This document shows, piece by piece, positions 1-64,000 of a DNA stretch of 64,000 bases; position 1 is the first letter of the stretch; every line of letters starts with the position of its first letter. A program made the position numbers and the translations under genes. The stretch comes from a phage. The stretch lies in NCBI GenBank assembly GCA_029942545.1, contig GCA_029942545.1_4114.1, one strand, 5' to 3'. Under the pieces are notes generated by a model, which saw only the letters and a program-made list of their open reading frames with translations, was not told where the DNA came from and ran no database searches.

Positions 1-25
1 TCTCCCCGATACTAGGAGAATCAAA

Positions 26-178
26 ATGAAACAATACAACGCTCGGTTTGATGTTACTATCGGCAACGGCAAAGGTCAATTTTCTTTCAGTACTCGTAGG
101 AGTTATACAGAAAACTTCCTGCGTAATTGTGCACTGACAGCCGCACAAATTAAACATTACTTTCAGGCTAAAAAATGA
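26..178 (+). CDS. small hypothetical protein (50 aa)
   Basis: ATG at 26 with AGGAG at 14-18; stop TGA 176-178; below ORF-track cutoff; overlaps next ORF by 4 nt (ATGA). Confidence 0.35.
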   Translation: MKQYNARFDVTIGNGKGQFSFSTRRSYTENFLRNCALTAAQIKHYFQAKK

Positions 179-264
179 AATCATTAGCTTATTACAGTTC
201 GGCCCTGGTCGGTGCATTGATCGCGGCATTGTTAGTAACCTATCTATTCTTTATGGTGATTTAA
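175..264 (+). CDS. small hydrophobic peptide (29 aa), possible membrane peptide
   Basis: ATG 175 overlapping upstream stop; translation MKSLAYYSSALVGALIAALLVTYLFFMVI; stop TAA 262-264. Confidence 0.25.
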   Translation: MKSLAYYSSALVGALIAALLVTYLFFMVI

Positions 265-402
265 ATGAATCCTAACGGTTTAATTTACAGTACTCCTAAA
301 ACGAAAGCAGATAAAGCGAAAGCACGTAAAGCGAAAGTAAAGGAGTACATCAAGCAAGGCATGACGCGAAAGGCGGCGATTCTGAAAGCTAAAAATAAAT
401 GA
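265..402 (+). CDS. small basic hypothetical protein (45 aa)
   Basis: ATG 265 directly after upstream stop; lysine-rich product; stop TGA 400-402. Confidence 0.3.
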   Translation: MNPNGLIYSTPKTKADKAKARKAKVKEYIKQGMTRKAAILKAKNK

Positions 403-605
403 AAAAGTGGTTGACTTCGGTCAGCCATTTTGCTATTATATATTCATTGAGAGATAGCTCACTAGCCCACAGGGTGCAGGAGTGTATCTATTGTATAATG
501 ATTGAGTACAGAAAACTATTTTAAAGTATTTGATAAAAAGTACTTGCATACTATCTCAATAGGCGTATAATGTTTTACATCGCAAGGGGAAACGGTTTCC
601 CCTGG
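401..605 (+). repeat. intergenic cassette R, copy 1 (terminator-like hairpin / promoter-like TTGACT-N17-TATTAT, conserved box AGCCCACAGGGTGCA, second promoter, 5' hairpin)
   Basis: A-run + hairpin TGGTTGAC/GTCAGCCA 408-427 + T-rich tract; box 464-478; near-identical copies at ~2091, 4096, 7238, 9163. Confidence 0.6.
544..571 (+). promoter_or_regulatory. sigma70-type promoter (TTGCAT-N16-TATAAT)
   Basis: -35 544-549, -10 566-571; followed by hairpin 586-602 and RBS AAGGAAA before ATG 623. Confidence 0.55.
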
Positions 606-622
606 TAATAAGGAAACGAATC

Positions 623-964
623 ATGACTATTGCAATTGCTCAATCTAACTTTGAAAACGAAATCATCGCTCAGGTACTGCGTTTAAATGATGGTCGGGCC
701 GAAATCAATTACGGTTTCAATAGTGGTGGATGTGAAAAATATCAGTACTTTATAACTGCTGATGGCGGTGTCCTGGGCATCAATACCGTTATTGTAAACA
801 TTCAGAAAATTAATTTCAATGATCCAGACGATAGCCAGTTTTACATCACGGGCGTAGACGTGAACTATGAGGATGACTCACTAACTGATGATCACACTGG
901 TGAGAAGTTAGAAAGTGCATACGGTGAAGATGATTATCAGTCCGGTCCAGAAGATTTCGAATAA
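623..964 (+). CDS. hypothetical protein (113 aa)
   Basis: ORF track; RBS AAGGAAA 6 nt upstream; own promoter and 5' hairpin. Confidence 0.7.
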   Translation: MTIAIAQSNFENEIIAQVLRLNDGRAEINYGFNSGGCEKYQYFITADGGVLGINTVIVNIQKINFNDPDDSQFYITGVDVNYEDDSLTDDHTGEKLESAYGEDDYQSGPEDFE

Positions 965-978
965 TATTAAAAAATAGT

Positions 979-1006
979 TTGACAATAGTTTTTAGTACTG
1001 TATAAT
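979..1006 (+). promoter_or_regulatory. sigma70-type early promoter (TTGACA-N16-TATAAT)
   Basis: -35 979-984, -10 1001-1006; AGTACTG in spacer; conserved TTTACAT downstream. Confidence 0.6.
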
Positions 1007-1018
1007 AGTTTACATGAA

Positions 1019-1038
1019 GGGGAGAAATGATTCTCCCC
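1019..1038 (+). other. conserved 5'-UTR hairpin (GGGGAGAA-ATGA-TTCTCCCC)
   Basis: perfect 8-bp inverted repeat just downstream of -10; recurs with compensatory changes before many early genes. Confidence 0.55.
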
Positions 1039-1056
1039 ACTAAGAGGAAAAACAAA

Positions 1057-1269
1057 ATGGCTAATATCCGCACTGTACTGAAAAATGCAAAACAAGTTTT
1101 ATTTTCTGATCATGAAAATTTCAACAAGGATATCACAGGTGTTCGGAATATCAAAGATGTAAAAAGTGTTATGGGTATCTATTGCAATATGAAACGTGTT
1201 GGCACGTTCGGCGATAAAGTACTATACCAGGCAGGGGATTACAATTTTACACTGACTATCATTAACTAA
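1057..1269 (+). CDS. hypothetical protein (70 aa)
   Basis: track ORF 1027 starts inside the hairpin loop; ATG 1057 has RBS AAGAGG upstream, so start moved. Confidence 0.6.
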   Translation: MANIRTVLKNAKQVLFSDHENFNKDITGVRNIKDVKSVMGIYCNMKRVGTFGDKVLYQAGDYNFTLTIIN

Positions 1270-1288
1270 AAATATTATCACAGTACTA

Positions 1289-1317
1289 TTGACAACGTTT
1301 GATAGTACTGGCATAAT
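1289..1317 (+). promoter_or_regulatory. sigma70-type promoter (TTGACA-N17-CATAAT)
   Basis: -35 1289-1294, -10 1312-1317. Confidence 0.55.
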
Positions 1318-1360
1318 AACTTTTATCAAGACAACGCATATTAATTTAAGGAATACTAAA

Positions 1361-1540
1361 ATGGCTATTATCGCAAAAACTGAAATCATCGGCCTGGATT
1401 CTATCATCATGACGTTTGAAGATCAAAAAGGGATGTATGTAGTTTCCTATGGTGATTATGTTCGGGAGTATGAAACGGTAGACGAAGCCTTTGAAAGTTA
1501 CATTCGCCAGGTGAATAAAGCATACGACGACTACCGCTAA
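1361..1540 (+). CDS. hypothetical protein (59 aa)
   Basis: in-frame ATG 1361 preceded by AAGGAA; track start 1289 lies in the promoter (non-ATG codon). Confidence 0.55.
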   Translation: MAIIAKTEIIGLDSIIMTFEDQKGMYVVSYGDYVREYETVDEAFESYIRQVNKAYDDYR

Positions 1541-1567
1541 AATATATTACCAGTACTATTAAATCTA

Positions 1568-1595
1568 TTGACAATGATTGATAGTACTGTATAAT
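1568..1595 (+). promoter_or_regulatory. sigma70-type promoter (TTGACA-N16-TATAAT)
   Basis: -35 1568-1573, -10 1590-1595. Confidence 0.6.
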
Positions 1596-1639
1596 AAGTT
1601 TTATAAACAGTAGTTAACTTAACCTAAGAGAGAAACAAA

Positions 1640-1783
1640 ATGATCGCACTGGATTCATTCATCGACGCAGTACTGGCAAAAACTGGCGAGGATCTGACCG
1701 CAGAACAATACGCGATGATCGAGCAATGCCAGCAAAACGGTAAATCGGTGAAAGATACTGTTAAGATTATCCGCAAGATGTAA
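1640..1783 (+). CDS. small hypothetical protein (47 aa)
   Basis: ATG 1640 with AGAGAGAAA upstream; stop TAA 1781-1783; followed by hairpin terminator. Confidence 0.45.
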   Translation: MIALDSFIDAVLAKTGEDLTAEQYAMIEQCQQNGKSVKDTVKIIRKM

Positions 1784-1790
1784 GAATATA

Positions 1791-1820
1791 GCCCACTGGT
1801 TAACGCTGGTGGGCTTTAAT
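1791..1820 (+). terminator. putative intrinsic terminator
   Basis: GCCCAC...GTGGGC stem followed by TTTAATCATTT. Confidence 0.45.
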
Positions 1821-1888
1821 CATTTACCCTATACAATGCCAGTACTAAACCGTTTAACTCGTTAGAATGCATTACAGGACGTTTAACA

Positions 1889-2086
1889 ATGATTAGCATG
1901 AAATCAGTACAAAAACAAATTGATACATTATCAAAAATTAAACGTAAACAGTACTCATTAGAATATACAATCAATGGTAACTATCATCTAATGAAAGAAA
2001 ATAATTTTATAGTCATTGATGAATCATTGCAGATCATTAGTATAGTACTGAAAGCATTAATCAATGACAGAAAAAAGTTAAAATAA
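1889..2086 (+). CDS. hypothetical protein (65 aa)
   Basis: ORF track; weak RBS. Confidence 0.4.
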   Translation: MISMKSVQKQIDTLSKIKRKQYSLEYTINGNYHLMKENNFIVIDESLQIISIVLKALINDRKKLK

Positions 2087-2090
2087 TCTA

Positions 2091-2234
2091 TTGACAAATT
2101 ATGCCAGTACTGGCATAATACTTACATCAAGACGAGAACGTCACTAACCCATAGGGTGCACAAATGTAGCTGTCTAATATTGATCAAAAAATGATCTGAT
2201 CAATACTTGATCAATTTGCGTAAAGTAGTATAAT
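2091..2234 (+). repeat. intergenic cassette R, copy 2 (variant: promoter TTGACA-N17-CATAAT, box AACCCATAGGGTGCA, GATC cluster, second promoter TTGATC-N16-TATAAT)
   Basis: box 2146-2160; four GATC within 2182-2212; second promoter 2207-2234. Confidence 0.5.
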
Positions 2235-2417
2235 TCTATGCAGTTGGTTAGACGAAAGGTTATGATTAGTAGTGGAAGTGTATAAAAATTTTCATGGTGT
2301 GGTGATCCGCACATATGGGGATGAATATGTCGTGTCGTATGGATTGGAAAAAGTAAGAACAAGTAATATACTTGTCGCGTTACAGTACTATAGTATTTTT
2401 ATAATGAGGTTAAAATA

Positions 2418-2675
2418 ATGGCTGTAGGATTCACGAAAGATGGGGCCGAGCAAGACGAGATTAACGCAGTGATTCAGGCCGCTGTTAACCACGCTAGAAC
2501 GCAAATTAACGCACAAATAGAATCACTGATACATTGCCTCGACTGCGGCGATAAAATCCCTGAGAATCGCCGCCAGGCAGTTAAGGGGTGTAAGTACTGC
2601 ATCACTTGCCAGGCTGATCATGATAGCATATTCAAACGCAATCCCCGTAATTGTTGGCATAGATCTATGAGATAA
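2418..2675 (+). CDS. DksA/TraR-family C4 zinc-finger protein
   Basis: CLDCGDKIPENRRQAVKGCKYCITCQ matches the TraR pattern Cx2C-N17-Cx2C with conserved IPExRR; RBS GAGG. Confidence 0.75.
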   Translation: MAVGFTKDGAEQDEINAVIQAAVNHARTQINAQIESLIHCLDCGDKIPENRRQAVKGCKYCITCQADHDSIFKRNPRNCWHRSMR

Positions 2676-2681
2676 AAAGTA

Positions 2682-2709
2682 TTGACAGTGCTGTTAGTTA
2701 GTGTATAAT
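2682..2709 (+). promoter_or_regulatory. sigma70-type promoter (TTGACA-N16-TATAAT)
   Basis: -35 2682-2687, -10 2704-2709. Confidence 0.55.
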
Positions 2710-2738
2710 ATTTTATATCTTAACTGAGGATTGAAATC

Positions 2739-3095
2739 ATGGGTATACAACATATCACGCGTACTACTGACAATGGTGAAATCACTGGTTATCAAGTACA
2801 AGGCAAAGTAGCACAATTGCAGTACTGGTTTGTTAAACGTGGCATTGTCGCACCAGATCTTGATTATGATCGTGTAGCGTTTATTGATTCTCTTTATGTT
2901 GATCCCGATAATCGCGGTAACGGTGAAGGTACTGAATTAATGAATGCCTTTATTGATGCCGCCGATGATTCAGATTGTATCATCTTAGAATGCGATACGG
3001 GAGAAGATAACGCATTTAATCTTAAAGAATGGTATGAAAGTTTTGGTTTTGAAGTACTGATGGACTGCGAATATCCTATAATGATTTTATCCTAG
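2739..3095 (+). CDS. GNAT-like N-acetyltransferase (small)
   Basis: LYVDPDNRGNGEGTELMNAFI fits GNAT motif A (R-x-x-G-x-G after a beta strand); RBS GAGGA. Confidence 0.55.
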   Translation: MGIQHITRTTDNGEITGYQVQGKVAQLQYWFVKRGIVAPDLDYDRVAFIDSLYVDPDNRGNGEGTELMNAFIDAADDSDCIILECDTGEDNAFNLKEWYESFGFEVLMDCEYPIMILS

Positions 3096-3098
3096 TAC

Positions 3099-3126
3099 TT
3101 GCAATTAGTTTTAAGTACTGTATAAT
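3099..3126 (+). promoter_or_regulatory. sigma70-type promoter (TTGCAA-N16-TATAAT)
   Basis: -35 3099-3104, -10 3121-3126; hairpin 3139-3157 follows. Confidence 0.55.
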
Positions 3127-3174
3127 AGTTTACATGAAGGGGAGAATAGTTCTCCCCACTACAAGGAAAGACAA

Positions 3175-3363
3175 ATGCAAAACTTATCAAGTATTTTAGT
3201 ACAAGATGATTTCGGTAATCCTGGAAGTGCTATCATTGTTCGGGGCAATAAGGCAACGTTTGTTATTGCTGGTGGACCTGTACAGCGTAGCATTAAAAAC
3301 AATGCAGTTACAATCAATAATGTTCGCTATCGCTTAGATAAAGAATTGATTCATAAACTTTAA
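3175..3363 (+). CDS. hypothetical protein (62 aa)
   Basis: ORF track; promoter + GGGGAGAA hairpin + RBS AAGGAAAG upstream. Confidence 0.6.
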   Translation: MQNLSSILVQDDFGNPGSAIIVRGNKATFVIAGGPVQRSIKNNAVTINNVRYRLDKELIHKL

Positions 3364-3371
3364 AAAAGTAT

Positions 3372-3399
3372 TTGACAAAGCATTATAGTACTGTATAAT
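3372..3399 (+). promoter_or_regulatory. sigma70-type promoter (TTGACA-N16-TATAAT)
   Basis: -35 3372-3377, -10 3394-3399; hairpin 3412-3431. Confidence 0.6.
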
Positions 3400-3448
3400 A
3401 GTTTACATGAAGGGGAGAAATGATTCTCCCCACTAAGAGGAAAGAAAC

Positions 3449-3661
3449 ATGCAAGGTCAACTAATCGTTCGTAAATGGTCTGATACTAACGAAAAACCGT
3501 GGGATGTTCAATATATCGGACCGGACGGTGTTTCACGTTATCAACCTGGCGTAACGCATAGTACTGAGCAATATGCCGCCGCTCACCGTGAACGCCTGTT
3601 AGAATCTATGAAACAGGGATTCTGTGAAAAATTCATTCAAGATCATTGGCTGAAAGATTAA
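3449..3661 (+). CDS. hypothetical protein (70 aa)
   Basis: ORF track; RBS AAGAGGAAAG. Confidence 0.6.
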   Translation: MQGQLIVRKWSDTNEKPWDVQYIGPDGVSRYQPGVTHSTEQYAAAHRERLLESMKQGFCEKFIQDHWLKD

Positions 3662-3678
3662 TAGAAGGAGTACAGCTT

Positions 3679-3771
3679 ATGCAAATGAATCCGATGATTA
3701 TTGTTTTAGCTGTACTTATGAACATTCATGCAATAGTAGAAGTATTAACGCAATCAGGAGTAATAAAATGA
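3679..3771 (+). CDS. small hydrophobic peptide (30 aa)
   Basis: RBS AGAAGGAG 8 nt upstream of ATG 3679; below track cutoff. Confidence 0.3.
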   Translation: MQMNPMIIVLAVLMNIHAIVEVLTQSGVIK

Positions 3772-3941
3772 TCCAAGTAGAATTATCAGTACTGAAAGAT
3801 CTGTTTTATCGGTTAGGTACTAATGGCGAGTATCCTAAAAGTGATACCGCAAAACTTTTTGTATCACTCGACTTATGGCAACGCGAACAATTAGTAATGT
3901 CCTGGCGTAAAGGTAAAGCAGATAGCGAGGTGAAAGCATGA
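3768..3941 (+). CDS. small hypothetical protein (57 aa)
   Basis: ATGA overlap with upstream ORF; contains RLGTNGEY, reminiscent of the family A motif. Confidence 0.4.
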   Translation: MIQVELSVLKDLFYRLGTNGEYPKSDTAKLFVSLDLWQREQLVMSWRKGKADSEVKA

Positions 3942-4087
3942 AAGAATTCTTATTCGAAGTAGTGTTTCAAGGTGTCGGTAGCAACCAACTGATTCGCTCA
4001 AGTGGTTACAATGTTAACCAGGCATGGAATAACATTAAACAAATGTACCCGAACGCTATCACCTATCGCAACCCGAAACAAGTTTAA
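3938..4087 (+). CDS. small hypothetical protein (49 aa)
   Basis: ATGA overlap; stop TAA 4085-4087; followed by cassette R copy 3. Confidence 0.4.
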   Translation: MKEFLFEVVFQGVGSNQLIRSSGYNVNQAWNNIKQMYPNAITYRNPKQV

Positions 4088-4095
4088 AAATAATT

Positions 4096-4263
4096 GAAAA
4101 AGGGATTGACTCCGGTCAGTCCCTTTGCTATTATATACGCATAGAAACAAATCAGCCCACAGGGTGCATAAATGTATCTATTATATGCTGGTGGCTAGTA
4201 CTATCAAGTACTGAAAACTATTTTATAAAAAGTACTTGCAAAGTATCACGATAAGCGTATAAT
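4096..4263 (+). repeat. intergenic cassette R, copy 3
   Basis: hairpin GGGATTGAC-TCCG-GTCAGTCCC 4102-4123 + T-rich; box AGCCCACAGGGTGCA 4154-4168; promoter TTGCAA-N16-TATAAT 4236-4263. Confidence 0.6.
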
Positions 4264-4351
4264 GTTTTACATCAGGACGGGGAACGAAATAAGTAACCCC
4301 GTTAAGTAGTCCAGGAGTAAGACATACGAAAACCTCCCCTGATAAAATAGT

Positions 4352-4379
4352 TTGACAATAGAAATTAAACGAGTATAAT
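4352..4379 (+). promoter_or_regulatory. sigma70-type promoter (TTGACA-N16-TATAAT)
   Basis: -35 4352-4357, -10 4374-4379. Confidence 0.55.
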
Positions 4380-4409
4380 ACTTACATCAACCACAAAGAG
4401 GAATACAAA

Positions 4410-4610
4410 ATGAAACATTTTACTTTCGGTGTAGTAGGCTTTACAGTATCCAGCGGCGTTTATAAATCAGAACGCGGTGCTAAAAATGCAGCAAGTCGGG
4501 CGTATGGTTCACAGCGTGACTTACAGGTCGGTTATATTAGTAACATTAATAACATGTTTATTCCTGTTGCACAGCGTAAAGCGGGTAACATGAAATGGGA
4601 AACAATTTGA
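4410..4610 (+). CDS. hypothetical protein (66 aa)
   Basis: ORF track; RBS AAGAGGAA. Confidence 0.6.
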   Translation: MKHFTFGVVGFTVSSGVYKSERGAKNAASRAYGSQRDLQVGYISNINNMFIPVAQRKAGNMKWETI

Positions 4611-4619
4611 TAAAATAGT

Positions 4620-4647
4620 TTGACAATAGTTTTTAGTACTGTATAAT
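4620..4647 (+). promoter_or_regulatory. sigma70-type promoter (TTGACA-N16-TATAAT)
   Basis: near-identical to promoter 979-1006. Confidence 0.6.
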
Positions 4648-4677
4648 AGTTTACATCTTAATTAATAAGGAAACATC

Positions 4678-4812
4678 ATGAAAGCAGCAAACAACACTAA
4701 AAAAGCAACCAATCCCCTGGCTGGCTGGAAGTTAGATTTATCCGATGAAGTGGTTTGCACAAATCGTAATGTAGTTGAAGCTGAAAAGAAATTACGAAAA
4801 GAAAACAAATAA
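4678..4812 (+). CDS. small hypothetical protein (44 aa)
   Basis: RBS TAAGGAAA before ATG 4678; promoter upstream; the overlapping minus-strand track ORF 4662-4988 is rejected. Confidence 0.4.
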   Translation: MKAANNTKKATNPLAGWKLDLSDEVVCTNRNVVEAEKKLRKENK

Positions 4813-4815
4813 GTA

Positions 4816-4843
4816 TTGACAAAGTATCTTAGTACTGTATAAT
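4816..4843 (+). promoter_or_regulatory. sigma70-type promoter (TTGACA-N16-TATAAT)
   Basis: -35 4816-4821, -10 4838-4843; hairpin GAGGGGAA/TTCCCCTC 4858-4876. Confidence 0.6.
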
Positions 4844-4899
4844 AGTTTACATCAAGTGAGGGGAATGGTTCCCCTCCTAACAAAAAGAGAGAAATTAAA

Positions 4900-5223
4900 A
4901 TGACTATGTTCCTTACCCAGAAAGTAGAAATGAAAATTGTAACTTCCTTTGACATTAAAGTTAATCGGTGGACTGATAGCCACGGCAATACTTACCACTC
5001 ATGCTACGTGTCTGCATTGATTGGTGACCGCTGGGAAGACCTGGGACATGAAACCTTTACTTACGGTTACGGTACACAAGGCGAATACACGGGCTTGGAG
5101 ATCATTAAAGAAACCGTTATAGGTTTCAACCCGAAAGAGAAAGTACTACACAGAATTGAGAAAGAGATCAACAAAGAAATTACAGTTCGATACTACGATG
5201 TAAAACGTAAGAAAGACATGTAA
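4900..5223 (+). CDS. hypothetical protein (107 aa)
   Basis: ORF track; RBS AAGAGAGAAA. Confidence 0.6.
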   Translation: MTMFLTQKVEMKIVTSFDIKVNRWTDSHGNTYHSCYVSALIGDRWEDLGHETFTYGYGTQGEYTGLEIIKETVIGFNPKEKVLHRIEKEINKEITVRYYDVKRKKDM

Positions 5224-5245
5224 TAGAATCCATTTAAAGTACTAT

Positions 5246-5274
5246 TTGACATTGCCCAGATAGTACTTTATAAT
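5246..5274 (+). promoter_or_regulatory. sigma70-type promoter (TTGACA-N17-TATAAT)
   Basis: -35 5246-5251, -10 5269-5274. Confidence 0.55.
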
Positions 5275-5322
5275 AGACTCTAACTTGTAGTACTAATTAA
5301 CTTAACTAATAGGATGTACACC

Positions 5323-5718
5323 ATGATTACTAAATTCTTCGCTACCCGTGAACAAGCTCGCATCGTTGCCCGTGAAGAAGGTGAAACATTTAAAGACATG
5401 GGCAAAGATGCACCGAAAGGACAACGCTGGGCGGTACAGTTCAAAGAGATCTCTGATATTGTGAATTCACCTGAGCCTGTACTTACAGCAGCAGAACTAA
5501 AGCAAGCTCAAGAACTGGCTGAAGTACTGAACGCTCAAGATGACTTTTTGAAAGGTTCTGATATTGAAGTTACAGTTAACGCAAATGCATGGACTCACGC
5601 GGATCACCTGGCAAACCTTAAGCGTCCAAGTGAACTGATTCGTAACCAGAAAGAGATCCGTCATGACCGTAAAGGAAACCGTGTAACAGTATACAGTAAA
5701 CGCCGCCAGGTTATCTAA
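5323..5718 (+). CDS. hypothetical protein (131 aa)
   Basis: AGGA 5311-5314 is 8 nt upstream of ATG 5323; track ATG 5314 sits too close to the RBS; alternative start 5314. Confidence 0.6.
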   Translation: MITKFFATREQARIVAREEGETFKDMGKDAPKGQRWAVQFKEISDIVNSPEPVLTAAELKQAQELAEVLNAQDDFLKGSDIEVTVNANAWTHADHLANLKRPSELIRNQKEIRHDRKGNRVTVYSKRRQVI

Positions 5719-5741
5719 TAACTTTGCAGTACTAACAACAC

Positions 5742-5766
5742 GGCGGGAACTATTCCCGCCTTTTTT
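5742..5766 (+). terminator. intrinsic terminator
   Basis: GGCGGGAA-CTA-TTCCCGCC followed by TTTTTT. Confidence 0.8.
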
Positions 5767-5780
5767 ATAGGATAAACAAA

Positions 5781-6035
5781 ATGATTAAGGTTCAACTATC
5801 AAACGATAATGTATTACGGGTACACTATAAAGCCCCACAGAGAATCATCACAAAGGCCGTACAGCTTGCTAATGAGTTTATTAATGGTAGTCTATTGCCT
5901 AGGAAGTTAAGCAACGGGAAACTACGTGTTATCGATGTAGACACTAACAATAGAATAGTGATCGAGAGTACTGGAAAAATTAATCTATATGAACACCAAC
6001 AATACAATAAAAAAATAAAACTAATATCACGTTGA
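5781..6035 (+). CDS. hypothetical protein (84 aa)
   Basis: ORF track; weak RBS. Confidence 0.45.
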   Translation: MIKVQLSNDNVLRVHYKAPQRIITKAVQLANEFINGSLLPRKLSNGKLRVIDVDTNNRIVIESTGKINLYEHQQYNKKIKLISR

Positions 6036-6060
6036 CAGTACTCAAATGTTTTAGTATTAT
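6032..6060 (+). promoter_or_regulatory. sigma70-type promoter (TTGACA-N17-TATTAT)
   Basis: -35 6032-6037, -10 6055-6060. Confidence 0.55.
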
Positions 6061-6093
6061 GTATCTATACCAACACAGAGAGAGAGAAACAAA

Positions 6094-6312
6094 ATGAAAT
6101 TATCTAAAATCGAAAAGAAAACTATTGATGAAGCAGTGAAGCACGGTTATACCTTTCGTAATGATTCACACTTCACTAGTTTTCAACAGGGAAACCGTAC
6201 CATCAAAAAACTCATTGATAAAGGTTTACTCACTAAGGTTGATAACGGGAACGGTGTAGAATATCAACCGACAGAAGACGCATTATCACTAAAGAAATAT
6301 TCTATTATCTAA
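6094..6312 (+). CDS. hypothetical protein (72 aa)
   Basis: ORF track; leader duplicated before the next gene. Confidence 0.55.
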   Translation: MKLSKIEKKTIDEAVKHGYTFRNDSHFTSFQQGNRTIKKLIDKGLLTKVDNGNGVEYQPTEDALSLKKYSII

Positions 6313-6341
6313 TTGACAGTACTCAAATGTTTTAGTACTAT
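6313..6341 (+). promoter_or_regulatory. sigma70-type promoter (TTGACA-N17-TACTAT), duplicate of 6032-6060
   Basis: same 17-nt spacer GTACTCAAATGTTTTAG as the upstream promoter. Confidence 0.5.
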
Positions 6342-6369
6342 GAATGCATACCAACACGGGGAAAACAAA

Positions 6370-6597
6370 ATGATTACTTTAGAAAAACGTATCAAAGAGA
6401 CTACCACGCTGGTGGAACTGTTAACCGTTCTTAAATGCCGGGTAACTCCATTCAGTACACCGGACTTTATCAACATGGTGGACGTTAACGGTCGCTATCG
6501 TATTGCGGTCGAACAAGGTACGGCAAAAGTATTCAGTACTAAAAATACGCGTGAAGTATTCCACGCAGTTCAAGTAAAAAAAAGTAGTTGCCATTGA
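6370..6597 (+). CDS. hypothetical protein (75 aa)
   Basis: ATG 6370 with leader CGGGGAAAACAAA; track start 6313 lies inside the promoter. Confidence 0.55.
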   Translation: MITLEKRIKETTTLVELLTVLKCRVTPFSTPDFINMVDVNGRYRIAVEQGTAKVFSTKNTREVFHAVQVKKSSCH

Positions 6598-6644
6598 TAG
6601 TAAAGTACTGTAATATAGTTTCATTAACTCAAGGAGTCAACACA

Positions 6645-7229
6645 ATGCGTAACTATACTAAATTCATCCGTTCACTTCATGCAATGGAAACCAACAAAGA
6701 GATCCTTTCAGCTTGTCGGTTAGCTGGACTGGAGATCGTCGGTGCGGGTTCTTCCCGTATTGTATTCGCTTTAAATGATCGGTTAGTGATTAAGGTCGCG
6801 AATTGTGATGCGGGTGTAGAACAAAATGAAACTGAATGTAAGGTATGGAATTTTTTAGATTATGACCGTCCGCACCTTAAACAGTTCTTTGCTAAAGTGC
6901 ATATGCATTTATGCGATCCTGATAATCTGTTTATTGTTATGGATCGTTTGAGTACTGCAAGCAAAGGCAGTGTAAAGCATGTAAACGCGTGCAATGAGTT
7001 AAAGTACAATATTAAACGTAACACTATTGAACGCCATCACCATTTCGCTGATGCTCTCAATCACGTTGATGATACATTATCCACACTAACGATAAGAGAT
7101 ATCAGAAAACAGAATATCGGCCAGGATCGCAACGGCTTGATTAAAGTACTTGATTACGGTTTAACCCGCAATATCTGGAATCAGTACTATAAAAAACGTG
7201 ATGTTAATGCGATAACTATAACACGATAA
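6645..7229 (+). CDS. protein-kinase-like protein (putative Ser/Thr kinase)
   Basis: Gly-rich loop IVGAGSSRIVF, VIKV lysine, catalytic-loop-like RDIRKQNIG, DYG in place of DFG; RBS AAGGAG before ATG 6645. Confidence 0.55.
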   Translation: MRNYTKFIRSLHAMETNKEILSACRLAGLEIVGAGSSRIVFALNDRLVIKVANCDAGVEQNETECKVWNFLDYDRPHLKQFFAKVHMHLCDPDNLFIVMDRLSTASKGSVKHVNACNELKYNIKRNTIERHHHFADALNHVDDTLSTLTIRDIRKQNIGQDRNGLIKVLDYGLTRNIWNQYYKKRDVNAITITR

Positions 7230-7237
7230 AAAAGATT

Positions 7238-7398
7238 AAAAAAGGGATTGACTCCAGTCAGTCCCTTTGCTATTATATATTCATTGAGAGATAACTCACT
7301 GACCCATAGGGTGCGGAAGTGTATCTATTATATAAGTATTCAGTACTGAAAACTATTTGATAAAAAGTACTTGCAAACTATCTCAATGAGCGTATAAT
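7238..7398 (+). repeat. intergenic cassette R, copy 4
   Basis: hairpin GGGATTGAC-TCCA-GTCAGTCCC 7244-7265; box ACCCATAGGGTGC 7302-7314; promoter TTGCAA-N16-TATAAT 7371-7398. Confidence 0.6.
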
Positions 7399-7453
7399 GT
7401 TTTATATCGAGAGGGGGAAATGGTTCTCCCTGGTACTAAAAGGAATCAAGACG

Positions 7454-7675
7454 ATGACTACTATGACCTGCGTTCACGCTTCAAATCTTCTGAATGATGC
7501 AGCATTTAAAGCAGGTGAAGAATATCAATGCTATCGGGATGAAAATAAAAAAGTTTTCGTCGTTGATGCTAACGGTTTCCATATTGAATTACAATCCGGC
7601 TTCACTGGTGTTGATGGTAAATCAGTATGGGGCGTACAGGATGATAACGGTACATATCATTTTAAACGTAATTAA
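7454..7675 (+). CDS. hypothetical protein (73 aa)
   Basis: ATG 7454 preceded by AAAGGAA; track start 7397 is upstream, before the leader hairpin. Confidence 0.55.
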   Translation: MTTMTCVHASNLLNDAAFKAGEEYQCYRDENKKVFVVDANGFHIELQSGFTGVDGKSVWGVQDDNGTYHFKRN

Positions 7676-7678
7676 GTA

Positions 7679-7706
7679 TTGACAAAGTATATCAGTACTG
7701 TATAAT
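7679..7706 (+). promoter_or_regulatory. sigma70-type promoter (TTGACA-N16-TATAAT)
   Basis: -35 7679-7684, -10 7701-7706; hairpin 7719-7737. Confidence 0.6.
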
Positions 7707-7759
7707 AGTTTACATCAAGGGGAGAATAGCTCTCCCCACCAATAAAAGGAAACAAAATT

Positions 7760-8032
7760 ATGTCCAGCTACTCCGCTACTATGATTATTAAAGATATGAA
7801 CGGTAATCCTACTTCTGCTGGTGGATCATTTGGTAACATTAACTTAGATGGTCGGTTATCAATTGAATCAGCCATCAATGCCGCGAAAGAAGTTTTTAAG
7901 AATGAATGTACTGTAAGCAAGCTGGATTATATGGGCTTCGCTATCGAGAAAACTAATCGTTTTGTGGACTACAAAAAACCACTGATGATTGATACTAACC
8001 TGAAAGCAAACGAAGTGGAATACTTATTATGA
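7760..8032 (+). CDS. hypothetical protein (90 aa)
   Basis: ORF track; RBS AAAGGAAA. Confidence 0.6.
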   Translation: MSSYSATMIIKDMNGNPTSAGGSFGNINLDGRLSIESAINAAKEVFKNECTVSKLDYMGFAIEKTNRFVDYKKPLMIDTNLKANEVEYLL

Positions 8033-8220
8033 CAGTAGAAGAAGTTAAAAAAGTACTGGCAGTACTACGCTATCATAATCATTGTAAGGTGAAGAATGAT
8101 CCTGATTATCTTGATTCATCGCTGGAAGAGGATACACTACAAGCAATAAGCCATATGCAAAAAATGCTTAAGCGTATGACCGAAAAGAACAGGCCGGACT
8201 ATATCGGAAATAAAATTTAA
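8029..8220 (+). CDS. hypothetical protein (63 aa)
   Basis: ATGA overlap with upstream gene. Confidence 0.5.
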   Translation: MTVEEVKKVLAVLRYHNHCKVKNDPDYLDSSLEEDTLQAISHMQKMLKRMTEKNRPDYIGNKI

Positions 8221-8227
8221 AAAGTAC

Positions 8228-8255
8228 TTGCATTGTAAGTAAAACAAAGTATAAT
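8228..8255 (+). promoter_or_regulatory. sigma70-type promoter (TTGCAT-N16-TATAAT)
   Basis: -35 8228-8233, -10 8250-8255. Confidence 0.55.
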
Positions 8256-8303
8256 GTTTTGCATAGGGGGAGATATCCTCCCCCACTAATAAGGAGTACT
8301 AAA

Positions 8304-8528
8304 ATGGCTAACTTTGATGAACTGATGCGGGAAGTAGCTACCCTGGCAGAAGAGAAGAAATCATTTGATTCTATCTATAACACCGCTTACAGTGATTCAG
8401 TACTGGCATGTACTCAGGATCAAAAAGATGAACTGATCGCCACCTATCATGAAGCATGGAAGTACTACCGCCAATGGGAGAAAGAAGAAAGCGAGTCTAC
8501 CATCAACGGCATCAATAATCTAATCTAA
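8304..8528 (+). CDS. hypothetical protein (74 aa)
   Basis: ATG 8304 with RBS AAGGAG; track start 8259 falls in the leader hairpin. Confidence 0.55.
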   Translation: MANFDELMREVATLAEEKKSFDSIYNTAYSDSVLACTQDQKDELIATYHEAWKYYRQWEKEESESTINGINNLI

Positions 8529-8602
8529 AGTTTTATTTCAGTACTATTGACAATGCGTGATAGTACTGATGTGATAACTTTACTAACTAAAGGGGAAACA
8601 TA

Positions 8603-8860
8603 ATGGAACAGTTTAAAACGTATCGGGTAAATCCAATCGCTACAGCCTACGTAGAAGACCATAAAACATTACCAGTACAGACACCAATCAAAGGCCGTAT
8701 CTATCGTGCTATGCAGTGGAATAACGCCTATAATGGCTATAAAGCGGTAGCGGCTGCAATGTACTTAGGGGATGGCGAATGGTTTGATCCAAATAATCCT
8801 GGTGCACTCGATAGTACTGAACAAATGACATGGGCCGACTATATCGAAGATATTTCATAA
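8603..8860 (+). CDS. hypothetical protein (85 aa)
   Basis: ORF track; RBS AAGGGGAAA. Confidence 0.6.
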   Translation: MEQFKTYRVNPIATAYVEDHKTLPVQTPIKGRIYRAMQWNNAYNGYKAVAAAMYLGDGEWFDPNNPGALDSTEQMTWADYIEDIS

Positions 8861-8867
8861 AAACTAT

Positions 8868-8895
8868 TTGACAGTACTACAAGATAATGTATAAT
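8868..8895 (+). promoter_or_regulatory. sigma70-type promoter (TTGACA-N16-TATAAT)
   Basis: -35 8868-8873, -10 8890-8895. Confidence 0.55.
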
Positions 8896-8948
8896 GTTTT
8901 ACATAGAGCGGGGGAATAGTTCTCCCGCACCTTTAGGAGTAAAACATT

Positions 8949-9149
8949 ATGTCAATCGCTAACGAATTGGTTGCAGTACTGAATGAAGCAAAAGCCAACT
9001 GCATCGATGTACAGATCAAAGAGCTTGGCAATGGCTTGATCGGCTGTACTTGTACAGTGCAAACGGCTACCGATTATCGGGAAGTGGAATCACTCGAATC
9101 ACTGGTACGGTATATTAAAATCCTGGTAGAAGATTGGAGAATCATCTAA
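8949..9149 (+). CDS. hypothetical protein (66 aa)
   Basis: ORF track; RBS TAGGAG. Confidence 0.55.
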   Translation: MSIANELVAVLNEAKANCIDVQIKELGNGLIGCTCTVQTATDYREVESLESLVRYIKILVEDWRII

Positions 9150-9162
9150 CAAAAAAGAATAA

Positions 9163-9352
9163 AAAAAAGGGATTGACTCCGGTCAGTCCCTTTGCTATTA
9201 TATACGCATAGACAAAAACTAGCCCACAGGGTGCAGAGAAGTATCTATAAGATAGTTAATAACGGTGAGTAACTATCTGCTGGTGGATGTAATGCCAGTA
9301 CTCAAAACTATTTCAAAAAAGTATTGACAAAGTATATCAGTACTGAGATAAT
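9163..9352 (+). repeat. intergenic cassette R, copy 5
   Basis: hairpin GGGATTGAC-TCCG-GTCAGTCCC 9169-9190; box AGCCCACAGGGTGCA 9221-9235; promoter TTGACA-N17-GATAAT 9324-9352. Confidence 0.6.
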
Positions 9353-9406
9353 GTATCTCGTAGGGCGGCAATAGTGCAGCCCACCTCCAAAAGAGCGAGA
9401 TATAAA

Positions 9407-9622
9407 ATGGCGTTAACCAAACAAGAAATTATCGACCGTATCAAAGAGTCAACTGGCTGGTATGTTGGGGACCGTTTAATTGTTAAAGTTCTCGATTATT
9501 CAAATAATCCTCTTGCACCGGAACCAGTGGCATACAAATTATCCTGGATATCTGCGTTTAGCGGTAAGCGTGAAAGATGTGTGTACTATCCGAACACAGT
9601 CGGGCTACAGTTCTGTAAATAA
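9407..9622 (+). CDS. hypothetical protein (71 aa)
   Basis: ATG 9407 after leader; track start 9374 lies in the leader hairpin. Confidence 0.55.
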   Translation: MALTKQEIIDRIKESTGWYVGDRLIVKVLDYSNNPLAPEPVAYKLSWISAFSGKRERCVYYPNTVGLQFCK

Positions 9623-9640
9623 ATTTTAATAGAAAAAGTA

Positions 9641-9669
9641 TTGACAAAGTATATCAGTACTGCAATAAT
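9641..9669 (+). promoter_or_regulatory. sigma70-type promoter (TTGACA-N17-AATAAT), duplicate of 9324-9352
   Basis: promoter and leader (GTAGGGCGGCAAT...) duplicated for two consecutive genes. Confidence 0.5.
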
Positions 9670-9722
9670 GTATCTCGTAGGGCGGCAATGGTGCGACGGC
9701 CCACAAAGTTAGGAGATTCACC

Positions 9723-10049
9723 ATGAGTACTTCAATCGCTATCGTTAAAGCTTTCATCCGTACCAATTTCGACCGCATTACTGTTGATGGTAATGATCGG
9801 GAAGTAGAATACTCTTTCATTGTTGCACAAACCGCAAACGGTGCACGCTATATCTTAAACGATAGTGAAGCTAACCACTACTTCTATAATAAAGGATTAC
9901 ACTACATCCCTAGCGAAGTAGTCTACAGTAAGATGAATAAGCTGGTAGACAAGATTAACGCTAAAGGTACTATCGATTTACAGTACTGGACCGAAACCGA
10001 TCCAGAATACGGATCACATCGTTACCTGAATCCAGGAATTAAAATGTAA
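9723..10049 (+). CDS. hypothetical protein (108 aa)
   Basis: ORF track; RBS AGGAG. Confidence 0.6.
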   Translation: MSTSIAIVKAFIRTNFDRITVDGNDREVEYSFIVAQTANGARYILNDSEANHYFYNKGLHYIPSEVVYSKMNKLVDKINAKGTIDLQYWTETDPEYGSHRYLNPGIKM

Positions 10050-10056
10050 AAAGTAC

Positions 10057-10084
10057 TTGCATTGTACTTAGAATCAAGTATAAT
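10057..10084 (+). promoter_or_regulatory. sigma70-type promoter (TTGCAT-N16-TATAAT)
   Basis: -35 10057-10062, -10 10079-10084; leader hairpin follows. Confidence 0.55.
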
Positions 10085-10138
10085 GTTTTACATAGAGAGG
10101 GGGAAATGGTTCTCCCTCCTAAATTAAGGAGTTTTATC

Positions 10139-10540
10139 ATGACCTTCTCAATCACTTCCTTCGCTGACGTTTTAGTACTGGCTCGGACTTTTGGTAAAGA
10201 TGCACTGGAGTACGCTGTAAGTAATGGTACTCTCCAACCGGAACAATGCCGCATCATTGGAAACTGCAAACGTTGGGCGGTATCCAATACTATTGCACTA
10301 GAAAACTTCAACGATGGTAACAATGAGTATTCAGTTGATGCAGTATTCGAAGCCGTTGATCTTGGCGGTATCTATAACACTAACCTAAATGATGTGCGTA
10401 TCGTTCGCACGGGGTTCGGTGCTTATGATGTATCTATCCGTGAAGCTATGAACACCGGATACATTAGTAAGGACTTACTTGCTCACATCATGCAGCTATG
10501 GACGGAACGTAACGAAGCACGCACTATCTTAGGACTATAA
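10139..10540 (+). CDS. hypothetical protein (133 aa)
   Basis: ATG 10139 with RBS AAGGAG; track start 10106 is inside the leader hairpin. Confidence 0.6.
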   Translation: MTFSITSFADVLVLARTFGKDALEYAVSNGTLQPEQCRIIGNCKRWAVSNTIALENFNDGNNEYSVDAVFEAVDLGGIYNTNLNDVRIVRTGFGAYDVSIREAMNTGYISKDLLAHIMQLWTERNEARTILGL

Positions 10541-10564
10541 GCATTACACATCACCAAACATCAT

Positions 10565-10584
10565 AGGCCGCTCTCTAGCGGCCT
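10565..10584 (+). terminator. hairpin, possible terminator or 3' stabiliser
   Basis: AGGCCGCT-CTCT-AGCGGCCT perfect 8-bp stem; weak U tract. Confidence 0.4.
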
Positions 10585-10608
10585 TAACTATATCAGGAGG
10601 GCATACAT

Positions 10609-10818
10609 ATGTTCTATACAGTATACAGCGTTCTAGGTACGATTGCTGGCGTACATGATAATGTCAGTGATGCTATGCGTACAGTACTGCAACAGGTTCC
10701 ACTAAAGCCTAAGACCATTAAGCAGATGACAGCACGACTAACCAGGGCGACGGCTGGCGTGGAAGTATGGCAGGACTATGGGGATACACAGATAATCGTA
10801 AGCGTAACGAAGGATTAA
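10609..10818 (+). CDS. hypothetical protein (69 aa)
   Basis: ORF track; RBS AGGAGG. Confidence 0.55.
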   Translation: MFYTVYSVLGTIAGVHDNVSDAMRTVLQQVPLKPKTIKQMTARLTRATAGVEVWQDYGDTQIIVSVTKD

Positions 10819-11067
10819 TGCGTAAAAGGATTTAGTACTGATTCAGAAAAAAGTCAAGGCGTTTTTAAAATTATGCGTTAAAAAAATGCATAGGTAATCC
10901 CTTGACTTTTTTGAAATAAAAGGGATTGGACTATGGCAAAATGCGTAGGGGGCTAAAGGGCGGGTAACCTTAGCGACTTCGATAAAGGGGTATTACGAAT
11001 AAAATGTTATTGACTTTTTATATGAATCGTATAAAATATGATCGATAATAATTTTAAGGGAGTCCCT
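10817..11067 (+). promoter_or_regulatory. non-coding junction with iteron-like ATGCGT(A/T) repeats and a 13-bp inverted repeat
   Basis: ATGCGTA at 10818, 10941, 11068 and ATGCGTT at 10873; AAAAAAGTCAAGG 10847-10859 is the reverse complement of 10900-10912. Confidence 0.4.
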
Positions 11068-11265
11068 ATGCGTATTTTAACTAAAGAACAGCACCACGAA
11101 AGACTTATCAATAACATGGCTATGATAATGTATAAGTCCCATGACCGTGGTATTGCCTATAAGCGTGAATTAATTATGGCACTATTCATTGGAACTAACT
11201 TTCAGGAAAGGTATGTCAACGATTGGATTTGGTATTTAATTGAAGATATAACGAGTAAACTATGA
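11068..11265 (+). CDS. family A small paralog (LGTNYQ-motif protein)
   Basis: motif FIGTNFQERYV; RBS AAGGGA; first member of the tandem array. Confidence 0.65.
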   Translation: MRILTKEQHHERLINNMAMIMYKSHDRGIAYKRELIMALFIGTNFQERYVNDWIWYLIEDITSKL

Positions 11266-11462
11266 AAATGCGTATTTTAAATAAAGAAGAATATCAATCA
11301 CTGTTACGTAAAAACTTCACAAAGATTTATAATACAGACACACACGTAGAACGAATGGAGTTATACCTTTTGATTACATTGGGAACAAACTATCAGGGTA
11401 GATGGGTGTGGCAATATATGGATACATTGAAAAATAAAATATTGTCCACGAGGAAACAATGA
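11262..11462 (+). CDS. family A small paralog
   Basis: motif LGTNYQGRWV; ATGA overlap. Confidence 0.65.
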   Translation: MKMRILNKEEYQSLLRKNFTKIYNTDTHVERMELYLLITLGTNYQGRWVWQYMDTLKNKILSTRKQ

Positions 11463-11668
11463 AAACTATAACACGAACCCAATCATACGGTCTTATCTTG
11501 AAATACATGGACTTAATGGTGGATATCAGCAAAGACCTGCCTAAAACTGAAATTGAAGTTGCAAGAGCAGAGATCCGCATGTTGGCTGTACTGAACACAA
11601 ACCATCAGGAAGATTATGTTGAAGAATGGATTCGATTTTTAATTCAAGATATAAAGAGTAAATTATGA
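11459..11668 (+). CDS. family A small paralog
   Basis: motif LNTNHQEDYV; ATGA overlap. Confidence 0.65.
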   Translation: MKTITRTQSYGLILKYMDLMVDISKDLPKTEIEVARAEIRMLAVLNTNHQEDYVEEWIRFLIQDIKSKL

Positions 11669-11880
11669 TTATTATAGAAAACTCATATCAATATACTGAA
11701 CGCATCGCTGCCAGACAACTTGAAATCCTCATAATATACGAAGAGACTTCTGATTTAAACTTAGCCGAGGTATTGGAAAATGAAATACTTTTGGGTGCAT
11801 TCTTGGGAACAGACTATCAGGAGTATTATGAGGAAAAGTATTTGTCATCTCTTGAGAAATACATCAGGAGCAAATTATGA
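11665..11880 (+). CDS. family A small paralog
   Basis: motif LGTDYQEYYE; ATGA overlap. Confidence 0.65.
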   Translation: MIIIENSYQYTERIAARQLEILIIYEETSDLNLAEVLENEILLGAFLGTDYQEYYEEKYLSSLEKYIRSKL

Positions 11881-12089
11881 TTATATTAACACCTGAAGAA
11901 TATAAGAAACGTTTTAATTCTGTCCAGACTGAAATATTACTTATATACCTTTCAAATGCAGACCTTAACTTATCAAGGGCAATGGAGAAGGATTTACTTA
12001 TGGGTGCATTTTTGGATACAGACTTTCAGGTGTATTATGTAGGGGAATACTTAATTGCACTCCAGAATTACATTAGGAGTAAACTATGA
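11877..12089 (+). CDS. family A small paralog
   Basis: motif LDTDFQVYYV; ATGA overlap. Confidence 0.65.
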   Translation: MIILTPEEYKKRFNSVQTEILLIYLSNADLNLSRAMEKDLLMGAFLDTDFQVYYVGEYLIALQNYIRSKL

Positions 12090-12304
12090 AACATTTAAGT
12101 AATATTGAGAAGATGAGAATTATCATTGATGCATTAAACAAATACGATACCCTTTTACAAATAAAAGGTTTAACTCGATTGGAACACAAGATAAACACCA
12201 CCGATGTACGCATGTTGGCTGTACTGGGGACGAACTTTCAGGAAGAGTATGTTGTTGCACACATAGTTGCCCTCACTGATCTAATAAGGGACAAATGTAA
12301 ATGA
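12086..12304 (+). CDS. family A small paralog
   Basis: motif LGTNFQEEYV; ATGA overlap. Confidence 0.65.
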   Translation: MKHLSNIEKMRIIIDALNKYDTLLQIKGLTRLEHKINTTDVRMLAVLGTNFQEEYVVAHIVALTDLIRDKCK

Positions 12305-12558
12305 AACACTTAACTGATGATGAATTTGAAACTATAATTCGTAAACTAACCCCCATCACAAGGATAGTCTACGGTGACCCCAGCCTTACATGGAACCAAA
12401 TGCGAGCTAAAGTTAATGAGCTATGGTTGCTGTACTTTATGGGGACTCAATATCAAGATAAGTTTTGCACAGAATATATCGAACAATTAACGAATGTTAT
12501 ACAGGATAAACTAGATGATTATTTGCTCACAAAACATGAAGACTTTATCAGGAGTTGA
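12301..12558 (+). CDS. family A small paralog
   Basis: motif MGTQYQDKF; ATGA overlap. Confidence 0.65.
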   Translation: MKHLTDDEFETIIRKLTPITRIVYGDPSLTWNQMRAKVNELWLLYFMGTQYQDKFCTEYIEQLTNVIQDKLDDYLLTKHEDFIRS

Positions 12559-12787
12559 GTATCAAACTGCCCTATTCTCTTTAATCCATACCCTTAGAAA
12601 AAACAATGCCTTACATGGTGCACCTGAAGTGGATGTTATCAACGGTGAACTTTATCTTATGAAATTCATTGGAACAAACTATCAAGATCTGTTCATTCAA
12701 CGATACTTATCCGCATTAAGAAACCAAATCCAATATAAAACCATCAAGGCCAAAAAAGAATGGAATAAACAATGCGACACAGACTAA
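12536..12787 (+). CDS. family A small paralog
   Basis: motif IGTNYQDLF; start uncertain (12515 or 12536), overlaps upstream gene. Confidence 0.55.
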   Translation: MKTLSGVEYQTALFSLIHTLRKNNALHGAPEVDVINGELYLMKFIGTNYQDLFIQRYLSALRNQIQYKTIKAKKEWNKQCDTD

Positions 12788-13020
12788 ATCACAAAATGTA
12801 TTGTAAACTATTGCAGACACTGGCACAGAAACACTATGACACGGTATCTGAAATATTACCCTATGATATCATGCGTTTACTTCACTGTGAGGCCGAGATG
12901 CTTGTACTGATGACAGGCACTGATAAAACAGCAATCGCCAGATCGATAGAGCAATATATTGATGCACACTGCCAACACATGAGAACCGAAATCTGGAGGA
13001 AAGAGAATGATAATTCTTAA
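12772..13020 (+). CDS. family A small paralog (divergent)
   Basis: same size and position in array; motif degenerate (MTGTDKTAIA). Confidence 0.55.
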   Translation: MRHRLNHKMYCKLLQTLAQKHYDTVSEILPYDIMRLLHCEAEMLVLMTGTDKTAIARSIEQYIDAHCQHMRTEIWRKENDNS

Positions 13021-13222
13021 TGAGTATCAGTATCATTGGAGGTTACAAACTATCAAATCAAAAGTGTATAGTATTGTGTTAAACAAATCTATTGCACAAG
13101 AGGACAAATGTGTTATAATAGCTGAAATGAAGTTGGGTGTATTCGTAGGGACAAACTATCAAAACATCTACACTGACGTATTATTAAGTTCCTTACGTAA
13201 CAAGGTGGTATCCAAAATATGA
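13007..13222 (+). CDS. family A small paralog
   Basis: motif VGTNYQNIY. Confidence 0.65.
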   Translation: MIILNEYQYHWRLQTIKSKVYSIVLNKSIAQEDKCVIIAEMKLGVFVGTNYQNIYTDVLLSSLRNKVVSKI

Positions 13223-13437
13223 GAAATTTACAAGGCTTTGAATACATCAGACTCCTGAAAACATGTGGAAGGAGAAGGAGAATGATATCAAGCGATAAGA
13301 GCATCCAAGCTAACCTTAAGCACGCACTAGTAACTGAACTCTATGTAGGTGCACTCTTAGGCACAAACTATCAACAAATGTATGTAGAACTATGGATTGA
13401 CGCTCTACAGAAAGAGGTTAAAAGTAAATGCAAATGA
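13219..13437 (+). CDS. family A small paralog
   Basis: motif LGTNYQQMYV; ATGA overlap. Confidence 0.65.
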   Translation: MRNLQGFEYIRLLKTCGRRRRMISSDKSIQANLKHALVTELYVGALLGTNYQQMYVELWIDALQKEVKSKCK

Positions 13438-13646
13438 TTAATTTAAGTAAAGACGAATTTTATGTTATACTGGCGAAAACTTATCCAGCACGTAAGGCCG
13501 TTTATGATAGTCACATTATTGAACCCTCAAAGAAGTTGATTTTAGTAAATGAGATAAAGATGCTTTCAGTCTTAGGAACAAACTATCAAGAGAATGCTGT
13601 ACTGATGTTAATTGATGCCCTCCAGCGAGAGGTTAAACGTAAATGA
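13428..13646 (+). CDS. family A small paralog
   Basis: motif LGTNYQENAV. Confidence 0.65.
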   Translation: MQMINLSKDEFYVILAKTYPARKAVYDSHIIEPSKKLILVNEIKMLSVLGTNYQENAVLMLIDALQREVKRK

Positions 13647-13873
13647 AAATGATTAATTTAACTTACCATGAATATCAAAAACGTTTAAATGCATCCAGAG
13701 ATATAAGGATTCAAATATTCAATAACAAAAGATTGAAGCCTGATATCAGGAAAATCAAAATCATAGAAGCCGTGTTGTGCAACTTCCTAGGGACTAACTA
13801 TCAGGAAGGTAAGGTAGAAAACTATCTTATAGAACTCATGAATAGTATTGAAAATAAATGTAAGGGTAATTAA
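13643..13873 (+). CDS. family A small paralog
   Basis: motif LGTNYQEGKV; ATGA overlap. Confidence 0.65.
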   Translation: MKMINLTYHEYQKRLNASRDIRIQIFNNKRLKPDIRKIKIIEAVLCNFLGTNYQEGKVENYLIELMNSIENKCKGN

Positions 13874-13874
13874 C

Positions 13875-14114
13875 ATGAAAATGATTAAATTATCTCAAGC
13901 AAAATATAAAGAACGCCTGGTGAAAATTGCACCTGGACTTAATGAAATCCATCACGGAGAAGTCATTAAACACGGAAATAAGATGATTAAGAAACTTGAG
14001 TTAAAGGTGGGTGCATTCATAGGAACAAACTATCAGGAGTATTATGTAGATGAATACATAATCGCACTTAAGAGATACATTGGAAGAAAACTATATCTAC
14101 AAACTAAAGAATAG
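13875..14114 (+). CDS. family A small paralog
   Basis: motif IGTNYQEYYV; ATG 13875 chosen by homology (MKMIKL); track start 13848 is upstream. Confidence 0.6.
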   Translation: MKMIKLSQAKYKERLVKIAPGLNEIHHGEVIKHGNKMIKKLELKVGAFIGTNYQEYYVDEYIIALKRYIGRKLYLQTKE

Positions 14115-14137
14115 TATTGAAAATAAATGTGAGGTTG

Positions 14138-14407
14138 ATGAACATGCAAATGATCAATTTAAGTAAAGATGAATATACCGAGCGTATGACAAAAATTACG
14201 CACAAACGTAATACAATCTATCACAACCCAGAAATTCAACACAGTAAGAAAATGATTATGATGCGTGAGTTAAAGATGGGTGTATTCTTAGGAACAAACT
14301 ATCAAGATACAGAAGTAAATCGCTTAATCGCGGAGTTACTACTGGAAATCAGAGGTAAGCTGTACTTTCATCAAATGACCCAACCACTGAGGTGTACTAA
14401 GAAATGA
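14138..14407 (+). CDS. family A small paralog
   Basis: motif LGTNYQDTEV; GAGGT RBS 8 nt before ATG 14138 (alternative 14144); track start 14117 is TTG. Confidence 0.6.
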   Translation: MNMQMINLSKDEYTERMTKITHKRNTIYHNPEIQHSKKMIMMRELKMGVFLGTNYQDTEVNRLIAELLLEIRGKLYFHQMTQPLRCTKK

Positions 14408-14619
14408 TCAACATCACATTGCAAGAAAGATTCATCCGAATCAACTATGCAATTACCAAATTAGATGCTACTATAGGATTCCAAAGTCTACCATACAAAA
14501 CCAGATTGTTATTAGAGTGTGAAGCTAAGTTGGGTGTACTGTTAGGGACGCAACACCAACAACGATATGTGGAAATCTGGATTGACCTTTTAACCCAAAA
14601 TATATATGAGAGAATGTAA
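14404..14619 (+). CDS. family A small paralog
   Basis: motif LGTQHQQRYV; ATGA overlap. Confidence 0.65.
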   Translation: MINITLQERFIRINYAITKLDATIGFQSLPYKTRLLLECEAKLGVLLGTQHQQRYVEIWIDLLTQNIYERM

Positions 14620-14850
14620 ATGCAAAATGAAATGATATACTTAACGAATGAAGAATTTCAAGAGAAGATGTTAAAAACCAAAAACATTACTCTTAAGTTC
14701 GTTCCAAATCAATCAATATCTGAAGTATCTGCAAATGTATTGTTTCAGAAGCTACCATACGTTCTTGGAACTGATAAACAAGAATTTATGGTTCAAAATA
14801 TGATTGAACATCTTATAATGAGTATTAAGGAAAAAGTTAATGCAAAATGA
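14620..14850 (+). CDS. family A small paralog
   Basis: motif LGTDKQEFMV. Confidence 0.65.
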   Translation: MQNEMIYLTNEEFQEKMLKTKNITLKFVPNQSISEVSANVLFQKLPYVLGTDKQEFMVQNMIEHLIMSIKEKVNAK

Positions 14851-15094
14851 AATGATATACTTAACCTATAATGAATACGTCGAGAGATTAGTTCGTGCCA
14901 AGAGATATACCAATAAACGTCCAATTGACCTAAACCAAACCCCAGCAGAAAGGAGTGCAGAAGTATTATTCCAATCACTACCATATCTTCTGGGAACTGA
15001 TAGACAAGAGGAATATGTTGCACGTATGATTAGATATCTTAAAATCACTATTAAGGAAAAAGTAAATGCAAATGAAATACTTAACAGACGATGA
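14840..15094 (+). CDS. family A small paralog
   Basis: motif LGTDRQEEYV; N-terminus MQNEMIYLT duplicated from the previous gene. Confidence 0.65.
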   Translation: MQNEMIYLTYNEYVERLVRAKRYTNKRPIDLNQTPAERSAEVLFQSLPYLLGTDRQEEYVARMIRYLKITIKEKVNANEILNRR

Positions 15095-15317
15095 GTTAAA
15101 AGAACGACTAATTAAATCAAGAAAACATACAAATCAACTTCCAAACGACACAAACAAGTCTCCAGCGGAAAGGAGTGCAGAAGTTTTATACATTCAACTC
15201 ATGTACTTTCTTGGCACTGACAGACAAGAGTATTACATTGAAAGTATGCTTCGATATCTTAAATTCTCTATAAAGGAAAAGATACATGATCAAGTATTTA
15301 AAAATCCTAACAGTTAA
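15066..15317 (+). CDS. family A small paralog
   Basis: motif LGTDRQEYYI. Confidence 0.65.
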   Translation: MQMKYLTDDELKERLIKSRKHTNQLPNDTNKSPAERSAEVLYIQLMYFLGTDRQEYYIESMLRYLKFSIKEKIHDQVFKNPNS

Positions 15318-15528
15318 TGAATATCATAAGATTGTAATGAAAACTAATAGTGATTACGCTAAAAAATCAAACCCAAAGTACATACTGGAACACACATTTG
15401 AAGAACGTCAATTAGCTTTAGTTGAAGCAAAACTTCTTGCACTATTAGGAACAAACTATCAGGAAGAATACAATAGAAAACTAATATACCTTTTAACTAA
15501 ACATATAAGAAAAAGAAAAAATGCATGA
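15286..15528 (+). CDS. family A small paralog
   Basis: motif LGTNYQEEYN. Confidence 0.65.
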   Translation: MIKYLKILTVNEYHKIVMKTNSDYAKKSNPKYILEHTFEERQLALVEAKLLALLGTNYQEEYNRKLIYLLTKHIRKRKNA

Positions 15529-15755
15529 AACACTTGACAGATGATGAACATGGGCTTATAGTAATGGATGTAATCAACATCGAATACAAAAAGTTGATAC
15601 GCTATCGTTGTTATGAAGATAAGCAACTCGTTCTAGCAGAACAGAAGTTGTTTCGACTCTTAAACACAAACTTCCAAGCACAATACGAAGAATCGTATAT
15701 GTACCTTTTGGCGAGGAAAGCAAAAAGAGATTATGAAAATTTTAAGCAAAGGTGA
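15525..15755 (+). CDS. family A small paralog
   Basis: motif LNTNFQAQYE; ATGA overlap. Confidence 0.65.
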   Translation: MKHLTDDEHGLIVMDVINIEYKKLIRYRCYEDKQLVLAEQKLFRLLNTNFQAQYEESYMYLLARKAKRDYENFKQR

Positions 15756-15954
15756 TTCAGTAATATTACTTATAGAGAGTTCAAGTAAATTCTTAAACAT
15801 AACACTGTCTGATATAGATGAAGATGATAAAGAAGTACTGAGAGCAGATTTAAGAGTACTGTTACATATCGGAACAAACCTACAAGAAGAATATGTAGAG
15901 TGCTACATCAATGAACTTAAAGAATCAGTACTGAGAAAATGCAAATGCAAATGA
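15733..15954 (+). CDS. family A small paralog
   Basis: motif IGTNLQEEYV. Confidence 0.65.
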   Translation: MKILSKGDSVILLIESSSKFLNITLSDIDEDDKEVLRADLRVLLHIGTNLQEEYVECYINELKESVLRKCKCK

Positions 15955-16172
15955 AAATCATTACCGATGTAGAATACCTAACAATCATAAATGGACTGTT
16001 TTTGAAGCTCTTCGTCATTAACACATCAGATATACCAGATATGGATAAAATTATTAAGAGAAATGAAGTCTATGTTCTAGCTACCCTTGGAACGAACTAT
16101 CAAGAACACGACATTAAAGATTATATTAATACACTTAAACGAGCTATTGAACTAAAATGCCAAAACCACTAG
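15939..16172 (+). CDS. family A small paralog
   Basis: motif LGTNYQEHDI. Confidence 0.65.
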   Translation: MQMQMKIITDVEYLTIINGLFLKLFVINTSDIPDMDKIIKRNEVYVLATLGTNYQEHDIKDYINTLKRAIELKCQNH

Positions 16173-16372
16173 GAACAGCAGAATACATTGAACTCATGGG
16201 ATTACACTTCTCATCCTTTCAGAAACTTATGCGAGAATCAAAGAATGATTTAGAATATACCATCAGAGGTTCCGATTTAAGAATGCTTCTCACCCTAGAC
16301 ACAGATTCCCAAGAGCGATTTGTCAATGAGCATATTAGAGCACTTTTAATGGAAATTAAAAGTAAACTATGA
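16157..16372 (+). CDS. family A small paralog
   Basis: motif LDTDSQERFV. Confidence 0.65.
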   Translation: MPKPLGTAEYIELMGLHFSSFQKLMRESKNDLEYTIRGSDLRMLLTLDTDSQERFVNEHIRALLMEIKSKL

Positions 16373-16584
16373 AGATAATATCAAACCAAGAGTACTTGGC
16401 ACTATTCAGGAAGAATAATCACAAATATATGGCACTTGATTCAAGAACTGATATAAGTGAACTTGAAAAAAATCTTTTGCGTTCAGATATGATAGTACTG
16501 ACACTCTTAGGAACACAGCATCAAGAGAGAACTGTTAATTCATACATAGGTATTCTTATACAGATAGTACAGGAAAAGATATGA
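16369..16584 (+). CDS. family A small paralog
   Basis: motif LGTQHQERTV; ATGA overlap. Confidence 0.65.
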   Translation: MKIISNQEYLALFRKNNHKYMALDSRTDISELEKNLLRSDMIVLTLLGTQHQERTVNSYIGILIQIVQEKI

Positions 16585-16802
16585 GAATCATAACACAACA
16601 AGATATTCTTAAGTTCACAAGGGTTCATGCATCTGAATTTGATGCTATATTATCAAAAAGTTACAACAACCCTTATACAGAAGATGTACACTACAATGAA
16701 TTATGGATGTATATACTTTTAGGTACAAATAAGCAAGAGCAAGCCGTACAGAAGTATTTGACAGCTTTACGTGATGCTACAGCTAATGGAGTATGTGTTT
16801 AA
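16581..16802 (+). CDS. family A small paralog
   Basis: motif LGTNKQEQAV; ATGA overlap. Confidence 0.65.
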   Translation: MRIITQQDILKFTRVHASEFDAILSKSYNNPYTEDVHYNELWMYILLGTNKQEQAVQKYLTALRDATANGVCV

Positions 16803-16803
16803 T

Positions 16804-17046
16804 ATGAAAGTACTGACAGAACTAGAAATGTATCATAGATTTAATAAGTACTATCATTTACTTAAACCTATACAGAGGATTAAGTGTCCCTTTGTAGTGA
16901 AACAGGTATTAATTTATGAGCATAAGTTATTTGTATCATTAGGTACGAATGAACAAGAGTATTATTTGAAGTTGTACTTGATTACATTAATAGATTTAAT
17001 TCACTATAAAACCAAACAAGCTAATAAAGAGAAATATGAAAACTAA
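16804..17046 (+). CDS. family A small paralog
   Basis: motif LGTNEQEYYL; ATG 16804 directly after upstream stop; track start 16771 is upstream. Confidence 0.6.
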   Translation: MKVLTELEMYHRFNKYYHLLKPIQRIKCPFVVKQVLIYEHKLFVSLGTNEQEYYLKLYLITLIDLIHYKTKQANKEKYEN

Positions 17047-17377
17047 TATTCAACTCAATGTATACAGTTCAGAAGAACATACATATATAAAATGCAGTCT
17101 ATGTAAAGATGTAATGGACTACAAGGGTAAGCCATTCACAATTACTTATGATTCTTATGTTAATGATTTATATATATCATTTCTTAATTACGAAAAGAAA
17201 ATATACAAGCACGTTGATATTAAAGATTTAAGTACTTTATCAGCAGAGGAATACTTTCAGGAATCGTTAGTATGGGATTTGGAGTTTCCTATGCCATTAG
17301 TACACAAAATGGTGGTCCTAATGAAAGAAGCTAAACCGGAGTTTAATGGTTATGAAGAACACATTATTGAGTACTGA
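17036..17377 (+). CDS. family B paralog (FQxS-motif protein)
   Basis: motif SAEEYFQESLVWD; first member of the array. Confidence 0.65.
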   Translation: MKTNIQLNVYSSEEHTYIKCSLCKDVMDYKGKPFTITYDSYVNDLYISFLNYEKKIYKHVDIKDLSTLSAEEYFQESLVWDLEFPMPLVHKMVVLMKEAKPEFNGYEEHIIEY

Positions 17378-17388
17378 TACAAATTATC

Positions 17389-17417
17389 TTGACAGTACGG
17401 TAAGGTAGTGCTATAGT
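17389..17417 (+). promoter_or_regulatory. sigma70-type promoter (TTGACA-N17-TATAGT)
   Basis: -35 17389-17394, -10 17412-17417. Confidence 0.55.
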
Positions 17418-17457
17418 ACTTTCACATTTAATGTACGTTCAATAAAGGGTAGATATT

Positions 17458-17703
17458 ATGTTAAATTTTTTAAATTTCCTTATCGTCTTGTGTATTGTTC
17501 TTGGAATTGCACCGTTTGTATTAGCGTATCTGGATTCAGATGAAATGCAGAAGATGAATTGCACAAAGACAGGACAGAGTAGAGAAGAGACGGTTATGAT
17601 GCCTGTAACGGTTATTGTGAATAACATACCAATTACGAACATGATTCCTACCCTAACGACAACGTACCAGTACTCTTGTGCAGACGGAGAGAGGTGGAGA
17701 TGA
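17458..17703 (+). CDS. small membrane protein (81 aa)
   Basis: hydrophobic N-terminus LNFLNFLIVLCIVLGIAPFVLAYL; own promoter. Confidence 0.55.
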   Translation: MLNFLNFLIVLCIVLGIAPFVLAYLDSDEMQKMNCTKTGQSREETVMMPVTVIVNNIPITNMIPTLTTTYQYSCADGERWR

Positions 17704-18020
17704 AATTTAATATAGCAAAAACATCTAATGTATGTATATTTGGTTATGCTGATGAGTTAGGTGATCTTGACATTCTATTGTACAAAAAGGATGGTGTTAT
17801 GCATTTCAAGTACCAGGATGAAGAGGCAGACAATTATCCTTTACCTAATTTAGTACAAATGCAGGAAGAGGAATTATTCCAGTACAGCTTAGTATATGAC
17901 ATTGATATTTGCACGATGCCAGTACTAATTAATATTCAAAAAGTGATGCTCGATGTGTTTGATAGGCTAATACAAGGCACACAAGGAAGAACCATATATG
18001 TCAATGTACAAGACAATTAA
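17700..18020 (+). CDS. family B paralog
   Basis: motif QEEELFQYSLVYD; ATG 17700 overlaps upstream stop (ATGA); track start 17676 is upstream. Confidence 0.6.
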   Translation: MKFNIAKTSNVCIFGYADELGDLDILLYKKDGVMHFKYQDEEADNYPLPNLVQMQEEELFQYSLVYDIDICTMPVLINIQKVMLDVFDRLIQGTQGRTIYVNVQDN

Positions 18021-18213
18021 TCAAGAATGGAAGACCCAAAAGTACAGGGAATTCAGTACTAGTTTAACAAAAGATGAATTGAATTTAAAAAGAACAGAGT
18101 TTGATATGTTTATTTTTCTTGGAACACGTTCACAGGAACAATACATTCATTATTATATAAGTTCATTGCGAACGGAGATCGTATGCAAAACACAGGGTAT
18201 TATAAAAAAGTAA
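17998..18213 (+). CDS. family A small paralog (interspersed in family B array)
   Basis: motif FLGTRSQEQYI. Confidence 0.6.
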   Translation: MSMYKTINQEWKTQKYREFSTSLTKDELNLKRTEFDMFIFLGTRSQEQYIHYYISSLRTEIVCKTQGIIKK

Positions 18214-18449
18214 ACCAATATTTGTACGCATCGAAGTACAGGGATTTTTGTTTAAAGGGTGGTGATGAAGATTTTTCTTTGCGATTATCAGAATTTAATC
18301 TGTTATTTTATCTTGGTACATCGGAACAAGAAGAAATGGCACAGAAATTTATCAAGCACCTTGAACAAAAAATTCATATGCAAATTTTGATGCTTAAGGT
18401 ACATAATGAGATAAACAAATATGAACCCAACAATAGTACAGGATCTTAA
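18183..18449 (+). CDS. family A small paralog (interspersed)
   Basis: motif YLGTSEQEEMA. Confidence 0.6.
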   Translation: MQNTGYYKKVNQYLYASKYRDFCLKGGDEDFSLRLSEFNLLFYLGTSEQEEMAQKFIKHLEQKIHMQILMLKVHNEINKYEPNNSTGS

Positions 18450-18810
18450 ACAAGTAATATTCCTTTTGAATACAAGAAGTGAAATGTATACAGAGTTTAA
18501 AGAGATTAATGCATTTTATCAGAATTTTGTAATTCAAGAGTTCAGTGATTTAATTACAGATGCATTATTTGAATTATCGGAAAAATACAAAGGAACAGAG
18601 TTCAGTGTTAAAAATGTATTACGTTCTTTATCAACGCGTATAATAAAATTAGATCATTTTACATTTGACAATAAAGATTTATTCAGTCACAATCCAAGTA
18701 CAGCTTTATATTTTATTCCTGATTCAGACAAAAATCATCCTATTCATTACGGATGGATTTTGTCGTACATAGTACAAGGAAAGGAGTATCCTATTAAATG
18801 GAACGATTAG
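18421..18810 (+). CDS. hypothetical protein (129 aa)
   Basis: ORF track; no family motif. Confidence 0.5.
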   Translation: MNPTIVQDLKQVIFLLNTRSEMYTEFKEINAFYQNFVIQEFSDLITDALFELSEKYKGTEFSVKNVLRSLSTRIIKLDHFTFDNKDLFSHNPSTALYFIPDSDKNHPIHYGWILSYIVQGKEYPIKWND

Positions 18811-18958
18811 GGCGATTAGATTATTACACAATTAATACAAATTATTTGTTGCGTAATATAAAATCCGATTACAAAATATGGATAAAGAACAGAGATAGTA
18901 TGTGTTATGAATTTTATTTAGATTATGCCATCAAACGCTTTTTAAGAGAAGAACATTA

Positions 18959-19150
18959 ATGCACACCACGCACACAGAGCACAAAAATACAAAAACGATA
19001 AATGTTTTAAATGATTCTTTATTGGTGAGTATAAATTTATATTATAAAATTCATTTAAATGGTGGTATTGAAAATTTTAGTTATTATTTGAGTACAATAT
19101 CGCAAGAGCATTTAATATACCAAGATCATTTATTGCACCCGAATCCATAA
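18959..19150 (+). CDS. hypothetical protein (63 aa)
   Basis: ORF track; no RBS seen. Confidence 0.35.
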   Translation: MHTTHTEHKNTKTINVLNDSLLVSINLYYKIHLNGGIENFSYYLSTISQEHLIYQDHLLHPNP

Positions 19151-19158
19151 GGCAAATT

Positions 19159-19710
19159 ATGAATGATATAGAATTATTAGCACACAAGATTAGTACAATA
19201 ATGCTTATCCTCAATAACAACCATCCTATATCGAAGATAGATGGAATCCTGAGTCAGAGGACAGGTGGTAGTTTATATTTGACATTAACAGAGGTTATCG
19301 CAAGGAATTACATTGATATTGAAATCGAGAACAGTGATGCATCAGGAAAGGTTAATGTAGGTGCAGGTGCATTAATCAGTTCAAATCCAGTATCAGCATC
19401 CCCATTAACCAAAGGTGTTAGTACAGGATTCGAAGGGTATTTGTGGTACAATACCAATGATGATTATTTTATATATCAGAAGTCAAATACCAATTACGAT
19501 GAAGATAAGTTTTATTTTATAAACCCCAACGATGAAGCTGAAGTATTTCAAAAATCATTAATTTTAACCCATCATCAGATGTTATATCTAATGTTATTCA
19601 GTACAATGCATTTGAATCCATTAATTAAAGGTTTAAAATTTTATATTCAATTGAAATTAGTCCATGTAGTTTATGATTTATTAATGCAAGGATATAGTTA
19701 TGAAGTATAA
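19159..19710 (+). CDS. family B paralog
   Basis: motif DEAEVFQKSLILT. Confidence 0.65.
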   Translation: MNDIELLAHKISTIMLILNNNHPISKIDGILSQRTGGSLYLTLTEVIARNYIDIEIENSDASGKVNVGAGALISSNPVSASPLTKGVSTGFEGYLWYNTNDDYFIYQKSNTNYDEDKFYFINPNDEAEVFQKSLILTHHQMLYLMLFSTMHLNPLIKGLKFYIQLKLVHVVYDLLMQGYSYEV

Positions 19711-20011
19711 AATGCTGTATACCCCAGATATGATTTATGTTGAATTAGAAGATGATGACGATGGGTGGAATTTGATTTATTCAAGAAGTTCAGGTTGGTA
19801 CATGGCACATTTAAATGATTCGATAGTTACAGATTATTTTTTAGATTTCAATACATTATCCGATGAAGAATTGTTCCAACAGCAATTAGTGATTGACACG
19901 GGTGGTTATGATGTCTTATTATTAAAAAAGATACAGAAAGCTGTTATTGATTTTAAGCCCATGATATGGCAAAGGAAATATTATGACCTCGAAGTACCGT
20001 ACCAGCAATGA
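19700..20011 (+). CDS. family B paralog
   Basis: motif DEELFQQQLVID. Confidence 0.65.
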   Translation: MKYKMLYTPDMIYVELEDDDDGWNLIYSRSSGWYMAHLNDSIVTDYFLDFNTLSDEELFQQQLVIDTGGYDVLLLKKIQKAVIDFKPMIWQRKYYDLEVPYQQ

Positions 20012-20549
20012 AATTCAGTACACCTACGCTAATGCAATCCTTATGGGACAAAAGTTAGCTTGTATTGTTGCAGCCTTATATAATGCCCAGAAATATCACA
20101 AGCGTCATTTCCACAAATGTATTGGTATTATTCCATCGAAGTACAATACATATATTGCGTGCACGAGTCATTTTGATAAACGATTCAATACACCTGATAC
20201 CCCAAATGCCAGTAGTGTTATTGGTCTTTTGGATTTCGCACCTGGTGCTGTTATTGGAAAGAATGATTTAGAGTACACATGGTATAATAAAAATGCCCCG
20301 TTAGTAATGGTAAAATATGATACAGAAACGAATAAAACAATAGAGTACAATACATATAAATCAGAGGAAGAATTTTTCCAAGGTTCATTGCTTGTGCCAG
20401 TGCGTTTGTTGTTTTATAATGTCCTTATTAGTACAGTACACAATAGTCCATTACACAAGAATCACAAAATTAATTTCAATTTTTGTGCTTATGCGATTGA
20501 TGGTGTGTATGAGTGTTTAATGGAGGTATTGAGTTATGAAGCTGAATAA
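19983..20549 (+). CDS. family B paralog
   Basis: motif SEEEFFQGSLLVP. Confidence 0.65.
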   Translation: MTSKYRTSNEIQYTYANAILMGQKLACIVAALYNAQKYHKRHFHKCIGIIPSKYNTYIACTSHFDKRFNTPDTPNASSVIGLLDFAPGAVIGKNDLEYTWYNKNAPLVMVKYDTETNKTIEYNTYKSEEEFFQGSLLVPVRLLFYNVLISTVHNSPLHKNHKINFNFCAYAIDGVYECLMEVLSYEAE

Positions 20550-20877
20550 TACATTTGATATTAATAAGTTAAGAGAATGGTTTTATAGTATTGAAATTGA
20601 AGCCATCCCGTATCATAGATATGAACAATATAATTTAACCAGTATTGATATCAGTGAGTTGTACGCGTATTATCAAAGTGCATTAGAGATGCATAAGTTA
20701 TTTTTGAGTACAGATTTTGTTCTAAATTACAATTTTGAGGAATTTAATAATTATAATTTAGTACAGAAATATGTAGTAGCAAAGTATATGTACCTTCAAG
20801 GAATTACAAGTAATTTGGAATTCAATACAGTCCTTGCTTTAGTTGAGGTAATTTTATGCAGTACATGTATGATTTAG
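20536..20877 (+). CDS. hypothetical protein (113 aa)
   Basis: ORF track; in array but no clear motif. Confidence 0.5.
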   Translation: MKLNNTFDINKLREWFYSIEIEAIPYHRYEQYNLTSIDISELYAYYQSALEMHKLFLSTDFVLNYNFEEFNNYNLVQKYVVAKYMYLQGITSNLEFNTVLALVEVILCSTCMI

Positions 20878-21362
20878 AGTTCAGCTTAGATGCTGCATTT
20901 AAATATGTTCACAAGATAGAAACAATATACAGTACATTATGTGCAATAAAATCAGTAACAGAAGAGCTTGATGTTGGTGAAAAATATCAGGTATGGAATA
21001 ATACATTTCTAAACAAAGAACGTTGCTCTACGGGGTTTAATATTTTAACATTTAATCCCAGCAATTGTTACCCAGAGAAGCATGAACGTTATCCGAATGA
21101 CGACATGTGGTTTGATTACACAAAAGATGGTGATATGTCATCCCTTGTAGTTCCTGATGATTTTAATGCCGAAGATTTAACGGAAGAGTGGTGGTTTCAA
21201 CAGAATTTAGTACACGATGATATTGATTTATTTTTTTATGTAGTATTTAAAATGCTTTACCACAACAATATATTAAAAGATAGTGTGTTTTTTTCATGTC
21301 TATATATTGATGATTTGTACAATGAAATCCAAATCAACATACCCAGAACGCCTGTATCGTAA
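20856..21362 (+). CDS. family B paralog
   Basis: motif TEEWWFQQNLVHD. Confidence 0.65.
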   Translation: MQYMYDLEFSLDAAFKYVHKIETIYSTLCAIKSVTEELDVGEKYQVWNNTFLNKERCSTGFNILTFNPSNCYPEKHERYPNDDMWFDYTKDGDMSSLVVPDDFNAEDLTEEWWFQQNLVHDDIDLFFYVVFKMLYHNNILKDSVFFSCLYIDDLYNEIQINIPRTPVS

Positions 21363-21387
21363 GATATGGGCTTTTTTCGTTTTGGTA

Positions 21388-21416
21388 TTGACAAAGAAGT
21401 GCAAAGCTGTTATCAT
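21388..21416 (+). promoter_or_regulatory. internal sigma70-type promoter (TTGACA-N17-TATCAT)
   Basis: -35 21388-21393, -10 21411-21416; followed by RBS AAGGAG and a GTG start. Confidence 0.5.
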
Positions 21417-21444
21417 GTGTAATCATTTTAAAGGAGAACATATA

Positions 21445-21957
21445 GTGAGTTTCATAATCCCTAGTACATACGAAGATGCATCAAGTGCAGTTCATAAGAT
21501 TCATTATATTTTTAATTTAATTATTAGATCTGCAAAAATTAAAATGTATGCACCTCTTGTGGAATACGATAAAAATGAGGAAATTTTTGTTAGCACAGAC
21601 CAAATTATTTTTCCATATTTCAATGAAGATAGATTGTGGTTCATGCATTTAGCTGCATTACAAAAATATAAAATGTCAATTCGTAATAATTTGGATATAC
21701 CGTTATATCATCCTGATATTGGAGAGGATGAATATTTTCAGTACAGTACAGTACACCGCCATGAAGATATCTTTGTTGCTATGCTTATTGCTAAATTGAA
21801 TACCGTTGATTTGGAGCAGTACAAATACAATAATAAATCATGTAAGATCATAATCCCTGCATTCATAGCTCTTTATGATTATGTGGTGCATAACAAAAAA
21901 GATGATACATATGCTTTCAATGAAGAGTATTTGAATTTTTTTAAGGAGAACATATGA
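21445..21957 (+). CDS. family B paralog (GTG start)
   Basis: motif GEDEYFQYSTVHR; GTG 21445 is 8 nt after AAGGAG; track start 21283 lies upstream of the promoter. Confidence 0.6.
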   Translation: MSFIIPSTYEDASSAVHKIHYIFNLIIRSAKIKMYAPLVEYDKNEEIFVSTDQIIFPYFNEDRLWFMHLAALQKYKMSIRNNLDIPLYHPDIGEDEYFQYSTVHRHEDIFVAMLIAKLNTVDLEQYKYNNKSCKIIIPAFIALYDYVVHNKKDDTYAFNEEYLNFFKENI

Positions 21958-22481
21958 GCAGTGAAGTGCTGAAATCAATGACATTCAATGAAATTGGTAC
22001 ATTTAAAGATAAGATCATTGATTGCATTGAATACATGATTTGTAGTAATATCGAAAGTATCGAGATATTTAACAAGACAAATCGCTCTTACCATATGATG
22101 TACATTGCAAACAATAATGGTATCATTCCATTTATTTCGGATAGTACAATATGGTACGCATGTGATACGAAAAAAACCACAATAGGTTTACATTCATTTG
22201 AGACACATTATGATCTAATTATTCCTGAACATTGTATGCAAGAAGAAGAATATTTTCAAATGCAATGTATACATTCACCATTAGTGTTGTTTAGTTTATA
22301 TATTATACCTTATATCACCAAATGTGTTCATGAGAATAAAGCTCCGTGGAATCATGAATTTGTATCGTTGAAGTTATTGTATAATGTATTAGTAGAATAT
22401 TATGATTACAGGCACAATGGTACAATCAGTGATGTATGGGATTTTGAATCGCTAAGGGTGAAAACATACACAGGTGAATGA
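21954..22481 (+). CDS. family B paralog
   Basis: motif QEEEYFQMQCIHS; RBS AAGGAG. Confidence 0.65.
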   Translation: MSSEVLKSMTFNEIGTFKDKIIDCIEYMICSNIESIEIFNKTNRSYHMMYIANNNGIIPFISDSTIWYACDTKKTTIGLHSFETHYDLIIPEHCMQEEEYFQMQCIHSPLVLFSLYIIPYITKCVHENKAPWNHEFVSLKLLYNVLVEYYDYRHNGTISDVWDFESLRVKTYTGE

Positions 22482-22482
22482 T

Positions 22483-23097
22483 ATGACCAGAATTAAAATG
22501 TATGATTTGATGCTGTACAGTAAAATTGCCATTCCAGTGCTTAATAAAGTGCTGGATGCATTCATTGCCAAATACCCTGAGAATTCAGTGTTATGTATTC
22601 CATTTAGTGTTCCAGATAAAGATGATATATTCCAAGTGAATGTCAGTACACGTGGTATTACATTGCAGCAGAAATATATGGATACGGAATATTATGGAAT
22701 AAAGTTGGATTCAGTACAGGGTTCTAAATCAGCCTATGATTTTTTTGTTCCTAATAACATCGAGTCATGGGAAACAAACATTTCAAAGAAAGATGAAAAT
22801 GATGTTCCTATTAGTGGTGTGTTCAACAATAAAGTTTTTTATTATTACGAAACCGACAAATTCCCTGAAGAGTTATATTACAATTCAGAAATGAATGAAG
22901 ATGTAGATGCATTCATGTTTCAATTATCGTTAGTACATGATATCATTGATGTTCAAGAGTTAAGAGCAGAAATCAATTTAGCTAAAGAGTTATCGGACAT
23001 GCTCCCACCGTTTAGTATGCTTTTTTGTGAAGGAGGTTATTTTTCAAAAGAAGTGTTTGAACATTTCGTAGATGTTGTAAAAGGGTTGGATATATAG
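22483..23097 (+). CDS. family B paralog
   Basis: motif VDAFMFQLSLVHD; ATG 22483 with AGGTGA RBS; track start 22474 is GTG (alternative). Confidence 0.6.
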   Translation: MTRIKMYDLMLYSKIAIPVLNKVLDAFIAKYPENSVLCIPFSVPDKDDIFQVNVSTRGITLQQKYMDTEYYGIKLDSVQGSKSAYDFFVPNNIESWETNISKKDENDVPISGVFNNKVFYYYETDKFPEELYYNSEMNEDVDAFMFQLSLVHDIIDVQELRAEINLAKELSDMLPPFSMLFCEGGYFSKEVFEHFVDVVKGLDI

Positions 23098-23098
23098 T

Positions 23099-23293
23099 AT
23101 GCTTATAATTGATATTAAACAAAAATACCGTAAGTTTGATTGGTTCACCGATAGTTTCCAGCTTGAATTATTACATATGAATATCAGTGAAACATTATGT
23201 GCAGAAACACAAGATGAATTTGATGATAGAGTGATGAACATAGTAATGCTTTCTTGCTTTAAACATTTTGGTTATTTTTTCGGACAGAATTGA
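23099..23293 (+). CDS. hypothetical protein (64 aa)
   Basis: ORF track; degenerate FQLELL. Confidence 0.45.
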   Translation: MLIIDIKQKYRKFDWFTDSFQLELLHMNISETLCAETQDEFDDRVMNIVMLSCFKHFGYFFGQN

Positions 23294-23301
23294 GGTAAAA
23301 A

Positions 23302-23817
23302 ATGCATCAACACAAGCATCATTCATATGATTTTGCAATTAACATTATGAAGTTCATTCGAGCGTTGGAGGATGGGAAGCTTAGTCATAAGTACAGGAAA
23401 GAGGGTAACAATTGGTTCAGAAATGATTCCGAGTTCAGTTGTCATAAAATCGTGTATAGTAATCAGTACAGTGCCAATTACCTACAAGATGTAGTGATGT
23501 GTTTTGAATACGTGTTGCAGTTCAGGGGTTCAATCCAAGATGAGTTGATGGAGAACATGTACATCCGATACCTTCCAATGCTCAAAGATGAAAATGTATT
23601 ATTAAATTCAATATACCAACGAGTTCGTGAAATTGAGTGCAGGGATATATTAGATACAGAAGAATCGTATTTCCAGCAATCCCTGATTTATTCACCTGAT
23701 TTATTACAGGTACATAATTTGTTTAATACATTACGTCAGAACATCAGTACAGACATATTTTTGTCATTATCGGATTATGATACATTTGTCAAAGATTTAG
23801 AGGAAATAGGTTTATGA
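23302..23817 (+). CDS. family B paralog
   Basis: motif TEESYFQQSLIYS. Confidence 0.65.
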   Translation: MHQHKHHSYDFAINIMKFIRALEDGKLSHKYRKEGNNWFRNDSEFSCHKIVYSNQYSANYLQDVVMCFEYVLQFRGSIQDELMENMYIRYLPMLKDENVLLNSIYQRVREIECRDILDTEESYFQQSLIYSPDLLQVHNLFNTLRQNISTDIFLSLSDYDTFVKDLEEIGL

Positions 23818-24155
23818 GTCGATTTTCGGTTTGTGTGGTAAACATAAAAAGTGATGGTAGTTTAATTGAATTAGATGTATATGATGATGATAATGCATAT
23901 GGTATTAAAGTACAGGACAATGATGTGCAGTTCAGTTCAAGAACAAATTTTGAAAATCCAGTCCAAGTTCCTAATTTCATAGAAGATGAAGCAGCACGTT
24001 TCCAATACGAAACGGCATATGACAATGTACATATGCATATTATTATGCAACAAAGTTTAGTTCAATTAGTTCCTTTGTTCAGACAAAATATATATGTACA
24101 TGAATTGTCGATCAATGACGTTCGCAGTTCCGTATTGTTCGATACAAATATGTAA
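23814..24155 (+). CDS. family B paralog
   Basis: motif EAARFQYETAYD; ATGA overlap. Confidence 0.6.
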   Translation: MSRFSVCVVNIKSDGSLIELDVYDDDNAYGIKVQDNDVQFSSRTNFENPVQVPNFIEDEAARFQYETAYDNVHMHIIMQQSLVQLVPLFRQNIYVHELSINDVRSSVLFDTNM

Positions 24156-24165
24156 GGAAAGTACA

Positions 24166-24708
24166 ATGAGTTTATTAGATACATTAGAAAAAGACAGAAG
24201 TGCAATTAAGCGTTTAAAAGAGCAAGTACAAAAGATTGTATACAACGTTGATAAGTTTGAGGTTCCCGGAAGATTTGGTGATATTTCCCATACGGAGATC
24301 AAATCCCTTAAGTCAGATTTGTTGATTAAAAATAAAAATGGGTTGATTTTAGTTTTGAGTTCAGATATGATGGGGGCAACACATAGTTATAATGCCGTAT
24401 CGGTGCGTTCAGAGTGTGAAGGTATATATCTATCACAGGGTTTCAATAGCGAGACACAGGTTTGTTTTTGTGATGCAGTACATGACCCTATGAAGTTCAC
24501 GAGAAGTGAAGCCCAAGCGTTATTAGAGCTATCAGACGAGAGTTTGTTTCAGTACAGTACAATGTATGACAATGATAAGCTTCGTTGTATGTACGCTGTA
24601 AAGCATTATACACAGGAGTTTTCTGGATTTGCATACCTTTTAGTTAGAACCAATACCAGATATATTGATATGTTAGAAGATTACATCGATAAAGTTGTTA
24701 ATGTATGA
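24166..24708 (+). CDS. family B paralog
   Basis: motif SDESLFQYSTMYD; ATG 24166 after RBS TAAGGAAA; track start 24094 is upstream. Confidence 0.6.
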   Translation: MSLLDTLEKDRSAIKRLKEQVQKIVYNVDKFEVPGRFGDISHTEIKSLKSDLLIKNKNGLILVLSSDMMGATHSYNAVSVRSECEGIYLSQGFNSETQVCFCDAVHDPMKFTRSEAQALLELSDESLFQYSTMYDNDKLRCMYAVKHYTQEFSGFAYLLVRTNTRYIDMLEDYIDKVVNV

Positions 24709-24723
24709 TTATGTGATGGGATA

Positions 24724-24891
24724 ATGCTGATGAAAGAGTTATTTGAAGATCAGTTCAATACATATGTGGATAATATTCTTTATTCCAGCCGTGCTAGTCA
24801 ACGAGGAAATCGTGCTTACAATATAGATTACCTATTAGTGGTGCTGAGTTCACAGTACACCTACGCTGTACAGAGGACATATTATGAATAA
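24724..24891 (+). CDS. small hypothetical protein (55 aa)
   Basis: ATG 24724 to TAA 24889-24891; fills a gap; below track cutoff. Confidence 0.3.
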   Translation: MLMKELFEDQFNTYVDNILYSSRASQRGNRAYNIDYLLVVLSSQYTYAVQRTYYE

Positions 24892-25087
24892 TTTTAGAGA
24901 TGTTGCTAAGGAGAAGTTCAAGTGCAGTTTAGATTTTGGGTTAAATGATTTTCTGACATGCACAATGTACAGGAATGATGATTATGAGCAATCCGTAATT
25001 TCGTTGCACAGATATTTCGAAATAATTTACGCAAGATATCTTAGAAGGTTAGAGGGAATAGGGGATTGGAATTATGATTACGTTTGA
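24884..25087 (+). CDS. hypothetical protein (67 aa)
   Basis: ORF track. Confidence 0.45.
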   Translation: MNNFRDVAKEKFKCSLDFGLNDFLTCTMYRNDDYEQSVISLHRYFEIIYARYLRRLEGIGDWNYDYV

Positions 25088-25298
25088 AGAGCCGGAAGTG
25101 GCATATTGCTTTAGTGTGAAAGGTTTTGAATTCATGATGGATTCTATTTTGAAGGATACATATTTGGTTCAGATTGCAGTTGCAGATAATACAGATAATG
25201 CATTACAGCGAGTATTGAATATATACGAGAGGACGAGTCGAAGGCTTTGTGCAATGAAAAGGATTGAAGAAATCAAGGTTTCTAGGCTGAATAAATAG
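25074..25298 (+). CDS. hypothetical protein (74 aa)
   Basis: ORF track. Confidence 0.45.
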   Translation: MITFEEPEVAYCFSVKGFEFMMDSILKDTYLVQIAVADNTDNALQRVLNIYERTSRRLCAMKRIEEIKVSRLNK

Positions 25299-25504
25299 AG
25301 ACGTTTCATTTTGACAGGCCGCAGGGGGGGGTCAAAAAAATTTCCGCTGAAAAACATGCTAAGGTATATGTTTAATATAAAGTTTTATATTGTGTTTTTC
25401 AGAGTACAGTTCATGTTTCCTTAAACAAAAAAATACCCCGCCGCTGCTACGTGCTCCTTATATTGGAGTTTACCTTATTAATTACAGTAGAGATTACAAT
25501 TGAA

Positions 25505-25888
25505 ATGAAGATGCAAATAAAATATAATGAATTTTGTGCAAGGACATTCATGTACACAGGTGAAATGGCGACGCATTGTAATTTGTTTAAAGGTGACTTA
25601 AACTACGCTAGGGACAAGATTTTAAAGTACTGGAATGCTAACTTTTATTTGATGGATTTTAGTACTGGGTTTCATGGGATATCTATCGAGATGCCGGACT
25701 ATACAGTACTTGATGATGCTGCACTGTTTCAGGAGGCATTAGTATTTGATAAGAAGTACATCTGTACATTAGAAGAGATGATTGAATTACAGCGTAGAAT
25801 TAAATGTATTCACAGGGAATGTATAGATATCTGGTGCAGTACTGGTGAAGATGATTTTTGTAATCATTTCAATCTAGGGGAAGAGTGA
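25505..25888 (+). CDS. family B paralog
   Basis: motif MPDYTVLDDAALFQEALVFDKKYICT; ATG 25505 (MKMQIKY); track start 25451 is upstream. Confidence 0.6.
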   Translation: MKMQIKYNEFCARTFMYTGEMATHCNLFKGDLNYARDKILKYWNANFYLMDFSTGFHGISIEMPDYTVLDDAALFQEALVFDKKYICTLEEMIELQRRIKCIHRECIDIWCSTGEDDFCNHFNLGEE

Positions 25889-26112
25889 TGGAATTTGATT
25901 TTTTAATATCAGTACATACGGTCAAGGGTGCACCTCAGTACCTTTGTAATTTAAACAAAGGTGATTTGATTATGGATACAGATACAGAGGTTGTATACAG
26001 TTCTAATGTTCTGTGCAAGGAATTTCAGAATTCGAAAATGCTTGAGTTATTGTGCATTGCTGATTGTAATATTCTGTACAAATTCAGTACTAATCTGAAG
26101 GAGATTTTATGA
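25888..26112 (+). CDS. truncated family B-related protein
   Basis: N-terminus MEFDFLISVH...CNLNKGDL near-identical to gene 26477 but lacks the FQxS half. Confidence 0.5.
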   Translation: MEFDFLISVHTVKGAPQYLCNLNKGDLIMDTDTEVVYSSNVLCKEFQNSKMLELLCIADCNILYKFSTNLKEIL

Positions 26113-26477
26113 AAAAAGAAATTAGAATCCAATTCGGTATGAGGAAAAAAGAGGTCATCTGTACACTGAATCATGCGGACGTGGAAATGGGTGGTGCATT
26201 ACAAAAATTCTCACATTTTGTTCTTGTACTATATGAAAATGGGTCTTTTAAAATCTTCACATATGATGATTCAAAAAATTACCGTAATGATTTTGTAAAT
26301 CTTACAGTACTGTCAGAAGAGGAATTCTTTCAGGAAAGTACTGTCTGGAATTTACAAGGAGCACCAATTGAATACGTCCGTGCTACACAGGTAGAGATGA
26401 TCAAAACAATGCAGAACTATCCAGAAGATTATATGACTAAGTTTCCTGAATCTTTTAATGTAGAGGTTGAGTACTGA
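26109..26477 (+). CDS. family B paralog
   Basis: motif SEEEFFQESTVWN. Confidence 0.65.
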   Translation: MKKEIRIQFGMRKKEVICTLNHADVEMGGALQKFSHFVLVLYENGSFKIFTYDDSKNYRNDFVNLTVLSEEEFFQESTVWNLQGAPIEYVRATQVEMIKTMQNYPEDYMTKFPESFNVEVEY

Positions 26478-26833
26478 TGGAATTTGATTTTTTAATATCA
26501 GTACATTCTTTTAAGCACAGTTTTCAGTACTTTTGTAATTTAAACAAAGGTGATTTAATGCACAGTGCGAATGAGTATATTCATTTTACTGATGGTAAAT
26601 TCTCATTTATTGATTACAGTTCATTAGATTTTCCATACACTGATATGCCGGACTATACATTGATGGATGCTGGTGAACTATTTCAAGCTGAATTAGTATT
26701 TGACAAGAAGTACATCTGTACATTTGAAGAAGTAATTACTATACAAAATGAAATGAAGGTGTATGCATCGTTGAATAAACCTAATGAATGTATTAATCAA
26801 GAATACAAATTCAATATAGGAATTCCAAAATGA
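26477..26833 (+). CDS. family B paralog
   Basis: motif MPDYTLMDAGELFQAELVFDKKYICT. Confidence 0.65.
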   Translation: MEFDFLISVHSFKHSFQYFCNLNKGDLMHSANEYIHFTDGKFSFIDYSSLDFPYTDMPDYTLMDAGELFQAELVFDKKYICTFEEVITIQNEMKVYASLNKPNECINQEYKFNIGIPK

Positions 26834-27189
26834 CATATGATTATTCTATGTACTATTATAAGTTGCCTAAAGGATGGGACTTGTGCTGTAATCTTATTAA
26901 GGGAGACTCGGAACATGAGTTGAGTTTATATATGCACTACAAAGATTCTTGTTTTAAATTTATTCATGTATTACATGATGGCTATGACTATGAATCTGAG
27001 AGTCTTATAGATTATACAGTACTGGACGATGGTGAACTATTTCAGGAAGCATTAGTGTTTGATAAGAATAAGTACTCCTGTACATTTGAAGAAATGGTTT
27101 CTTTGCAAAACGAAATGAAGAGATTTGAAAAAGAAAACGTATTTAATCCATCCCCATCAAGAACGAATAATTATTATTTCAATATATGA
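26830..27189 (+). CDS. family B paralog
   Basis: motif DYTVLDDGELFQEALVFDKNKYSCT. Confidence 0.65.
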   Translation: MTYDYSMYYYKLPKGWDLCCNLIKGDSEHELSLYMHYKDSCFKFIHVLHDGYDYESESLIDYTVLDDGELFQEALVFDKNKYSCTFEEMVSLQNEMKRFEKENVFNPSPSRTNNYYFNI

Positions 27190-27198
27190 GATTATAAA

Positions 27199-27693
27199 AT
27201 GACATTACAGAGTTCATTGGAAAAAGCAAAGAAGATTCATGAGTACATGAATATGGCAAAAGAAGGTTCAGTTTACGGTGTTTTCAAAGACACAAGTACT
27301 CAATATTATGTGCCGGATAACCTCCTTTATAATGACTGCTCAGATACAGAAACGTGCGTACTGGATACAGAAACATGCATACTAGATACCGACCCTAATG
27401 ATTATGAATGTTTCATTGATATGCATAATGAGTACATGGTCTATATTAATGATGCAGATATTACCATATACAGTACTGACAGCGATTCCGATGACATTAT
27501 AATTCCGAGTGAAGTACTAGAAGGTCCGTGGGATAGTGAAGAGTATTACTTCCAACAAAGTACTGTATACGATGATGAAGTACTTGATGTTATTATAATT
27601 ATGTGGTACTTTAAAAGTATTGGTTCTGGGAACTTCTATTTCGATTACAAATACGTAAAGAAAACTGTAGATAACGGTATTAACAGGGGTTGA
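27199..27693 (+). CDS. family B paralog (MSLxxALE subfamily)
   Basis: motif SEEYYFQQSTVYDDEVLDVIIIMWYFKSIG. Confidence 0.7.
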   Translation: MTLQSSLEKAKKIHEYMNMAKEGSVYGVFKDTSTQYYVPDNLLYNDCSDTETCVLDTETCILDTDPNDYECFIDMHNEYMVYINDADITIYSTDSDSDDIIIPSEVLEGPWDSEEYYFQQSTVYDDEVLDVIIIMWYFKSIGSGNFYFDYKYVKKTVDNGINRG

Positions 27694-27694
27694 A

Positions 27695-28165
27695 ATGAGT
27701 TTAGAAAGAGCATTAGAGATTGCGAAGTTAATTGATTTATGCAGCAAAGAAATTGTAGCAAATTGTCTCAATGGATATCTATTCAAGGAAGGTAAATCTT
27801 ATTGTCGAATGAGATACGATGACAGTAGTGAGTACATTCACATGTACGATGAAAACTTAGATTCTTCTGAAACAACACTCAATGGGTGTGATGTTAATTT
27901 GGAAGATAATTACATGTACTTCTGTCGTGATGCTGATATTTTAATACAAGATTCTGACATTCTAACTGGTGGTGAAGAGAAACATCTTCCGTATTCAGTA
28001 CTGGATAATAACTGGGGTAGTGAAGATTACTATTTCCAGCAGAGTACTATATATAATGAAGATATACTTGACAAACTTGTTATTTCTTGGTACTTTCATA
28101 ACACGGATTATAGTAGCTTCTACATAGACTTGGATCTACTAAGAGTACTTAAAGAGGATATATGA
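27695..28165 (+). CDS. family B paralog (MSLxxALE subfamily)
   Basis: motif SEDYYFQQSTIYNEDIL. Confidence 0.7.
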   Translation: MSLERALEIAKLIDLCSKEIVANCLNGYLFKEGKSYCRMRYDDSSEYIHMYDENLDSSETTLNGCDVNLEDNYMYFCRDADILIQDSDILTGGEEKHLPYSVLDNNWGSEDYYFQQSTIYNEDILDKLVISWYFHNTDYSSFYIDLDLLRVLKEDI

Positions 28166-28602
28166 GTTTAGAAAAAGCACTAGAACTAGCCAACAAAATA
28201 CATCAGTACCATGATAAAATAAAAAGTGGGTTCTATGCTGATAAAGTACATGCATATGGGAATGAATATTACCTCACTGGAGTAAAGAGATACTCTAATG
28301 ATATTTTACTTATGGGTCATGATAAAGACAATAATATACAGTACTCTTCATGTAGTCAATATACTAGTTTTATGGTATATATTCCTGGTACTAAGATTAC
28401 TTTTGACACATCAAATACACCTGTTGACTTCGGAGTACTTGATGGCCCGTGGGGTACTGAAGAGTATTACTTCCAACAGAGTCTCATTTTTAACCAAGAA
28501 ATGCTTGATTCCTTGGTTGTGTTGTGGTACTTTAAGGAATTGAATTTTGAACCATTCTTTCTTGACTGGGGATCATGTGAGTATTTAATTTCAGGGGAAT
28601 AA
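28162..28602 (+). CDS. family B paralog (MSLxxALE subfamily)
   Basis: motif TEEYYFQQSLIFNQEML. Confidence 0.7.
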   Translation: MSLEKALELANKIHQYHDKIKSGFYADKVHAYGNEYYLTGVKRYSNDILLMGHDKDNNIQYSSCSQYTSFMVYIPGTKITFDTSNTPVDFGVLDGPWGTEEYYFQQSLIFNQEMLDSLVVLWYFKELNFEPFFLDWGSCEYLISGE

Positions 28603-28604
28603 TA

Positions 28605-29093
28605 ATGTCATTACAAAGTGCGTTGAAAGAAGCAAAGAAGATTCATGAGTACATGATTATGGTACAGGAAGGTTCAGTACCAGGTGTATACAAAACATCA
28701 GATACGGAATTCTTCGTTAAGGATAGAGATGATTATGACGATTCAGAGGTATGTGCAGAAACATTAGTACTGCACACTGATACTGGTGACAGTGATAACT
28801 GTGAATATCATATGTACAATCAGTACATTAGTTATTGCCGTAATGAAGATATTACCATCTACAACACAGATAGTGATGCTGATGACACTATCATTCCTTA
28901 TTCAGTACTGGAAGGTCAGTGGGATAGTGAAGAATATTACTTCCAGAATAGTACTATCTACAATGAAGAAGAACTGGATGTTATTGTGATTATGTGGTAT
29001 TTCAAAAGTATTGACTCCAGTAGTTTCTATTTTGATTATGAATATGTAGAGAATACAGTAGGAGAAGGTAATGTCATTACAAAGTGCTCTTGA
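28605..29093 (+). CDS. family B paralog (MSLxxALE subfamily)
   Basis: motif SEEYYFQNSTIYNEEEL. Confidence 0.7.
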   Translation: MSLQSALKEAKKIHEYMIMVQEGSVPGVYKTSDTEFFVKDRDDYDDSEVCAETLVLHTDTGDSDNCEYHMYNQYISYCRNEDITIYNTDSDADDTIIPYSVLEGQWDSEEYYFQNSTIYNEEELDVIVIMWYFKSIDSSSFYFDYEYVENTVGEGNVITKCS

Positions 29094-29523
29094 AAAAGCA
29101 AAAGAACTACATGGATACTTTGAAGATATAAAGGCCGGAAAGTTCAAAGAAGTGTACAAAGCCGAGAACGGTAACTACTACAAAGATGAAATGTATAATA
29201 ACTCCGTTGGTGTAAGGGTTATTCTTGGGTTGAATTCCAATAGTCCTATATCGTTTTCTGAATACAATAGAGATGCAGAATTTATTAGTTATGTTGAAAA
29301 TGGTAGCATTCGTTTTATTAATAGACAAAAACCATTAATTTTGAATTATGAAGTACTGGATGGTCAGTGGGATAGTGAAGAGTATTACTTCCAAAACAGT
29401 ACTGTATATGATGATGAAGTACTTGAAGCATTAGTTATTATGTGGTACTTCAAGAGTATTAGCTTCCCTCGATTTTATTTGGATTTCGAAGATCTTCGTA
29501 AAGATCCAGAAGGTATAGAATGA
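29071..29523 (+). CDS. family B paralog (MSLxxALE subfamily)
   Basis: motif SEEYYFQNSTVYDDEVL. Confidence 0.7.
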   Translation: MSLQSALEKAKELHGYFEDIKAGKFKEVYKAENGNYYKDEMYNNSVGVRVILGLNSNSPISFSEYNRDAEFISYVENGSIRFINRQKPLILNYEVLDGQWDSEEYYFQNSTVYDDEVLEALVIMWYFKSISFPRFYLDFEDLRKDPEGIE

Positions 29524-29834
29524 AAAACTTATTCAGTGTTCAGTACGTTCCTGGTGAAATTGGTTTATTGTATCTATTTGACCATGATAATTCATTATTA
29601 CTAGTAGTGAAGAAATGCCAAGCTAGTTCGTTTGTTGAATACATTCACGATAGTGAATACATTCCTGATTTCCTAGAGTGTGATTATCACGATGAACATG
29701 AATCATTTATTTTTCAGGAATCACTAGTATGGGATAAATCGATCAACTTCTTTACGTTAATTGAATTACAAAAGCAGGTGAAGTATTATTGGGATTACTT
29801 AATTACACAGGATTACATTGAGATTGAAACATAA
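29520..29834 (+). CDS. family B paralog
   Basis: motif HESFIFQESLVWD. Confidence 0.65.
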   Translation: MKNLFSVQYVPGEIGLLYLFDHDNSLLLVVKKCQASSFVEYIHDSEYIPDFLECDYHDEHESFIFQESLVWDKSINFFTLIELQKQVKYYWDYLITQDYIEIET

Positions 29835-30142
29835 TGACAAAAAATGAATTTGATTCACTTTGTACGGTTTATAATTCATTGACAGAAATACCTGACTTTA
29901 TTAATTACGTTTCAGCTTTAAATCAAATTATGAATAGTTTTGAACAATCGTTTGAAGAGAAATATGCAGGTAGAAAAGTTCTATGTCATATGTCAATGTA
30001 CTTGGGAGATGGTGAGCCTTACACTACCAGTACTACATGTGAAATAAAAAAATATAATATATTATTGGGCACGATAGAATTCACAGTATCCAATGGTGGT
30101 AGTTATATGTACTTTAGAGATGGAGTGGTTGAATTATTATGA
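29834..30142 (+). CDS. hypothetical protein (102 aa)
   Basis: ORF track; no family motif. Confidence 0.5.
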   Translation: MTKNEFDSLCTVYNSLTEIPDFINYVSALNQIMNSFEQSFEEKYAGRKVLCHMSMYLGDGEPYTTSTTCEIKKYNILLGTIEFTVSNGGSYMYFRDGVVELL

Positions 30143-30588
30143 GTTACGAAAGTGCAATCAAGAAAGCAAATGATATTCTAAAAGTTGTTCAGTTCTTCAA
30201 AGAAAATCCTGAATACTTAGCTGATGAAAACCATGATCACGATGAGAGATTGAGACGAAAAATTGTCGCTTTATTTGACACTAATGCGGATAATTATAGT
30301 CTAATTGAGTTAGCATACGATTATATTTCATTGAACCGAAACGGACATTTAGTTAATATAGAAAGACATGCGAGTGAAGAATCTTTTAAAATTTCAGACA
30401 TTTTATCCCTGAGTACTGAAGAAGGGTACTTCCAGGGTAGTACTGTTTATGAACAAGGGACACTTGACAATCTATGCACATTCAGTGTAATATATCAGAA
30501 ATCAGTACTGGATGTATTTTATCTTGACACTGCTGAACTGGATACACTAATCAATTTTGTTACTACTGAAGAGGCCACATTTGAGTGA
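30139..30588 (+). CDS. family B paralog
   Basis: motif TEEGYFQGSTVYE. Confidence 0.65.
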   Translation: MSYESAIKKANDILKVVQFFKENPEYLADENHDHDERLRRKIVALFDTNADNYSLIELAYDYISLNRNGHLVNIERHASEESFKISDILSLSTEEGYFQGSTVYEQGTLDNLCTFSVIYQKSVLDVFYLDTAELDTLINFVTTEEATFE

Positions 30589-31121
30589 TGAAAGTTAACA
30601 TCAATGACTTTGATGCATTACAAGATTTATCAAAAAAGATTCGTATCATCGTACCAGTACTCAAAAAATGTAGTACTGGTTTAATTGATCCTAGTACTGT
30701 TGTTAATGAGAAGTACAATTTTCATCGTGTATTACAGGGTACAGGTGCATTTCAGAAGTGTGATGTACGTGAGAAACACGTAATTGATACCTCATTGTTT
30801 TCTATTGGTGCACCTGTGTCGAATAATTCTATTTTCCTGGATAACGCAGGAAATATTCAACAATTAACATTTAAGAAAAGGAAAAAGAACAATAACATTG
30901 GTGTGTACGCGATGAAGTGGGGTCAACCTGATTTGAAGCGTGAAATTCACATCCCTAAGTACAATTACAATGCATTTGACGAACAGTGTTTTCAACTATC
31001 GTGTACTGACCCTGACTATGCAATCATTCAGTTCTATATGGAATTGCAGATAGCATTTAACAGTAATTTATATATTAACTTGTTGGCAATGAACATCGAT
31101 GAAGTATTCAAAAACATTTAA
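30588..31121 (+). CDS. family B paralog
   Basis: motif FDEQCFQLSCTDP; ATG 30588 overlaps upstream stop; track start 30585 is GTG. Confidence 0.6.
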   Translation: MKVNINDFDALQDLSKKIRIIVPVLKKCSTGLIDPSTVVNEKYNFHRVLQGTGAFQKCDVREKHVIDTSLFSIGAPVSNNSIFLDNAGNIQQLTFKKRKKNNNIGVYAMKWGQPDLKREIHIPKYNYNAFDEQCFQLSCTDPDYAIIQFYMELQIAFNSNLYINLLAMNIDEVFKNI

Positions 31122-31317
31122 TCGAATTGAATACATGAGAACTGTGAGTGCAGTGTGGGATATATGGTTCACTACTAAACCAAAAATGGATTACCATGAC
31201 TTTAAGCTCTTGTTCTTCGTTGGCTCTAACAAACAGGATGTTGCAATGAAGGGTTATATTCAGCACTTACAGGAACTAATTCAGAAGAGGGTTAATGAAA
31301 ATAATAGACCAAGATGA
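31099..31317 (+). CDS. family A small paralog (interspersed)
   Basis: motif FFVGSNKQDVAMKGYI. Confidence 0.6.
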   Translation: MKYSKTFNRIEYMRTVSAVWDIWFTTKPKMDYHDFKLLFFVGSNKQDVAMKGYIQHLQELIQKRVNENNRPR

Positions 31318-31486
31318 TATTGCTAAACTATTCAATATATATTCTACTAGAATGATGCAAACAGACTCATATAGTACTGAATTCAAAGAGTTGAAAGTAT
31401 TGATGTACTTGGGAACCCAATATCAGGAACAAGTTATTTTGGAATATATTAATTCGTTGAAGAAGGATATCCGTTATGTACGATGA
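31295..31486 (+). CDS. family A small paralog (interspersed)
   Basis: motif YLGTQYQEQVI. Confidence 0.6.
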   Translation: MKIIDQDDIAKLFNIYSTRMMQTDSYSTEFKELKVLMYLGTQYQEQVILEYINSLKKDIRYVR

Positions 31487-32036
31487 TTTAGATCTTGCGT
31501 TTGAACGTATGGTAATTTTAATGCAATGTGCAGAAATGCATGAAACAATCCGTCGCACCAAAGGGATTGAATATACAAGTAAACTATTCTCATACGAAAG
31601 TCGTCGAGGGATGGATCATTTTTACTGCACTGATTGTTCAAAGTTTTCAGTACTGAAATATTATCATCCTACTGTTTCCAATAATAGTTTAATATCCACA
31701 TATGACGGTGATCTGTTTAGTGTAATGTATGACACATTACATCCATCAATTTCAATCTATAAAGATTGCGATAGTAGTTTATCGTATATAATTGAAGATT
31801 ACTTATCTCCTAATACTGAAGAGAATATTTTTCAGAACAGTGTGTTGCATGATGAATTAAGTATAAAATGCATCTATATGTTCAATAAGTTAAAAGAGTA
31901 CGCCGATAATAATTACTTCATTGATGATTTAGCGGTATTGTCTGTTTCCGTTTTTAATACAAATGATATTGATATGAAATACTATAATGAGATTTGTAAA
32001 GTACATCATATGTATAAGGAACTATTATGTCAATAA
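31476..32036 (+). CDS. family B paralog
   Basis: motif TEENIFQNSVLHD. Confidence 0.65.
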   Translation: MYDDLDLAFERMVILMQCAEMHETIRRTKGIEYTSKLFSYESRRGMDHFYCTDCSKFSVLKYYHPTVSNNSLISTYDGDLFSVMYDTLHPSISIYKDCDSSLSYIIEDYLSPNTEENIFQNSVLHDELSIKCIYMFNKLKEYADNNYFIDDLAVLSVSVFNTNDIDMKYYNEICKVHHMYKELLCQ

Positions 32037-32629
32037 ATGCAAATAAATGTTGTAGTGCAGATGTGCATTTGTTTTTTAAGAAATTAGCAAATGATATTAT
32101 ATATATGCAGGAAATGATTTATCACAAACGAGCGGATTTAGAAAAAGCATTAGTACAGTTCTCATTTATGCTTGATGGTGATATATTTCTAGAGAGTGAT
32201 GCATTGCGAATAGTATTAGACAAAAATGCTAAAAGATTTTTATTTCATATAGATAATAAATTATGTTCCTCCGTATGTCGTACTTTTTATAATCGTGATT
32301 CGGACTTATATCAATTCCTTTATTCTAAAGGTGCAGTAGAAGCATCATATGGTGATGGTTATGCCCTAGGAAAGAGTATTCCATTTATGAAATCATTTAA
32401 AATAGAACACATCAGTACTGATGAAGATGCAATGTTCACAAATGATATAACTATGGGACGTGAAGATGCAATGCGATATATTACAAATTCTATGTATACA
32501 TTCTTTCAACGAACAGAATTTGATAATGTATATATATCAAATGTAAATATTTTCAATGACCTGTGTCAGTACTTGAGAAGTGTTTGTAATTTCGATGAAA
32601 GCTATTGTAAGCTATATACTGAGGTATAA
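32027..32629 (+). CDS. hypothetical protein (200 aa), possibly divergent family B
   Basis: ORF track; only a weak TFFQRTEF. Confidence 0.5.
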   Translation: MSINANKCCSADVHLFFKKLANDIIYMQEMIYHKRADLEKALVQFSFMLDGDIFLESDALRIVLDKNAKRFLFHIDNKLCSSVCRTFYNRDSDLYQFLYSKGAVEASYGDGYALGKSIPFMKSFKIEHISTDEDAMFTNDITMGREDAMRYITNSMYTFFQRTEFDNVYISNVNIFNDLCQYLRSVCNFDESYCKLYTEV

Positions 32630-32634
32630 AACAA

Positions 32635-32997
32635 ATGAACACATTAAGTATTACATACTATACAACTAAAAAATTAGTTACTTGTTTAATATCTTTGAAG
32701 ACAAACCATGATGATATGTTTGATATGGCTGCATATGAATTAGAATTATCAGAAGATGGCTTCAAGAGCTATGAAGTATATAGCTATGTCCGTGAAGATG
32801 TAATTGACACTACACTAATGCAAGAGGATGAGTTATTCCAAGAAAGTTTAGTATGGGATAATAAGTACGATTGTAACTTTGATTTCTTATGTTTAATCCA
32901 GAAAGAAATGAAAAGAATCTTTGATAATTATCCAATCAAACGTTTCAGTACTGCACCTGAGCAATATAAAAGGATTATATTCACCTATGAAGATTGA
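32635..32997 (+). CDS. family B paralog
   Basis: motif QEDELFQESLVWD. Confidence 0.65.
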   Translation: MNTLSITYYTTKKLVTCLISLKTNHDDMFDMAAYELELSEDGFKSYEVYSYVREDVIDTTLMQEDELFQESLVWDNKYDCNFDFLCLIQKEMKRIFDNYPIKRFSTAPEQYKRIIFTYED

Positions 32998-33364
32998 ATT
33001 TGAAGTTATTACATATAGTATAGGTGATGGTATCCGTTGCTATGTACAAGCAAGGCATATGGTTCCTGATGATAAACTGTCACCCAAAAGCTTCTGTATC
33101 ACACAAGATCTCTTAGATATCAACGGAGAGTACAAGTACATATATTATCTTACTAAGGGTTATTGTAGTACACGCGGTTTTAATATTGTAGCTGTTTCTA
33201 GAGATGAAATTGATGATTTAACTGAGTACGGGGAAGAAGAGATGTTCCAGTACAGTACTGTTTTTAATGAACTGGATGTGTTTCTGTTACGAAAAATACA
33301 ACACATTATGCAAGAATGTTTGCATCATAAGAGAGGTATGGTATGCGACGTGAATCTGAATTAG
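32987..33364 (+). CDS. family B paralog
   Basis: motif GEEEMFQYSTVFN; ATG 32987; track start 32921 is TTG. Confidence 0.6.
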   Translation: MKIEFEVITYSIGDGIRCYVQARHMVPDDKLSPKSFCITQDLLDINGEYKYIYYLTKGYCSTRGFNIVAVSRDEIDDLTEYGEEEMFQYSTVFNELDVFLLRKIQHIMQECLHHKRGMVCDVNLN

Positions 33365-33684
33365 TTAAAGTAATGTACGCTACTCATATTAAACTACTAC
33401 TTGTTAAATTTGATTATAATAAAAAACATAATGATTTCTATACTTTAATTCGTGATGAAAATACATTCTCCTTGCGATGCAACAATATACCCTTGAAGAT
33501 AAATGATTTTACTTCACTTGACGAGGGGGAATTATTTCAAGAATCATTAGTTTTTAATAGTAATATAAAAATTGATATAGAAGTTATTAAAAAATACCAG
33601 ATTCTATTGAACAAAATTATGAATTGTTATCCATGTGAAATAGGTGGTCATATGCAGTTCAAATCAAAAATGTATGAATTATGA
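33343..33684 (+). CDS. family B paralog
   Basis: motif DEGELFQESLVFN. Confidence 0.65.
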   Translation: MRRESELVKVMYATHIKLLLVKFDYNKKHNDFYTLIRDENTFSLRCNNIPLKINDFTSLDEGELFQESLVFNSNIKIDIEVIKKYQILLNKIMNCYPCEIGGHMQFKSKMYEL

Positions 33685-33691
33685 GGTTTAT

Positions 33692-34228
33692 ATGTTAGAT
33701 AAAAAAATGAACTCTGGAACCCAATATAATCATCTTAAGTTGGATACATTCGAATCAGCTATCAGTACAGCACAAGATATAATTGATATTATCAAGTTCA
33801 TTAAAGAAGATAAGTTCAAATGTTTGAAAATACTAAATCGTTCAATGTACCGTGATAAAAATATTCATGTATCAGTACGTAGACCGAAAGATCAAGAAAG
33901 TGGGAGAGATTTCTATAACAACAGTGAGCAGTTCGAATGTGAATATGATCCAGAATTTAGAGGTGGTTTCATGTGTTACAGTATGAAGGATACCTCACAC
34001 ATTGAGATACGTTCATCGAAAGGTGGCATACGTACATTAGAGTTTATTGATATAGTTTTAAATCAGGAATACTACTTTCAACTATCATTATTGTTTCCTG
34101 CATACGATTTAGGAGTTCTATTCATGTATAAGTACTTTCATGAGCACTGGAATGAAGACTTCTATCTGGACTTAGAAGATTACCAATTAGTTTGGAAAGA
34201 AATGGTAGAACTTCGCAACCCATCTTGA
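33692..34228 (+). CDS. family B paralog
   Basis: motif NQEYYFQLSLLFP; ATG 33692 after GAGG; track start 33644 is upstream. Confidence 0.6.
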   Translation: MLDKKMNSGTQYNHLKLDTFESAISTAQDIIDIIKFIKEDKFKCLKILNRSMYRDKNIHVSVRRPKDQESGRDFYNNSEQFECEYDPEFRGGFMCYSMKDTSHIEIRSSKGGIRTLEFIDIVLNQEYYFQLSLLFPAYDLGVLFMYKYFHEHWNEDFYLDLEDYQLVWKEMVELRNPS

Positions 34229-34254
34229 CACCCTCCGATTCTTTGTGATATAAT
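34225..34254 (+). promoter_or_regulatory. internal sigma70-type promoter with extended -10 (TTGACA ... TGnTATAAT)
   Basis: -35 34225-34230, TG 34246-34247, -10 34249-34254. Confidence 0.6.
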
Positions 34255-34287
34255 CTCTTTATATTAATTGTAAAGGGTTATATCACA

Positions 34288-34764
34288 ATGTCCAAAGACC
34301 TATCATTTAGCAATGCACAAAAAATAGCAAAAGACATTATCAGGGTTTATAAATTCCTTACAAATGTTACTGAAGATTTTTCCGTAGGCAAACATACAGT
34401 CAAAAAACGAAATGGATACCTTTCCTTTATGGATGGGTTACTCTATAGTTCAGATGAATCAACTTGTAGTATTAGAGTGCTTGATGAAGTACCAAGTGGT
34501 GATTTTATTTCATACCATTTCCCAAGTTCAGATAATTTCAAATACTACAATCATCATCTTATAAATGAAGGATTTGATACGGCTGAAATTAACACTGAAG
34601 AAGAGTTCTTCCAGTACAGTACTGTGTATCCAGAGAGGATTGTTTTCAGTTCAGTGATTTACACTGCCCTTAAAAATGAACTAAATTCAGATAGTGATCA
34701 TTTCTACTTGGACCTGAACAATCTCGATTGTATTATTGAGTACCTGGAGAAAAATGGTTTATGA
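34288..34764 (+). CDS. family B paralog
   Basis: motif TEEEFFQYSTVYP. Confidence 0.65.
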   Translation: MSKDLSFSNAQKIAKDIIRVYKFLTNVTEDFSVGKHTVKKRNGYLSFMDGLLYSSDESTCSIRVLDEVPSGDFISYHFPSSDNFKYYNHHLINEGFDTAEINTEEEFFQYSTVYPERIVFSSVIYTALKNELNSDSDHFYLDLNNLDCIIEYLEKNGL

Positions 34765-35255
34765 TTACTACAGAATATGATTACGATGGTGTTTTAGAAT
34801 TTGCAGAAAATATCTATCGCATTGCAAAGGAGTTCAGAAGTCCTGACCCATTTGGTGGTATGTTCGAATACGATGAGTTTAGTTCATCCAAAGGAAGACT
34901 TGCGTTTACTAATGAAAGAGGTAATCAAATCTATGCCGAGTACTTTGATGACAATGACTTTCATTACAAAGCCGGATACATTTCATATTGCCCTGGGTCT
35001 GATTTGAAGATTAATATTGACAATTATAGAGAAGCAGTATTTGTTAAGTATGATGATTTAGTGTTCATGTCAGAGGAAATGTACTTTCAGGGTTCTTGTA
35101 TTCATGATGTAAAAGTACTTAATGCTATGTTATTTTATGGTGCACTACTTCATCATTACAAATACAAACAACGATTCTTTTTAGATTTAGTAGTATACTA
35201 TAAATGCGTGGATTATTTGAATGAAAAATACGACAACAATTCAGTACATGACTGA
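34761..35255 (+). CDS. family B paralog
   Basis: motif SEEMYFQGSCIHD; ATGA overlap. Confidence 0.65.
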   Translation: MITTEYDYDGVLEFAENIYRIAKEFRSPDPFGGMFEYDEFSSSKGRLAFTNERGNQIYAEYFDDNDFHYKAGYISYCPGSDLKINIDNYREAVFVKYDDLVFMSEEMYFQGSCIHDVKVLNAMLFYGALLHHYKYKQRFFLDLVVYYKCVDYLNEKYDNNSVHD

Positions 35256-35583
35256 TGGTACTGAATACTTTGTTTCAAGATATGTAATCAACCACAACCA
35301 TTATGTGACCTATATTCCAGAATACAATCAATTTTATATCCAGATTTATCAATATAATGGAAAGATAAATGATATATATTCAGAAATAAAAATCCCTGAT
35401 TATAGTACTTTATCAGAAGAGGAATTGTTTCAGCAGAGCACTATCAGTACTGAAGATGTGTACGAAATAATGGAATACCAGAAGGTACTTAAACATTTTC
35501 ATGAAGCAAATGATATACAAATCGATATTGTTAAACCGTGGTGTTACAATACATATGAGGTAAATTATGTTAGAAATGATTAA
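35221..35583 (+). CDS. family B paralog
   Basis: motif SEEELFQQSTIST. Confidence 0.65.
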   Translation: MKNTTTIQYMTDGTEYFVSRYVINHNHYVTYIPEYNQFYIQIYQYNGKINDIYSEIKIPDYSTLSEEELFQQSTISTEDVYEIMEYQKVLKHFHEANDIQIDIVKPWCYNTYEVNYVRND

Positions 35584-35980
35584 AATTATGCAACGTTGTG
35601 TTGTTGACCAACACGGGATATATGGATATCGTTTAAGTGCTCCTATTGACAAAAATAAAACAACCTATGTAAGCTATAATGCTGTACAAGGATTTGATAT
35701 ATTCATTAGTACTAATTATCAAATCAAACAAGCTAAAGATGTGTCTATAATGACCCCTGATGAGTTATTTCAGTACAGCTTAGTCTTTCCTACATGTATC
35801 GATTTACAACGTCTAGGAGCGATACAGAAGGTTTTACGCGAACATAAAGTACAACCCAATAAAGTCACACACATTCCAGAAACAATCTTCAAAACCATAG
35901 AAGTAGAAACTCCTGATTATATGTTAAGTGATGATGAGTACTACGAGAAACACTTCCCTGGTAAAGTTTGGAGAGACTAA
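35567..35980 (+). CDS. family B paralog
   Basis: motif TPDELFQYSLVFP. Confidence 0.65.
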   Translation: MLEMIKIMQRCVVDQHGIYGYRLSAPIDKNKTTYVSYNAVQGFDIFISTNYQIKQAKDVSIMTPDELFQYSLVFPTCIDLQRLGAIQKVLREHKVQPNKVTHIPETIFKTIEVETPDYMLSDDEYYEKHFPGKVWRD

Positions 35981-36471
35981 TGAACCGAAAGTACAGAGAA
36001 ACTATGAAGTTCGCTAGGGAGTGTTTAGAAGTGTTTGAGTTCATCAATGCTCATAAAGATTTACTCCATAGATACATTGCAATCAGTGAGACAGATGACC
36101 ATAGGTACATATGTTCTCGAATTCAAGATAAGATATATAAGATTGTGTTCTCGGAAACATACACAGATACATCTAATTCACTATATGATTTTGCACGTAC
36201 TGATTACGTTTCATACAAATCTTGGTCTGATAGTATTAAAATTGTGCACAAGCAAAATACATTTTATTCTTTTCTTACGGACATTTCCGAAGAAAGTTAC
36301 TTTCAAAACAGTTTAATTTATACAGAAAAAGAACTCAAAATGTTATATATTATGTCGTACTTTAAAAAGTACTGCAAATTTAATACATTATCTTTTGAGA
36401 TTTCTGCAATGAAAGTATTCATTAAAAATGTAAAAGAATTAAAGAGGGCTTTTAATGTACATAGAAAATGA
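35980..36471 (+). CDS. family B paralog
   Basis: motif SEESYFQNSLIYT; ATG 35980; track start 35968 is TTG. Confidence 0.6.
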   Translation: MNRKYRETMKFARECLEVFEFINAHKDLLHRYIAISETDDHRYICSRIQDKIYKIVFSETYTDTSNSLYDFARTDYVSYKSWSDSIKIVHKQNTFYSFLTDISEESYFQNSLIYTEKELKMLYIMSYFKKYCKFNTLSFEISAMKVFIKNVKELKRAFNVHRK

Positions 36472-36997
36472 GAATGTAAAATGCATTACTGAAATTTGTA
36501 TAAAATTAATGAAAATTTTCATTAACCCAAAATACAAAAAACGTTCATTACATCATAATATTGATGAGCATTGTACCATTAATATACTAGGTAGTATTCT
36601 TGATGTAAAATATGATGGTAGAATGTTATTTGGCATAAGAGAAGAGAAAATAGATGATGCATTCTTTTCCTGTAAAGATAAATTTGAACCTTCTGATTAT
36701 AAAGTAATTATTCGTGATGATAGCATCTACATTAGTAGTGATTATTCAAATTACTTCGATAAAATATACAATGAAAACGTTGACTACCATTATGAAATGA
36801 TAGATTTACCAGTAACAGACATTGATATGGAGAGAATCAAATTTTCATTATCAGATAATGAGTACTTAGGTATACAAACATATTATTCACTACAAGGAAA
36901 GATTCCACCTGCTATGTATATAAGGATTGAGATTGGTAATGTATTCAATGATAAGGTTATATCTATTGCTGATAAAATATTGAGGGTTGAATTATGA
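36455..36997 (+). CDS. hypothetical protein (180 aa), possibly divergent family B
   Basis: ORF track; motif not recognisable. Confidence 0.5.
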   Translation: MYIENENVKCITEICIKLMKIFINPKYKKRSLHHNIDEHCTINILGSILDVKYDGRMLFGIREEKIDDAFFSCKDKFEPSDYKVIIRDDSIYISSDYSNYFDKIYNENVDYHYEMIDLPVTDIDMERIKFSLSDNEYLGIQTYYSLQGKIPPAMYIRIEIGNVFNDKVISIADKILRVEL

Positions 36998-37557
36998 ATA
37001 TCAATGATTACCAATTTCATAGGCTTGAATTTCGTCATTGTGTTGCATTTGCAAAAACATTGATGTGCATCATTGACACTCTTTCATCCAAACAATTTCG
37101 TAAGGATAATGATTTATTTCTGAAAAAAGGTCGTGTAACATCAACCGATATCGGTATTGAACTATTTGTTGATATCAGTGTTGATACCGGAGACAGTACA
37201 AGGGTTGGTTGTATAGGTCATATTGGTACACATTGCTTCACATGGAATCCAAATACAAGTCAAGTACGAATTGATTATAGAAATTCACGTTGGGTTGATC
37301 TTAGTACTGAATCAGATTTAGAATCAGCTATGTTCCAGCTAAGTTTAATTCACAATCCTAATGAACTTCTTTACATTATTACTTTCAGTTATCTGTTACA
37401 AAACTACGATAATCCATCAGGATTTTTCATAGAATCAGATATAGATGAAATTATGGAAGAGATTCCAAGTTTAAAGAATATTCTCGAAGAAAAAGATTTC
37501 TATGAAGACTTCAGAGATTTATACGACATGCACTTGGAGTTATTTAAGAATGGATAA
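36994..37557 (+). CDS. family B paralog
   Basis: motif ESAMFQLSLIHN; ATGA overlap. Confidence 0.65.
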   Translation: MNINDYQFHRLEFRHCVAFAKTLMCIIDTLSSKQFRKDNDLFLKKGRVTSTDIGIELFVDISVDTGDSTRVGCIGHIGTHCFTWNPNTSQVRIDYRNSRWVDLSTESDLESAMFQLSLIHNPNELLYIITFSYLLQNYDNPSGFFIESDIDEIMEEIPSLKNILEEKDFYEDFRDLYDMHLELFKNG

Positions 37558-38068
37558 AGATGATATTCTAATTAGACTAATTAATAGTTTAATAAAGTTC
37601 TCAAATAATGATGTCGATACATACAAAGTGGGGGATATTGAATTTAAATCATTTGGTATGTACGGTGAGGATAAAACATATTATGCGTCAATGAAATTTC
37701 AAGATTTTCACGAGATGTTAATATCGTTATCATATGAAGATGTTGATCCAAGATGGAGTTCCAGTATTTCACTATCGAGAATGGTAATTCGTAGTAAGCA
37801 TCGTTATATTTCGTCAAAGAATACTCCTAACTTGATTAATATTGTGTTGAATGAAAATACAAATCCCCTATCTAAACATGATATCGTACCGTTAACCGAT
37901 GAAGTTATTTTTCAATTGAGTACCATTTGTGATGAAGATGTGATATCATGTATGAAAATTTATGAGAAGGTTGGGAGTGATATTCCCATGAACTATTACC
38001 TAACTATAGATGGAACGTACCTTCGAGATGAGGTTCTAGCGTACATCGACAGTGTTTTACCAAAATAA
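37550..38068 (+). CDS. family B paralog
   Basis: motif TDEVIFQLSTICD; ATG 37550; track start 37502 is upstream. Confidence 0.6.
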   Translation: MDKDDILIRLINSLIKFSNNDVDTYKVGDIEFKSFGMYGEDKTYYASMKFQDFHEMLISLSYEDVDPRWSSSISLSRMVIRSKHRYISSKNTPNLINIVLNENTNPLSKHDIVPLTDEVIFQLSTICDEDVISCMKIYEKVGSDIPMNYYLTIDGTYLRDEVLAYIDSVLPK

Positions 38069-38089
38069 AGACCCGTATGGGTCTTTTTG
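38066..38089 (+). terminator. intrinsic terminator
   Basis: AAAGACCC-GTAT-GGGTCTTT followed by T5. Confidence 0.8.
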
Positions 38090-38155
38090 TGTTTATGGCT
38101 TTACAAGAGCATTCAGGTGTGTTATACTTGATTTTAACTAGAGTTGGAGGAATCT

Positions 38156-38722
38156 ATGAGTACTGAATTAATTAAAGAAGTCACATTACTTCTGAAGCAT
38201 TGTTTTAAGTTCATTCCTGATACTGGCTCACGCCAGTACATTAAAGTTAATGAGAAATATAACATCAATATCCTTGTATCTGAAACTGCGAGCAGTTATG
38301 CAAACATTGAGTTGGATTCTGAAGAAAAATATACAGTATTACAAATCATAGCAGATGTACAACGTAAACAAGATTATCGTTCTTCATTTTACAACGATCA
38401 TCTGTGTGTTTGCTCAAACTTCAGTGAGAATAAAATTGTGTATAAGAATTTATACACACATGAAGTGATTGATACATATAATTATAAAATTTCATCTGAT
38501 GAATACAATGTTCTAATGTTCAACGCAAACCTTTTGTATGATGCCAGTACTGTACGCTGTTTAGAGTTAGCATATAAAATTCCAAAGATCATGGAAAGAA
38601 AAGATTTGATTCACTTTAAAACTATTTTAAAATACAGTACAAAAGAATTAGAGGATTTAGTACAGGCTCTTAAGAATTTCATTAATGAACATGTACCTGT
38701 TAAATTCGAGGATGCACAATGA
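38156..38722 (+). CDS. hypothetical protein (188 aa), possibly divergent family B
   Basis: RBS GGAGGA before ATG 38156; track start 38144 is TTG; degenerate LMFNANLLYD. Confidence 0.55.
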   Translation: MSTELIKEVTLLLKHCFKFIPDTGSRQYIKVNEKYNINILVSETASSYANIELDSEEKYTVLQIIADVQRKQDYRSSFYNDHLCVCSNFSENKIVYKNLYTHEVIDTYNYKISSDEYNVLMFNANLLYDASTVRCLELAYKIPKIMERKDLIHFKTILKYSTKELEDLVQALKNFINEHVPVKFEDAQ

Positions 38723-39303
38723 ACCATATCAGAACTAAAATTTTGAGACTCATGCATGACATTGCAGAACTTTCAGAGATTCATGACATTACAGAAATTG
38801 TTGAATTTGATGATTATCGACTGAAAATTGAAAACAAATCCAAACATCGTTTTGGATCAGTTCAGTTGGATGTATATAAAACTTATGAATTTTCTAAAAA
38901 AATTAAAAGTTCATGGGATACGATTACTATGTACATTCGCACATCCAGAAATCGTGAACGTATTGGTTCTATTTCTTCTAATATGGTATTTGCGAATGCA
39001 TTACATGAAAAAATGAATAAAATTGTAGAATCTAATTTCAGTGAAGATGATGGATTTATTGGGTTGGATGTTCCACCAGAATTAGACCAAAGTGAAGATA
39101 TTCGAGATGCATTCATTTTCCAGAAATCCTTGTTGGACAATTACAAAGAATTCGAGTACTTAATGCTTTGTTACGATACTGCAAAAATTCTTGATTGTGG
39201 TGAACTAGTTATGTACAATGATTTTATCAATTGCAAGACTGATGTTCTGAATACACTACTTCAAAATATAGAATCTGTTAAGGAAAAATATGAACGCTTA
39301 TAG
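38719..39303 (+). CDS. family B paralog
   Basis: motif RDAFIFQKSLLDN; ATGA overlap. Confidence 0.65.
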   Translation: MNHIRTKILRLMHDIAELSEIHDITEIVEFDDYRLKIENKSKHRFGSVQLDVYKTYEFSKKIKSSWDTITMYIRTSRNRERIGSISSNMVFANALHEKMNKIVESNFSEDDGFIGLDVPPELDQSEDIRDAFIFQKSLLDNYKEFEYLMLCYDTAKILDCGELVMYNDFINCKTDVLNTLLQNIESVKEKYERL

Positions 39304-39868
39304 TTATATGACAGAACGCCATCAGTTATTATATGATATCAGTAAAAAAATGCTATCAATTGTTGGTAGTGCGAAAGAAATTGAAAAACAATATCTCATC
39401 CGTGATGTATCAATTTCATCCAAATGTTGGTCAAATGAATATTACGACCACGGTATTCTTACTATTTCTGGGGCCAGAAATATTTGTATTGTAAAAAATA
39501 AAAGTAAAAGTAATGAAGAGTGTGAGATTAGAACCGATATACAAATTAAGGATGATGGAAGTTTTTCACACCACCCATTCCATATTAGTACTGTTGGTGT
39601 TTTATATAATATTAAAGTACTATTCGGTGATGAAGAGTATGTGTTAAAATCTATCAATCCAGATTCAAGTACAGTTGAAGAAGAACTGTTCCAGATGAGC
39701 ACTGTTATACCTGAAGAGGTTCTTAGTACTATTATTTTTTGTAGTTTAATTTATCATGAATACAAAAAGAACCAGTTCGATTTCCACATGTTAGGAACGT
39801 ACATCTTCAATAATTTGAATGTAGATCGTTTAAAAGCATTAAATGCAGCAATGGATAAGGTTATATAA
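39290..39868 (+). CDS. family B paralog
   Basis: motif VEEELFQMSTVIP. Confidence 0.65.
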   Translation: MNAYSYMTERHQLLYDISKKMLSIVGSAKEIEKQYLIRDVSISSKCWSNEYYDHGILTISGARNICIVKNKSKSNEECEIRTDIQIKDDGSFSHHPFHISTVGVLYNIKVLFGDEEYVLKSINPDSSTVEEELFQMSTVIPEEVLSTIIFCSLIYHEYKKNQFDFHMLGTYIFNNLNVDRLKALNAAMDKVI

Positions 39869-40296
39869 TGACAAGAGATGATTGTTTGTACATATGGGAT
39901 ATAATTGAAACTACACTTTCAAATCCAGAAAATTATAAAACAAAAAAAAGACAACGACACAAAATATGGATAGATTTGTTCGTTGAGGGCATACACGCAG
40001 TGACTATTTGGGATTCACCGAGGGCATCAGCATCTACTCTATTGGACAATGAATGCATTGATTGCATTAATTCCACTTTTCATCTCTACGGTACTACATT
40101 TTTCGGTACATTTCTGGATATTGAAAGTAAAGATGATATTGATTCACTTGCGTTACAATACCAAGTACTGTATAATACTAAATTAATTTACGATTTAGTA
40201 CTAGCTTCTTATGTGTATAAATTAATGATGAAATATAATCATATTTCTGTTTCAGTTTATACTAAGGATATTCTTTCATTAAGAGACAAAACATGA
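39868..40296 (+). CDS. hypothetical protein (142 aa)
   Basis: ORF track; no clear motif. Confidence 0.5.
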   Translation: MTRDDCLYIWDIIETTLSNPENYKTKKRQRHKIWIDLFVEGIHAVTIWDSPRASASTLLDNECIDCINSTFHLYGTTFFGTFLDIESKDDIDSLALQYQVLYNTKLIYDLVLASYVYKLMMKYNHISVSVYTKDILSLRDKT

Positions 40297-40802
40297 GTTT
40301 ATTAAATGCACGCGAATTAGTTGAGATGTATGAGATTTTGTCTTCATATAAAAATTCTCATGGAGATGTGATTCTCGACAAAAAGTTCCATGTCAGTGTT
40401 GAACATATATCAAATATAGATATGATTTCTTTGGTGGAAAGTAATAAGTCAGGTCTTGAACGCGATATCATGCGTTTGATTTATATTCCCAAACCATCAT
40501 ATACTAATGATAGTTCAATTAGTAATGAGACATTCATGTATAGTCCTGGTACGGATTCTACTATAGTATCGCTGTCCAATAAATCAATGGGTACTTTCCA
40601 ATTCATCTATACCAGTACTGATAACATTGAAGAAATTGAATTTCAAAACAATACATTAAGTCCATGTAGTAGTGTTATAACCTTTATGTCATATCTATGG
40701 TCAACTAAAACAAGTGCTGTTGTATATAGTTCAAATTATACACAAGATAGTATTGTTGAATCATATAAAGTTCTAAAGGAATACTATGAAAATAACAAAT
40801 GA
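40293..40802 (+). CDS. family B paralog (divergent)
   Basis: motif EEIEFQNNTLSP; ATGA overlap. Confidence 0.55.
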   Translation: MSLLNARELVEMYEILSSYKNSHGDVILDKKFHVSVEHISNIDMISLVESNKSGLERDIMRLIYIPKPSYTNDSSISNETFMYSPGTDSTIVSLSNKSMGTFQFIYTSTDNIEEIEFQNNTLSPCSSVITFMSYLWSTKTSAVVYSSNYTQDSIVESYKVLKEYYENNK

Positions 40803-41367
40803 TTTTATTAAAAGTGTAGTACACCCTATGCTTAGTATTATGAAAAAAATACAGAATCTACCGGAAGATAACGATTACAAGTTTAATCGTTTTGATTCAG
40901 ATGTGTTTTGTATTGAAATTGAAATTAATAACAATCGCAATTTACATTTAAAATTCAAAGAATCGTCAAGTCCGTACTACAACTTTGATATGAATTTTAA
41001 AATAGATACTGACATTGAAGAAAACGTAATATCAAATCATACTAGCAAAAATGGTTTTATGCATAGAACTACTATGTACAATAATAAAAATAGTATTATA
41101 TCTAAATGGAATCATCAATTCACTAAAATTTGTGAAATTGAATATAGTGATTTTGGTGAAGAGAATTACTTTCAGTTAAGTACAATTCATGAACTTCCAC
41201 CGTATGATTATGTTAAAACATGGTTTGATATTCATAATATAATTGATGATGCAATCAAACTTCCATTTGGTGTGTCAATATCATATACTGCTCCTAAAAC
41301 ATTTGTTTTTACTGAAGATATGATTATGAAAAAGATATGGGCAATTATCCCACTTATGATGGATTAA
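40786..41367 (+). CDS. family B paralog
   Basis: motif GEENYFQLSTIHE. Confidence 0.65.
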   Translation: MKITNDFIKSVVHPMLSIMKKIQNLPEDNDYKFNRFDSDVFCIEIEINNNRNLHLKFKESSSPYYNFDMNFKIDTDIEENVISNHTSKNGFMHRTTMYNNKNSIISKWNHQFTKICEIEYSDFGEENYFQLSTIHELPPYDYVKTWFDIHNIIDDAIKLPFGVSISYTAPKTFVFTEDMIMKKIWAIIPLMMD

Positions 41368-41372
41368 ATTCG

Positions 41373-41398
41373 TACCAGGGGTTGACTCTGGTATTTTT
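41373..41398 (+). terminator. intrinsic terminator
   Basis: TACCAG ... CTGGTA stem followed by T5. Confidence 0.7.
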
Positions 41399-41428
41399 GT
41401 ATGATACATTGTCCTAAAGGAGAATTTT

Positions 41429-41980
41429 ATGAACTACAATCATGATCTTTTTACATTATGTGCATCCAAATGTGTTGATGGATGGACAGATAAAATCAAT
41501 ACCATAATTCATCGATATCTGGTCTTTAGTTCTCGTGCACGAAGTGAGGGGGCTATGGATTTCAAATATACACTATCTATTGATGGTGTAACTATCCATG
41601 CAGACGAAGAACGTCTGAGCATTAATTTGTATGATTCCTGTGTATTTGCTATTCACCAAAAGATGGGGAAAGGATGGGGTTGTAATAACATTAACTCAAA
41701 AGCTATCTTTTGGGTTGGTCACCACCAGACAGTACTTGATCCTTCAATCAAATCTAATCTTTTATCCGATAATATGGTTTATGATTTATTGTACTCCGAA
41801 GAACAACATTTTCAGTTAAGTACATTACATGATCTGGCACAGTACGAGGATTGTTACAAAACATTAGAACTATGCCATTCCCTTGAACTTAAAGATAAAT
41901 TGATACAAGTTTACCCTTCATTCTTTCATGAAGAAGTACAAAGTACACTAGATCATATTTTATATGGATACGATAAATGA
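41429..41980 (+). CDS. family B paralog
   Basis: motif SEEQHFQLSTLHD; RBS AAAGGAG. Confidence 0.65.
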   Translation: MNYNHDLFTLCASKCVDGWTDKINTIIHRYLVFSSRARSEGAMDFKYTLSIDGVTIHADEERLSINLYDSCVFAIHQKMGKGWGCNNINSKAIFWVGHHQTVLDPSIKSNLLSDNMVYDLLYSEEQHFQLSTLHDLAQYEDCYKTLELCHSLELKDKLIQVYPSFFHEEVQSTLDHILYGYDK

Positions 41981-42579
41981 GAAAAAGTTATCAAGAAGCT
42001 ATTGACTTAATTCGTGAAGTTATCAAGGTGGCTCCTGCTGCTATTGAGTTCAAGAAGTCCATATACAAGAAGTATGGTTCAATGTCGAGTATGTGCTTTC
42101 AAAAGAAACGTAGAGCATTCACTACCCAGTACTGGAATGATTCTATCATCCTGAGCAATGAGACTCAGCGTATTTTAACACTAGAATCTGAACCTAATGA
42201 GTACGGGGAAGGGAACATTTGTGTACCTGATTATGATGAAATTAACTTCAACTGCGGTGATTTTGAAACAACATTATTACTTCATGAGGGTTATCCAGAA
42301 GGTGATGTATTAGCTGAGTACAATCCAAAAACTAAAATTCTCAAAAGAGGAATCCAGTTCACTATTAATAACAAAGATGATGTTCAAGCAGCACTGATGC
42401 AACTGAGTACAAGTGAACCTATCACTATTAGTGTAGAAGAGTTATGGGGAATTATTTCAGTACTCAATGAGTGCTACAAAGTAAAATCATTGCGTAAACA
42501 CAGCATTATATTACATACCAATATGGCAAATATAAAATGTAAGCACATTCAAGAAATGGTGGTTCCAGATGGACTTTAA
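41977..42579 (+). CDS. family B paralog (divergent)
   Basis: motif QAALMQLSTSEP; ATGA overlap. Confidence 0.55.
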   Translation: MRKSYQEAIDLIREVIKVAPAAIEFKKSIYKKYGSMSSMCFQKKRRAFTTQYWNDSIILSNETQRILTLESEPNEYGEGNICVPDYDEINFNCGDFETTLLLHEGYPEGDVLAEYNPKTKILKRGIQFTINNKDDVQAALMQLSTSEPITISVEELWGIISVLNECYKVKSLRKHSIILHTNMANIKCKHIQEMVVPDGL

Positions 42580-43153
42580 AGAAATTGAAAGTAAATTAAA
42601 GTACTTCAAAGATATCAAACTTCTTTGGAAAAAGTATAAAGTTGATTACAATTTCAGTGATGATGAGACAATAAAATACATTGAGATTAATATCAAAATC
42701 AAGTTCAAGAATAATAATTATGGTGAAGTAACCTTAAATCATACTGGTATATCACTCAAGGACTATGATGGTACAACACTCGCATATTTTGACTTCACAC
42801 CAGAACCAGGTGAAACACTACTTAGTGAGATAAATTCCTATGACATGGAAGTGTTCGGCGGGAATCCGTTACTGTTCCGACTTTCTGAAGAGTGGAGTGA
42901 AGAGTACTATACTTACAAAGATGGTGTAGTACTTGACATTCATGGAGAAGTTGTGAATGACTTGGAAGAACGTTTGTTCCAAGAATTGTGTGTTTCAAAT
43001 ACTTCATATGCATACAATCATATCCTTGACATGTTTGATTTATATAGTAAAATAGATGCTGAAATGAAGGCACATGGTATTCATTACCTTACAATTAACG
43101 ACTATGCTCAACTCGAAACCGCTGTGAAAGCATTGACTAAAGTACTGAAATAG
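42569..43153 (+). CDS. family B paralog
   Basis: motif LEERLFQELCVSN. Confidence 0.6.
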   Translation: MDFKEIESKLKYFKDIKLLWKKYKVDYNFSDDETIKYIEINIKIKFKNNNYGEVTLNHTGISLKDYDGTTLAYFDFTPEPGETLLSEINSYDMEVFGGNPLLFRLSEEWSEEYYTYKDGVVLDIHGEVVNDLEERLFQELCVSNTSYAYNHILDMFDLYSKIDAEMKAHGIHYLTINDYAQLETAVKALTKVLK

Positions 43154-43162
43154 GAATGAAAT

Positions 43163-43576
43163 ATGAAACTGTATCATGCGAGTACTGTAAAAATTGATAA
43201 CTTTTATATCCCGTATGGTGGTCTTCATATGGGAGGTAAACACAGTGCTTTGGAAGCTGCATTACGCAAGCTGAGAAGCCCACTGAACGTAGTAGACGCA
43301 TGTACAGTATACTTGCATACCTTAGAAGTTGATGTTGATAACGTGCTTCTGTGTGAAGATTTAGGCAGTGATGATGAGTGGCGTTCACTTATTGAGAATT
43401 GCACTGCTCAAGGTTATGATGCTGTTCAGTACAAAAATGACTACGAGCCTGATAATGTTCCTAGCTTTATGATTTGGGATGCATCTAAAGTTCGCATCAT
43501 TGAAGTTGATGCTATGCATATGGATGAAGCTGAAATGATTATCGAAGATTTTCTTGATGAATATGAAGGTGTATAA
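43163..43576 (+). CDS. hypothetical protein (137 aa), non-family insert
   Basis: ORF track; LYHAS...GGLHMGGKHSA; no family motif. Confidence 0.5.
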   Translation: MKLYHASTVKIDNFYIPYGGLHMGGKHSALEAALRKLRSPLNVVDACTVYLHTLEVDVDNVLLCEDLGSDDEWRSLIENCTAQGYDAVQYKNDYEPDNVPSFMIWDASKVRIIEVDAMHMDEAEMIIEDFLDEYEGV

Positions 43577-44112
43577 TGACTGACCCGATGGTAGCACTGG
43601 CACGTACTAAGTTACTATTAAAGATTGGTGAGATTTTTACGGTTCTTCTGTCCAATAATATTGATATTACTGAGCTAGATATTAAGCAACCGTGGGAAGT
43701 GACTATGTTCTCGGCGTTCCACCGATTGTCATATAAAGGTGAAAGTGTTCTTGATTTTAACCCTAAAGCAAAATTCATAGATTATGCTGCGTTGTACAGA
43801 GAGTTGCACCGAAATATTTATTCCGGTTGTATAACCAATAACTTCAAAGAAATTAAAGTTCAAACTGCATCACATGAGTTCAATGATTTACTTTATCCAG
43901 AATTTAATCTAACGGAAGAATTACTCTTTCAGTACTCGTTAATTCTCACAAATCTCGAAACACTAGAGTTCTACAAAGAGTTAGTAGATATTTTTATGAA
44001 TACACGACTTTCAAAAGATATTGTGATATTCTGGTATACAGAGCATGTTACGGAGGAATTGCTTACTGAATTTCTTCTAAATATGACAGCTATAAAGGAG
44101 AAGTTATGTTAG
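43576..44112 (+). CDS. family B paralog
   Basis: motif TEELLFQYSLILT. Confidence 0.65.
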   Translation: MTDPMVALARTKLLLKIGEIFTVLLSNNIDITELDIKQPWEVTMFSAFHRLSYKGESVLDFNPKAKFIDYAALYRELHRNIYSGCITNNFKEIKVQTASHEFNDLLYPEFNLTEELLFQYSLILTNLETLEFYKELVDIFMNTRLSKDIVIFWYTEHVTEELLTEFLLNMTAIKEKLC

Positions 44113-44579
44113 ATATTTTAGGAAACATCGATACTGCAAATTATTTTATCCAGGACGCACTGTTCAATACAGTTCAACAAGGATTAGAAGTTCGTCATAA
44201 CGTTTACCAAGGTGATGGTTATTTCGTTGATATTGTTGAGGCACGAAAGAATACGTTTAATGTTAACATTACAACACTGGGTAGACAGAACATTGCACGA
44301 ATTTTAGTAAGTAAAGATGAAATTGTATTGAGATACAGTGCTAAGTTTATGTTGACTTATAAGAAAAAAACTGATATGTTCAGTACTAATTTATTTGATG
44401 AGCCATTTGACCTTGAAGATATTGAAGCTACTTTCTTTACTCAAAGTACTATGGTAAAATACACTGATGTTCAATTTTCTGCTGATGTAATGTCAGAAAC
44501 ATTACAAATGATCAAGGTATTATTTTATGCATTTGAGCAATTTAGAGAAGAAAGAAACAAGGTTAACAACCACAGATGA
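44106..44579 (+). CDS. family B paralog (divergent)
   Basis: motif EATFFTQSTMVK. Confidence 0.55.
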   Translation: MLDILGNIDTANYFIQDALFNTVQQGLEVRHNVYQGDGYFVDIVEARKNTFNVNITTLGRQNIARILVSKDEIVLRYSAKFMLTYKKKTDMFSTNLFDEPFDLEDIEATFFTQSTMVKYTDVQFSADVMSETLQMIKVLFYAFEQFREERNKVNNHR

Positions 44580-44940
44580 ACTAATAGAGGCGATGACTAA
44601 GGAGTCAAAATACCACAAAGGGATTCGTCTATATTTTATAGATATTGGTTCAATGGAAGGCATATACATTTATGGTTCACAATCTTTATCTTATGATGTA
44701 ATGCCAAAAAAACATGTAAAAATCTTTTTAGGTTCAAATAAAAAAACTTTCTTGACAATTAATGATAAAAACGTTATTATGAATTCGTTGGGTCATGATA
44801 AGGTGGAAATTGATCTAAACACACTGGAGGATATTGATTTTTTTCAATACGAGTGTTTAGGTGTTGACTTACATGGCATTAGTAGCGATATGATAAAATC
44901 ATTAATCAAATATTTCGAAGGTGTTCATAAATGTATCTAA
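44527..44940 (+). CDS. family B paralog (divergent)
   Basis: motif EDIDFFQYECLG; start uncertain (ATG 44527 overlaps upstream gene by 53 nt; alternative ATG 44593). Confidence 0.5.
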   Translation: MHLSNLEKKETRLTTTDELIEAMTKESKYHKGIRLYFIDIGSMEGIYIYGSQSLSYDVMPKKHVKIFLGSNKKTFLTINDKNVIMNSLGHDKVEIDLNTLEDIDFFQYECLGVDLHGISSDMIKSLIKYFEGVHKCI

Positions 44941-45428
44941 CTAAATCAATGAAAAATTCATTTGATAAAATCAAGAGTTGTCTTGATGGGGAAAATATTA
45001 CAAGTGTTACACAAACTGCTGACCAAATTCAAAGCAGTTCAAGTGATTGCACTGTTATTTTTGGTTTACATAGTCTGCGTTTATCAATAGTAAATAATAT
45101 TGACAACACTGCTATTGTAATCACACCATGCAATATTCAAAATGAAAATGGTGTATATCTTCATCACATGGGAACAGTATTTCACATTTTCAATTCAAAC
45201 GAAAACATTGTTAAGGAATACAATACTCTTAATATTGATTCAGGTGAATTATTTCAAATGAGTACTTTGTACTCATGTAATTTTACAGATACTTCATGTA
45301 TTTTGCCATTTTTCTTGGAAATTATTAAGAAAATGGAAAATTTAAAACGTGAATACAATAAAGAAATGGTTCCTGAAGCTATATTAAATATTACTAATGC
45401 TATAGAGAAGTATAATGCAGTGACTTAA
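44931..45428 (+). CDS. family B paralog
   Basis: motif DSGELFQMSTLYS. Confidence 0.65.
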   Translation: MYLTKSMKNSFDKIKSCLDGENITSVTQTADQIQSSSSDCTVIFGLHSLRLSIVNNIDNTAIVITPCNIQNENGVYLHHMGTVFHIFNSNENIVKEYNTLNIDSGELFQMSTLYSCNFTDTSCILPFFLEIIKKMENLKREYNKEMVPEAILNITNAIEKYNAVT

Positions 45429-45470
45429 TAAAAACGCACATGGAGTGCATTAGAAGATCAAGGATAGATC

Positions 45471-45944
45471 ATGGAGATTAAAACTGTTGAAAATGGGAAA
45501 ATTGATGACATTTTAGAGTTGGACGCATTCAAAGTTCATGATATAATGTTTAATGTGAAGGACATTATTCAATGTCTATTTTTGTGTAGCAAGACAATGC
45601 ATGATTTTTTTCACAACCCAAATACTAACGTTTTTATACTAACAATCAGTACTGAAAACTCGTTTATCATGGGTATGCCTATGAGTACAAATGAACAATA
45701 TATTGATTGTGTTATTCGTAATAACGATAGTATTACGCCACAATCTGAAGTACGTAAAAAGAAAAACACCTACACAATCAAAGATGATAAAATTATGATG
45801 TGCTGTAGTAAAGGGTTTATATTAGATAATTTTATTGTAAAAGACAGTTATCACGACTTTAAAGTATCTGAAAATCAATCCAATGTAGTTCTTTATGCGA
45901 GTGACATAGAAAGTCTAACAGTTAAAGATCCCAGTTTGGAGTAA
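45471..45944 (+). CDS. hypothetical protein (157 aa)
   Basis: ORF track; RBS AAGGA. Confidence 0.55.
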   Translation: MEIKTVENGKIDDILELDAFKVHDIMFNVKDIIQCLFLCSKTMHDFFHNPNTNVFILTISTENSFIMGMPMSTNEQYIDCVIRNNDSITPQSEVRKKKNTYTIKDDKIMMCCSKGFILDNFIVKDSYHDFKVSENQSNVVLYASDIESLTVKDPSLE

Positions 45945-45946
45945 GT

Positions 45947-46078
45947 ATGGCTAAGAAAGTAAACAATTTCGTACAGAAACACATGAATGAGTTTAACAAG
46001 CCACAGACACATGTGGATCGTAAAAAAGAAATGAAAAATGGTAAAGTAAAACACAAGTCGAGATTTATTCTCGACTAA
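45947..46078 (+). CDS. small basic protein (43 aa)
   Basis: ATG 45947 two nt after upstream stop; K/R-rich; below track cutoff. Confidence 0.3.
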   Translation: MAKKVNNFVQKHMNEFNKPQTHVDRKKEMKNGKVKHKSRFILD

Positions 46079-46107
46079 TTTTTTGTCTAAATTTATGAGG
46101 ATTGTAT

Positions 46108-46956
46108 ATGTTAGACATTTCAGATTTTCTTAATTTTAAAAAGTATTCAGTACTTGAACATATCAACGAATTTCTGAATTCTACTACACCATTTGGTATC
46201 AGTACATCAGATGCATACGATGGATATACAATCTTCCCATACAATGACTTTCAAATTTCCGTCAAAAAAGGTTTTACAAAAGAAGTTGCAATTCGTGATG
46301 TAGTAATGTATAGCGATTCTTCTATTTCTTACTGTCATGACGTGAACAAGTTTGAATCTCTTGCAACACCTAATTGTTCATACTACAAATCCCATGACAC
46401 GATGATGTATAAAGAACAACATATCAATGGTGTTTCGTTCTATAAAACTAGCAGTGATAAATCATATACATCTAGAGATGATTTTGGAAAATACACATGT
46501 ACTATGCACACGGATAATGAAAAAACAAATTACACTCATTCATTCGAGTCCAAATTCCAAGAGAGTGAAGTTTCAAATATCACTATACAAGAACAGGTTT
46601 CAGAAGGCATTGTATATCGTAGCACTGCATTCTTTCGCATGAAAGATATTGTCACAGGCAGACCAATGATGTACAATATTGATATATACATGAAAGGTGA
46701 TATATCCGAAGTAGTGATTAGTACTGGTTATCGTGAAAAATATACAGTTACAATGGAATCACCAGATGCATCATTAGTTCACCTCTTTAACAATTTATAT
46801 ACATTCCAATTCGAACTTAGTTTCGATCCAAATGAATATCAAATATTTGATATATTAAAAAGTAATATTATTAATAAGTTAGAATATTACTACAAGTTAG
46901 GTGGTAAGATGTGCATAGTTAATACTATGTTACATAACATAAAAGAAACATTATAA
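46108..46956 (+). CDS. hypothetical protein (282 aa)
   Basis: RBS GAGGA before ATG 46108; track start 46102 is TTG. Confidence 0.6.
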   Translation: MLDISDFLNFKKYSVLEHINEFLNSTTPFGISTSDAYDGYTIFPYNDFQISVKKGFTKEVAIRDVVMYSDSSISYCHDVNKFESLATPNCSYYKSHDTMMYKEQHINGVSFYKTSSDKSYTSRDDFGKYTCTMHTDNEKTNYTHSFESKFQESEVSNITIQEQVSEGIVYRSTAFFRMKDIVTGRPMMYNIDIYMKGDISEVVISTGYREKYTVTMESPDASLVHLFNNLYTFQFELSFDPNEYQIFDILKSNIINKLEYYYKLGGKMCIVNTMLHNIKETL

Positions 46957-46972
46957 ATCTGGAGGATTTGGT

Positions 46973-47266
46973 ATGGATACTAAATTCAAAATTATTTTTA
47001 AAACTAAGCCGTATATTCCACATACAGCAGAACGTTTTATACCACATGGTGCTGAGGAAATTATTCACCAAGATGGTACTAAGTTATACCTTGTTCCTTG
47101 TTCTTATGAACGTGCAGTAGAAATGTTACTAATGAATGCTAGACTATGCAAAAACAAGTACATTAGTTACCTATACAATGAACATATTTTAGATTTCAAT
47201 GATGAAAATATGTTCATTCTAGCAATTGAGGATTTTGATAACTGGTACAATATTATTAAAATCTAA
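46973..47266 (+). CDS. hypothetical protein (97 aa)
   Basis: ORF track; RBS GGAGGA. Confidence 0.6.
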   Translation: MDTKFKIIFKTKPYIPHTAERFIPHGAEEIIHQDGTKLYLVPCSYERAVEMLLMNARLCKNKYISYLYNEHILDFNDENMFILAIEDFDNWYNIIKI

Positions 47267-47296
47267 TGAAAATAATGTGAACATATTAGATTCTTG

Positions 47297-47305
47297 TGAT
47301 ATAAT
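47297..47305 (+). promoter_or_regulatory. extended -10 promoter element (TGnTATAAT)
   Basis: TG 47297-47298, TATAAT 47300-47305. Confidence 0.4.
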
Positions 47306-47337
47306 GTTCACATCTTTTTTTGATAACGGAGATATAG

Positions 47338-47724
47338 ATGAATACAAGTTCAATCCTAAAAGCAATTGGTGGTGTTTTACTCATTGAAGTAAAAGGTGAG
47401 CCAAAGCTATGCTGTTTAGAAGATATGAAGAATACAAAACACTTCAGTACTGGTCAGATTTTCAATGCCATTCGTATTCTAAATGACAAATCCATTGCTG
47501 ATTATGGTAAAGTTTGGCCTGTATATCAAAATGCTGATGGTGATATCAGTACTGATTGGAAAACAATTGAGGCGGTACGACAAAGTTGTGAGAGTGATTG
47601 GGACTTCATTGTTGAAGTTTGTGATCAACTACAAGAAGATGTTCCAGAAATTGTCGAACGAAAAGAAGTCCTAGCACGACTTGAAAAATTCCGTCACGGA
47701 ACACTACAGTATGACACAATCTAA
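47338..47724 (+). CDS. hypothetical protein (128 aa)
   Basis: ORF track; RBS GGAGA. Confidence 0.6.
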   Translation: MNTSSILKAIGGVLLIEVKGEPKLCCLEDMKNTKHFSTGQIFNAIRILNDKSIADYGKVWPVYQNADGDISTDWKTIEAVRQSCESDWDFIVEVCDQLQEDVPEIVERKEVLARLEKFRHGTLQYDTI

Positions 47725-47773
47725 TCTGCTTATTAAAAATATCTAATTAACATTATATAAAAGGAATTTAAAA

Positions 47774-48079
47774 ATGGAAGACAATGGAATGAAATTTGAT
47801 ATGTTTGAAGGTGTACCAGAGTTCGATTTCAACAAACTTGAAGAAGGTGAGGAATCAGAACTAGTCAGTGTTACACTTAAAGCAGATTCTAAGAAGAAAT
47901 ATTCATCAGCAGTACGTTCACGTTCACAAGAAGAATACGAAACATTTATTGAAAGTATTCATTATGAAACATTCCATCATGCAGATGGAACTCCATATGA
48001 AGTACGTGTAACAGTACTGAAGCCTGAAGTAAATCCAATGGAAAATCTACGTCCTGTTTACTGCTGGGCAAGTCACTAA
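47774..48079 (+). CDS. hypothetical acidic protein (101 aa)
   Basis: ORF track; RBS AAAGGAA; terminator follows. Confidence 0.6.
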   Translation: MEDNGMKFDMFEGVPEFDFNKLEEGEESELVSVTLKADSKKKYSSAVRSRSQEEYETFIESIHYETFHHADGTPYEVRVTVLKPEVNPMENLRPVYCWASH

Positions 48080-48087
48080 TAAACCAA

Positions 48088-48119
48088 AGGACGGGATTTG
48101 TTATCTCGTCCTTTTTTTT
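48088..48119 (+). terminator. intrinsic terminator
   Basis: AGGACGGGA ... TCTCGTCCT stem followed by T8. Confidence 0.8.
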
Positions 48120-48131
48120 GTCTGGAGATGT

Positions 48132-48986
48132 ATGAAACTTTATCTAATCGTTGACTACAATAAGGATTATGCTGGTAACTTCACCGAAGATTCGGATGGA
48201 TATTGCACATCGACTAATGTCAATGTACGTAGCAGTAGTGCTCATGAACATGAATCTTGTAAAAATCTAAAAGATTTTATCGCATACCGAGCATTTGAAA
48301 AGAACTTCTGCCGCAGTAGATATTCGAAGTTTGAGTACCCGTTAATTGATGTTCCTGATGATTTAATGTTCCAGTTAATGCTAACTGGAGTTCAAGATTA
48401 TGATTACATAGCATATAATCATATTACTAAGAAAATTTATATTGGTACATCATCACATGACACTTCTATGTATGCATCATGCCCAGATGATCGAATGAAT
48501 GATAGAAAATCATACTATAGTGGATCAGTTGGTTTAAATGATTCATTAAATAAAAATATATTCTTTGAGTATGTTTATGATTACCATCATGAGAAAAAAG
48601 AACGTGAAGATTACTGTATAGCAATTGATAGTACTAATGGGTATGAAGACGTGAAAGAAGCACTTATGCCGTACATTATTGAAAAGTACTACAAAGATTT
48701 TCAGTACTGTAGTAATTTTCTAATCAGAAATTCTATTATAATCGGTCGCCAATCTAGTGCATACTCTCAGTACTATAATGATTCACCAGTAGCATCGGCA
48801 AATGAAATGTGTGATATTTTACAAATTCCACGTGAAGATATGGCATTCATTTTTACATCTTTTATTGAAGATGATGAATTGTACGTTAAAAATAAACACC
48901 GTTTAATGCCAAGTAAGATTGAAATTATTAGATGCGTAAGCGTTGATATACTGACAAATTTTACTGAAAAAACAGAATATAACTGA
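48132..48986 (+). CDS. hypothetical protein (284 aa), possible distant family B relative
   Basis: ORF track; RBS GGAGA; weak DDLMFQLMLTG. Confidence 0.6.
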   Translation: MKLYLIVDYNKDYAGNFTEDSDGYCTSTNVNVRSSSAHEHESCKNLKDFIAYRAFEKNFCRSRYSKFEYPLIDVPDDLMFQLMLTGVQDYDYIAYNHITKKIYIGTSSHDTSMYASCPDDRMNDRKSYYSGSVGLNDSLNKNIFFEYVYDYHHEKKEREDYCIAIDSTNGYEDVKEALMPYIIEKYYKDFQYCSNFLIRNSIIIGRQSSAYSQYYNDSPVASANEMCDILQIPREDMAFIFTSFIEDDELYVKNKHRLMPSKIEIIRCVSVDILTNFTEKTEYN

Positions 48987-49015
48987 GACAAAGAATAAGT
49001 TAATGATATAATGTA

Positions 49016-49048
49016 AGGTGACAGCAGATGTTGTTGTCACCTTTTTTT
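49016..49048 (+). terminator. intrinsic terminator (or 5' hairpin of a downstream non-coding transcript)
   Basis: AGGTGACA ... TGTCACCT stem followed by T7; an extended -10 (TGATATAAT 49004-49012) sits just upstream. Confidence 0.7.
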
Positions 49049-49588
49049 AATCCTGAAAGGTTCCCATAAGGAAATGATTAAAAGCCTAATCCACTCGAAA
49101 ATGTAGAGGGTAGATGAGTAGTCCTTTCAGTACGAACAGCAGATGAAACCCGTTAGATGATGGCATAGTTTGAACCACTCACGGCAATGCGGCTGTATAA
49201 AGAACTCCAATAGGATAAAGAGAGTTCCTCGATAGACATATAAGGATCGCACCTTACCAATTATCTAAGGGAGATTTCATAAGAAATATGCGGTCGGAAT
49301 TATACAATATAGTTGCGTCCAAATTTTGTGAAATCAAATACAAGTACTGGTCATATGGTATTTGTATTATGTGTCGGGATGTTTAAGACCGACGACCGTT
49401 GCTACAAGAACCGCGATAGAGAGAAACAGAGCAACCCGCTTTCGTCTCGTAAGAGAATTCGTGATATGAACTATGTGAAGGCCACCAGCGTCAAACTTTT
49501 TTGTTCTTTCCCCTGCGGGGGGATGAAATATGCTCAAGCAAACCCCGTCAATATTAATTAAAAGAAAATAGTACTTGTAGAATTAGAC
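49049..49588 (+). other. GC-elevated non-coding island, candidate structured RNA or foreign insert
   Basis: ~540 bp with no convincing ORF, visibly richer in G+C than flanks; several short stems (e.g. GTCGG ... CCGAC); no tRNA T-loop seen. Confidence 0.35.
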
Positions 49589-50209
49589 ATGCGTAGCATG
49601 GTAATTCTACTGATGTTGATGAAATCAACGTCACGTATATTCATTGATGTTTCCATAGGAATAATGATGGCATTTATTAGAAAACAAAAAACTTTTACCT
49701 ATAAGACTTTGGATTTTGTTGATTGTGAAAACCAATTACAAGATGAAGATAACTTTACAGGATTTGTTGTTATTAAAGAAAAAGGATGCATTTCGTACAT
49801 AAAGGAATTACAGAACGGCATTGAAGTTACTTCAGTCAAATTACTTCCTACACAAAAACCAACAATATTAAAAGCACAGTATGGTAATTATTTCGAGGAA
49901 AGATATAGTAATAATTTAATAAGTGTTAAGGCTTATATTATAAAAGGAGAACTAGAAGGAGAATATAGAAAATACAACCCACAAGGAAAATGTGTTTGGG
50001 TTAAATACTTCAATTCAGGAAATGATGTAACATCTGAAATAATTGAGTTTTTAGGTTTAACATGTACCCCTGAAACTCTTCATGATTACAAATTTAATAC
50101 TGAAGAAGAGTTTAATCTGATGATGCGTTATGGTTCACATTTTAAATTTTTGTATGAATATAACATTGACAGTAGTACTTTTGATAAGATAGTACAGAAC
50201 TGTCTATAA
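49589..50209 (+). CDS. hypothetical protein (206 aa)
   Basis: ORF track; alternative start ATG 49664/49667 after AGGA; C-terminal region weakly repeat-like (GEYRKYNPQGKCVWVKYFNSGN). Confidence 0.5.
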   Translation: MRSMVILLMLMKSTSRIFIDVSIGIMMAFIRKQKTFTYKTLDFVDCENQLQDEDNFTGFVVIKEKGCISYIKELQNGIEVTSVKLLPTQKPTILKAQYGNYFEERYSNNLISVKAYIIKGELEGEYRKYNPQGKCVWVKYFNSGNDVTSEIIEFLGLTCTPETLHDYKFNTEEEFNLMMRYGSHFKFLYEYNIDSSTFDKIVQNCL

Positions 50210-50225
50210 CAAAAGGATTTATAAC

Positions 50226-50747
50226 ATGTCGAAGAAGGATACTTCGAACAAACATTCAGTACACTTCAGTACTGGTAAAGATAACTGGACAACTCCAAAA
50301 GATTTCTTTGAAGAGTTAGATGAGTTATGGGGATTTACGCTTGATGCTGCTTGTGTTGATGAGACTGCATTATGTGAGAATTATTTTACACCAAATGATG
50401 ATTCTCTTTCACAGGATTGGGGAAAGAATATAGTTTGGTTGAACCCTCCATATAGTGATTTGAAAACATGGTTATCTAAAGCAGTAGATGCGTATAATAA
50501 AGGGGCAACTGTATTAATTCTTGTACCATCAAGAACGGATACTATAGCTTTTCAGGATTATGCTGCGAAAGTTTGTGATTGTATTTGTTTTATTAAGGGA
50601 AGGTTACGATTTGGTATCCCAGAAGAACCAGAGAAGAAAACAGATTCAGCACCATTTCCTTCGTGTCTGATAGTACTAGATAAGTACTTAACCACTGCTA
50701 AAATCAATTATCTTAAATCTCTTGGATTGGTGATGAAGAATTTATGA
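50226..50747 (+). CDS. phage-type DNA N6-adenine methyltransferase
   Basis: WTTP ... FTLDAAC ... NYFT ... WLNPPYS, with NPPY catalytic motif; typical small phage MTase size. Confidence 0.75.
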   Translation: MSKKDTSNKHSVHFSTGKDNWTTPKDFFEELDELWGFTLDAACVDETALCENYFTPNDDSLSQDWGKNIVWLNPPYSDLKTWLSKAVDAYNKGATVLILVPSRTDTIAFQDYAAKVCDCICFIKGRLRFGIPEEPEKKTDSAPFPSCLIVLDKYLTTAKINYLKSLGLVMKNL

Positions 50748-51277
50748 AAGAAACATGTATATTATCATTTATGAGATGTAACCCAGTCCACAATGGTCAT
50801 GGTTTAGTTTTTGAAAAGGCCAAAACATTACAAGAACAGTACAATGCAGATTTGAAAATATATCTAAGCACCAGTACTGATAATATAAAAAACCCGCTTC
50901 CTCCTGAATTAAAGATGTATTACACTGAGGGTTTCTATCCTTCGGTTCAAGAAAACATTTATACTGAAGATAATCTTTTTGATATAATGCGTGAATTAGA
51001 TGGAAAATATTTAGATGTATTTTTTATATGTGGTTCAGACCGTATTGATTCTTTTCAGAAAACACTTGACAGTTACAATGGGAAGTTGTATAATTTTTGT
51101 AATATAAAAGCAATTCAAGCAGGTATTGACCGCCAATCAAGTCAATATAGCTCAACACAAATGCGTAACTTCGCAAAAAATGAAGATTTTGATAGTTTTC
51201 GTGAGTTTTTACCTGGAAATGACGAGGACTTAAAAATACAATTATTTGAAGACGTTATAAAATACATGAGGAAATAA
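50744..51277 (+). CDS. cytidylyltransferase-like nucleotidyltransferase (possible NMN adenylyltransferase)
   Basis: N-terminal FMRCNPVHNGH (HxGH class) and C-terminal SSTQMR (ISSTxIR-like); ATGA overlap with the methyltransferase. Confidence 0.6.
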   Translation: MKETCILSFMRCNPVHNGHGLVFEKAKTLQEQYNADLKIYLSTSTDNIKNPLPPELKMYYTEGFYPSVQENIYTEDNLFDIMRELDGKYLDVFFICGSDRIDSFQKTLDSYNGKLYNFCNIKAIQAGIDRQSSQYSSTQMRNFAKNEDFDSFREFLPGNDEDLKIQLFEDVIKYMRK

Positions 51278-51279
51278 TT

Positions 51280-51573
51280 ATGTCAGTACTGTTCAAAACC
51301 AATCCAGTACTTTGGGATCAAAATGAGCAATCAGGATTTCGTTCCATCCATGTTGAATACAAAGGTAATACTGTAGTTGCAATTATTGCTAACAAAACTC
51401 TAGGAAACTGGACTGCACAGGTTGTTCCTATGGGATATTCTTACACATCTGATGAGGTTCAATTCCTGGCTGAACTATATCGTCAAGTGCCGTTTATCAT
51501 TAATGTACTAGAAGGTAATGATACATTATCACATGCAGATGTGATTAATTTTCTTGGAAACTTGCATGTGTGA
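51280..51573 (+). CDS. hypothetical protein (97 aa)
   Basis: ORF track; RBS GAGGAAA. Confidence 0.55.
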   Translation: MSVLFKTNPVLWDQNEQSGFRSIHVEYKGNTVVAIIANKTLGNWTAQVVPMGYSYTSDEVQFLAELYRQVPFIINVLEGNDTLSHADVINFLGNLHV

Positions 51574-51853
51574 TGAAATAAATCTTACAGGATATTTTTT
51601 ACAAGAATCAATGATTAAATTTAGTGATAAATTTTCAGTACTGGATGGTATCGAAATGTGGCATGTAAAACCACTGTTCCACACTTTCAGTAAAGAGCAC
51701 AAAATGTTATTGACTGAAGCGAGTAAATCAAATAACATATGTGAAATCAAAATTGGTGTAAATGTCTATAAAGGGATGGTTATCTTTTTTGACAATAACA
51801 GCAACTACTTTTATATTGTTAAGGAGCATTACGTTGACAAATACAAATACTAA
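51566..51853 (+). CDS. hypothetical protein (95 aa)
   Basis: first in-frame ATG 51566; track start 51554 is TTG. Confidence 0.5.
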   Translation: MCDEINLTGYFLQESMIKFSDKFSVLDGIEMWHVKPLFHTFSKEHKMLLTEASKSNNICEIKIGVNVYKGMVIFFDNNSNYFYIVKEHYVDKYKY

Positions 51854-52448
51854 TACATACTTCCGTTATCTTCGCTTAGGTCTTTCCCTACGTCCGATCC
51901 GTGGAAAGTGCGATTCACTCGCTGACCTTGACTATGCATATGCATTACATCATGAAGGTGTACAGTATGTATTGGGTGATTATGGTGAATTTGAAGAAAC
52001 AAATGACAGTACTGGAATTAATGCTGGTGTAGAAAATCTTAACAACATTGCTAACAGTTCTCGCCATGACATTGTGTTACAGATTCAAAACTTTATTGAG
52101 CAACACACAGGCAAACGTGTTTGGTGCTATGTCGGTACTGATGCACAAATGTCAATTTCATTCGGTAACGATGAAGGATATGTTGCACAGCTTATTATGG
52201 ATTTTGAATCTGAAGAGAAGTTTTTAGAATTCAAAGAAAAGATTATTCAGTCACTTGTTGATATGGGTATCCCCGAAGATAAAATGCCAGAAGTCCAAAA
52301 CATTGATGAATTTGTTTTGATTCCATCTGATGAGAAATATGATGCAATGTTTACTGCTCTTAATATTCCAGGAGTTATTGTGGAGTACTTTGATGATGGT
52401 GATGATAGTATCTATATCGATCTAGATGACGATGACGACGATGAATAA
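51834..52448 (+). CDS. hypothetical acidic-tailed protein (204 aa), TTG start
   Basis: AAGGAG 51821-51826 is 7 nt before TTG 51834; C-terminal DDGDDSIYIDLDDDDDDE; track start 51762 overlaps upstream gene. Confidence 0.5.
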   Translation: MTNTNTNTYFRYLRLGLSLRPIRGKCDSLADLDYAYALHHEGVQYVLGDYGEFEETNDSTGINAGVENLNNIANSSRHDIVLQIQNFIEQHTGKRVWCYVGTDAQMSISFGNDEGYVAQLIMDFESEEKFLEFKEKIIQSLVDMGIPEDKMPEVQNIDEFVLIPSDEKYDAMFTALNIPGVIVEYFDDGDDSIYIDLDDDDDDE

Positions 52449-52453
52449 TGTAC

Positions 52454-52482
52454 ATAGCCCGACATAAGTTCGGGCTATTTTT
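52454..52482 (+). terminator. intrinsic terminator
   Basis: ATAGCCCGA-CATAAGT-TCGGGCTAT followed by T5. Confidence 0.8.
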
Positions 52483-52494
52483 GTAAGGGGATAT

Positions 52495-52770
52495 ATGAAT
52501 TATAAAGTTCTACAATATACATACAGTGTTTTGTTTGATTTACATCACAATGGAAGATATCTCAATACAATACGAGAAAACACATTCACTCATACTATCT
52601 GGATTAATCACTTAATAATGATACGTGAATATTTTGTTAATAGTGAGATAATCATTCGTGGTAAAAAACAGAAGATAGAACAAGTTAATAGTTTTGGTGG
52701 TAAATTAGTACTATCATTTATAGATAGTAATACTAATGAAAGATATAGTATAGATTTGGTGGACATATGA
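52495..52770 (+). CDS. family C small paralog
   Basis: N-terminal MNYKVLQYTYSVLFDL; tandem with similar ORFs. Confidence 0.55.
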   Translation: MNYKVLQYTYSVLFDLHHNGRYLNTIRENTFTHTIWINHLIMIREYFVNSEIIIRGKKQKIEQVNSFGGKLVLSFIDSNTNERYSIDLVDI

Positions 52771-53033
52771 ATTATAAAGATTTCCTACTAACATACAAGA
52801 TTATTCGAGATTTAGCACACGACAATGATAGCCCTAGTCTAGAAGACACATGCACTGAAATGATTCATACGATTCGTGGTAAGATTAAAAAAAAATTCAG
52901 TACTGTTATTATTGGTGATGACCATGCAGAATTTTCTGATATAATCATTAGACGTGATGGTAAAGTTGAGGTTCAGTACTACACTGATTTTGGATTTACC
53001 AGTATTCCGTTGGAGATATTCCCTTGGGATTAA
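52767..53033 (+). CDS. family C small paralog
   Basis: MNYKDFLLTYKIIRDL; ATGA overlap. Confidence 0.55.
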   Translation: MNYKDFLLTYKIIRDLAHDNDSPSLEDTCTEMIHTIRGKIKKKFSTVIIGDDHAEFSDIIIRRDGKVEVQYYTDFGFTSIPLEIFPWD

Positions 53034-53335
53034 ATTTAAATGATATACAATTCACTTATAAGATCCTATATGATTTGTATGATGTATACCTTGTTAGTAA
53101 CAACATAGGTTCACATAACCGATCCAAAGAACAACCATTTATTGATTTATATATTGAGTACTTAGATTCAGTAGGTGAATATATAAAAAAGAATTACAGT
53201 ACTTTTATCGATGGAAATGATAAATTCGATTTCTATGGTGTGCAATCATATAATGGTATAATCCATGTTCAATTTCAGGAAATAACCGATAGGGGATTTA
53301 TCGAGATTAAAGTTGTGAAGTTGGTGAATTTATAA
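53024..53335 (+). CDS. family C small paralog (TTG start?)
   Basis: NLNDIQFTYKILYDLYD; no in-frame ATG near the 5' end. Confidence 0.45.
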   Translation: MGLNLNDIQFTYKILYDLYDVYLVSNNIGSHNRSKEQPFIDLYIEYLDSVGEYIKKNYSTFIDGNDKFDFYGVQSYNGIIHVQFQEITDRGFIEIKVVKLVNL

Positions 53336-53345
53336 GAGGTTACAT

Positions 53346-53657
53346 ATGTTATTAAATGATATACAATTCACATACAAATTTTTGTATATCCAATACGCTA
53401 CGGTTGATGCTGGCGAATATCTCTACAGTGAAATCTATCGTTCGGTATGGATAAAGTTTTTGGATGAATTACATGAATATTACCATGATTTGTGTATAGT
53501 TCGTGATAATAAAATATACAAATTCCGCGATATTGTTAGTCATAGCGGTAAGCTACGATTGGAATTAAGTACTGATAGTGATGTTGATTGGATTGGTGTA
53601 AATTTACTGGAGTTGGAGAATGAAAAACAACTTAAAGGAAATACAAGTATTTTATAA
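53346..53657 (+). CDS. family C small paralog
   Basis: MLLNDIQFTYKFLYIQY. Confidence 0.55.
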   Translation: MLLNDIQFTYKFLYIQYATVDAGEYLYSEIYRSVWIKFLDELHEYYHDLCIVRDNKIYKFRDIVSHSGKLRLELSTDSDVDWIGVNLLELENEKQLKGNTSIL

Positions 53658-53904
53658 ATTCTTATACTTATCATATGTAAAAGATGAGTACTATGAAAGT
53701 GTGTATTATTTTTTATGGCAACATTACCGTACTATAGTAAGAGATTTATATATAGGAAAATCTATCATATCCAATGGTGAAAAATGTACCTGTACGGATG
53801 TAGTTAGTTTTAATGGTTCTTTAACACTGTGTTTCAGATGCGATAATAATAGTGGGTCATTTTCATTAAACGTATATCAGTTAGAAGGAATAAATTTTGA
53901 ATAA
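53620..53904 (+). CDS. family C small paralog
   Basis: LKEIQVFYKFLYLSY. Confidence 0.5.
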   Translation: MKNNLKEIQVFYKFLYLSYVKDEYYESVYYFLWQHYRTIVRDLYIGKSIISNGEKCTCTDVVSFNGSLTLCFRCDNNSGSFSLNVYQLEGINFE

Positions 53905-54097
53905 ATGTCCATATTGTAACAGTACTCAATTAGCTCGTTTCCGTTTAGATTCAGACTGGGCGACTGGTGCTGGTGATTTCTTCCCTATTAATGATGATGC
54001 GGAATACACCGAAGAACAGCACAAAGATTTTGATAAATCATGGCGACCTGACATTGAGTGCATTTATTGCCTTAATTGTGAGCGTGTTCATGACTAA
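53897..54097 (+). CDS. zinc-ribbon protein (66 aa), TTG start
   Basis: CPYCNS ... CIYCLNC; AGGAA 7 nt before TTG 53897. Confidence 0.45.
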   Translation: MNKCPYCNSTQLARFRLDSDWATGAGDFFPINDDAEYTEEQHKDFDKSWRPDIECIYCLNCERVHD

Positions 54098-54353
54098 AGC
54101 TGAACTAATAGTTCATACATATAAAATGATATCAAGTACTGAGTTATCATATAGTGCAGATAATCCAGTACTGGATTATTTTGTTGAATTATTGAAAGAG
54201 CATTATATTGGTAAATCACTGAATATTAATAATATTAATTTCACTATAACGGATGTGGGACCAGGAAAAAACGTACTAATTGTATGTATTACTTCAACTG
54301 GTAACCCATTATACCCAATATCAGTAATTTTTGAGGTATTAGGTGATTTATGA
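54090..54353 (+). CDS. hypothetical protein (87 aa)
   Basis: ATG 54090 overlapping upstream stop; track start 53967 overlaps the previous gene. Confidence 0.45.
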   Translation: MTKAELIVHTYKMISSTELSYSADNPVLDYFVELLKEHYIGKSLNINNINFTITDVGPGKNVLIVCITSTGNPLYPISVIFEVLGDL

Positions 54354-54640
54354 ATATCATATTAATACAAAAAACATATACTCTACTGATGAAAGAATAT
54401 ACTAATACTTATGATGAAAAGTGCAGTGCAAATCATAATATGTATGAATTCATTACTCAAGAGTACAGGGATTATATATATGCTGTGTCAGTGGGTAGAT
54501 ATTTCAGTACTAGAAAATACCCAAAACTTCAAATAGTTGATGTTTCTTTTTATTTCAATGGTCATATTACTATTCATAGTTTAGACCAAGATTCAACAAC
54601 GTACTTAAACTTTTCATTTGATGAGGTAATATTTTTATGA
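54350..54640 (+). CDS. family C-like small paralog
   Basis: MNIILIQKTYTLLMKEY; ATGA overlap. Confidence 0.5.
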   Translation: MNIILIQKTYTLLMKEYTNTYDEKCSANHNMYEFITQEYRDYIYAVSVGRYFSTRKYPKLQIVDVSFYFNGHITIHSLDQDSTTYLNFSFDEVIFL

Positions 54641-54813
54641 GAACAGTATTTTTTATCTGGAGTCTTTTATCATTGGCAGTACTGACAGTATGTGGGATTT
54701 GTTTCCTTTCATCAATTAATACTTGGTATATCAATTTACTATTTCCATTTGTCGGTGTTGGTTTAGGGTTTACTTTGCATAGTGTATGTAAGGATTACAA
54801 TGAGAACAAATGA
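54637..54813 (+). CDS. small membrane protein (58 aa, two predicted TM helices)
   Basis: ATGA overlap; FFIWSLLSLAVLTVCGICFL and LLFPFVGVGLGFTL; below track cutoff. Confidence 0.4.
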   Translation: MRTVFFIWSLLSLAVLTVCGICFLSSINTWYINLLFPFVGVGLGFTLHSVCKDYNENK

Positions 54814-55078
54814 AGTACTTATTGCTGAAACAATGAAGATGATTTACAATATCACGTCAGCACAGAATATGCCCTATCCAACTAAGTCTTTATTGAGGAC
54901 TGTGTATCTGGGGATAGTACAGGAGTACTACAAATCCAAGCACAGAAGCATTATTAGTGTTTATCGTGATTATGAAAGGATTCGTATTTTATTCTGGAAC
55001 AAGAATCGAGTACGTTCTGAATGTGACCTAGTGGACTTTAAATTAGAGAATCTTTATTGCTATAAACAGGGACAATAG
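54800..55078 (+). CDS. hypothetical protein (92 aa)
   Basis: ATG 54800 after TAAGGA; track start 54782 is GTG. Confidence 0.5.
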   Translation: MRTNEVLIAETMKMIYNITSAQNMPYPTKSLLRTVYLGIVQEYYKSKHRSIISVYRDYERIRILFWNKNRVRSECDLVDFKLENLYCYKQGQ

Positions 55079-55136
55079 TTTAATTCATGATATAATAATG
55101 GGTAAGGAACAATAATTAACACAAGGAGTGTGTGAA

Positions 55137-55865
55137 ATGCTTGACCGTATCCGTTTCGCTACAGAGATGGCGAATGAATTAAACATGGCAAATTTCCAAA
55201 TGTTAACATCAGTAATGGCTGAACATGCATGTGCTTATTCTGTAAGTGGTGTGCAGTGTGGTCAGGAGAATATGTTAGCAGATGTTTATAGTGAAGTGCA
55301 AAGTAAGCAATATAGTGTAAAGACATATAAGGATAAGTTTGTTAGTCTTTATATGAACGAAGATATTGCCGAAGACCGTAAATTCACTGATTTTATTATT
55401 GAACGACGAGTATCAGGTGTATCTAATCCTAATGCATCAAGCGAGGAAGTTTTTGCAGAAGTACTGAAAGATATATACGAAAATGAATTAAAAAGTAAGA
55501 ATCATTACAATGTACGTGAAACTAACACAGTGCTCTTGGGATATGATGAAGACGAAGAATACTATTATTTTCGTATGACTGAAGTTCCTTTTGAATACAA
55601 ATCTCCATATACAACTACAGTGAAAGAATTTACTGAAAAAAGTAAAAACTTCATGAAGCATGAAGGAAATCGTTGTAGTATAAATGGTTATGACGAAAAT
55701 GGCATTCACATTTATGAATGGGTTCACCCAAATTGTCAGACATACACTCGTTGCTTGAAAAAACGTTATAATTTAGAAGAGCATGAATCATTCTATTTTA
55801 AAGTTAAGAAGCAAGGTTATACTCGCCCCGCCGATTCTGAATTGATGGGTATGATATATTTCTAA
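55137..55865 (+). CDS. hypothetical protein (242 aa)
   Basis: RBS AAGGAG 55123-55128 before ATG 55137; track start 55128 is GTG. Confidence 0.6.
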   Translation: MLDRIRFATEMANELNMANFQMLTSVMAEHACAYSVSGVQCGQENMLADVYSEVQSKQYSVKTYKDKFVSLYMNEDIAEDRKFTDFIIERRVSGVSNPNASSEEVFAEVLKDIYENELKSKNHYNVRETNTVLLGYDEDEEYYYFRMTEVPFEYKSPYTTTVKEFTEKSKNFMKHEGNRCSINGYDENGIHIYEWVHPNCQTYTRCLKKRYNLEEHESFYFKVKKQGYTRPADSELMGMIYF

Positions 55866-55875
55866 GGAAACTTCT

Positions 55876-56157
55876 ATGGATTTTTATCTACACACATGGA
55901 CATACGAACAATATATTACATTATATCTTGAAATTATTAACACAGAACCTAGGTGTGGTTGTAGGTTCGCAGATATCATAAAAGAGTATGCTGACGAGTT
56001 CGAGTTTGTGTATCTTGGGTCTGATATATTTGTAAAAAGTGTAGGTAAAACCGGACGAATCACTGATATAGATTACGACACTGTTAGTGTGAATTTCTAT
56101 GTTGATTTTCCTGATGCTGGCGTTGATGGTGTATATTGTCTTTATGAAATAATTTAA
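55876..56157 (+). CDS. hypothetical protein (93 aa)
   Basis: ORF track; RBS AAGGAAA; terminator follows. Confidence 0.55.
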   Translation: MDFYLHTWTYEQYITLYLEIINTEPRCGCRFADIIKEYADEFEFVYLGSDIFVKSVGKTGRITDIDYDTVSVNFYVDFPDAGVDGVYCLYEII

Positions 56158-56164
56158 ATTCTTA

Positions 56165-56188
56165 GGCCAGCGTTTGCTGGTCTTTTTT
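56165..56188 (+). terminator. intrinsic terminator
   Basis: GGCCAGC-GTTT-GCTGGTC followed by T6. Confidence 0.75.
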
Positions 56189-56201
56189 CGCAGGTACAAA
56201 G

Positions 56202-56504
56202 ATGTTCAGTATAGATTTAATTAACAGTACTATCAAAATGTTGGCTGATTTGGTGAGACAATCCAATGGAACTTTATATCCATCAATGTATAAAATGTTT
56301 GACCGATACATCAAGGATTGTAACATATCATTATATGGACTTGCTGTTGATATAGACGATTACTATGGAATTAATACTTCATATAAAACAGGAATTTTAA
56401 TTGGTATTAATATAAAGATGGGGTATTTACCTTATTACTGTATAGGATTACCAGATAATACTTTTGTAGAATATCCAGCCAGTACTATTAAATTAAGAGG
56501 ATAA
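56202..56504 (+). CDS. hypothetical protein (100 aa)
   Basis: ORF track. Confidence 0.5.
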   Translation: MFSIDLINSTIKMLADLVRQSNGTLYPSMYKMFDRYIKDCNISLYGLAVDIDDYYGINTSYKTGILIGINIKMGYLPYYCIGLPDNTFVEYPASTIKLRG

Positions 56505-56511
56505 AACTAAA

Positions 56512-57090
56512 ATGAATGTATTAGAATTAAGTACTAAGCTGATTAGTATGCGTAATGAGTGGTACGATTGGTTTTATAATGGTACTGATATGGATTTTTC
56601 AAAATATCCATTTATGGAATCAGGATGTGATGCAAGATACCGCTGGTTGAGCAAAGATTGTTCTGGTTTACATATTCTAGTTGACGATAGTGGTCAGGGA
56701 ATTATAAAAGATTTACTTCAAGTTGAACAACTCGTCCATGATAATTGGTGTGATAACGATCCATACCTTGGAAATATGATTTATGTAAGTGAAGATGATT
56801 GCATATTCGTTATCCAGCGTCATGGTAATTCTATGTTTTATGTAGCAGATAGCAGTACTCCAGAAGGTGCAGCAGCCGATGGACTTATGCCTAAGATTGA
56901 TATATTGGAATTTGGATTACCTGAGCACTTCCAGATTAGTACTTTATACGATATTCCACCACTTGAGTTCTTTGAAGAATTTAAATTGTACTACAATGAT
57001 CTTCAAAAATTGAGTACTGATCGACGCATTGAAATAACTGTTAAGTACATGGACGGAACGAAATTAACTGATACGGGGATAGAATTTTGA
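56512..57090 (+). CDS. family B paralog (outlying copy)
   Basis: motif LPEHFQISTLYD; RBS AAGAGG. Confidence 0.6.
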   Translation: MNVLELSTKLISMRNEWYDWFYNGTDMDFSKYPFMESGCDARYRWLSKDCSGLHILVDDSGQGIIKDLLQVEQLVHDNWCDNDPYLGNMIYVSEDDCIFVIQRHGNSMFYVADSSTPEGAAADGLMPKIDILEFGLPEHFQISTLYDIPPLEFFEEFKLYYNDLQKLSTDRRIEITVKYMDGTKLTDTGIEF

Positions 57091-57776
57091 TTAAAGATTT
57101 AGATAGAATTTTATATGTACTAAGGGGTGTAATTACATTACATCCACAAATCAATCGAATTGAAAGTACATTTCAGTTGGAGTCAAGAGAAACTCCATAT
57201 TCACATATATCAAATGTAGTTGGTTCACTCAGTACTGAAGACTCGTCTTACGATATTTGTGTATGTGAAGTACAACCAAGTTCGGATCTTGGATTTGCTA
57301 TTTTTGATAAAGATCAAAATCTCATTAGTATGTTTCAGTGCAATAATCCTTTTTGGAAAACATGCCTGTATCCAGAGTGGGCTATGCTTGATCCAACCAA
57401 GAGTACCATTAAAGTTTATGACTCTAAAAATGATGAAGTCGTTATTGATTTGGATGAGTCAATGTCAGAGGAAGAACACTTTCAGCTAATGATGATGCGT
57501 GCTATGCCGGAATACAATGCAATGATTAACACTGTGCAATACATTAAGGATACCATGCCAGCGTTGCGTACACATGAGTTTTGTCATCCGGTATTGTATG
57601 AACATCTAGATTTAGACTTCAGTACTATTAAATTTAAAGATAGTGTTAAAAAATATATTCAAGAGAATGTTAAATTTGATTTTATTAGTACTATGAACAA
57701 TAATCCAAAAACTAATTTTAGGCATCAGTACAATGAATCTTTGTCTAATGGACGTGATACCAGTTGGTGGAAATAA
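57087..57776 (+). CDS. family B paralog (outlying copy, TTG start?)
   Basis: motif SEEEHFQLMMMRA; only start candidate is TTG 57087 overlapping upstream stop. Confidence 0.5.
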   Translation: MIKDLDRILYVLRGVITLHPQINRIESTFQLESRETPYSHISNVVGSLSTEDSSYDICVCEVQPSSDLGFAIFDKDQNLISMFQCNNPFWKTCLYPEWAMLDPTKSTIKVYDSKNDEVVIDLDESMSEEEHFQLMMMRAMPEYNAMINTVQYIKDTMPALRTHEFCHPVLYEHLDLDFSTIKFKDSVKKYIQENVKFDFISTMNNNPKTNFRHQYNESLSNGRDTSWWK

Positions 57777-57777
57777 T

Positions 57778-58041
57778 ATGAATATTCAAGATAGATTACA
57801 ATTACTGTACACACTTGAACAGGCTGCTTATGATCTTGTTCGAAAAATCTCAGATGAACTACCTAAAGGAACTAAAGTTCGTGTACGTGAGATGAATTAT
57901 TTTTCTGGAGTAATTGAAGAACAAGTACTAACAGTGAATAAAGTAACATACTATGAATCTGAGTTGTCTATTCAGTGTGAATCTGATGATGGATTAATAT
58001 CATATTATGGAACTGATGTAGATATAGAGGTAATAAAATGA
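57778..58041 (+). CDS. family D small paralog (GK-x-V-R motif)
   Basis: LPKGTKVRVREMNYFSG; ATG 57778; track start 57733 is upstream. Confidence 0.5.
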   Translation: MNIQDRLQLLYTLEQAAYDLVRKISDELPKGTKVRVREMNYFSGVIEEQVLTVNKVTYYESELSIQCESDDGLISYYGTDVDIEVIK

Positions 58042-59180
58042 CCCTTTTGCAAATATATGAAGATTTAATGCACTTATGTAATACAAACGATGCATTCTTT
58101 TATGTGGATCATAAAAGTCCTGCTGGTGGCACGTATCGTGTATTCAGTTATCGTCTAGCATCATACACTGATTTCATGCAACCAAATGCGTTGGAAACCC
58201 GTGGCTCTATGTGGGAAATTGATGAAGAAGGTGAAATGATACGTTGTGCAGCACGTACAATGAAAAAGTTCTTCAATGCTTACGAGAATCCTGCTACAAT
58301 GTTCCCTGCTAACACCACATGCGATGACATTGCGGTAGTGATGCCTAAGTTGGATGGTTCGATTATCAGTACTTACCGTGATAATGATGGTGAGATTCGT
58401 TGTAAATCACATACTGCATTGTATTCTGACCATGCGATTAACAGTACTCGACTTATTAACGAGAACCAGAATTTGTATCAGTACATCGACGAAGCGGAAC
58501 GTTTAGGTTACACAGTTAATATGGAGTATACAAGCCCAGAGTACCGAATTGTATTACCATATCAGGTAGAACAACTGTTTGTACTGAACGTTCGTCATCG
58601 TGTGAGTGGTGAGTTGCTATGTGGTAAAGCACTACGTGATAAGTTTCCATGTCTTGCACAGTACAGTACTAATATGACTGGAAAAGATATTCATCACACT
58701 TTTCCGGTACGAAATACCTTCCGTGAAAGCGTGGAGGAAGTTCATAAAATGCTTGATATTGAGGGTTTTGTGTGCATCCTAAATAATGGGACAATGTGTA
58801 AAATAAAGACTGACTGGTACAGTTCATTACATCTTACAAAAGATAGTATTATTATTGATTCTCATTTATATGAAGCAGTATTAAATGGTTCAAGTGATGA
58901 TTTAAAACAATTGTTCAGTACTGATGAATATGCTATGCAAAAGATATTAAGAATGGAACAATTGGTATTTTCGTGCTATAATGCATTACAAGATGAAGTA
59001 GAAAGCTTCGTCAAGGAACACAAGCACTTGGAGCGAAAGGAATTCGCAATGAAGGTTCAGGAGTGTTTAACTAATGAACTGAATCGTCAGGGCTTGGCCT
59101 TTGCAATGTATAACAATAAGAAAGTTGATTACAAAGAGACTCTTATAAAATACATGAAAATTGTACTAAAGGATTTTTAG
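58038..59180 (+). CDS. rnlA: RNA ligase 1 (T4 RnlA-like)
   Basis: 380 aa; N-terminus and nucleotidyltransferase lysine motif VMPKLDGS align with T4 Rnl1 as recalled (from memory, no search); conserved C-terminal WYSSLH-like region. Confidence 0.85.
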   Translation: MTLLQIYEDLMHLCNTNDAFFYVDHKSPAGGTYRVFSYRLASYTDFMQPNALETRGSMWEIDEEGEMIRCAARTMKKFFNAYENPATMFPANTTCDDIAVVMPKLDGSIISTYRDNDGEIRCKSHTALYSDHAINSTRLINENQNLYQYIDEAERLGYTVNMEYTSPEYRIVLPYQVEQLFVLNVRHRVSGELLCGKALRDKFPCLAQYSTNMTGKDIHHTFPVRNTFRESVEEVHKMLDIEGFVCILNNGTMCKIKTDWYSSLHLTKDSIIIDSHLYEAVLNGSSDDLKQLFSTDEYAMQKILRMEQLVFSCYNALQDEVESFVKEHKHLERKEFAMKVQECLTNELNRQGLAFAMYNNKKVDYKETLIKYMKIVLKDF

Positions 59181-59210
59181 TACTATCTAGCCTAAGCACA
59201 AGGAGAAGTG

Positions 59211-59465
59211 ATGGCTAAACCTAAGTATAAAAATGACGGTTCCCTTTCTCCGACTGAGTTCAGGAAAATACAAGAAGAAATCGATGAATTACAGCACAAA
59301 CGCTCAATGAAAGGTGTGAAGATAAGTAAGAAACGAATCGAGAATACCTTCGGATGTAGTAGTACTGAATACAAGAAGAAAAGGAAACCAAAAGGTGTTA
59401 AGCCGAGAATACATGATGTAACTCGCTATACATCGAAACGTGAAAATAAATTTGACCCACTATAA
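59211..59465 (+). CDS. small basic protein (84 aa)
   Basis: RBS AAGGAG before ATG 59211; K/R-rich. Confidence 0.55.
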   Translation: MAKPKYKNDGSLSPTEFRKIQEEIDELQHKRSMKGVKISKKRIENTFGCSSTEYKKKRKPKGVKPRIHDVTRYTSKRENKFDPL

Positions 59466-59474
59466 GGAGTTCAT

Positions 59475-59711
59475 ATGAAAGTTGAAGTTCAGCATAGTAT
59501 TGTTCAGGATATGTCAGTAGTTAAATTTCTTTCCTTGAAAGATTATTTCAGATGTATCAAGTTCCTAGAAGAATCTCAATTACAGTGGACCCCATTAAAG
59601 TACAGTTCATCCAATGATACTGCTAGTATTCGTTGTGATGAATCTGTACTTGTGAAAATCTCCAAGCGATTTGGAGTTGGGAAATATAATGATAAACAAT
59701 GCACAAAGTAA
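59475..59711 (+). CDS. hypothetical protein (78 aa)
   Basis: ORF track; RBS AAGGAG. Confidence 0.55.
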   Translation: MKVEVQHSIVQDMSVVKFLSLKDYFRCIKFLEESQLQWTPLKYSSSNDTASIRCDESVLVKISKRFGVGKYNDKQCTK

Positions 59712-60000
59712 TTTACTATATATAAAGTCAGTAGAAGCTGAAATTAAAAATTCAGTACAAACTATCGTCGATGAAATGATTGACAAATACAAGAGCAATC
59801 TTATTGGGAAGAAAGTCAGATGTTGGGATTACACATTTAAACACTGGTACGATTCCGAGATTGTGAAAGTTGATGTGAATACTGATAGTAATGGTCTAAT
59901 TAATGGTATTGCGTATATTGGTGTTTTAATACGAAAGGGAACACCACAGGAATGGCTCACCTATCATAATATAGAGCATGTTAAATTTTTAGAGGATTAA
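59689..60000 (+). CDS. family D small paralog
   Basis: LIGKKVRCWDYTFKHWYD; ATG 59689. Confidence 0.5.
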   Translation: MINNAQSNLLYIKSVEAEIKNSVQTIVDEMIDKYKSNLIGKKVRCWDYTFKHWYDSEIVKVDVNTDSNGLINGIAYIGVLIRKGTPQEWLTYHNIEHVKFLED

Positions 60001-60003
60001 AGG

Positions 60004-60936
60004 ATGCCAACTATCACACTAACAGTTGGATTGCCTGGGTGTGGTAAAACTACATGGGCAGTGCAAGAGATTAAAAAAGCCAAATCCAAGACTATCAACA
60101 TCAACCGTGATGATATTCGTGAATCTATGGCTGGGTCACATGATGCTTACAAATTCAACGATGCTAATGAGCAGTACGTAGATAATTTACAGTTCAGTGC
60201 AGCAAATTCAGCAGCAGAGAATGGTTGGAACATCATAGTATCCGATACAAACCTTAAACCACATTTCCGTAATCTCTGGAAAGTATGGGCTACAGATAAT
60301 GGTTATGATTACAAAGAAAAGAACTTCTATGATGATTTTGTACCTAATGAAGACCGTGGTGCAGATGTTCATGAATTCTTTAAGATTAAAGAGTTCGTAA
60401 AACTTTGTAAGAAATATAACCTCCAGCGTGAGCGTTCAGTACCAGATGATATCATTGACAAAATGGCAGATACGTACTATTATAGTAAAGCATTACACAT
60501 TGGTTACTATGGTAATTCACGCGAAGCTGCTATCATCGTTGATATCGATGGAACTCTTGCTCATAAATGGGGTCGTAATCCTTACGATGAAAGTACTGTT
60601 CTTCAGGATACACCTGATGAAGAAGTTATTTTGTCTATTATCGCTGAAGCAGTTTTTCATAAACGCAAGATTATCGTCATGAGTGGGCGTACTGAAGGGT
60701 GTCGTGCGGATACCGAACAGTGGCTTAAGAATTGGGGTGTTCCTTACGATGCATTGTTTATGCGAGATATCGATGATAAACGTCCTGATGATGTTGTAAA
60801 ATTCGACCTGTACATGAAAAATGTGGTTGATCATTACGATGTTAAAAAGGTATATGATGACCGCGATCAAGTTGTATTCATGTGGCGTAAGCTACTTGGG
60901 TTGAAAGTTTTCCAAGTGGCTGAAGGAAATTTCTAA
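60004..60936 (+). CDS. pnk: polynucleotide 5'-kinase / 3'-phosphatase (T4 Pnk-like)
   Basis: N-terminal P-loop GLPGCGKTT; C-terminal phosphatase motif VDIDGTLA (DxDGT); 310 aa; directly downstream of RNA ligase. Confidence 0.85.
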   Translation: MPTITLTVGLPGCGKTTWAVQEIKKAKSKTININRDDIRESMAGSHDAYKFNDANEQYVDNLQFSAANSAAENGWNIIVSDTNLKPHFRNLWKVWATDNGYDYKEKNFYDDFVPNEDRGADVHEFFKIKEFVKLCKKYNLQRERSVPDDIIDKMADTYYYSKALHIGYYGNSREAAIIVDIDGTLAHKWGRNPYDESTVLQDTPDEEVILSIIAEAVFHKRKIIVMSGRTEGCRADTEQWLKNWGVPYDALFMRDIDDKRPDDVVKFDLYMKNVVDHYDVKKVYDDRDQVVFMWRKLLGLKVFQVAEGNF

Positions 60937-60940
60937 TACA

Positions 60941-60967
60941 AAAGGGATCATATATTGGTCCCTTTTT
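60941..60967 (+). terminator. intrinsic terminator
   Basis: AAAGGGATCA-TATAT-TGGTCCCTTT with T-rich tail. Confidence 0.75.
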
Positions 60968-61003
60968 CTTTTAAGGTACATTATAGTGAATGTAACAACA
61001 CAG

Positions 61004-61162
61004 ATGTTATTACAAAAAGACTACTTAGAAAATATAGAACGATACTATAGATTGTCTTTGTATGAAAATAAGCATAAAAATTATAGTTTTGATAAACTAC
61101 TAAATTCCAGTACTGATGATTATCTATTTTCATCAATGTTTTATGTGAGAGGTTTATTATAA
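61004..61162 (+). CDS. small hypothetical protein (52 aa)
   Basis: ATG 61004; stop overlaps next start (TAATG); below track cutoff. Confidence 0.3.
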   Translation: MLLQKDYLENIERYYRLSLYENKHKNYSFDKLLNSSTDDYLFSSMFYVRGLL

Positions 61163-61422
61163 TGGATAAATTTCACACAGATATAACACAGATAGGTAAT
61201 CTTATCAATAGTCTAATTACTGATTTAGAAGAAAAGTACTTAGGTCGAAATGTATACGTAGAAATGTATGAAACATATGGTGTTATTGATATGATTTATT
61301 ACAGTGCATTGAAGTGTGAAATACGTTTAACAGTATGTTTGTTTGAAAAAAATACATTCAACAGAAGTACTGCAATTCGCCAAGTTGGAGTTGATGATAT
61401 AGAATTATACGAGGAACAATGA
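61162..61422 (+). CDS. family D small paralog
   Basis: LEEKYLGRNVYVEMYETYG. Confidence 0.5.
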   Translation: MDKFHTDITQIGNLINSLITDLEEKYLGRNVYVEMYETYGVIDMIYYSALKCEIRLTVCLFEKNTFNRSTAIRQVGVDDIELYEEQ

Positions 61423-61673
61423 TGTTTGAGCAGGACTTAGAGATATTCAAAAGTCATATTGATTACTTGACTATATTAGAAAATGATTTAACTACAAAGT
61501 ACAAAGGCATTCGTGTTCTGTGCTGGTATGATGATTGGGATTATAAACGTGAACTCACGATTGATCGAATTTATTTCAGTGACGGTGTACTAAATGTACA
61601 TGGTGTAAATGATTTTGGTCATTCATATACATATTCTAATAATGCTAAATTTAAAAGGATCTACAATGAATGA
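61419..61673 (+). CDS. family D small paralog
   Basis: LTTKYKGIRVLCWYDDWDY; ATGA overlap. Confidence 0.5.
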   Translation: MMFEQDLEIFKSHIDYLTILENDLTTKYKGIRVLCWYDDWDYKRELTIDRIYFSDGVLNVHGVNDFGHSYTYSNNAKFKRIYNE

Positions 61674-61968
61674 ATATTATCATAATTTATTCGATTACAT
61701 AAAACTAATAGATGATCTTTCTTTTGAATTTCTCAGTACTGAAAAAGTTCTTGAACCTCTCTATTATGATTGTATTAGTTCACTATGTTTAGATGAAAAA
61801 GAGATATTAGCAAACAACTTACCATCCACGGTCTGTACAATCAATGGTTCCAAGGCTTTAGTGTGCGAGGTTAATTTTCATAAATCACTTAATACAATTG
61901 TTTACAAGTTCGATAACACTTGGGTAAATCATGTAACCAGTAATATTAAATCTGTGAGATTTTTATGA
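61666..61968 (+). CDS. hypothetical protein (100 aa)
   Basis: ATG 61666 (MNEYYHNLF); track start 61609 is upstream. Confidence 0.5.
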   Translation: MNEYYHNLFDYIKLIDDLSFEFLSTEKVLEPLYYDCISSLCLDEKEILANNLPSTVCTINGSKALVCEVNFHKSLNTIVYKFDNTWVNHVTSNIKSVRFL

Positions 61969-62261
61969 ATATAAAAAAATTATTTGAACAAGTAAATTTA
62001 TTGTACTGGTGTTCAGACGGGTCAGATAAAGAAAATAGTGAAGCTTTTTTAGAATTATTCAGAAATGAAATACACATAATTAGAAGATACTTAATTGATA
62101 ATAAAACTGAAGTAAAAGTTAGATACCATAATGGTACTTTAAAGAATGGTGTAATTATTGGATTGATAGTTACACGAATGTCTAATAATATTAAAGTTGC
62201 AGTTAGATTAATGACTGATGATGGTGTCTACACAATAGAAGCTAGTGAGATTATATATTAA
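61965..62261 (+). CDS. family D-like small paralog
   Basis: NKTEVKVRYHNGTLKNGVIIG; ATGA overlap. Confidence 0.5.
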   Translation: MNIKKLFEQVNLLYWCSDGSDKENSEAFLELFRNEIHIIRRYLIDNKTEVKVRYHNGTLKNGVIIGLIVTRMSNNIKVAVRLMTDDGVYTIEASEIIY

Positions 62262-62567
62262 ATGGATATACAAACATTCAATAAACTTAAGTACTATGAT
62301 GATGGTTTTGCATTAATAATTAACGAACTTGATGGAATACCATACGAATATCATAATCAAGTAATGAAGATAATAAAATGTATATGTGAAGAATTAAAAA
62401 GTATATTTAAAAATGAATATGTTTATGATTTAGGTAATAATAGCAAAAAACTATACATAAAGAAATTCTGGGGAACGCATTGCGGTTTGATGGTCGATTT
62501 AGGTTTAAGTTTAGACGATAATTCTGAATCATGTTCATTATATATAGATGAAATGCGAATATCATGA
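62262..62567 (+). CDS. hypothetical protein (101 aa)
   Basis: ORF track. Confidence 0.5.
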   Translation: MDIQTFNKLKYYDDGFALIINELDGIPYEYHNQVMKIIKCICEELKSIFKNEYVYDLGNNSKKLYIKKFWGTHCGLMVDLGLSLDDNSESCSLYIDEMRIS

Positions 62568-62624
62568 GACGTATCAGAATTCGGTGATATAATTTGATTA
62601 CATCACCAATAGGGAGAAGTTGAA

Positions 62625-62951
62625 GTGAATGGTTCGTTTTTAACAATATTAGAAAAGACAACCGAGATGCTTTCTAGCTCGTTAATGCAGATTTTCAGTA
62701 CTAATAATTTATACAATACCCAGGTGTTAGATTCAATTAATAATAACTATGTGGTAAGTATATCTGATGAAATATGTCCATTTAACGCGTATTCAATTTA
62801 TAGTGTAGAAGAGTTTCATATATCCGAGATTCGATGTGGTTTTGGTGCTTGGTTAGTTCTAAATGAACGTTCAGGGTTGTCTTTATACATCGAAGAAGTT
62901 AGTAAATTTATATACAAAGGAGTAGAATATGTTAACCCCAATTATTCTTAG
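62625..62951 (+). CDS. hypothetical protein (108 aa), GTG start
   Basis: AGGGAG 62611-62616 is 8 nt before GTG 62625; the nearby ATG is out of frame. Confidence 0.5.
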   Translation: MNGSFLTILEKTTEMLSSSLMQIFSTNNLYNTQVLDSINNNYVVSISDEICPFNAYSIYSVEEFHISEIRCGFGAWLVLNERSGLSLYIEEVSKFIYKGVEYVNPNYS

Positions 62952-63570
62952 CAGTGCATATGTAATCGGTATTATTATTTCTGGTATGCTTGCATATAAC
63001 TATAACCGAAGTGTTCTAGGTTATGTAGTACTTGGTACAGTACTAAGTCCAGTGATTGCCATTGGTCTTCTTGTTATGCTAGGTGAGAAAAATACAAGCT
63101 TCTTTATTACTAAAGAACTTGATAAAATCACTCCAGCACCAGAAACAGTTATTCCAGAAGTTAAAGAAGAAGTTAAAGAAGAAGTTAAAGAAGTTGAAGT
63201 TCAAATGCAAGTTAAAGTGTATAATACACTTGAAGAAACTGATTCTAAAGTTGTAGTGAATGTAGTTCCAGTCGTTGAAGATGTGAAACCAAAAGCTCCT
63301 AAAGTACAGAAAAATACTAAAACTGCAAAGAAAGCTCGTTACACTAAAGGTAAGAACAAAGGTAAATCTAAGGATGAACCACAACTAGGTGTTCATGACC
63401 ATACTGCACAAATTGCAACGGCAGCGACCGCAGCAGCAATCGTAACATCACCAATCTACAACAATGATGATTACAGTGATTATAGCCGTCACAGCAGTTC
63501 TTCCTCTGATTCTTGTTCCTATGATAGCTCTAGTTCTGATTCAAGTTCATCGTCTGGAAGTTGTGATTAA
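62929..63570 (+). CDS. membrane protein with EVKEEVKEEVKEVEV repeat and Ser-rich C-terminal tail
   Basis: two N-terminal hydrophobic segments; low-complexity repeat; SSSSSDSCSYDSSSSDSSSSSGSCD tail; RBS AAAGGAG. Confidence 0.6.
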   Translation: MLTPIILSSAYVIGIIISGMLAYNYNRSVLGYVVLGTVLSPVIAIGLLVMLGEKNTSFFITKELDKITPAPETVIPEVKEEVKEEVKEVEVQMQVKVYNTLEETDSKVVVNVVPVVEDVKPKAPKVQKNTKTAKKARYTKGKNKGKSKDEPQLGVHDHTAQIATAATAAAIVTSPIYNNDDYSDYSRHSSSSSDSCSYDSSSSDSSSSSGSCD

Positions 63571-63899
63571 TGTCAATGAAACCACTAATTCAACATAATA
63601 TTTTTTATAGGTCATTATTCAAAATTCAAGATGATTTTTATCAGACGTTGAGTAATGATCTTATAGGTAAAACTGTACGATATTCGGAACAATACATCAA
63701 ACGTATGACAAGTGAGTATATTGACCCTGAATACGAATACGACATTGAACACATTAATCCCAATACTAGAATGAAAATCATTGAGATATTTAAGAATGGG
63801 AGAACTATAGGTGCTGAAATTGAGTACTTGAATTGTGATTGTTACATAGATACCGAGTTAAGTTTGGATTATCTTGTTTTAGTGGATGATGAGGAATAA
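63570..63899 (+). CDS. family D small paralog
   Basis: LIGKTVRYSEQY; ATGA overlap. Confidence 0.5.
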   Translation: MSMKPLIQHNIFYRSLFKIQDDFYQTLSNDLIGKTVRYSEQYIKRMTSEYIDPEYEYDIEHINPNTRMKIIEIFKNGRTIGAEIEYLNCDCYIDTELSLDYLVLVDDEE

Positions 63900-63901
63900 T
63901 T

Positions 63902-64000
63902 ATGATAACATTTTTTGCAATATATGGTTTTGTAGCATTTGTTACATTTATAACCAACTTTCTAGTACTTAATTGGGGTTGTTTTAAAGATGAAATCATG
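63902..64000 (+). CDS. hypothetical membrane protein (5' partial, runs past window end)
   Basis: ATG 63902; hydrophobic MITFFAIYGFVAFVTFITNFLVL; no stop inside the window. Confidence 0.4.
   Translation, partial: MITFFAIYGFVAFVTFITNFLVLNWGCFKDEIM

Follow-up and report, generated by a model that had tools for sequence, protein, structure and literature searches.

The interval from 17036 to 45428 of the 64,000-nucleotide stretch of phage DNA analyzed here (the window) is occupied by a tandemly arranged gene family with about 45 intact paralogs and about 7 that have decayed (Table 1). At a probability of roughly 0.45, we propose that these genes may encode an early, diversified repertoire of host-binding proteins for takeover or anti-defense. 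Escherichia phage 121Q (Asteriusvirus) and the window share 99.3% identity, and judged by its sequence, the phage that carries the array is a 121Q-like jumbo coliphage. The interval corresponds to 121Q gp342 to gp408, and every gene there is annotated as hypothetical. An acidic-FQ motif is present in 45 of the 65 + strand ORFs of at least 60 aa, located 40 to 75 residues before the C terminus, and about 7 further ORFs have a decayed motif (FT at 32027 and 44106, MQ at 41977, LQ at 39868, FN at 38144, and FS at 36455). The figure of about 50 tandem paralogs given by a sequence-only reading was thus fair, but its statement that nearly every ORF carries the motif was slightly generous, as the rest are small non-members. 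Some of these are strays from another, 70-aa family. The 4-nt overlaps that it had described were found at exactly that length at 14 gene junctions, and 49 of 64 array junctions overlap to some extent when ORFs are called from the first start. Both outliers that it had placed downstream, at 56512 to 57776, carry the motif.

Table 1. Features of the array and its relatives in the window (all on the + strand)
Position	Feature	Size (aa)	Motif or sequence	Evidence	Remarks
17036..17377	Member, short form	113	AEEYFQESLVWD	HMM; leave-one-out E 1.3e-11	
17389..17417	sigma70-type promoter		TTGACA-17-TATAGT		With TG; intergenic gap
17676..18020	Member, short form		EEELFQYSLVYD	HMM	Start 17700 per 121Q annotation
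19159..19710	Member	183	EAEVFQKSLILT	HMM	
19700..20011	Member, short form	103	DEELFQQQLVID	HMM	
19983..20549	Member	188	EEEFFQGSLLVP	HMM	
20856..21362	Member	168	EEWWFQQNLVHD	HMM	
21350..21416	Terminator-like hairpin, then promoter			11/12 promoter matches	Hairpin 21350-21371; promoter 21388-21416, with TG
21415..21957	Member		EDEYFQYSTVHR	HMM	ORF from GTG 21283; likely start ATG 21415 as in PBECO4
21954..22481	Member	175	EEEYFQMQCIHS	HMM	
22474..23097	Member, HMM-borderline		DAFMFQLSLVHD	HMM E 1.1e-3	Motif at residue 145
23302..23817	Member	171	EESYFQQSLIYS	HMM	
23814..24155	Borderline member	113	EAARFQYETAYD	HMM E 6.8e-3	
24166..24708	Member		DESLFQYSTMYD	HMM	ORF from 24094; likely start MSLLDTLEK at 24166
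25451..25888	Member, short form		DAALFQEALVFD	HMM	ORF from GTG 25451; likely start ~25511
26109..26477	Member, short form	122	EEEFFQESTVWN	HMM	PBECO4 without syntenic counterpart
26477..26833	Member, short form	118	AGELFQAELVFD	HMM	
26830..27189	Member, short form	119	DGELFQEALVFD	HMM	
27199..27693	Member, long acidic form	164	EEYYFQQSTVYD	AF2 pLDDT 87.4, pTM 0.82	pI 4.05; modeled
27695..28165	Member	156	EDYYFQQSTIYN	HMM	
28162..28602	Member	146	EEYYFQQSLIFN	HMM; BFVD match A0A097EXS5	
28605..29093	Member	162	EEYYFQNSTIYN	HMM	
29071..29523	Member	150	EEYYFQNSTVYD	HMM	
29520..29834	Member, short form	104	ESFIFQESLVWD	HMM	
30139..30588	Member	149	EEGYFQGSTVYE	HMM	
30585..31121	Member	178	DEQCFQLSCTDP	Motif; clusters with RaK2 ORF	Missed by HMM
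31476..32036	Member	186	EENIFQNSVLHD	HMM	
32027..32629	Probable degenerate member	200	EDAMFTNDITMG	Position, size, and motif remnant only	Q to T
32635..32997	Member, short form	120	EDELFQESLVWD	AF2 pLDDT 82.6, pTM 0.77	Modeled
32921..33364	Member		EEEMFQYSTVFN	HMM	121Q-implied start 32987; PBECO4 without syntenic counterpart
33343..33684	Member, short form	113	EGELFQESLVFN	HMM	
33644..34228	Member		QEYYFQLSLLFP	HMM	121Q-implied start 33692
34225..34254	Perfect sigma70 promoter			12/12 matches	With TG; 59-nt gap before 34288
34288..34764	Member	158	EEEFFQYSTVYP	HMM	
34761..35255	Member	164	EEMYFQGSCIHD	HMM	
35221..35583	Member, short form		EEELFQQSTIST	HMM	121Q-implied start 35248
35567..35980	Member	137	PDELFQYSLVFP	HMM	
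35968..36471	Member		EESYFQNSLIYT	HMM	121Q-implied start 35980; PBECO4 allele only 66% identical
36455..36997	Possible degenerate member	180	MERIKFSLSDNE	Position and size only	
36994..37557	Member	187	ESAMFQLSLIHN	HMM; clusters with RaK2 ORF424	
37502..38068	Member		DEVIFQLSTICD	HMM	121Q-implied start 37550
38067..38128	Terminator hairpin, then promoter-like site				Hairpin 38067-38086; site 38100-38128
38144..38722	Possible degenerate member	192	NVLMFNANLLYD	Position and size only	
38719..39303	Member	194	DAFIFQKSLLDN	Motif	
39290..39868	Member	192	EEELFQMSTVIP	HMM	
39868..40296	Possible degenerate member	142	DSLALQYQVLYN		
40293..40802	Member	169	EEIEFQNNTLSP	Motif	
40786..41367	Member		EENYFQLSTIHE	HMM	121Q-implied start 40828
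41372..41410	Terminator-like hairpin overlapping promoter-like site				Gap before 41429
41429..41980	Member	183	EEQHFQLSTLHD	HMM	
41977..42579	Possible degenerate member	200	QAALMQLSTSEP		
42569..43153	Member	194	EERLFQELCVSN	Motif	
43163..43576	Embedded non-member "anchor" gene	137		tblastn, matches in 75 phage records; synteny	
43576..44112	Member	178	EELLFQYSLILT	HMM	
44106..44579	Probable degenerate member	157	EATFFTQSTMVK		Eneladusvirus ortholog L002 24758-25204
44527..44940	Member		DIDFFQYECLGV	Motif	RaK2 ortholog: NEIDFFQYTCGDA
44931..45428	Member	165	SGELFQMSTLYS	HMM; clusters with RaK2 ORF	Final gene of the array
48132..48986	Single-copy longer putative relative	284	PDDLMFQLMLTG	Motif resemblance only	Sequence at ~residue 75
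56512..57090	Outlying member	192	LPEHFQISTLYD	HMM E 2.5e-3; sequence	
57087..57776	Outlying protein with motif	229	SEEEHFQLMMM	HMM E 8.9e-3; sequence	Motif at ~residue 127

The family consensus is [ST]EEx[YL]FQxS[TL][VI][YHF][DN]. A strict pattern, [ED][ED]x[YFLWM]FQx[STNQ], matched 24 times in the + frames and never in the - frames, and a slightly wider one matched 27 times in the called ORFs, compared to a shuffle mean of 0.04 (maximum of 1; 500 shuffles), confirming that the motif, the array, and its co-directionality are real. The core had been called invariant, which holds for F and Q; S is conserved at about 90% and the acidic pair at about 80 to 85%. The acidic-FQ was kept by 153 of 154 collected homologs. 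F (TTT 26, TTC 19), Q (CAG 25, CAA 20), and S (AGY 24, TCN 10, from both codon sets) are each written with mixed synonymous codons, which shows that selection on the motif is at the protein level.

An iterative HMM grew from 12 seeds to 38 members. As previously described, the N-terminal halves are strongly diversified compared to the short core. Similarity beyond the motif was significant within subfamilies only. When the motif was masked or excised (12 to 13 residues), the HMM and profile-profile signals between subfamilies were mostly lost; the status as a single family therefore rests on the motif, common architecture, tandem placement, and predicted fold. The sequence-only reading had held that a lack of similarity beyond 8 to 10 residues would count against a family. 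At the sequence level this is half the case between subfamilies, but it is offset by the common predicted fold.

The family proteins are predicted from their sequences to be small (100 to 205 aa), soluble, and mostly acidic, with a median pI of 4.84 and a median net charge of -9. AlphaFold gave confident models of two members, one long (27199..27693) and one short (32635..32997). Their motifs occupy H114-120, within blocks of pLDDT 95 to 96, and H64-73, respectively. Both share the element order sheet, helix, helix, strand, in which a variable beta-sheet leads through the motif helix and a long amphipathic helix to a final strand. The modeled domain is thus alpha/beta: an antiparallel beta-sheet is followed by a short helix and, after a turn, by a long amphipathic helix, and a beta-strand closes the domain. 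Long forms are predicted to have an extra N-terminal and C-terminal helix. Searches of Pfam, NCBIfam, PADLOC, and PDB sequences returned no matches to the family, and the 41 different PHROGs matched are each labeled "unknown function," in agreement with the earlier description of one very large uncharacterized phage family. The long model matched BFVD models of uncharacterized RaK2, GAP32, and Serratia BF proteins (15 to 17% identity; TM up to 0.6 to 0.7), and the predicted fold appears to be without a clear known or characterized relative.

In the models, the motif spans the short helix and the turn and also caps the N terminus of the long helix, and it lies in the best-predicted region (pLDDT of >90). 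This placement makes a structural keystone of the predicted fold the preferred reading of the invariant core, and a role as a linker or cleavage site is disfavored. Helical periodicity and pLDDT suggest that F and Q are buried. The segment after the motif, described earlier as hydrophobic, is instead an amphipathic helix, neither a membrane segment nor a hydrophobic anchor, and no member has a genuine hydrophobic 19-residue window. The core is probably not an "effector" motif. A common ligand or partner site would also fit, since a purely structural core would not usually contain a polar Gln that is invariant or a Ser conserved at 90%. Under the keystone reading, the motif would staple the helical layer onto the sheet and would therefore have survived while the remaining sequence drifted to about 15% identity. 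Specificity would be conferred by the diversified sheet, together with its loops, which are often acidic.

The array is positioned close to the left terminal repeat, on its inner side. In CBB, it begins 64 bp past the 22,456-bp terminal repeat, and the offset to fEgEco12 (terminal repeat of 20,993 bp) places it at about 28 to 56 kb from the left end. Upstream of the array are at least 20 consensus sigma70 promoter cassettes. Gaps within the array are few, and promoters are located in them. Promoter-like sites were not enriched over shuffles of the AT-rich DNA, and therefore, only intergenic ones were counted. Given the position next to the terminal repeat and the sigma70-type promoters, the host RNA polymerase would be expected to transcribe the array early, reading inward through long operons whose genes are translationally coupled. 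The family proteins are non-virion proteins, presumably made for use within the infected cell: none of the 62 proteins of the phAPEC6 virion proteome falls between gp348 and gp548 (the ortholog of 27199 is gp442c), and the label "structural protein" in the GAP32 and CBB records is on no family member.

The one-to-one PBECO4 orthologs gave a median dN/dS of 0.25. Each paralog is under purifying selection, and the genes are real. Whole-gene dN/dS against these orthologs gave no sign of positive selection, and an arms race is thus not demonstrated. Terminal-repeat adjacency and the dense sigma70 promoters upstream are consistent with a binding repertoire for host takeover or anti-defense, as are the acidic, soluble proteins, virion absence, purifying selection, and lineage-variable copy number. 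In such a repertoire, the paralogs would most likely bind and neutralize different host proteins stoichiometrically, one target each, and gene birth and death would expand or contract the set in each phage lineage.

Synteny of the family holds in all RaK2-like genera, but copy number is lineage specific. Compared to about 45 copies here, there are about 6 to 9 in Mimasvirus and Eneladusvirus (about 9 in Eneladusvirus, about 8 in GAP32, and about 6 in CBB) and at least 27 in RaK2. On an A4-like contig, 13 of 14 genes belong to the family, as do 18 of the 19 on a metagenome contig that is unplaced. The expansion is lineage specific and centered on the anchor gene, which is kept at the same place within the array across all RaK2-like genera. 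Downstream, orthologs of the single-copy longer putative relative (48132..48986) from all genera keep [DE]ExMFQLxT.

The region of the window from 26000 to 34000 is 99.3% identical to Escherichia phage 121Q (Asteriusvirus, 348.5 kb) and 92 to 97% identical to about 20 further jumbo coliphages. The tandem array of family B, the paralogs that share an acidic-FQ-x-S core (17036-45428, + strand), corresponds to gp342 to gp408 of 121Q, and every gene there is labeled "hypothetical protein" in both 121Q and its relative PBECO4. The array contains 65 + strand open reading frames (ORFs) of at least 60 amino acids (aa). The acidic-FQ motif is present in 45 of these, 40 to 75 residues from the C terminus, and about seven others of fitting size and position carry a decayed form (FT, MQ, LQ, FN, or FS). 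The claim of about 50 tandem motif paralogs, made in the sequence-only reading, is therefore fair, although "nearly every" ORF is slightly generous: the remaining ORFs are small nonmembers, some being strays of a different 70-aa family. A strict regular expression for the motif gave 24 matches in the + frames and none in the - frames, and on called ORFs there were 27 matches compared to 0.04 expected from shuffles. Both outliers at 56512-57776 carry the motif and 4-nt overlaps occur at 14 array gene junctions, as had been proposed. The supposedly invariant core is invariant at F and Q, whereas S is conserved at about 90% and the acidic pair at only about 80 to 85%. The "hydrophobic segment" said to follow the motif was not upheld: it is predicted to be an amphipathic long helix, and a 19-residue hydrophobic scan found no genuine transmembrane-like window in any member. 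The only hydrophobic 19-mers were in the over-extended N termini of two ORF calls, which rules out a membrane anchor after the motif. The proteins are acidic, with a median pI of 4.84 and a median net charge of -9 (extreme, -26 with a pI of 4.05); five members are neutral or basic (pI >7).

No significant match was found when 46 members were scanned against Pfam, NCBIfam, and PADLOC, with scattered single matches all at E values of >3e-3, and a profile search against PDB sequences returned nothing at E values up to 10. The members are spread over 41 PHROGs, none with an assigned function; phrog_12674 and phrog_13866 are each matched by 20 to 23 members. These resources gave nothing usable for a known-family assignment, in agreement with the earlier statement that no characterized family has this signature. 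A beta-clamp-binding motif was also considered. The bacterial motif (QL[SD]LF or QxxLxF) lies in a disordered terminus and places L directly after Q, with a hydrophobic residue at +3 and an aromatic one at +5. In the family B segment Q-x-S-L-V-[FYW], agreement is limited to Q, +3, and +5; residue +1 varies, T occupies +3 in half of the members, and the motif is both structured and internal, so this candidate was rejected.

BLAST alone splits family B into several clusters. An HMM seeded on one 12-member cluster reached 38 members, and all were recovered in leave-one-out runs. Most of the HMM score came from the motif, and once the motif was masked, significance was left only for the closest subfamily. 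In profile-profile comparisons, the clusters of long members were joined over 125 to 150 columns with 96 to 99% probability and two clusters of short members at 97%, but long and short clusters were linked only via 20 to 50 columns around the motif. Outside the motif, almost no signal between subfamilies was obtained, either from leave-one-out HMMs with masking or from hhalign runs on the N- and C-terminal parts, and unifying the subfamilies by sequence beyond the motif failed. Since the motif-excluded signal between long and short clusters is nearly nil, the unity of family B rests on the motif together with the architecture that members have in common, their tandem position, and their predicted fold. 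The concern that similarity might not extend beyond the motif half stands at sequence level between subfamilies and is offset by the shared predicted fold.

Structure models were obtained for one long and one short member. The long member at 27199-27693 (53-sequence alignment; pLDDT, 87.4; pTM, 0.82) is predicted to consist of an N-terminal helix, six strands, a short helix, the motif helix (residues 114 to 120), a turn, a long helix (126 to 140), a strand, and a helix. The short member at 32635-32997 (pLDDT, 82.6; pTM, 0.77) has five strands, the motif helix (64 to 73), a long helix (82 to 97), and a closing strand. In these models the two forms have the same core, with terminal helices added in the long forms. 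The motif falls in the best-predicted blocks of both models, where it is helical with a pLDDT of >90, and its conserved positions run along one helical stripe; the variable region of the long model contains acidic low-confidence loops. The motif opens with an S/T N-cap and acidic N1-N2, continues through a hydrophobic pair and S into a brief extended segment of the type T/L-V/I-aromatic, and ends in a D/N/P N-cap, a pattern that is by itself what a helix-turn-helix corner requires. Because of this pattern and its place in the best-predicted blocks, we interpret the motif as the probable keystone of the predicted fold, a reading taken from the models overall rather than from inspection of their coordinates. 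A Foldseek search of BFVD matched only uncharacterized proteins of 121Q, RaK2, GAP32, and Serratia BF, with a common sheet-plus-helices architecture at 15 to 17% identity and TM scores up to 0.6 to 0.7, and we treat these matches as analogy. The comparisons also covered the Mam33/p32 (PF02330) acidic matrix protein fold, which has an N-terminal helix, a seven-stranded antiparallel sheet, and two C-terminal helices, as well as the RNA polymerase beta/RPB2 lobe-protrusion domain; neither gave a clear assignment. No convincing match was found in the PDB, and the fold has no clear known relative.

The gene rnlA, which together with pseT lies near the family B cluster, was too widespread (1,551 records) to serve as a synteny anchor. 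A 137-aa nonmember gene embedded in the array (43163-43576) worked, as it lies inside the array in every RaK2-like genus. Its homologs occur in all of these genera plus some Vibrio phages, and its invariant residues include H5 and Y90-x-N92-x-x-E95. An H..S/T...Y..E pattern is present and one GenBank record names the protein a putative ADP-ribosyltransferase, an assignment that we did not adopt, as Pfam and PDB sequence and profile searches were empty. Around this anchor gene there are about 9 tandem motif ORFs in Eneladusvirus, about 8 in GAP32, about 6 in CBB, at least 27 in RaK2 (a truncated locus), and about 45 here. An HMM search of 1.84 billion representative proteins yielded 129 clusters, all of 65 to 215 aa and none with an extra domain. 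Acidic-FQ is kept in 153 of 154 collected homologs, with about 15% identity in the rest of the sequence. The motif was present in 13 of 14 genes of an A4-like metagenome contig and in 18 of 19 tandem genes of an unplaced 14-kb contig from Logan SRR30397393 (locus L008). The latter contig had no blastn match among 50,697 phage records, indicating an unsampled lineage with its own family B expansion. A degenerate DNA pattern of the motif found only 121Q, RaK2, and one 174-kb UViG in IMG/VR.

Compared to PBECO4, the window paralogs have 1:1 orthologs that are mostly 83 to 100% identical, and the median dN/dS for family B was 0.25 versus 0.14 for other window genes, which rules out hypervariability among close relatives. 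Two genes (26109-26477 and 32921-33364) have no syntenic PBECO4 counterpart. At 35968-36471, the PBECO4 allele is just 66% identical with a dS of 0.67, suggesting allele replacement rather than fast point evolution. We read family B as old, with each copy maintained by selection, and as expanding and contracting by lineage.

The array has few gaps, in which good sigma70-type promoters and hairpin terminators are located (see the table). Overall, promoter-like sites were no more frequent in this AT-rich DNA than expected by chance, and weight is therefore given to the intergenic ones alone.

Predicted promoters and terminators located in gaps of the family B array
Window position	Feature	Consensus matches
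17389	Sigma70-type promoter	
21350-21416	Promoter and hairpin terminator	
34225	Promoter	12/12
38067-38128	Promoter and hairpin terminator	
41372-41410	Promoter and hairpin terminator	

The first ~10 kb of the window (1-10100) contains at least 20 near-consensus sigma70 cassettes (TTGACA-N17-TATAAT), including 10 copies of a 54-nt repeat, TTGACA-N17-(GTACTG)TATAAT. The termini of phage fEgEco12 have been mapped, with a repeat of 20,993 bp (PMC13070987); by offset to fEgEco12, positions 1-10100 are probably inside a terminal repeat of about 21 kb, and fEgEco12 orthologs put the array about 28 to 56 kb from the left end. The first family B member of CBB begins 64 bp past the 22,456-bp terminal repeat, and the authors of that genome suspected that RpoD-type promoters mark early regions reaching into the repeat (PMC5259590). 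Taken together, the intergenic sigma70 promoters, the position next to the terminal repeat, and this view of the CBB promoters indicate that family B is likely transcribed early by the host RNA polymerase. Our literature search found family B described nowhere and no expression data or transcriptome for RaK2-like phages.

None of the 62 proteins of the phAPEC6 virion proteome lies between gp348 and gp548, and the ortholog of the gene at 27199 is gp442c. In the GAP32 and CBB records, all "structural protein" labels are on other genes and none on family members. We tentatively favor, with a probability of roughly 0.45, the reading that family B is an early, intracellular, soluble multigene family targeting host proteins for takeover or antidefense. 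The figure is no higher because the functional step comes from genomic context and from analogy with the terminal multigene families of large DNA viruses. The keystone motif would keep the fold intact, and each paralog would owe its separate binding specificity to the diversified sheet and loops, with host proteins (takeover or antidefense) as the likeliest targets. Alternatively, family B could be made up of adaptors, in which the acidic-FQ-x-S helix docks every paralog on one hub (a host protease, RNA polymerase, or the array's conserved small protein) and the variable half recruits about 50 different targets to it, by likeness to poxvirus ankyrin/PRANC or F-box adaptors. This would suit the invariant F and Q and the 90% conserved S (153 of 154 homologs keeping acidic-FQ against ~15% identity elsewhere), the single helical stripe of conserved positions, and the retention of the nonfamily gene at 43163-43576 within the array in every genus. 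However, the motif falls where both monomer models are most regular and most confidently predicted, and its N-cap S/T, acidic N1-N2, hydrophobic pair, and N-cap D/N are what a helix-turn-helix corner requires in any case; the adaptor has no known partner, and across the 129 representative clusters (all 65 to 215 aa) the module is never fused to other domains. We regard adaptors as possible but unlikely. That the FQ helix is a common docking, degron, or ligand site leading about 50 recognition modules to one hub, as a phage equivalent of F-box or PRANC proteins, is doubtful; if true, one jumbo phage would redirect or destroy dozens of host proteins via a single machine. It is decidedly unlikely that the paralogs are mimics or sponges, imitating DNA or RNA or binding a common small ligand in a motif-lined groove, with DNA-binding defense proteins or signaling-based immunity as targets. 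The strong negative charge (to -26, pI 4.05) and the acidic low-confidence loops of the variable region would be expected of such proteins, but five members have a pI of >7, no structural match to Ocr, ArdA, Arn, or known sponges was found in the PDB or BFVD, and about 50 copies are hard to square with one ligand.

The remaining alternatives carry much less weight. The motif has the E..YFQ pattern of a TEV/3C site (consensus E-x-x-Y-x-Q/[G or S], cut at the slash), and a Gln-specific 3C/TEV-like protease might cut E-E-x-Y-F-Q-x-S and free the variable N-terminal half. The match covers P6 (E in 125 of 153), P3 (Y in 72 of 153), P2 (F), and P1 (Q in 153 of 153), and several members read EEGYFQGS. 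In most members, however, P1' is not G or S but Y, Q, L, N, or E, with the conserved S at P2'. The segment is modeled as a helix with a pLDDT of >90 in the folded core rather than an exposed linker, the models place a C-terminal strand beyond the motif that would complete the domain, and no chymotrypsin-like protease was present among the scanned window proteins, leaving a processing site very improbable. We give equally little credence to packaged proteins that would enter the capsid and be delivered with the DNA to disarm host defenses, as from the T4 internal-protein loci. Family B is small, acidic, and diversified, as are T4-type internal proteins, and a figure legend describes an inner body in phAPEC6 by cryo-electron microscopy. 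A virion or internal-protein role is nevertheless disfavored by the phAPEC6 proteome, in which none of the 62 proteins maps to the array, and is further opposed by the lack of "structural" labels on members in the GAP32 and CBB records. The N termini are not conserved across the family and have no conserved targeting or cleavage sequence; the conserved element is internal. Finally, the motif lies at a regular spacing of about 120 to 220 nt upstream of the next start codon, which could point to a nucleotide-level element (promoter, recombination site, or RNA signal), and functionless duplicated DNA was considered with it. Codon choice at the invariant residues varies freely among synonyms, with Ser drawing on the AGY and TCN sets alike, indicating that the constraint acts on the protein and not on DNA or RNA. 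With no matches on the - strand, an ortholog dN/dS of about 0.25, and 1:1 conservation over species and genera, codon usage and purifying selection refute such an element or junk DNA, to which we assign virtually no probability.

The favored reading, a host-directed multigene family, draws on the terminal multigene families of large DNA viruses, such as MGF360/505/110 of African swine fever virus (ASFV) and the ankyrin/PRANC, Bcl-2-like, and kelch families of poxviruses. As in these, dozens of diverged, co-directional tandem paralogs lie beside a genome terminus (64 bp past the repeat in CBB) with lineage-dependent copy number (about 6 to 9, at least 27, or about 45), and diversified surfaces are joined to a conserved scaffold or short module. 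Family B is related to them neither in sequence nor in structure, and its host is a bacterium; a role in immune evasion or host range is established for some of the viral families and would apply to family B by analogy. Like family B, the T4-type hyperplastic early regions group small genes that look nonessential and diverge fast; they lie close to rnlA and pseT and follow sigma70 early promoters. In contrast to family B, they consist of unrelated ORFans, and T4 internal proteins are packaged and have a cleaved N-terminal targeting sequence, whereas family B is one family that is absent from the virion proteome. Bacillus phage G has a zinc-ribbon family of about 35 copies whose function was only guessed (PMC7824862), which is also one small domain amplified tens-fold in one jumbo phage. 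Family B has a different fold without metal-binding residues, is syntenic in at least four genera, and is larger (about 45 to 52 copies).

The sequences are public, and earlier papers mentioned the paralogs in passing: "nearly 10% of gene products are paralogues" in RaK2 (PMC3622015) and 22 paralogous ORFs in CBB (PMC5259590). The jumbo-phage survey (PMC7824862) does not mention family B. What appears to be new is the recognition of a single superfamily sharing an invariant FQ motif, along with the fold predicted for it, the cross-genus synteny, and the copy-number dynamics. As a protein family it has no known relatives; as a kind, it is a lineage-specific expansion in a jumbo-phage early region and ranks with the largest paralog expansions observed in phages. 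This one unstudied family accounts for about 8% of both the sequence and the gene count of a 350-kb genome, and comparable arrays occur in every RaK2-like jumbo phage, with Escherichia, Klebsiella, Cronobacter, Pectobacterium, Erwinia, Serratia, and Yersinia as hosts; several of these phages are under development for therapy. Dozens of hypothetical proteins in 41 PHROGs are thereby reduced to one problem of one scaffold, one invariant motif, and many specificities. If members bind host proteins, the array would be a ready inhibitor library against E. coli and Klebsiella proteins and defense systems, as well as a test case for terminal multigene family strategies in bacteriophages.

Several features were observed around the array. 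Family A, about 30 BLAST-linked paralogs of 63 to 96 aa (11038-17046, 17998-18449, and 31099-31486), is directly upstream of family B, with a few copies interspersed within it. Two 284-aa proteins (46102-46956 and 48132-48986), single copy in all genera, have FQ-motif variants, one with LYTFQFELSF about 45 residues from the C terminus and the other with PDDLMFQLMLTG near residue 75; both are possible founders, or longer relatives, of family B. A third small tandem family of five paralogs of 88 to 103 aa is found at 52495-53904. Downstream of the array (50226-51277, 58038-59180, and 60004-60936) are genes for a Dam-like methyltransferase, a cytidylyltransferase, T4-type RNA ligase 1, and a polynucleotide kinase/phosphatase. 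The last two form a tRNA-repair module of the anti-PrrC type, and the block from methyltransferase to kinase/phosphatase is syntenic in all RaK2-like genera. At 6588-7229, a 213-aa protein gave subthreshold protein-kinase Pfam matches (E values of 1.6e-3 and 2.8e-3). Behind many of the sigma70 cassettes in 1-10100, a GGGGAGAA...TCTCCCC hairpin directly precedes the RBS of a small gene. There was no Rfam family match anywhere in the window. A 90-nt element is present three times (4097-4186, 7239-7328, and 9164-9253), with a promoter embedded in the inverted repeat GGGATTGACTCC/GGTCAGTCCC followed by a conserved CCCACAGGGTGCA, and could be a regulated promoter or a small RNA.

Follow-up and report, generated by a model that had tools for sequence, protein, structure and literature searches.

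Family A genes interleaved with a second paralogous gene family in the left-end gene run of an Asteriusvirus jumbo phage

The terminal multigene families of poxviruses and giant viruses, known as 'genomic accordions', are sets of paralogs that diverge fast, lie close to the end of the genome, expand and contract by tandem duplication and are generally linked to interaction with the host. A different arrangement is seen in anti-CRISPR acr-aca loci and toxin-antitoxin pairs, where the genes of small, diverse and often acidic proteins share an operon with, and lie beside, that of a small helical protein. Among jumbo phages, 121Q has a multigene array to which Hua et al. 2017 (PMC5646251) give a single sentence, and a zinc-ribbon expansion of ∼35 copies was reported in Bacillus phage G by Iyer et al. 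2021 (PMC7824862). Like these arrays, the two families analysed here, A and B, comprise dozens of small co-oriented paralogs that arose through tandem duplication in a phage genome exceeding 300 kb; the phage G family, however, is a zinc ribbon unrelated to either. The literature that we found on jumbo-phage arrays does not separate A from B, and is silent on how they interleave, which folds they have, that Alcyoneusvirus conserves them and that they lie next to the terminal repeat.

The two families and their arrangement

The window, by which we mean the whole 64,000-nucleotide stretch analysed, comes from an Asteriusvirus, an E. coli jumbo phage of the 121Q/PBECO4 group. In RaK2-like jumbo phages (the E. 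coli/Salmonella Asteriusvirus and the Klebsiella Alcyoneusvirus) the ∼35 kb that begin just inside the left terminal repeat form a single co-oriented run of small genes encoding non-virion proteins, and both our genome comparison and PMC13070987 place the array next to that repeat. Families A and B occupy ∼30 kb, nearly one tenth of the 350-kb phage genome. With other genes marked by dots, the window reads AAAAAAAAAAAAAAAAAAAAAAAAAAAB.BAA...BBB.BBBB... and contains the following main elements:

11038..17046, + strand: main family A array of 27 tandem, mostly overlapping genes (66-96 aa, phrog_4148), defined by open reading frames and translations, HMM self-scores of 1e-19 to 1e-27 and alignment of an L-G-T-N-Y-Q-E motif
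17036..17377, + strand: short-form B gene (113 aa) right after the last main-array A gene; jackhmmer E 4e-25, motif SAEEYFQESLVWD, A4 ortholog 75% identical
19159..45428, + strand: bulk of the family B array, with short (∼105-145 aa) and long (∼146-224 aa) forms and few non-family genes between them
43163..43576, + strand: non-family gene within the B array, a synteny anchor with 59% identity to Muenster_123

A profile HMM was trained solely on the 27 tandem genes, leaving out the four candidates that the preliminary description had assigned to family A within the B array, and was run against 195 plus-strand ORFs. It recovered exactly these four as further members: 17998-18213 (E 6.6e-13), 31295-31486 (5.5e-12), 18183-18449 (3.2e-8) and 31099-31317 (3.9e-7), the best non-member ORF scoring 0.014. 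Matches to phrog_4148 agree (E 1.3e-9, 3.7e-4, 4.7e-4 and 4.4e-17 for the genes starting at 17998, 18183, 31099 and 31295). All four copies carry the L-G-[TS]-x-x-Q motif in register between the second and third helices (FLGTRSQE, YLGTSEQE, FVGSNKQD, YLGTQYQE) and fit the family length of ∼60-95 aa; T43, Q46 and L57 reach 90% conservation or more across the family. The AF2 model of the 17998-18213 product, built on the family alignment, is a three-helix bundle (pLDDT 91.5; helices 9-20, 25-39 and 46-66). Family A proteins are ∼70 aa long and mostly basic, with a median pI of 8.7 and a range down to 4.3.

A jackhmmer search seeded with 26109-26477 yielded 36 members of family B between 17036 and 45428 and none of 585 shuffled decoys, which puts the size of the family, as judged from sequence, at no fewer than 36. 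They include a truncated copy (25885-26112) and the 30139-30588 gene (E 1e-12, F-Q motif present). The proteins are acidic (105-224 aa, median pI 4.8) and have a motif of the form (S/T)EExxFQxS whose F-Q is invariant in all 35 aligned members. The structural model is a confident alpha+beta fold for which the PDB returned no match. HHalign gave a probability of 0.3% for A against B; the two families are thus, by profile comparison, unrelated, as the preliminary description had proposed.

Family A copies match phrog_4148 (E 1e-21 to 5e-4), and B copies match phrog_13866, phrog_9317, phrog_12674 and phrog_32681 (E 1e-42 to 1e-130), all annotated 'unknown function'. PHROGs thus divides among several families what jackhmmer and the common F-Q motif join here. 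Every database homolog of the A and B proteins is annotated 'hypothetical protein'. Conserved genes nearby encode an ADP-ribosyltransferase-like protein, a T4-type RNA ligase 1 and a polynucleotide kinase/phosphatase. The anchor at 43163..43576 was found in 75 phage records, among them GAP32, CBB, Serratia BF and Yersinia fHe-Yen9-04; its ortholog in Klebsiella phage Muenster is annotated 'putative ADP-ribosyl transferase' in a depositor's HHpred note, and a Pfam search of the window's product gave no match.

Position and age of the interspersed genes

The first pair of interspersed A genes has these surroundings:

17389..17417, + strand: sigma70-like promoter candidate (TTGACA, 17 nt, TG-extended TATAGT), matching 11/12 consensus positions with TG; a consensus match only
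17458..17703, + strand: predicted membrane protein, 81 aa, of neither family (hydrophobic N-terminus, no A or B profile match)
17676..18020, + strand: short-form B gene directly 5' of the pair; jackhmmer E 1.9e-29, F-Q motif present, phrog_13866, 23-nt overlap with the first A gene
17998..18213, + strand: family A gene, pair 1 copy 1, 71 aa
18183..18449, + strand: family A gene, pair 1 copy 2, 88 aa
18421..18810, + strand: 129-aa gene 3' of the pair, of neither family (no A or B profile match); A4 ortholog 55% identical, position conserved

The likely start of the B gene is the ATG at 17700, following a GGAGAGGTGGAG ribosome-binding site. The membrane-protein gene is unusually conserved, its orthologs being 94% identical in A4 and 64% in JNE01. 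The second pair lies further into the B array:

30585..31121, + strand: 178-aa gene directly 5' of the pair; phrog_18780, B-like motif only (DEQCFQLSCTD)
31099..31317, + strand: family A gene, pair 2 copy 1, 72 aa, G-S-N-x-Q-D subtype
31295..31486, + strand: family A gene, pair 2 copy 2, 63 aa
31476..32036, + strand: long-form B gene directly 3' of the pair, 11-nt overlap; jackhmmer E 1.4e-16, motif EENIFQNSVLHD

Both pairs had been described as lying between family B genes and far from the main array. The distance is 14 kb for pair 2, but pair 1 starts only 952 bp past the end of the array (last gene 16771-17046), with two short B genes and the membrane-protein gene lying in between. A B gene precedes pair 1 and another follows pair 2; on the other sides, however, three non-family ORFs come after pair 1 before the next B gene at 19159, and the 30585..31121 product has no significant HMM match to the B profile (HHalign probability 5%, in motif register).

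The preliminary description offered recombination between the arrays as one explanation, and such an event, if recent, would have placed copies of main-array A genes among the B genes. Unequal or ectopic recombination finds ready material in arrays of paralogs, the copy number of the main array varies among close relatives, and one A gene lies elsewhere in JNE01. Family phylogeny and synteny, two of the checks that had been suggested, speak against a recent origin. With mean identities of 17-23%, long branches and no close paralog, the four copies rank with the most divergent members of family A, and none exceeds 33% identity to any main-array gene. No DNA scars or flanking repeats were found around them, the best DNA matches reaching ∼57-65% over 85-245 nt. 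Recent A duplicates are confined to adjacent genes (11665/11877, 13848/14117 and 14620/14840/15066). The same positions are kept in 33 of the 34-36 Asteriusvirus records. Recently derived copies bearing recombination scars, named in advance as part of what would refute the preliminary proposal, are not what the window contains.

Both loci are also conserved in the divergent lineages A4 (...AAAABA.BBAA...BB...AA.B...) and JNE01, and each interspersed copy has a reciprocal-best positional ortholog in one or both. For 17998..18213 this is A4_5935-6153 (44%); for 18183..18449, which clusters with its neighbour (NJ bootstrap 74%), A4_6138-6395 (77%) and JNE01_24920-25150; for 31099..31317, A4_16180-16407 (44%) and JNE01_28781-28981; and for 31295..31486, whose closest paralog is not its pair partner, JNE01_34951-35160. 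In JNE01 the 31099-31317 ortholog precedes the B block that corresponds to 25451-30588 instead of following it, so that at least one old rearrangement has occurred. Recent copying out of the main array is contradicted by the divergence, the absent scars, the conserved positions and the occurrence of this mosaic in another genus, and we regard it as extremely improbable; of the recombination proposal, the old rearrangement in JNE01 is the part that stands.

A mosaic of the two families is found in another genus as well. In Klebsiella phage Muenster the terminal repeat spans 1-20030 and A and B genes follow directly (AA.BBB.....AA.....B..BBBBB..AA.......B.AAA.....AAA..BBABBBBBBBBBBBB); its 12 A genes form clusters of 1-3, with no large array, and a RaK2-like metagenome contig has a similar pattern. 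Since the Klebsiella A genes occur only in such clusters among B clusters, the mosaic is common to both genera and the 27-copy array looks like a lineage-specific expansion. Orthology of A genes across the genera gave bit scores of 23-40 throughout, too low to resolve copy by copy, so that the polarity, with the mosaic as the older state and the big array as the derived one, is drawn by parsimony from two genera and not from a tree. Taken together, the comparisons indicate that the four A genes are old and that the mixed layout is ancient and common to the E. coli/Salmonella and Klebsiella jumbo phages.

Relations between neighbouring A and B genes

Overlaps of 11-23 nt link the interspersed A genes to their B neighbours. 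These A genes carry ribosome-binding sites of their own and are probably co-transcribed with those neighbours. Strong sigma70-like sites fall in the few intergenic gaps (11010, 17389, 34225 and 38100): the site at 11010-11037 lies just 5' of the main A array, and that at 17389..17417 occupies the sole intergenic gap between the array and pair 1. Terminator-like hairpins were found at 21350, 38067 and 41372. Promoter-like sites overall show no enrichment over shuffled sequence. No A or B protein was detected in virions according to the phAPEC6 proteome, which lists nothing between gp347 and gp549, pair 2 corresponding to gp433c/gp432c. From position, candidate promoters and absence from virions we infer early, sigma70-driven expression.

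Functional pairing of A and B proteins was the other explanation put forward, and part of it holds: the families travel together and are interleaved in both genera. Adjacency would then be under selection, with an A protein acting together with its neighbouring B or B-like protein, for example as a small basic protein that partners, regulates or chaperones an acidic effector. Besides the overlaps and the opposite charges, recurrent neighbourhoods agree with this possibility. The window, A4, JNE01 and Muenster all have a short B gene with an A gene directly behind it, and an A gene likewise comes next after a gene of the 30585 type in the window, in A4 (A4_15650-16183, 39%) and in JNE01 (JNE01_34400-34954, 32%). 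Relative to Ecwhy_1, dN/dS is 0.08 for 31099..31317 and 0.15 for 31295..31486; the 30585..31121 gene has a value of 0.12.

The stoichiometry of the families points the other way. Only four of the 31 A genes lie inside the B array, the other 27 having A genes alone as neighbours, and more than 30 B genes in the window have no A neighbour. In Salmonella phage SD-15_S21 the stretch equivalent to 18014-18353 is cleanly deleted, removing the A pair, while the B ortholog of 17676-18020 is intact and the 18421..18810 gene is kept beside the deletion; about the same amount of this stretch is missing in three other SD Salmonella phages. Pair 1 is dispensable in nature, as these four phages show. In JNE01 the 31099-type A gene lies ∼6 kb from the 31295-type gene, in a different B context, and in GAP32 weak B-like genes occur with no detectable A. 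The B gene 31476..32036 is only 55% identical to its Ecwhy_1 counterpart, whereas the adjoining A genes are 87-97% identical, and thus shows no sign of co-evolution with them. Obligate or one-to-one pairing is unlikely, and looser functional modules, with adjacency under selection, also seem to us rather doubtful.

The interspersed copies differ in constraint. Against Ecwhy_1, 17998..18213 evolves fast (36% amino acid identity, dN/dS 0.55) and 18183..18449 has a dN/dS of 0.32; with the values for pair 2, this shows purifying selection on three of the four copies, and a weaker one on 17998-18213. The tightly conserved arrangement of 30585 and the two A genes, together with the strong purifying selection on pair 2, is also compatible with a specific local function.

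The A proteins might instead be small helix-turn-helix-like DNA-binding regulators of adjacent early operons, comparable to Aca in anti-CRISPR loci, with the B proteins as the regulated effectors. The small, mostly basic three-helix fold suits such a role, A clusters share operons with B clusters, and the 18183-18449 product has a Pfam match to SarA/Rot (E 0.063), which is below the cutoff. However, no Pfam helix-turn-helix family was matched above threshold, nor was any known helix-turn-helix recognised by sequence or fold; family pI values reach down to 4.3, and 27 regulators in tandem would be without precedent. We consider this role improbable.

A probable ancestral mosaic and comparable systems

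The explanation that we favour as a whole, and consider reasonably probable, is that the four genes truly belong to family A, are old and form part of an ancestral mosaic, and are not strays from the big array. Under this explanation A and B would change through tandem duplication of neighbouring copies, fast divergence and, now and then, the loss of genes or the rearrangement of blocks. The duplicates between adjacent genes, lineage-specific differences in copy number and the truncated B copy agree with this. The ancestral layout would have consisted of small A clusters (1-3 genes) scattered among B clusters, and the 27-gene array would be a genus-specific expansion at one ancestral A site. 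The A genes would be transcribed early with adjacent B genes from sigma70 promoters, and both families may provide diversified binding proteins for host takeover or counter-defence, being neither enzymes nor obligate A-B heterodimers. Searches of Pfam, PADLOC and the PDB gave no relative in support of such a role.

A bolder version, to which we give little credence, makes A and B co-evolving halves of one early arsenal of RaK2-like jumbo phages: B would have a fold not seen before and bind a variety of targets in the host or its defences, A would modulate or escort particular B proteins, and conserved A islands (30585 / 31099 / 31295) would be functional modules.

Interleaving alone is a modest result; the big A array would be the lineage-specific novelty. 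The ancestral mosaic moves the question from how strays arrived to what two expanding families do early in infection, for which there are handles in natural deletion variants, in copies under strong constraint as against those that evolve fast, and in a B model that is confident but lacks a known fold relative.

A two-gene partner system of the toxin-antitoxin or acr-aca type was also considered and seems unlikely. In contrast to those systems, A and B lack consistent one-to-one adjacency, 27 A genes standing in a row; family A shows no helix-turn-helix match, no A or B protein was matched by PADLOC, and SD-15_S21 has lost pair 1 and kept its B gene. The accordions of poxviruses and giant viruses belong to different viruses and encode unrelated proteins; their likeness to A and B would lie in fast-diverging paralog families placed near a genome end.

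Membership of the two families

Over positions 17000-32000, identity is 96.6% with Escherichia phage 121Q and 90-98% with other phages of Asteriusvirus, a genus of jumbo myoviruses (∼350 kb) with E. coli and Salmonella as hosts. All genes of the region lie on the plus strand, every one is annotated in 121Q as 'hypothetical protein', and no tRNA genes were found in the window. Using a profile of the 27 tandem family A genes at 11038-17046 (the main array), from which four interspersed candidates were excluded, we searched the full set of 195 plus-strand ORFs (minimum length 45 aa). The matches outside the array were exactly four: 17998-18213 (E 6.6e-13) and 18183-18449 (3.2e-8), here pair 1, and 31099-31317 (3.9e-7) and 31295-31486 (5.5e-12), pair 2; noise begins at E 0.014. 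These are the same four genes that the preliminary description had assigned to family A, and their independent recovery by the array profile confirms them as true members. In the family alignment the motif L-G-T/S-x-x-Q is in register in all four, and the model of 17998-18213 made with this alignment is a three-helix bundle (pLDDT 91.5).

The non-family neighbours (18421, 18959, 17458, 29834, 32027 and others, named by start coordinate) gave no A match and only a few weak B-like signals against the A and B profiles. A search of IMG/VR with a single A protein returned 121Q itself as the sole match. On an ENA metagenome contig of 3149 bp (P0001), a 154-aa protein is a head-to-tail fusion of orthologs of the adjacent A genes 15286-15528 and 15525-15755, indicating that adjacent copies can join into a two-domain protein.

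For family B, jackhmmer from the seed 26109-26477 converges on 36 genes at 17036-45428, with matches to 0 of 585 shuffled decoys; a looser scan adds a few weak members. The family motif is (S/T)-E-E-x-[YFL]-F-Q-x-S, with F-Q invariant in 35/35 aligned members, and in the AF2 model it forms a short, well-packed helix. The two families are unrelated (HHalign probability 0.3%) and differ in median pI (8.7 for A, 4.8 for B). The interleaving of A genes in the B array is thus correct as an observation.

The B forms tend to alternate at 19159-36471 between short (∼105-145 aa) and long (∼146-224 aa), as in 19159 long/19700 short/19983 long and 32635 short/32921 long/33343 short/33644 long; the long forms carry an N-terminal helix and extra strands beyond the short form. 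Some copies, for example among 30139-30588 and 34761-35255, read EEGYFQGS or EEMYFQGS at the core motif, superficially like the TEV protease site, ExxYxQ(G/S). A 75-aa ORF at 25885-26112 repeats the N-terminal sequence (MMEFDFLISVH...NLNKGDL) of the B gene at 26477-26833 and is divergent after that; it is probably a truncated, decaying tandem B copy.

Setting and age of the interspersed A genes

Both pairs had been described as lying between B genes and far from the main array. The distance does not hold for pair 1, which starts 952 bp past the last array gene. As to the B setting, 30585-31121, just upstream of pair 2, has a B-like motif only and is statistically not B.

Genes between the main A array and pair 1
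17036-17377, plus strand, short B gene
17458-17703, plus strand, 81-aa predicted membrane protein
17676-18020, plus strand, second short B gene

The 81-aa protein is far more conserved than its neighbours (94% in the related phage A4, 64% in JNE01). The interval flanked by the orthologs of 17036-17377 and 17458-17703 contains an additional short B gene in the Salmonella phage SD-15_S21 (876-1280) and also in A4 and Ecwhy_1, and A4 has an extra A gene there too. These extra genes mark the A/B boundary as a site of copy-number change.

Gene packing is dense: the overlap is 23 nt between 17998 and the B gene before it, 23 nt between 31099 and 30585-31121, and 11 nt between 31476 and the second A gene of pair 2. 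Each A gene of pair 1 has its own ribosome-binding site. The best sigma70-like matches occupy the few intergenic gaps.

Candidate promoters and terminators
11010-11037, sigma70-like candidate ahead of the A array
17389-17417, sigma70-like candidate, near-consensus with extended -10, preceding 17458-17703
34225-34254, sigma70-like candidate, 12/12 match
38100-38128, sigma70-like candidate
21350, terminator-like hairpin
38067, terminator-like hairpin
41372, terminator-like hairpin

Judged from this layout, pair 1 would be transcribed together with B genes and separately from the main A array, a reading that we keep conditional because promoter-like sites are overall no more frequent than in shuffled sequence.

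Recombination between the arrays had been proposed as one origin of the interleaving. In a recent form it is rejected, since the interspersed copies are long branches without a close paralog, no scars are found and the positions are conserved across the genus. In a neighbour-joining tree their mean identity to other members is 17-23%; the pair 1 genes are mutually best paralogs (bootstrap 74%) and the pair 2 genes are not. Recent duplicates are adjacent main-array genes only (11665/11877, 13848/14117, 14620/14840/15066 and 15286/15525). Sensitive blastn recovered no repeats or scars around either pair, the top matches to other A genes being 57-65% over 85-245 nt. Both pair loci and their flanks occur in 33 of 34-36 Asteriusvirus records at nucleotide identities as low as 75-80%, and the divergent A4 and JNE01 show the same arrangement at the protein level. 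The region is collinear with A4 throughout (ortholog identity 23% to 94%), and reciprocal-best positional orthologs were recovered for all four genes: A4_5935 for 17998, A4_6138 and JNE01_24920 for 18183, A4_16180 and JNE01_28781 for 31099, and JNE01_34951 for 31295.

The interspersed genes are 98.6-100% identical to those of 121Q, which differs in them by 0-3 nucleotides, and Ecwhy_1 was therefore taken as the dN/dS reference. Pair 2 is strongly constrained (dN/dS 0.08 and 0.15). In pair 1, dN/dS is 0.32 for 18183 and 0.55 for 17998, which is fast-evolving (36% identity).

Between closely related phages the main A array is a hot spot of divergence: gene by gene, its proteins share 61% to 99% amino-acid identity with 121Q, against 97-100% for most B genes and the interspersed pairs, and 121Q is without the 13848-14114 copy. 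This pattern and the missing copy suggest allele replacement or gene conversion within the array.

The other proposal was that A and B proteins work as functional pairs. A functional link would fit their co-occurrence, gene overlap and conserved micro-synteny, but several results speak against an obligate or one-to-one form. Of the 31 A genes, 27 have A neighbours only, and most B genes have no A neighbour. SD-15_S21 carries a clean deletion of window 18014-18353 that takes the first A gene of pair 1 together with codons 1-57 of the second; the B gene on the upstream side and the 129-aa gene on the downstream side are both kept. In the three SD relatives of this phage the same 85-86% of this stretch is covered. 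The B block that comes before 31099 in the window is found downstream of the 31099-type gene in JNE01. Identity to Ecwhy_1 is 55% for the B gene that follows pair 2, against 87-97% for the pair 2 A genes. Functional pairing is not demonstrated, and a strict version of it is unlikely. The small ORFs at 24724-25298, which occupy the position of the JNE01 31099-type gene, were tested as degenerate A genes and rejected.

Distribution beyond Asteriusvirus

Word-indexed homolog searches recovered Asteriusvirus-type proteins only; RaK2-like relatives were reached once 1.84 billion representative proteins were searched exhaustively by profile. For family B this search gave 139 matches, many just 25-40% identical to any Asteriusvirus protein and with the motif kept. 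One match lies on a metagenome contig 97% identical to the Klebsiella phages RaK2, K64-1 and Muenster (genus Alcyoneusvirus). With window-derived profiles, the genes of Muenster directly after the annotated terminal repeat (1-20030) read as follows:

AA.BBB.....AA.....B..BBBBB..AA.......B.AAA.....AAA..BBABBBBBBBBBBBB

This region of Muenster has 12 A genes, in clusters of 1-3, among ∼30 B genes, and is without a large A array. This layout makes the A/B mosaic common to two genera. The simplest account of the 27-gene array is an expansion specific to its genus; this polarity rests on parsimony, because saturated sequences leave tree and best-hit linkage of A copies uninformative and individual orthology between Asteriusvirus and Muenster not resolvable.

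In Cronobacter phage GAP32 we located the region using as anchor the conserved ADP-ribosyltransferase-like gene that lies within the B array. Three genes of ∼170-200 aa adjoining this anchor are weak B matches (E 6e-4 to 6e-3), a fourth weak match lies further downstream, and a profile scan of the region found no credible A gene. Foldseek against BFVD recovered B-like models in RaK2-like jumbo phages only. The reading with the best support is that two gene families, each under birth-and-death evolution, would form an ancient mosaic across the early region of RaK2-like jumbo phages.

Within the B array, 43163-43576 (137 aa) is 59% identical to a Muenster gene annotated 'putative ADP-ribosyl transferase', has no Pfam match and is much more conserved than the surrounding B genes. 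Its homologs occur in 75 phage records (Escherichia, Klebsiella, Salmonella, Erwinia, Cronobacter, Serratia, Yersinia, Pectobacterium, Xanthomonas and two Vibrio phages).

Possible role and relation to known features

Neither family has relatives in Pfam, PADLOC or the PDB, and their PHROGs matches are of unknown function. Since no catalytic-looking conserved residues are evident in A or B, we infer from the sequences that they may be binding proteins and not enzymes. In the virion proteome of phAPEC6 no entry falls between gp347 and gp549, the range that includes the arrays (pair 2 is gp433c/gp432c), so that A and B proteins went undetected in virions.

The arrays begin at the inner edge of the ∼20-kb terminal repeat. 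Downstream of them lie a T4-type RNA ligase 1 (58038-59180; PF09511 and PF20819) and a polynucleotide kinase/phosphatase (60004-60936; PF25109 and PF13671), a tRNA-repair pair that is syntenic in Muenster and GAP32. In T4, these two enzymes mend tRNA cut by the host anticodon nuclease. The corresponding region of a related phage has been proposed to hold early host-takeover genes (PMC5259590). Together with the absence from virions, the terminal-repeat position and the tRNA-repair neighbours, this proposal favours, without showing, an early host-interaction or counter-defence role for A and B.

Further paralog clusters occur nearby. Four BLASTP-linked genes of 91-103 aa (52495, 53024, 53346 and 53620) lie at 52495-53904. 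Just upstream of the window equivalent, 121Q carries two more arrays (117089-135194): ∼14 RCC1-like 'DNA condensation protein' genes on the minus strand, and ∼17 tandem genes of ∼60 aa (genes 249-265). In phAPEC6, some of the RCC1-like proteins are part of the virion.

The tandem array of 121Q was noted by Hua et al. (PMC5646251), and Wagemans et al. made the same point for phAPEC6; our literature search turned up no account of two families, of how they interleave and fold, or of their occurrence in Klebsiella phages. The A/B mosaic is an uncharacterised new example of an already known type of feature.
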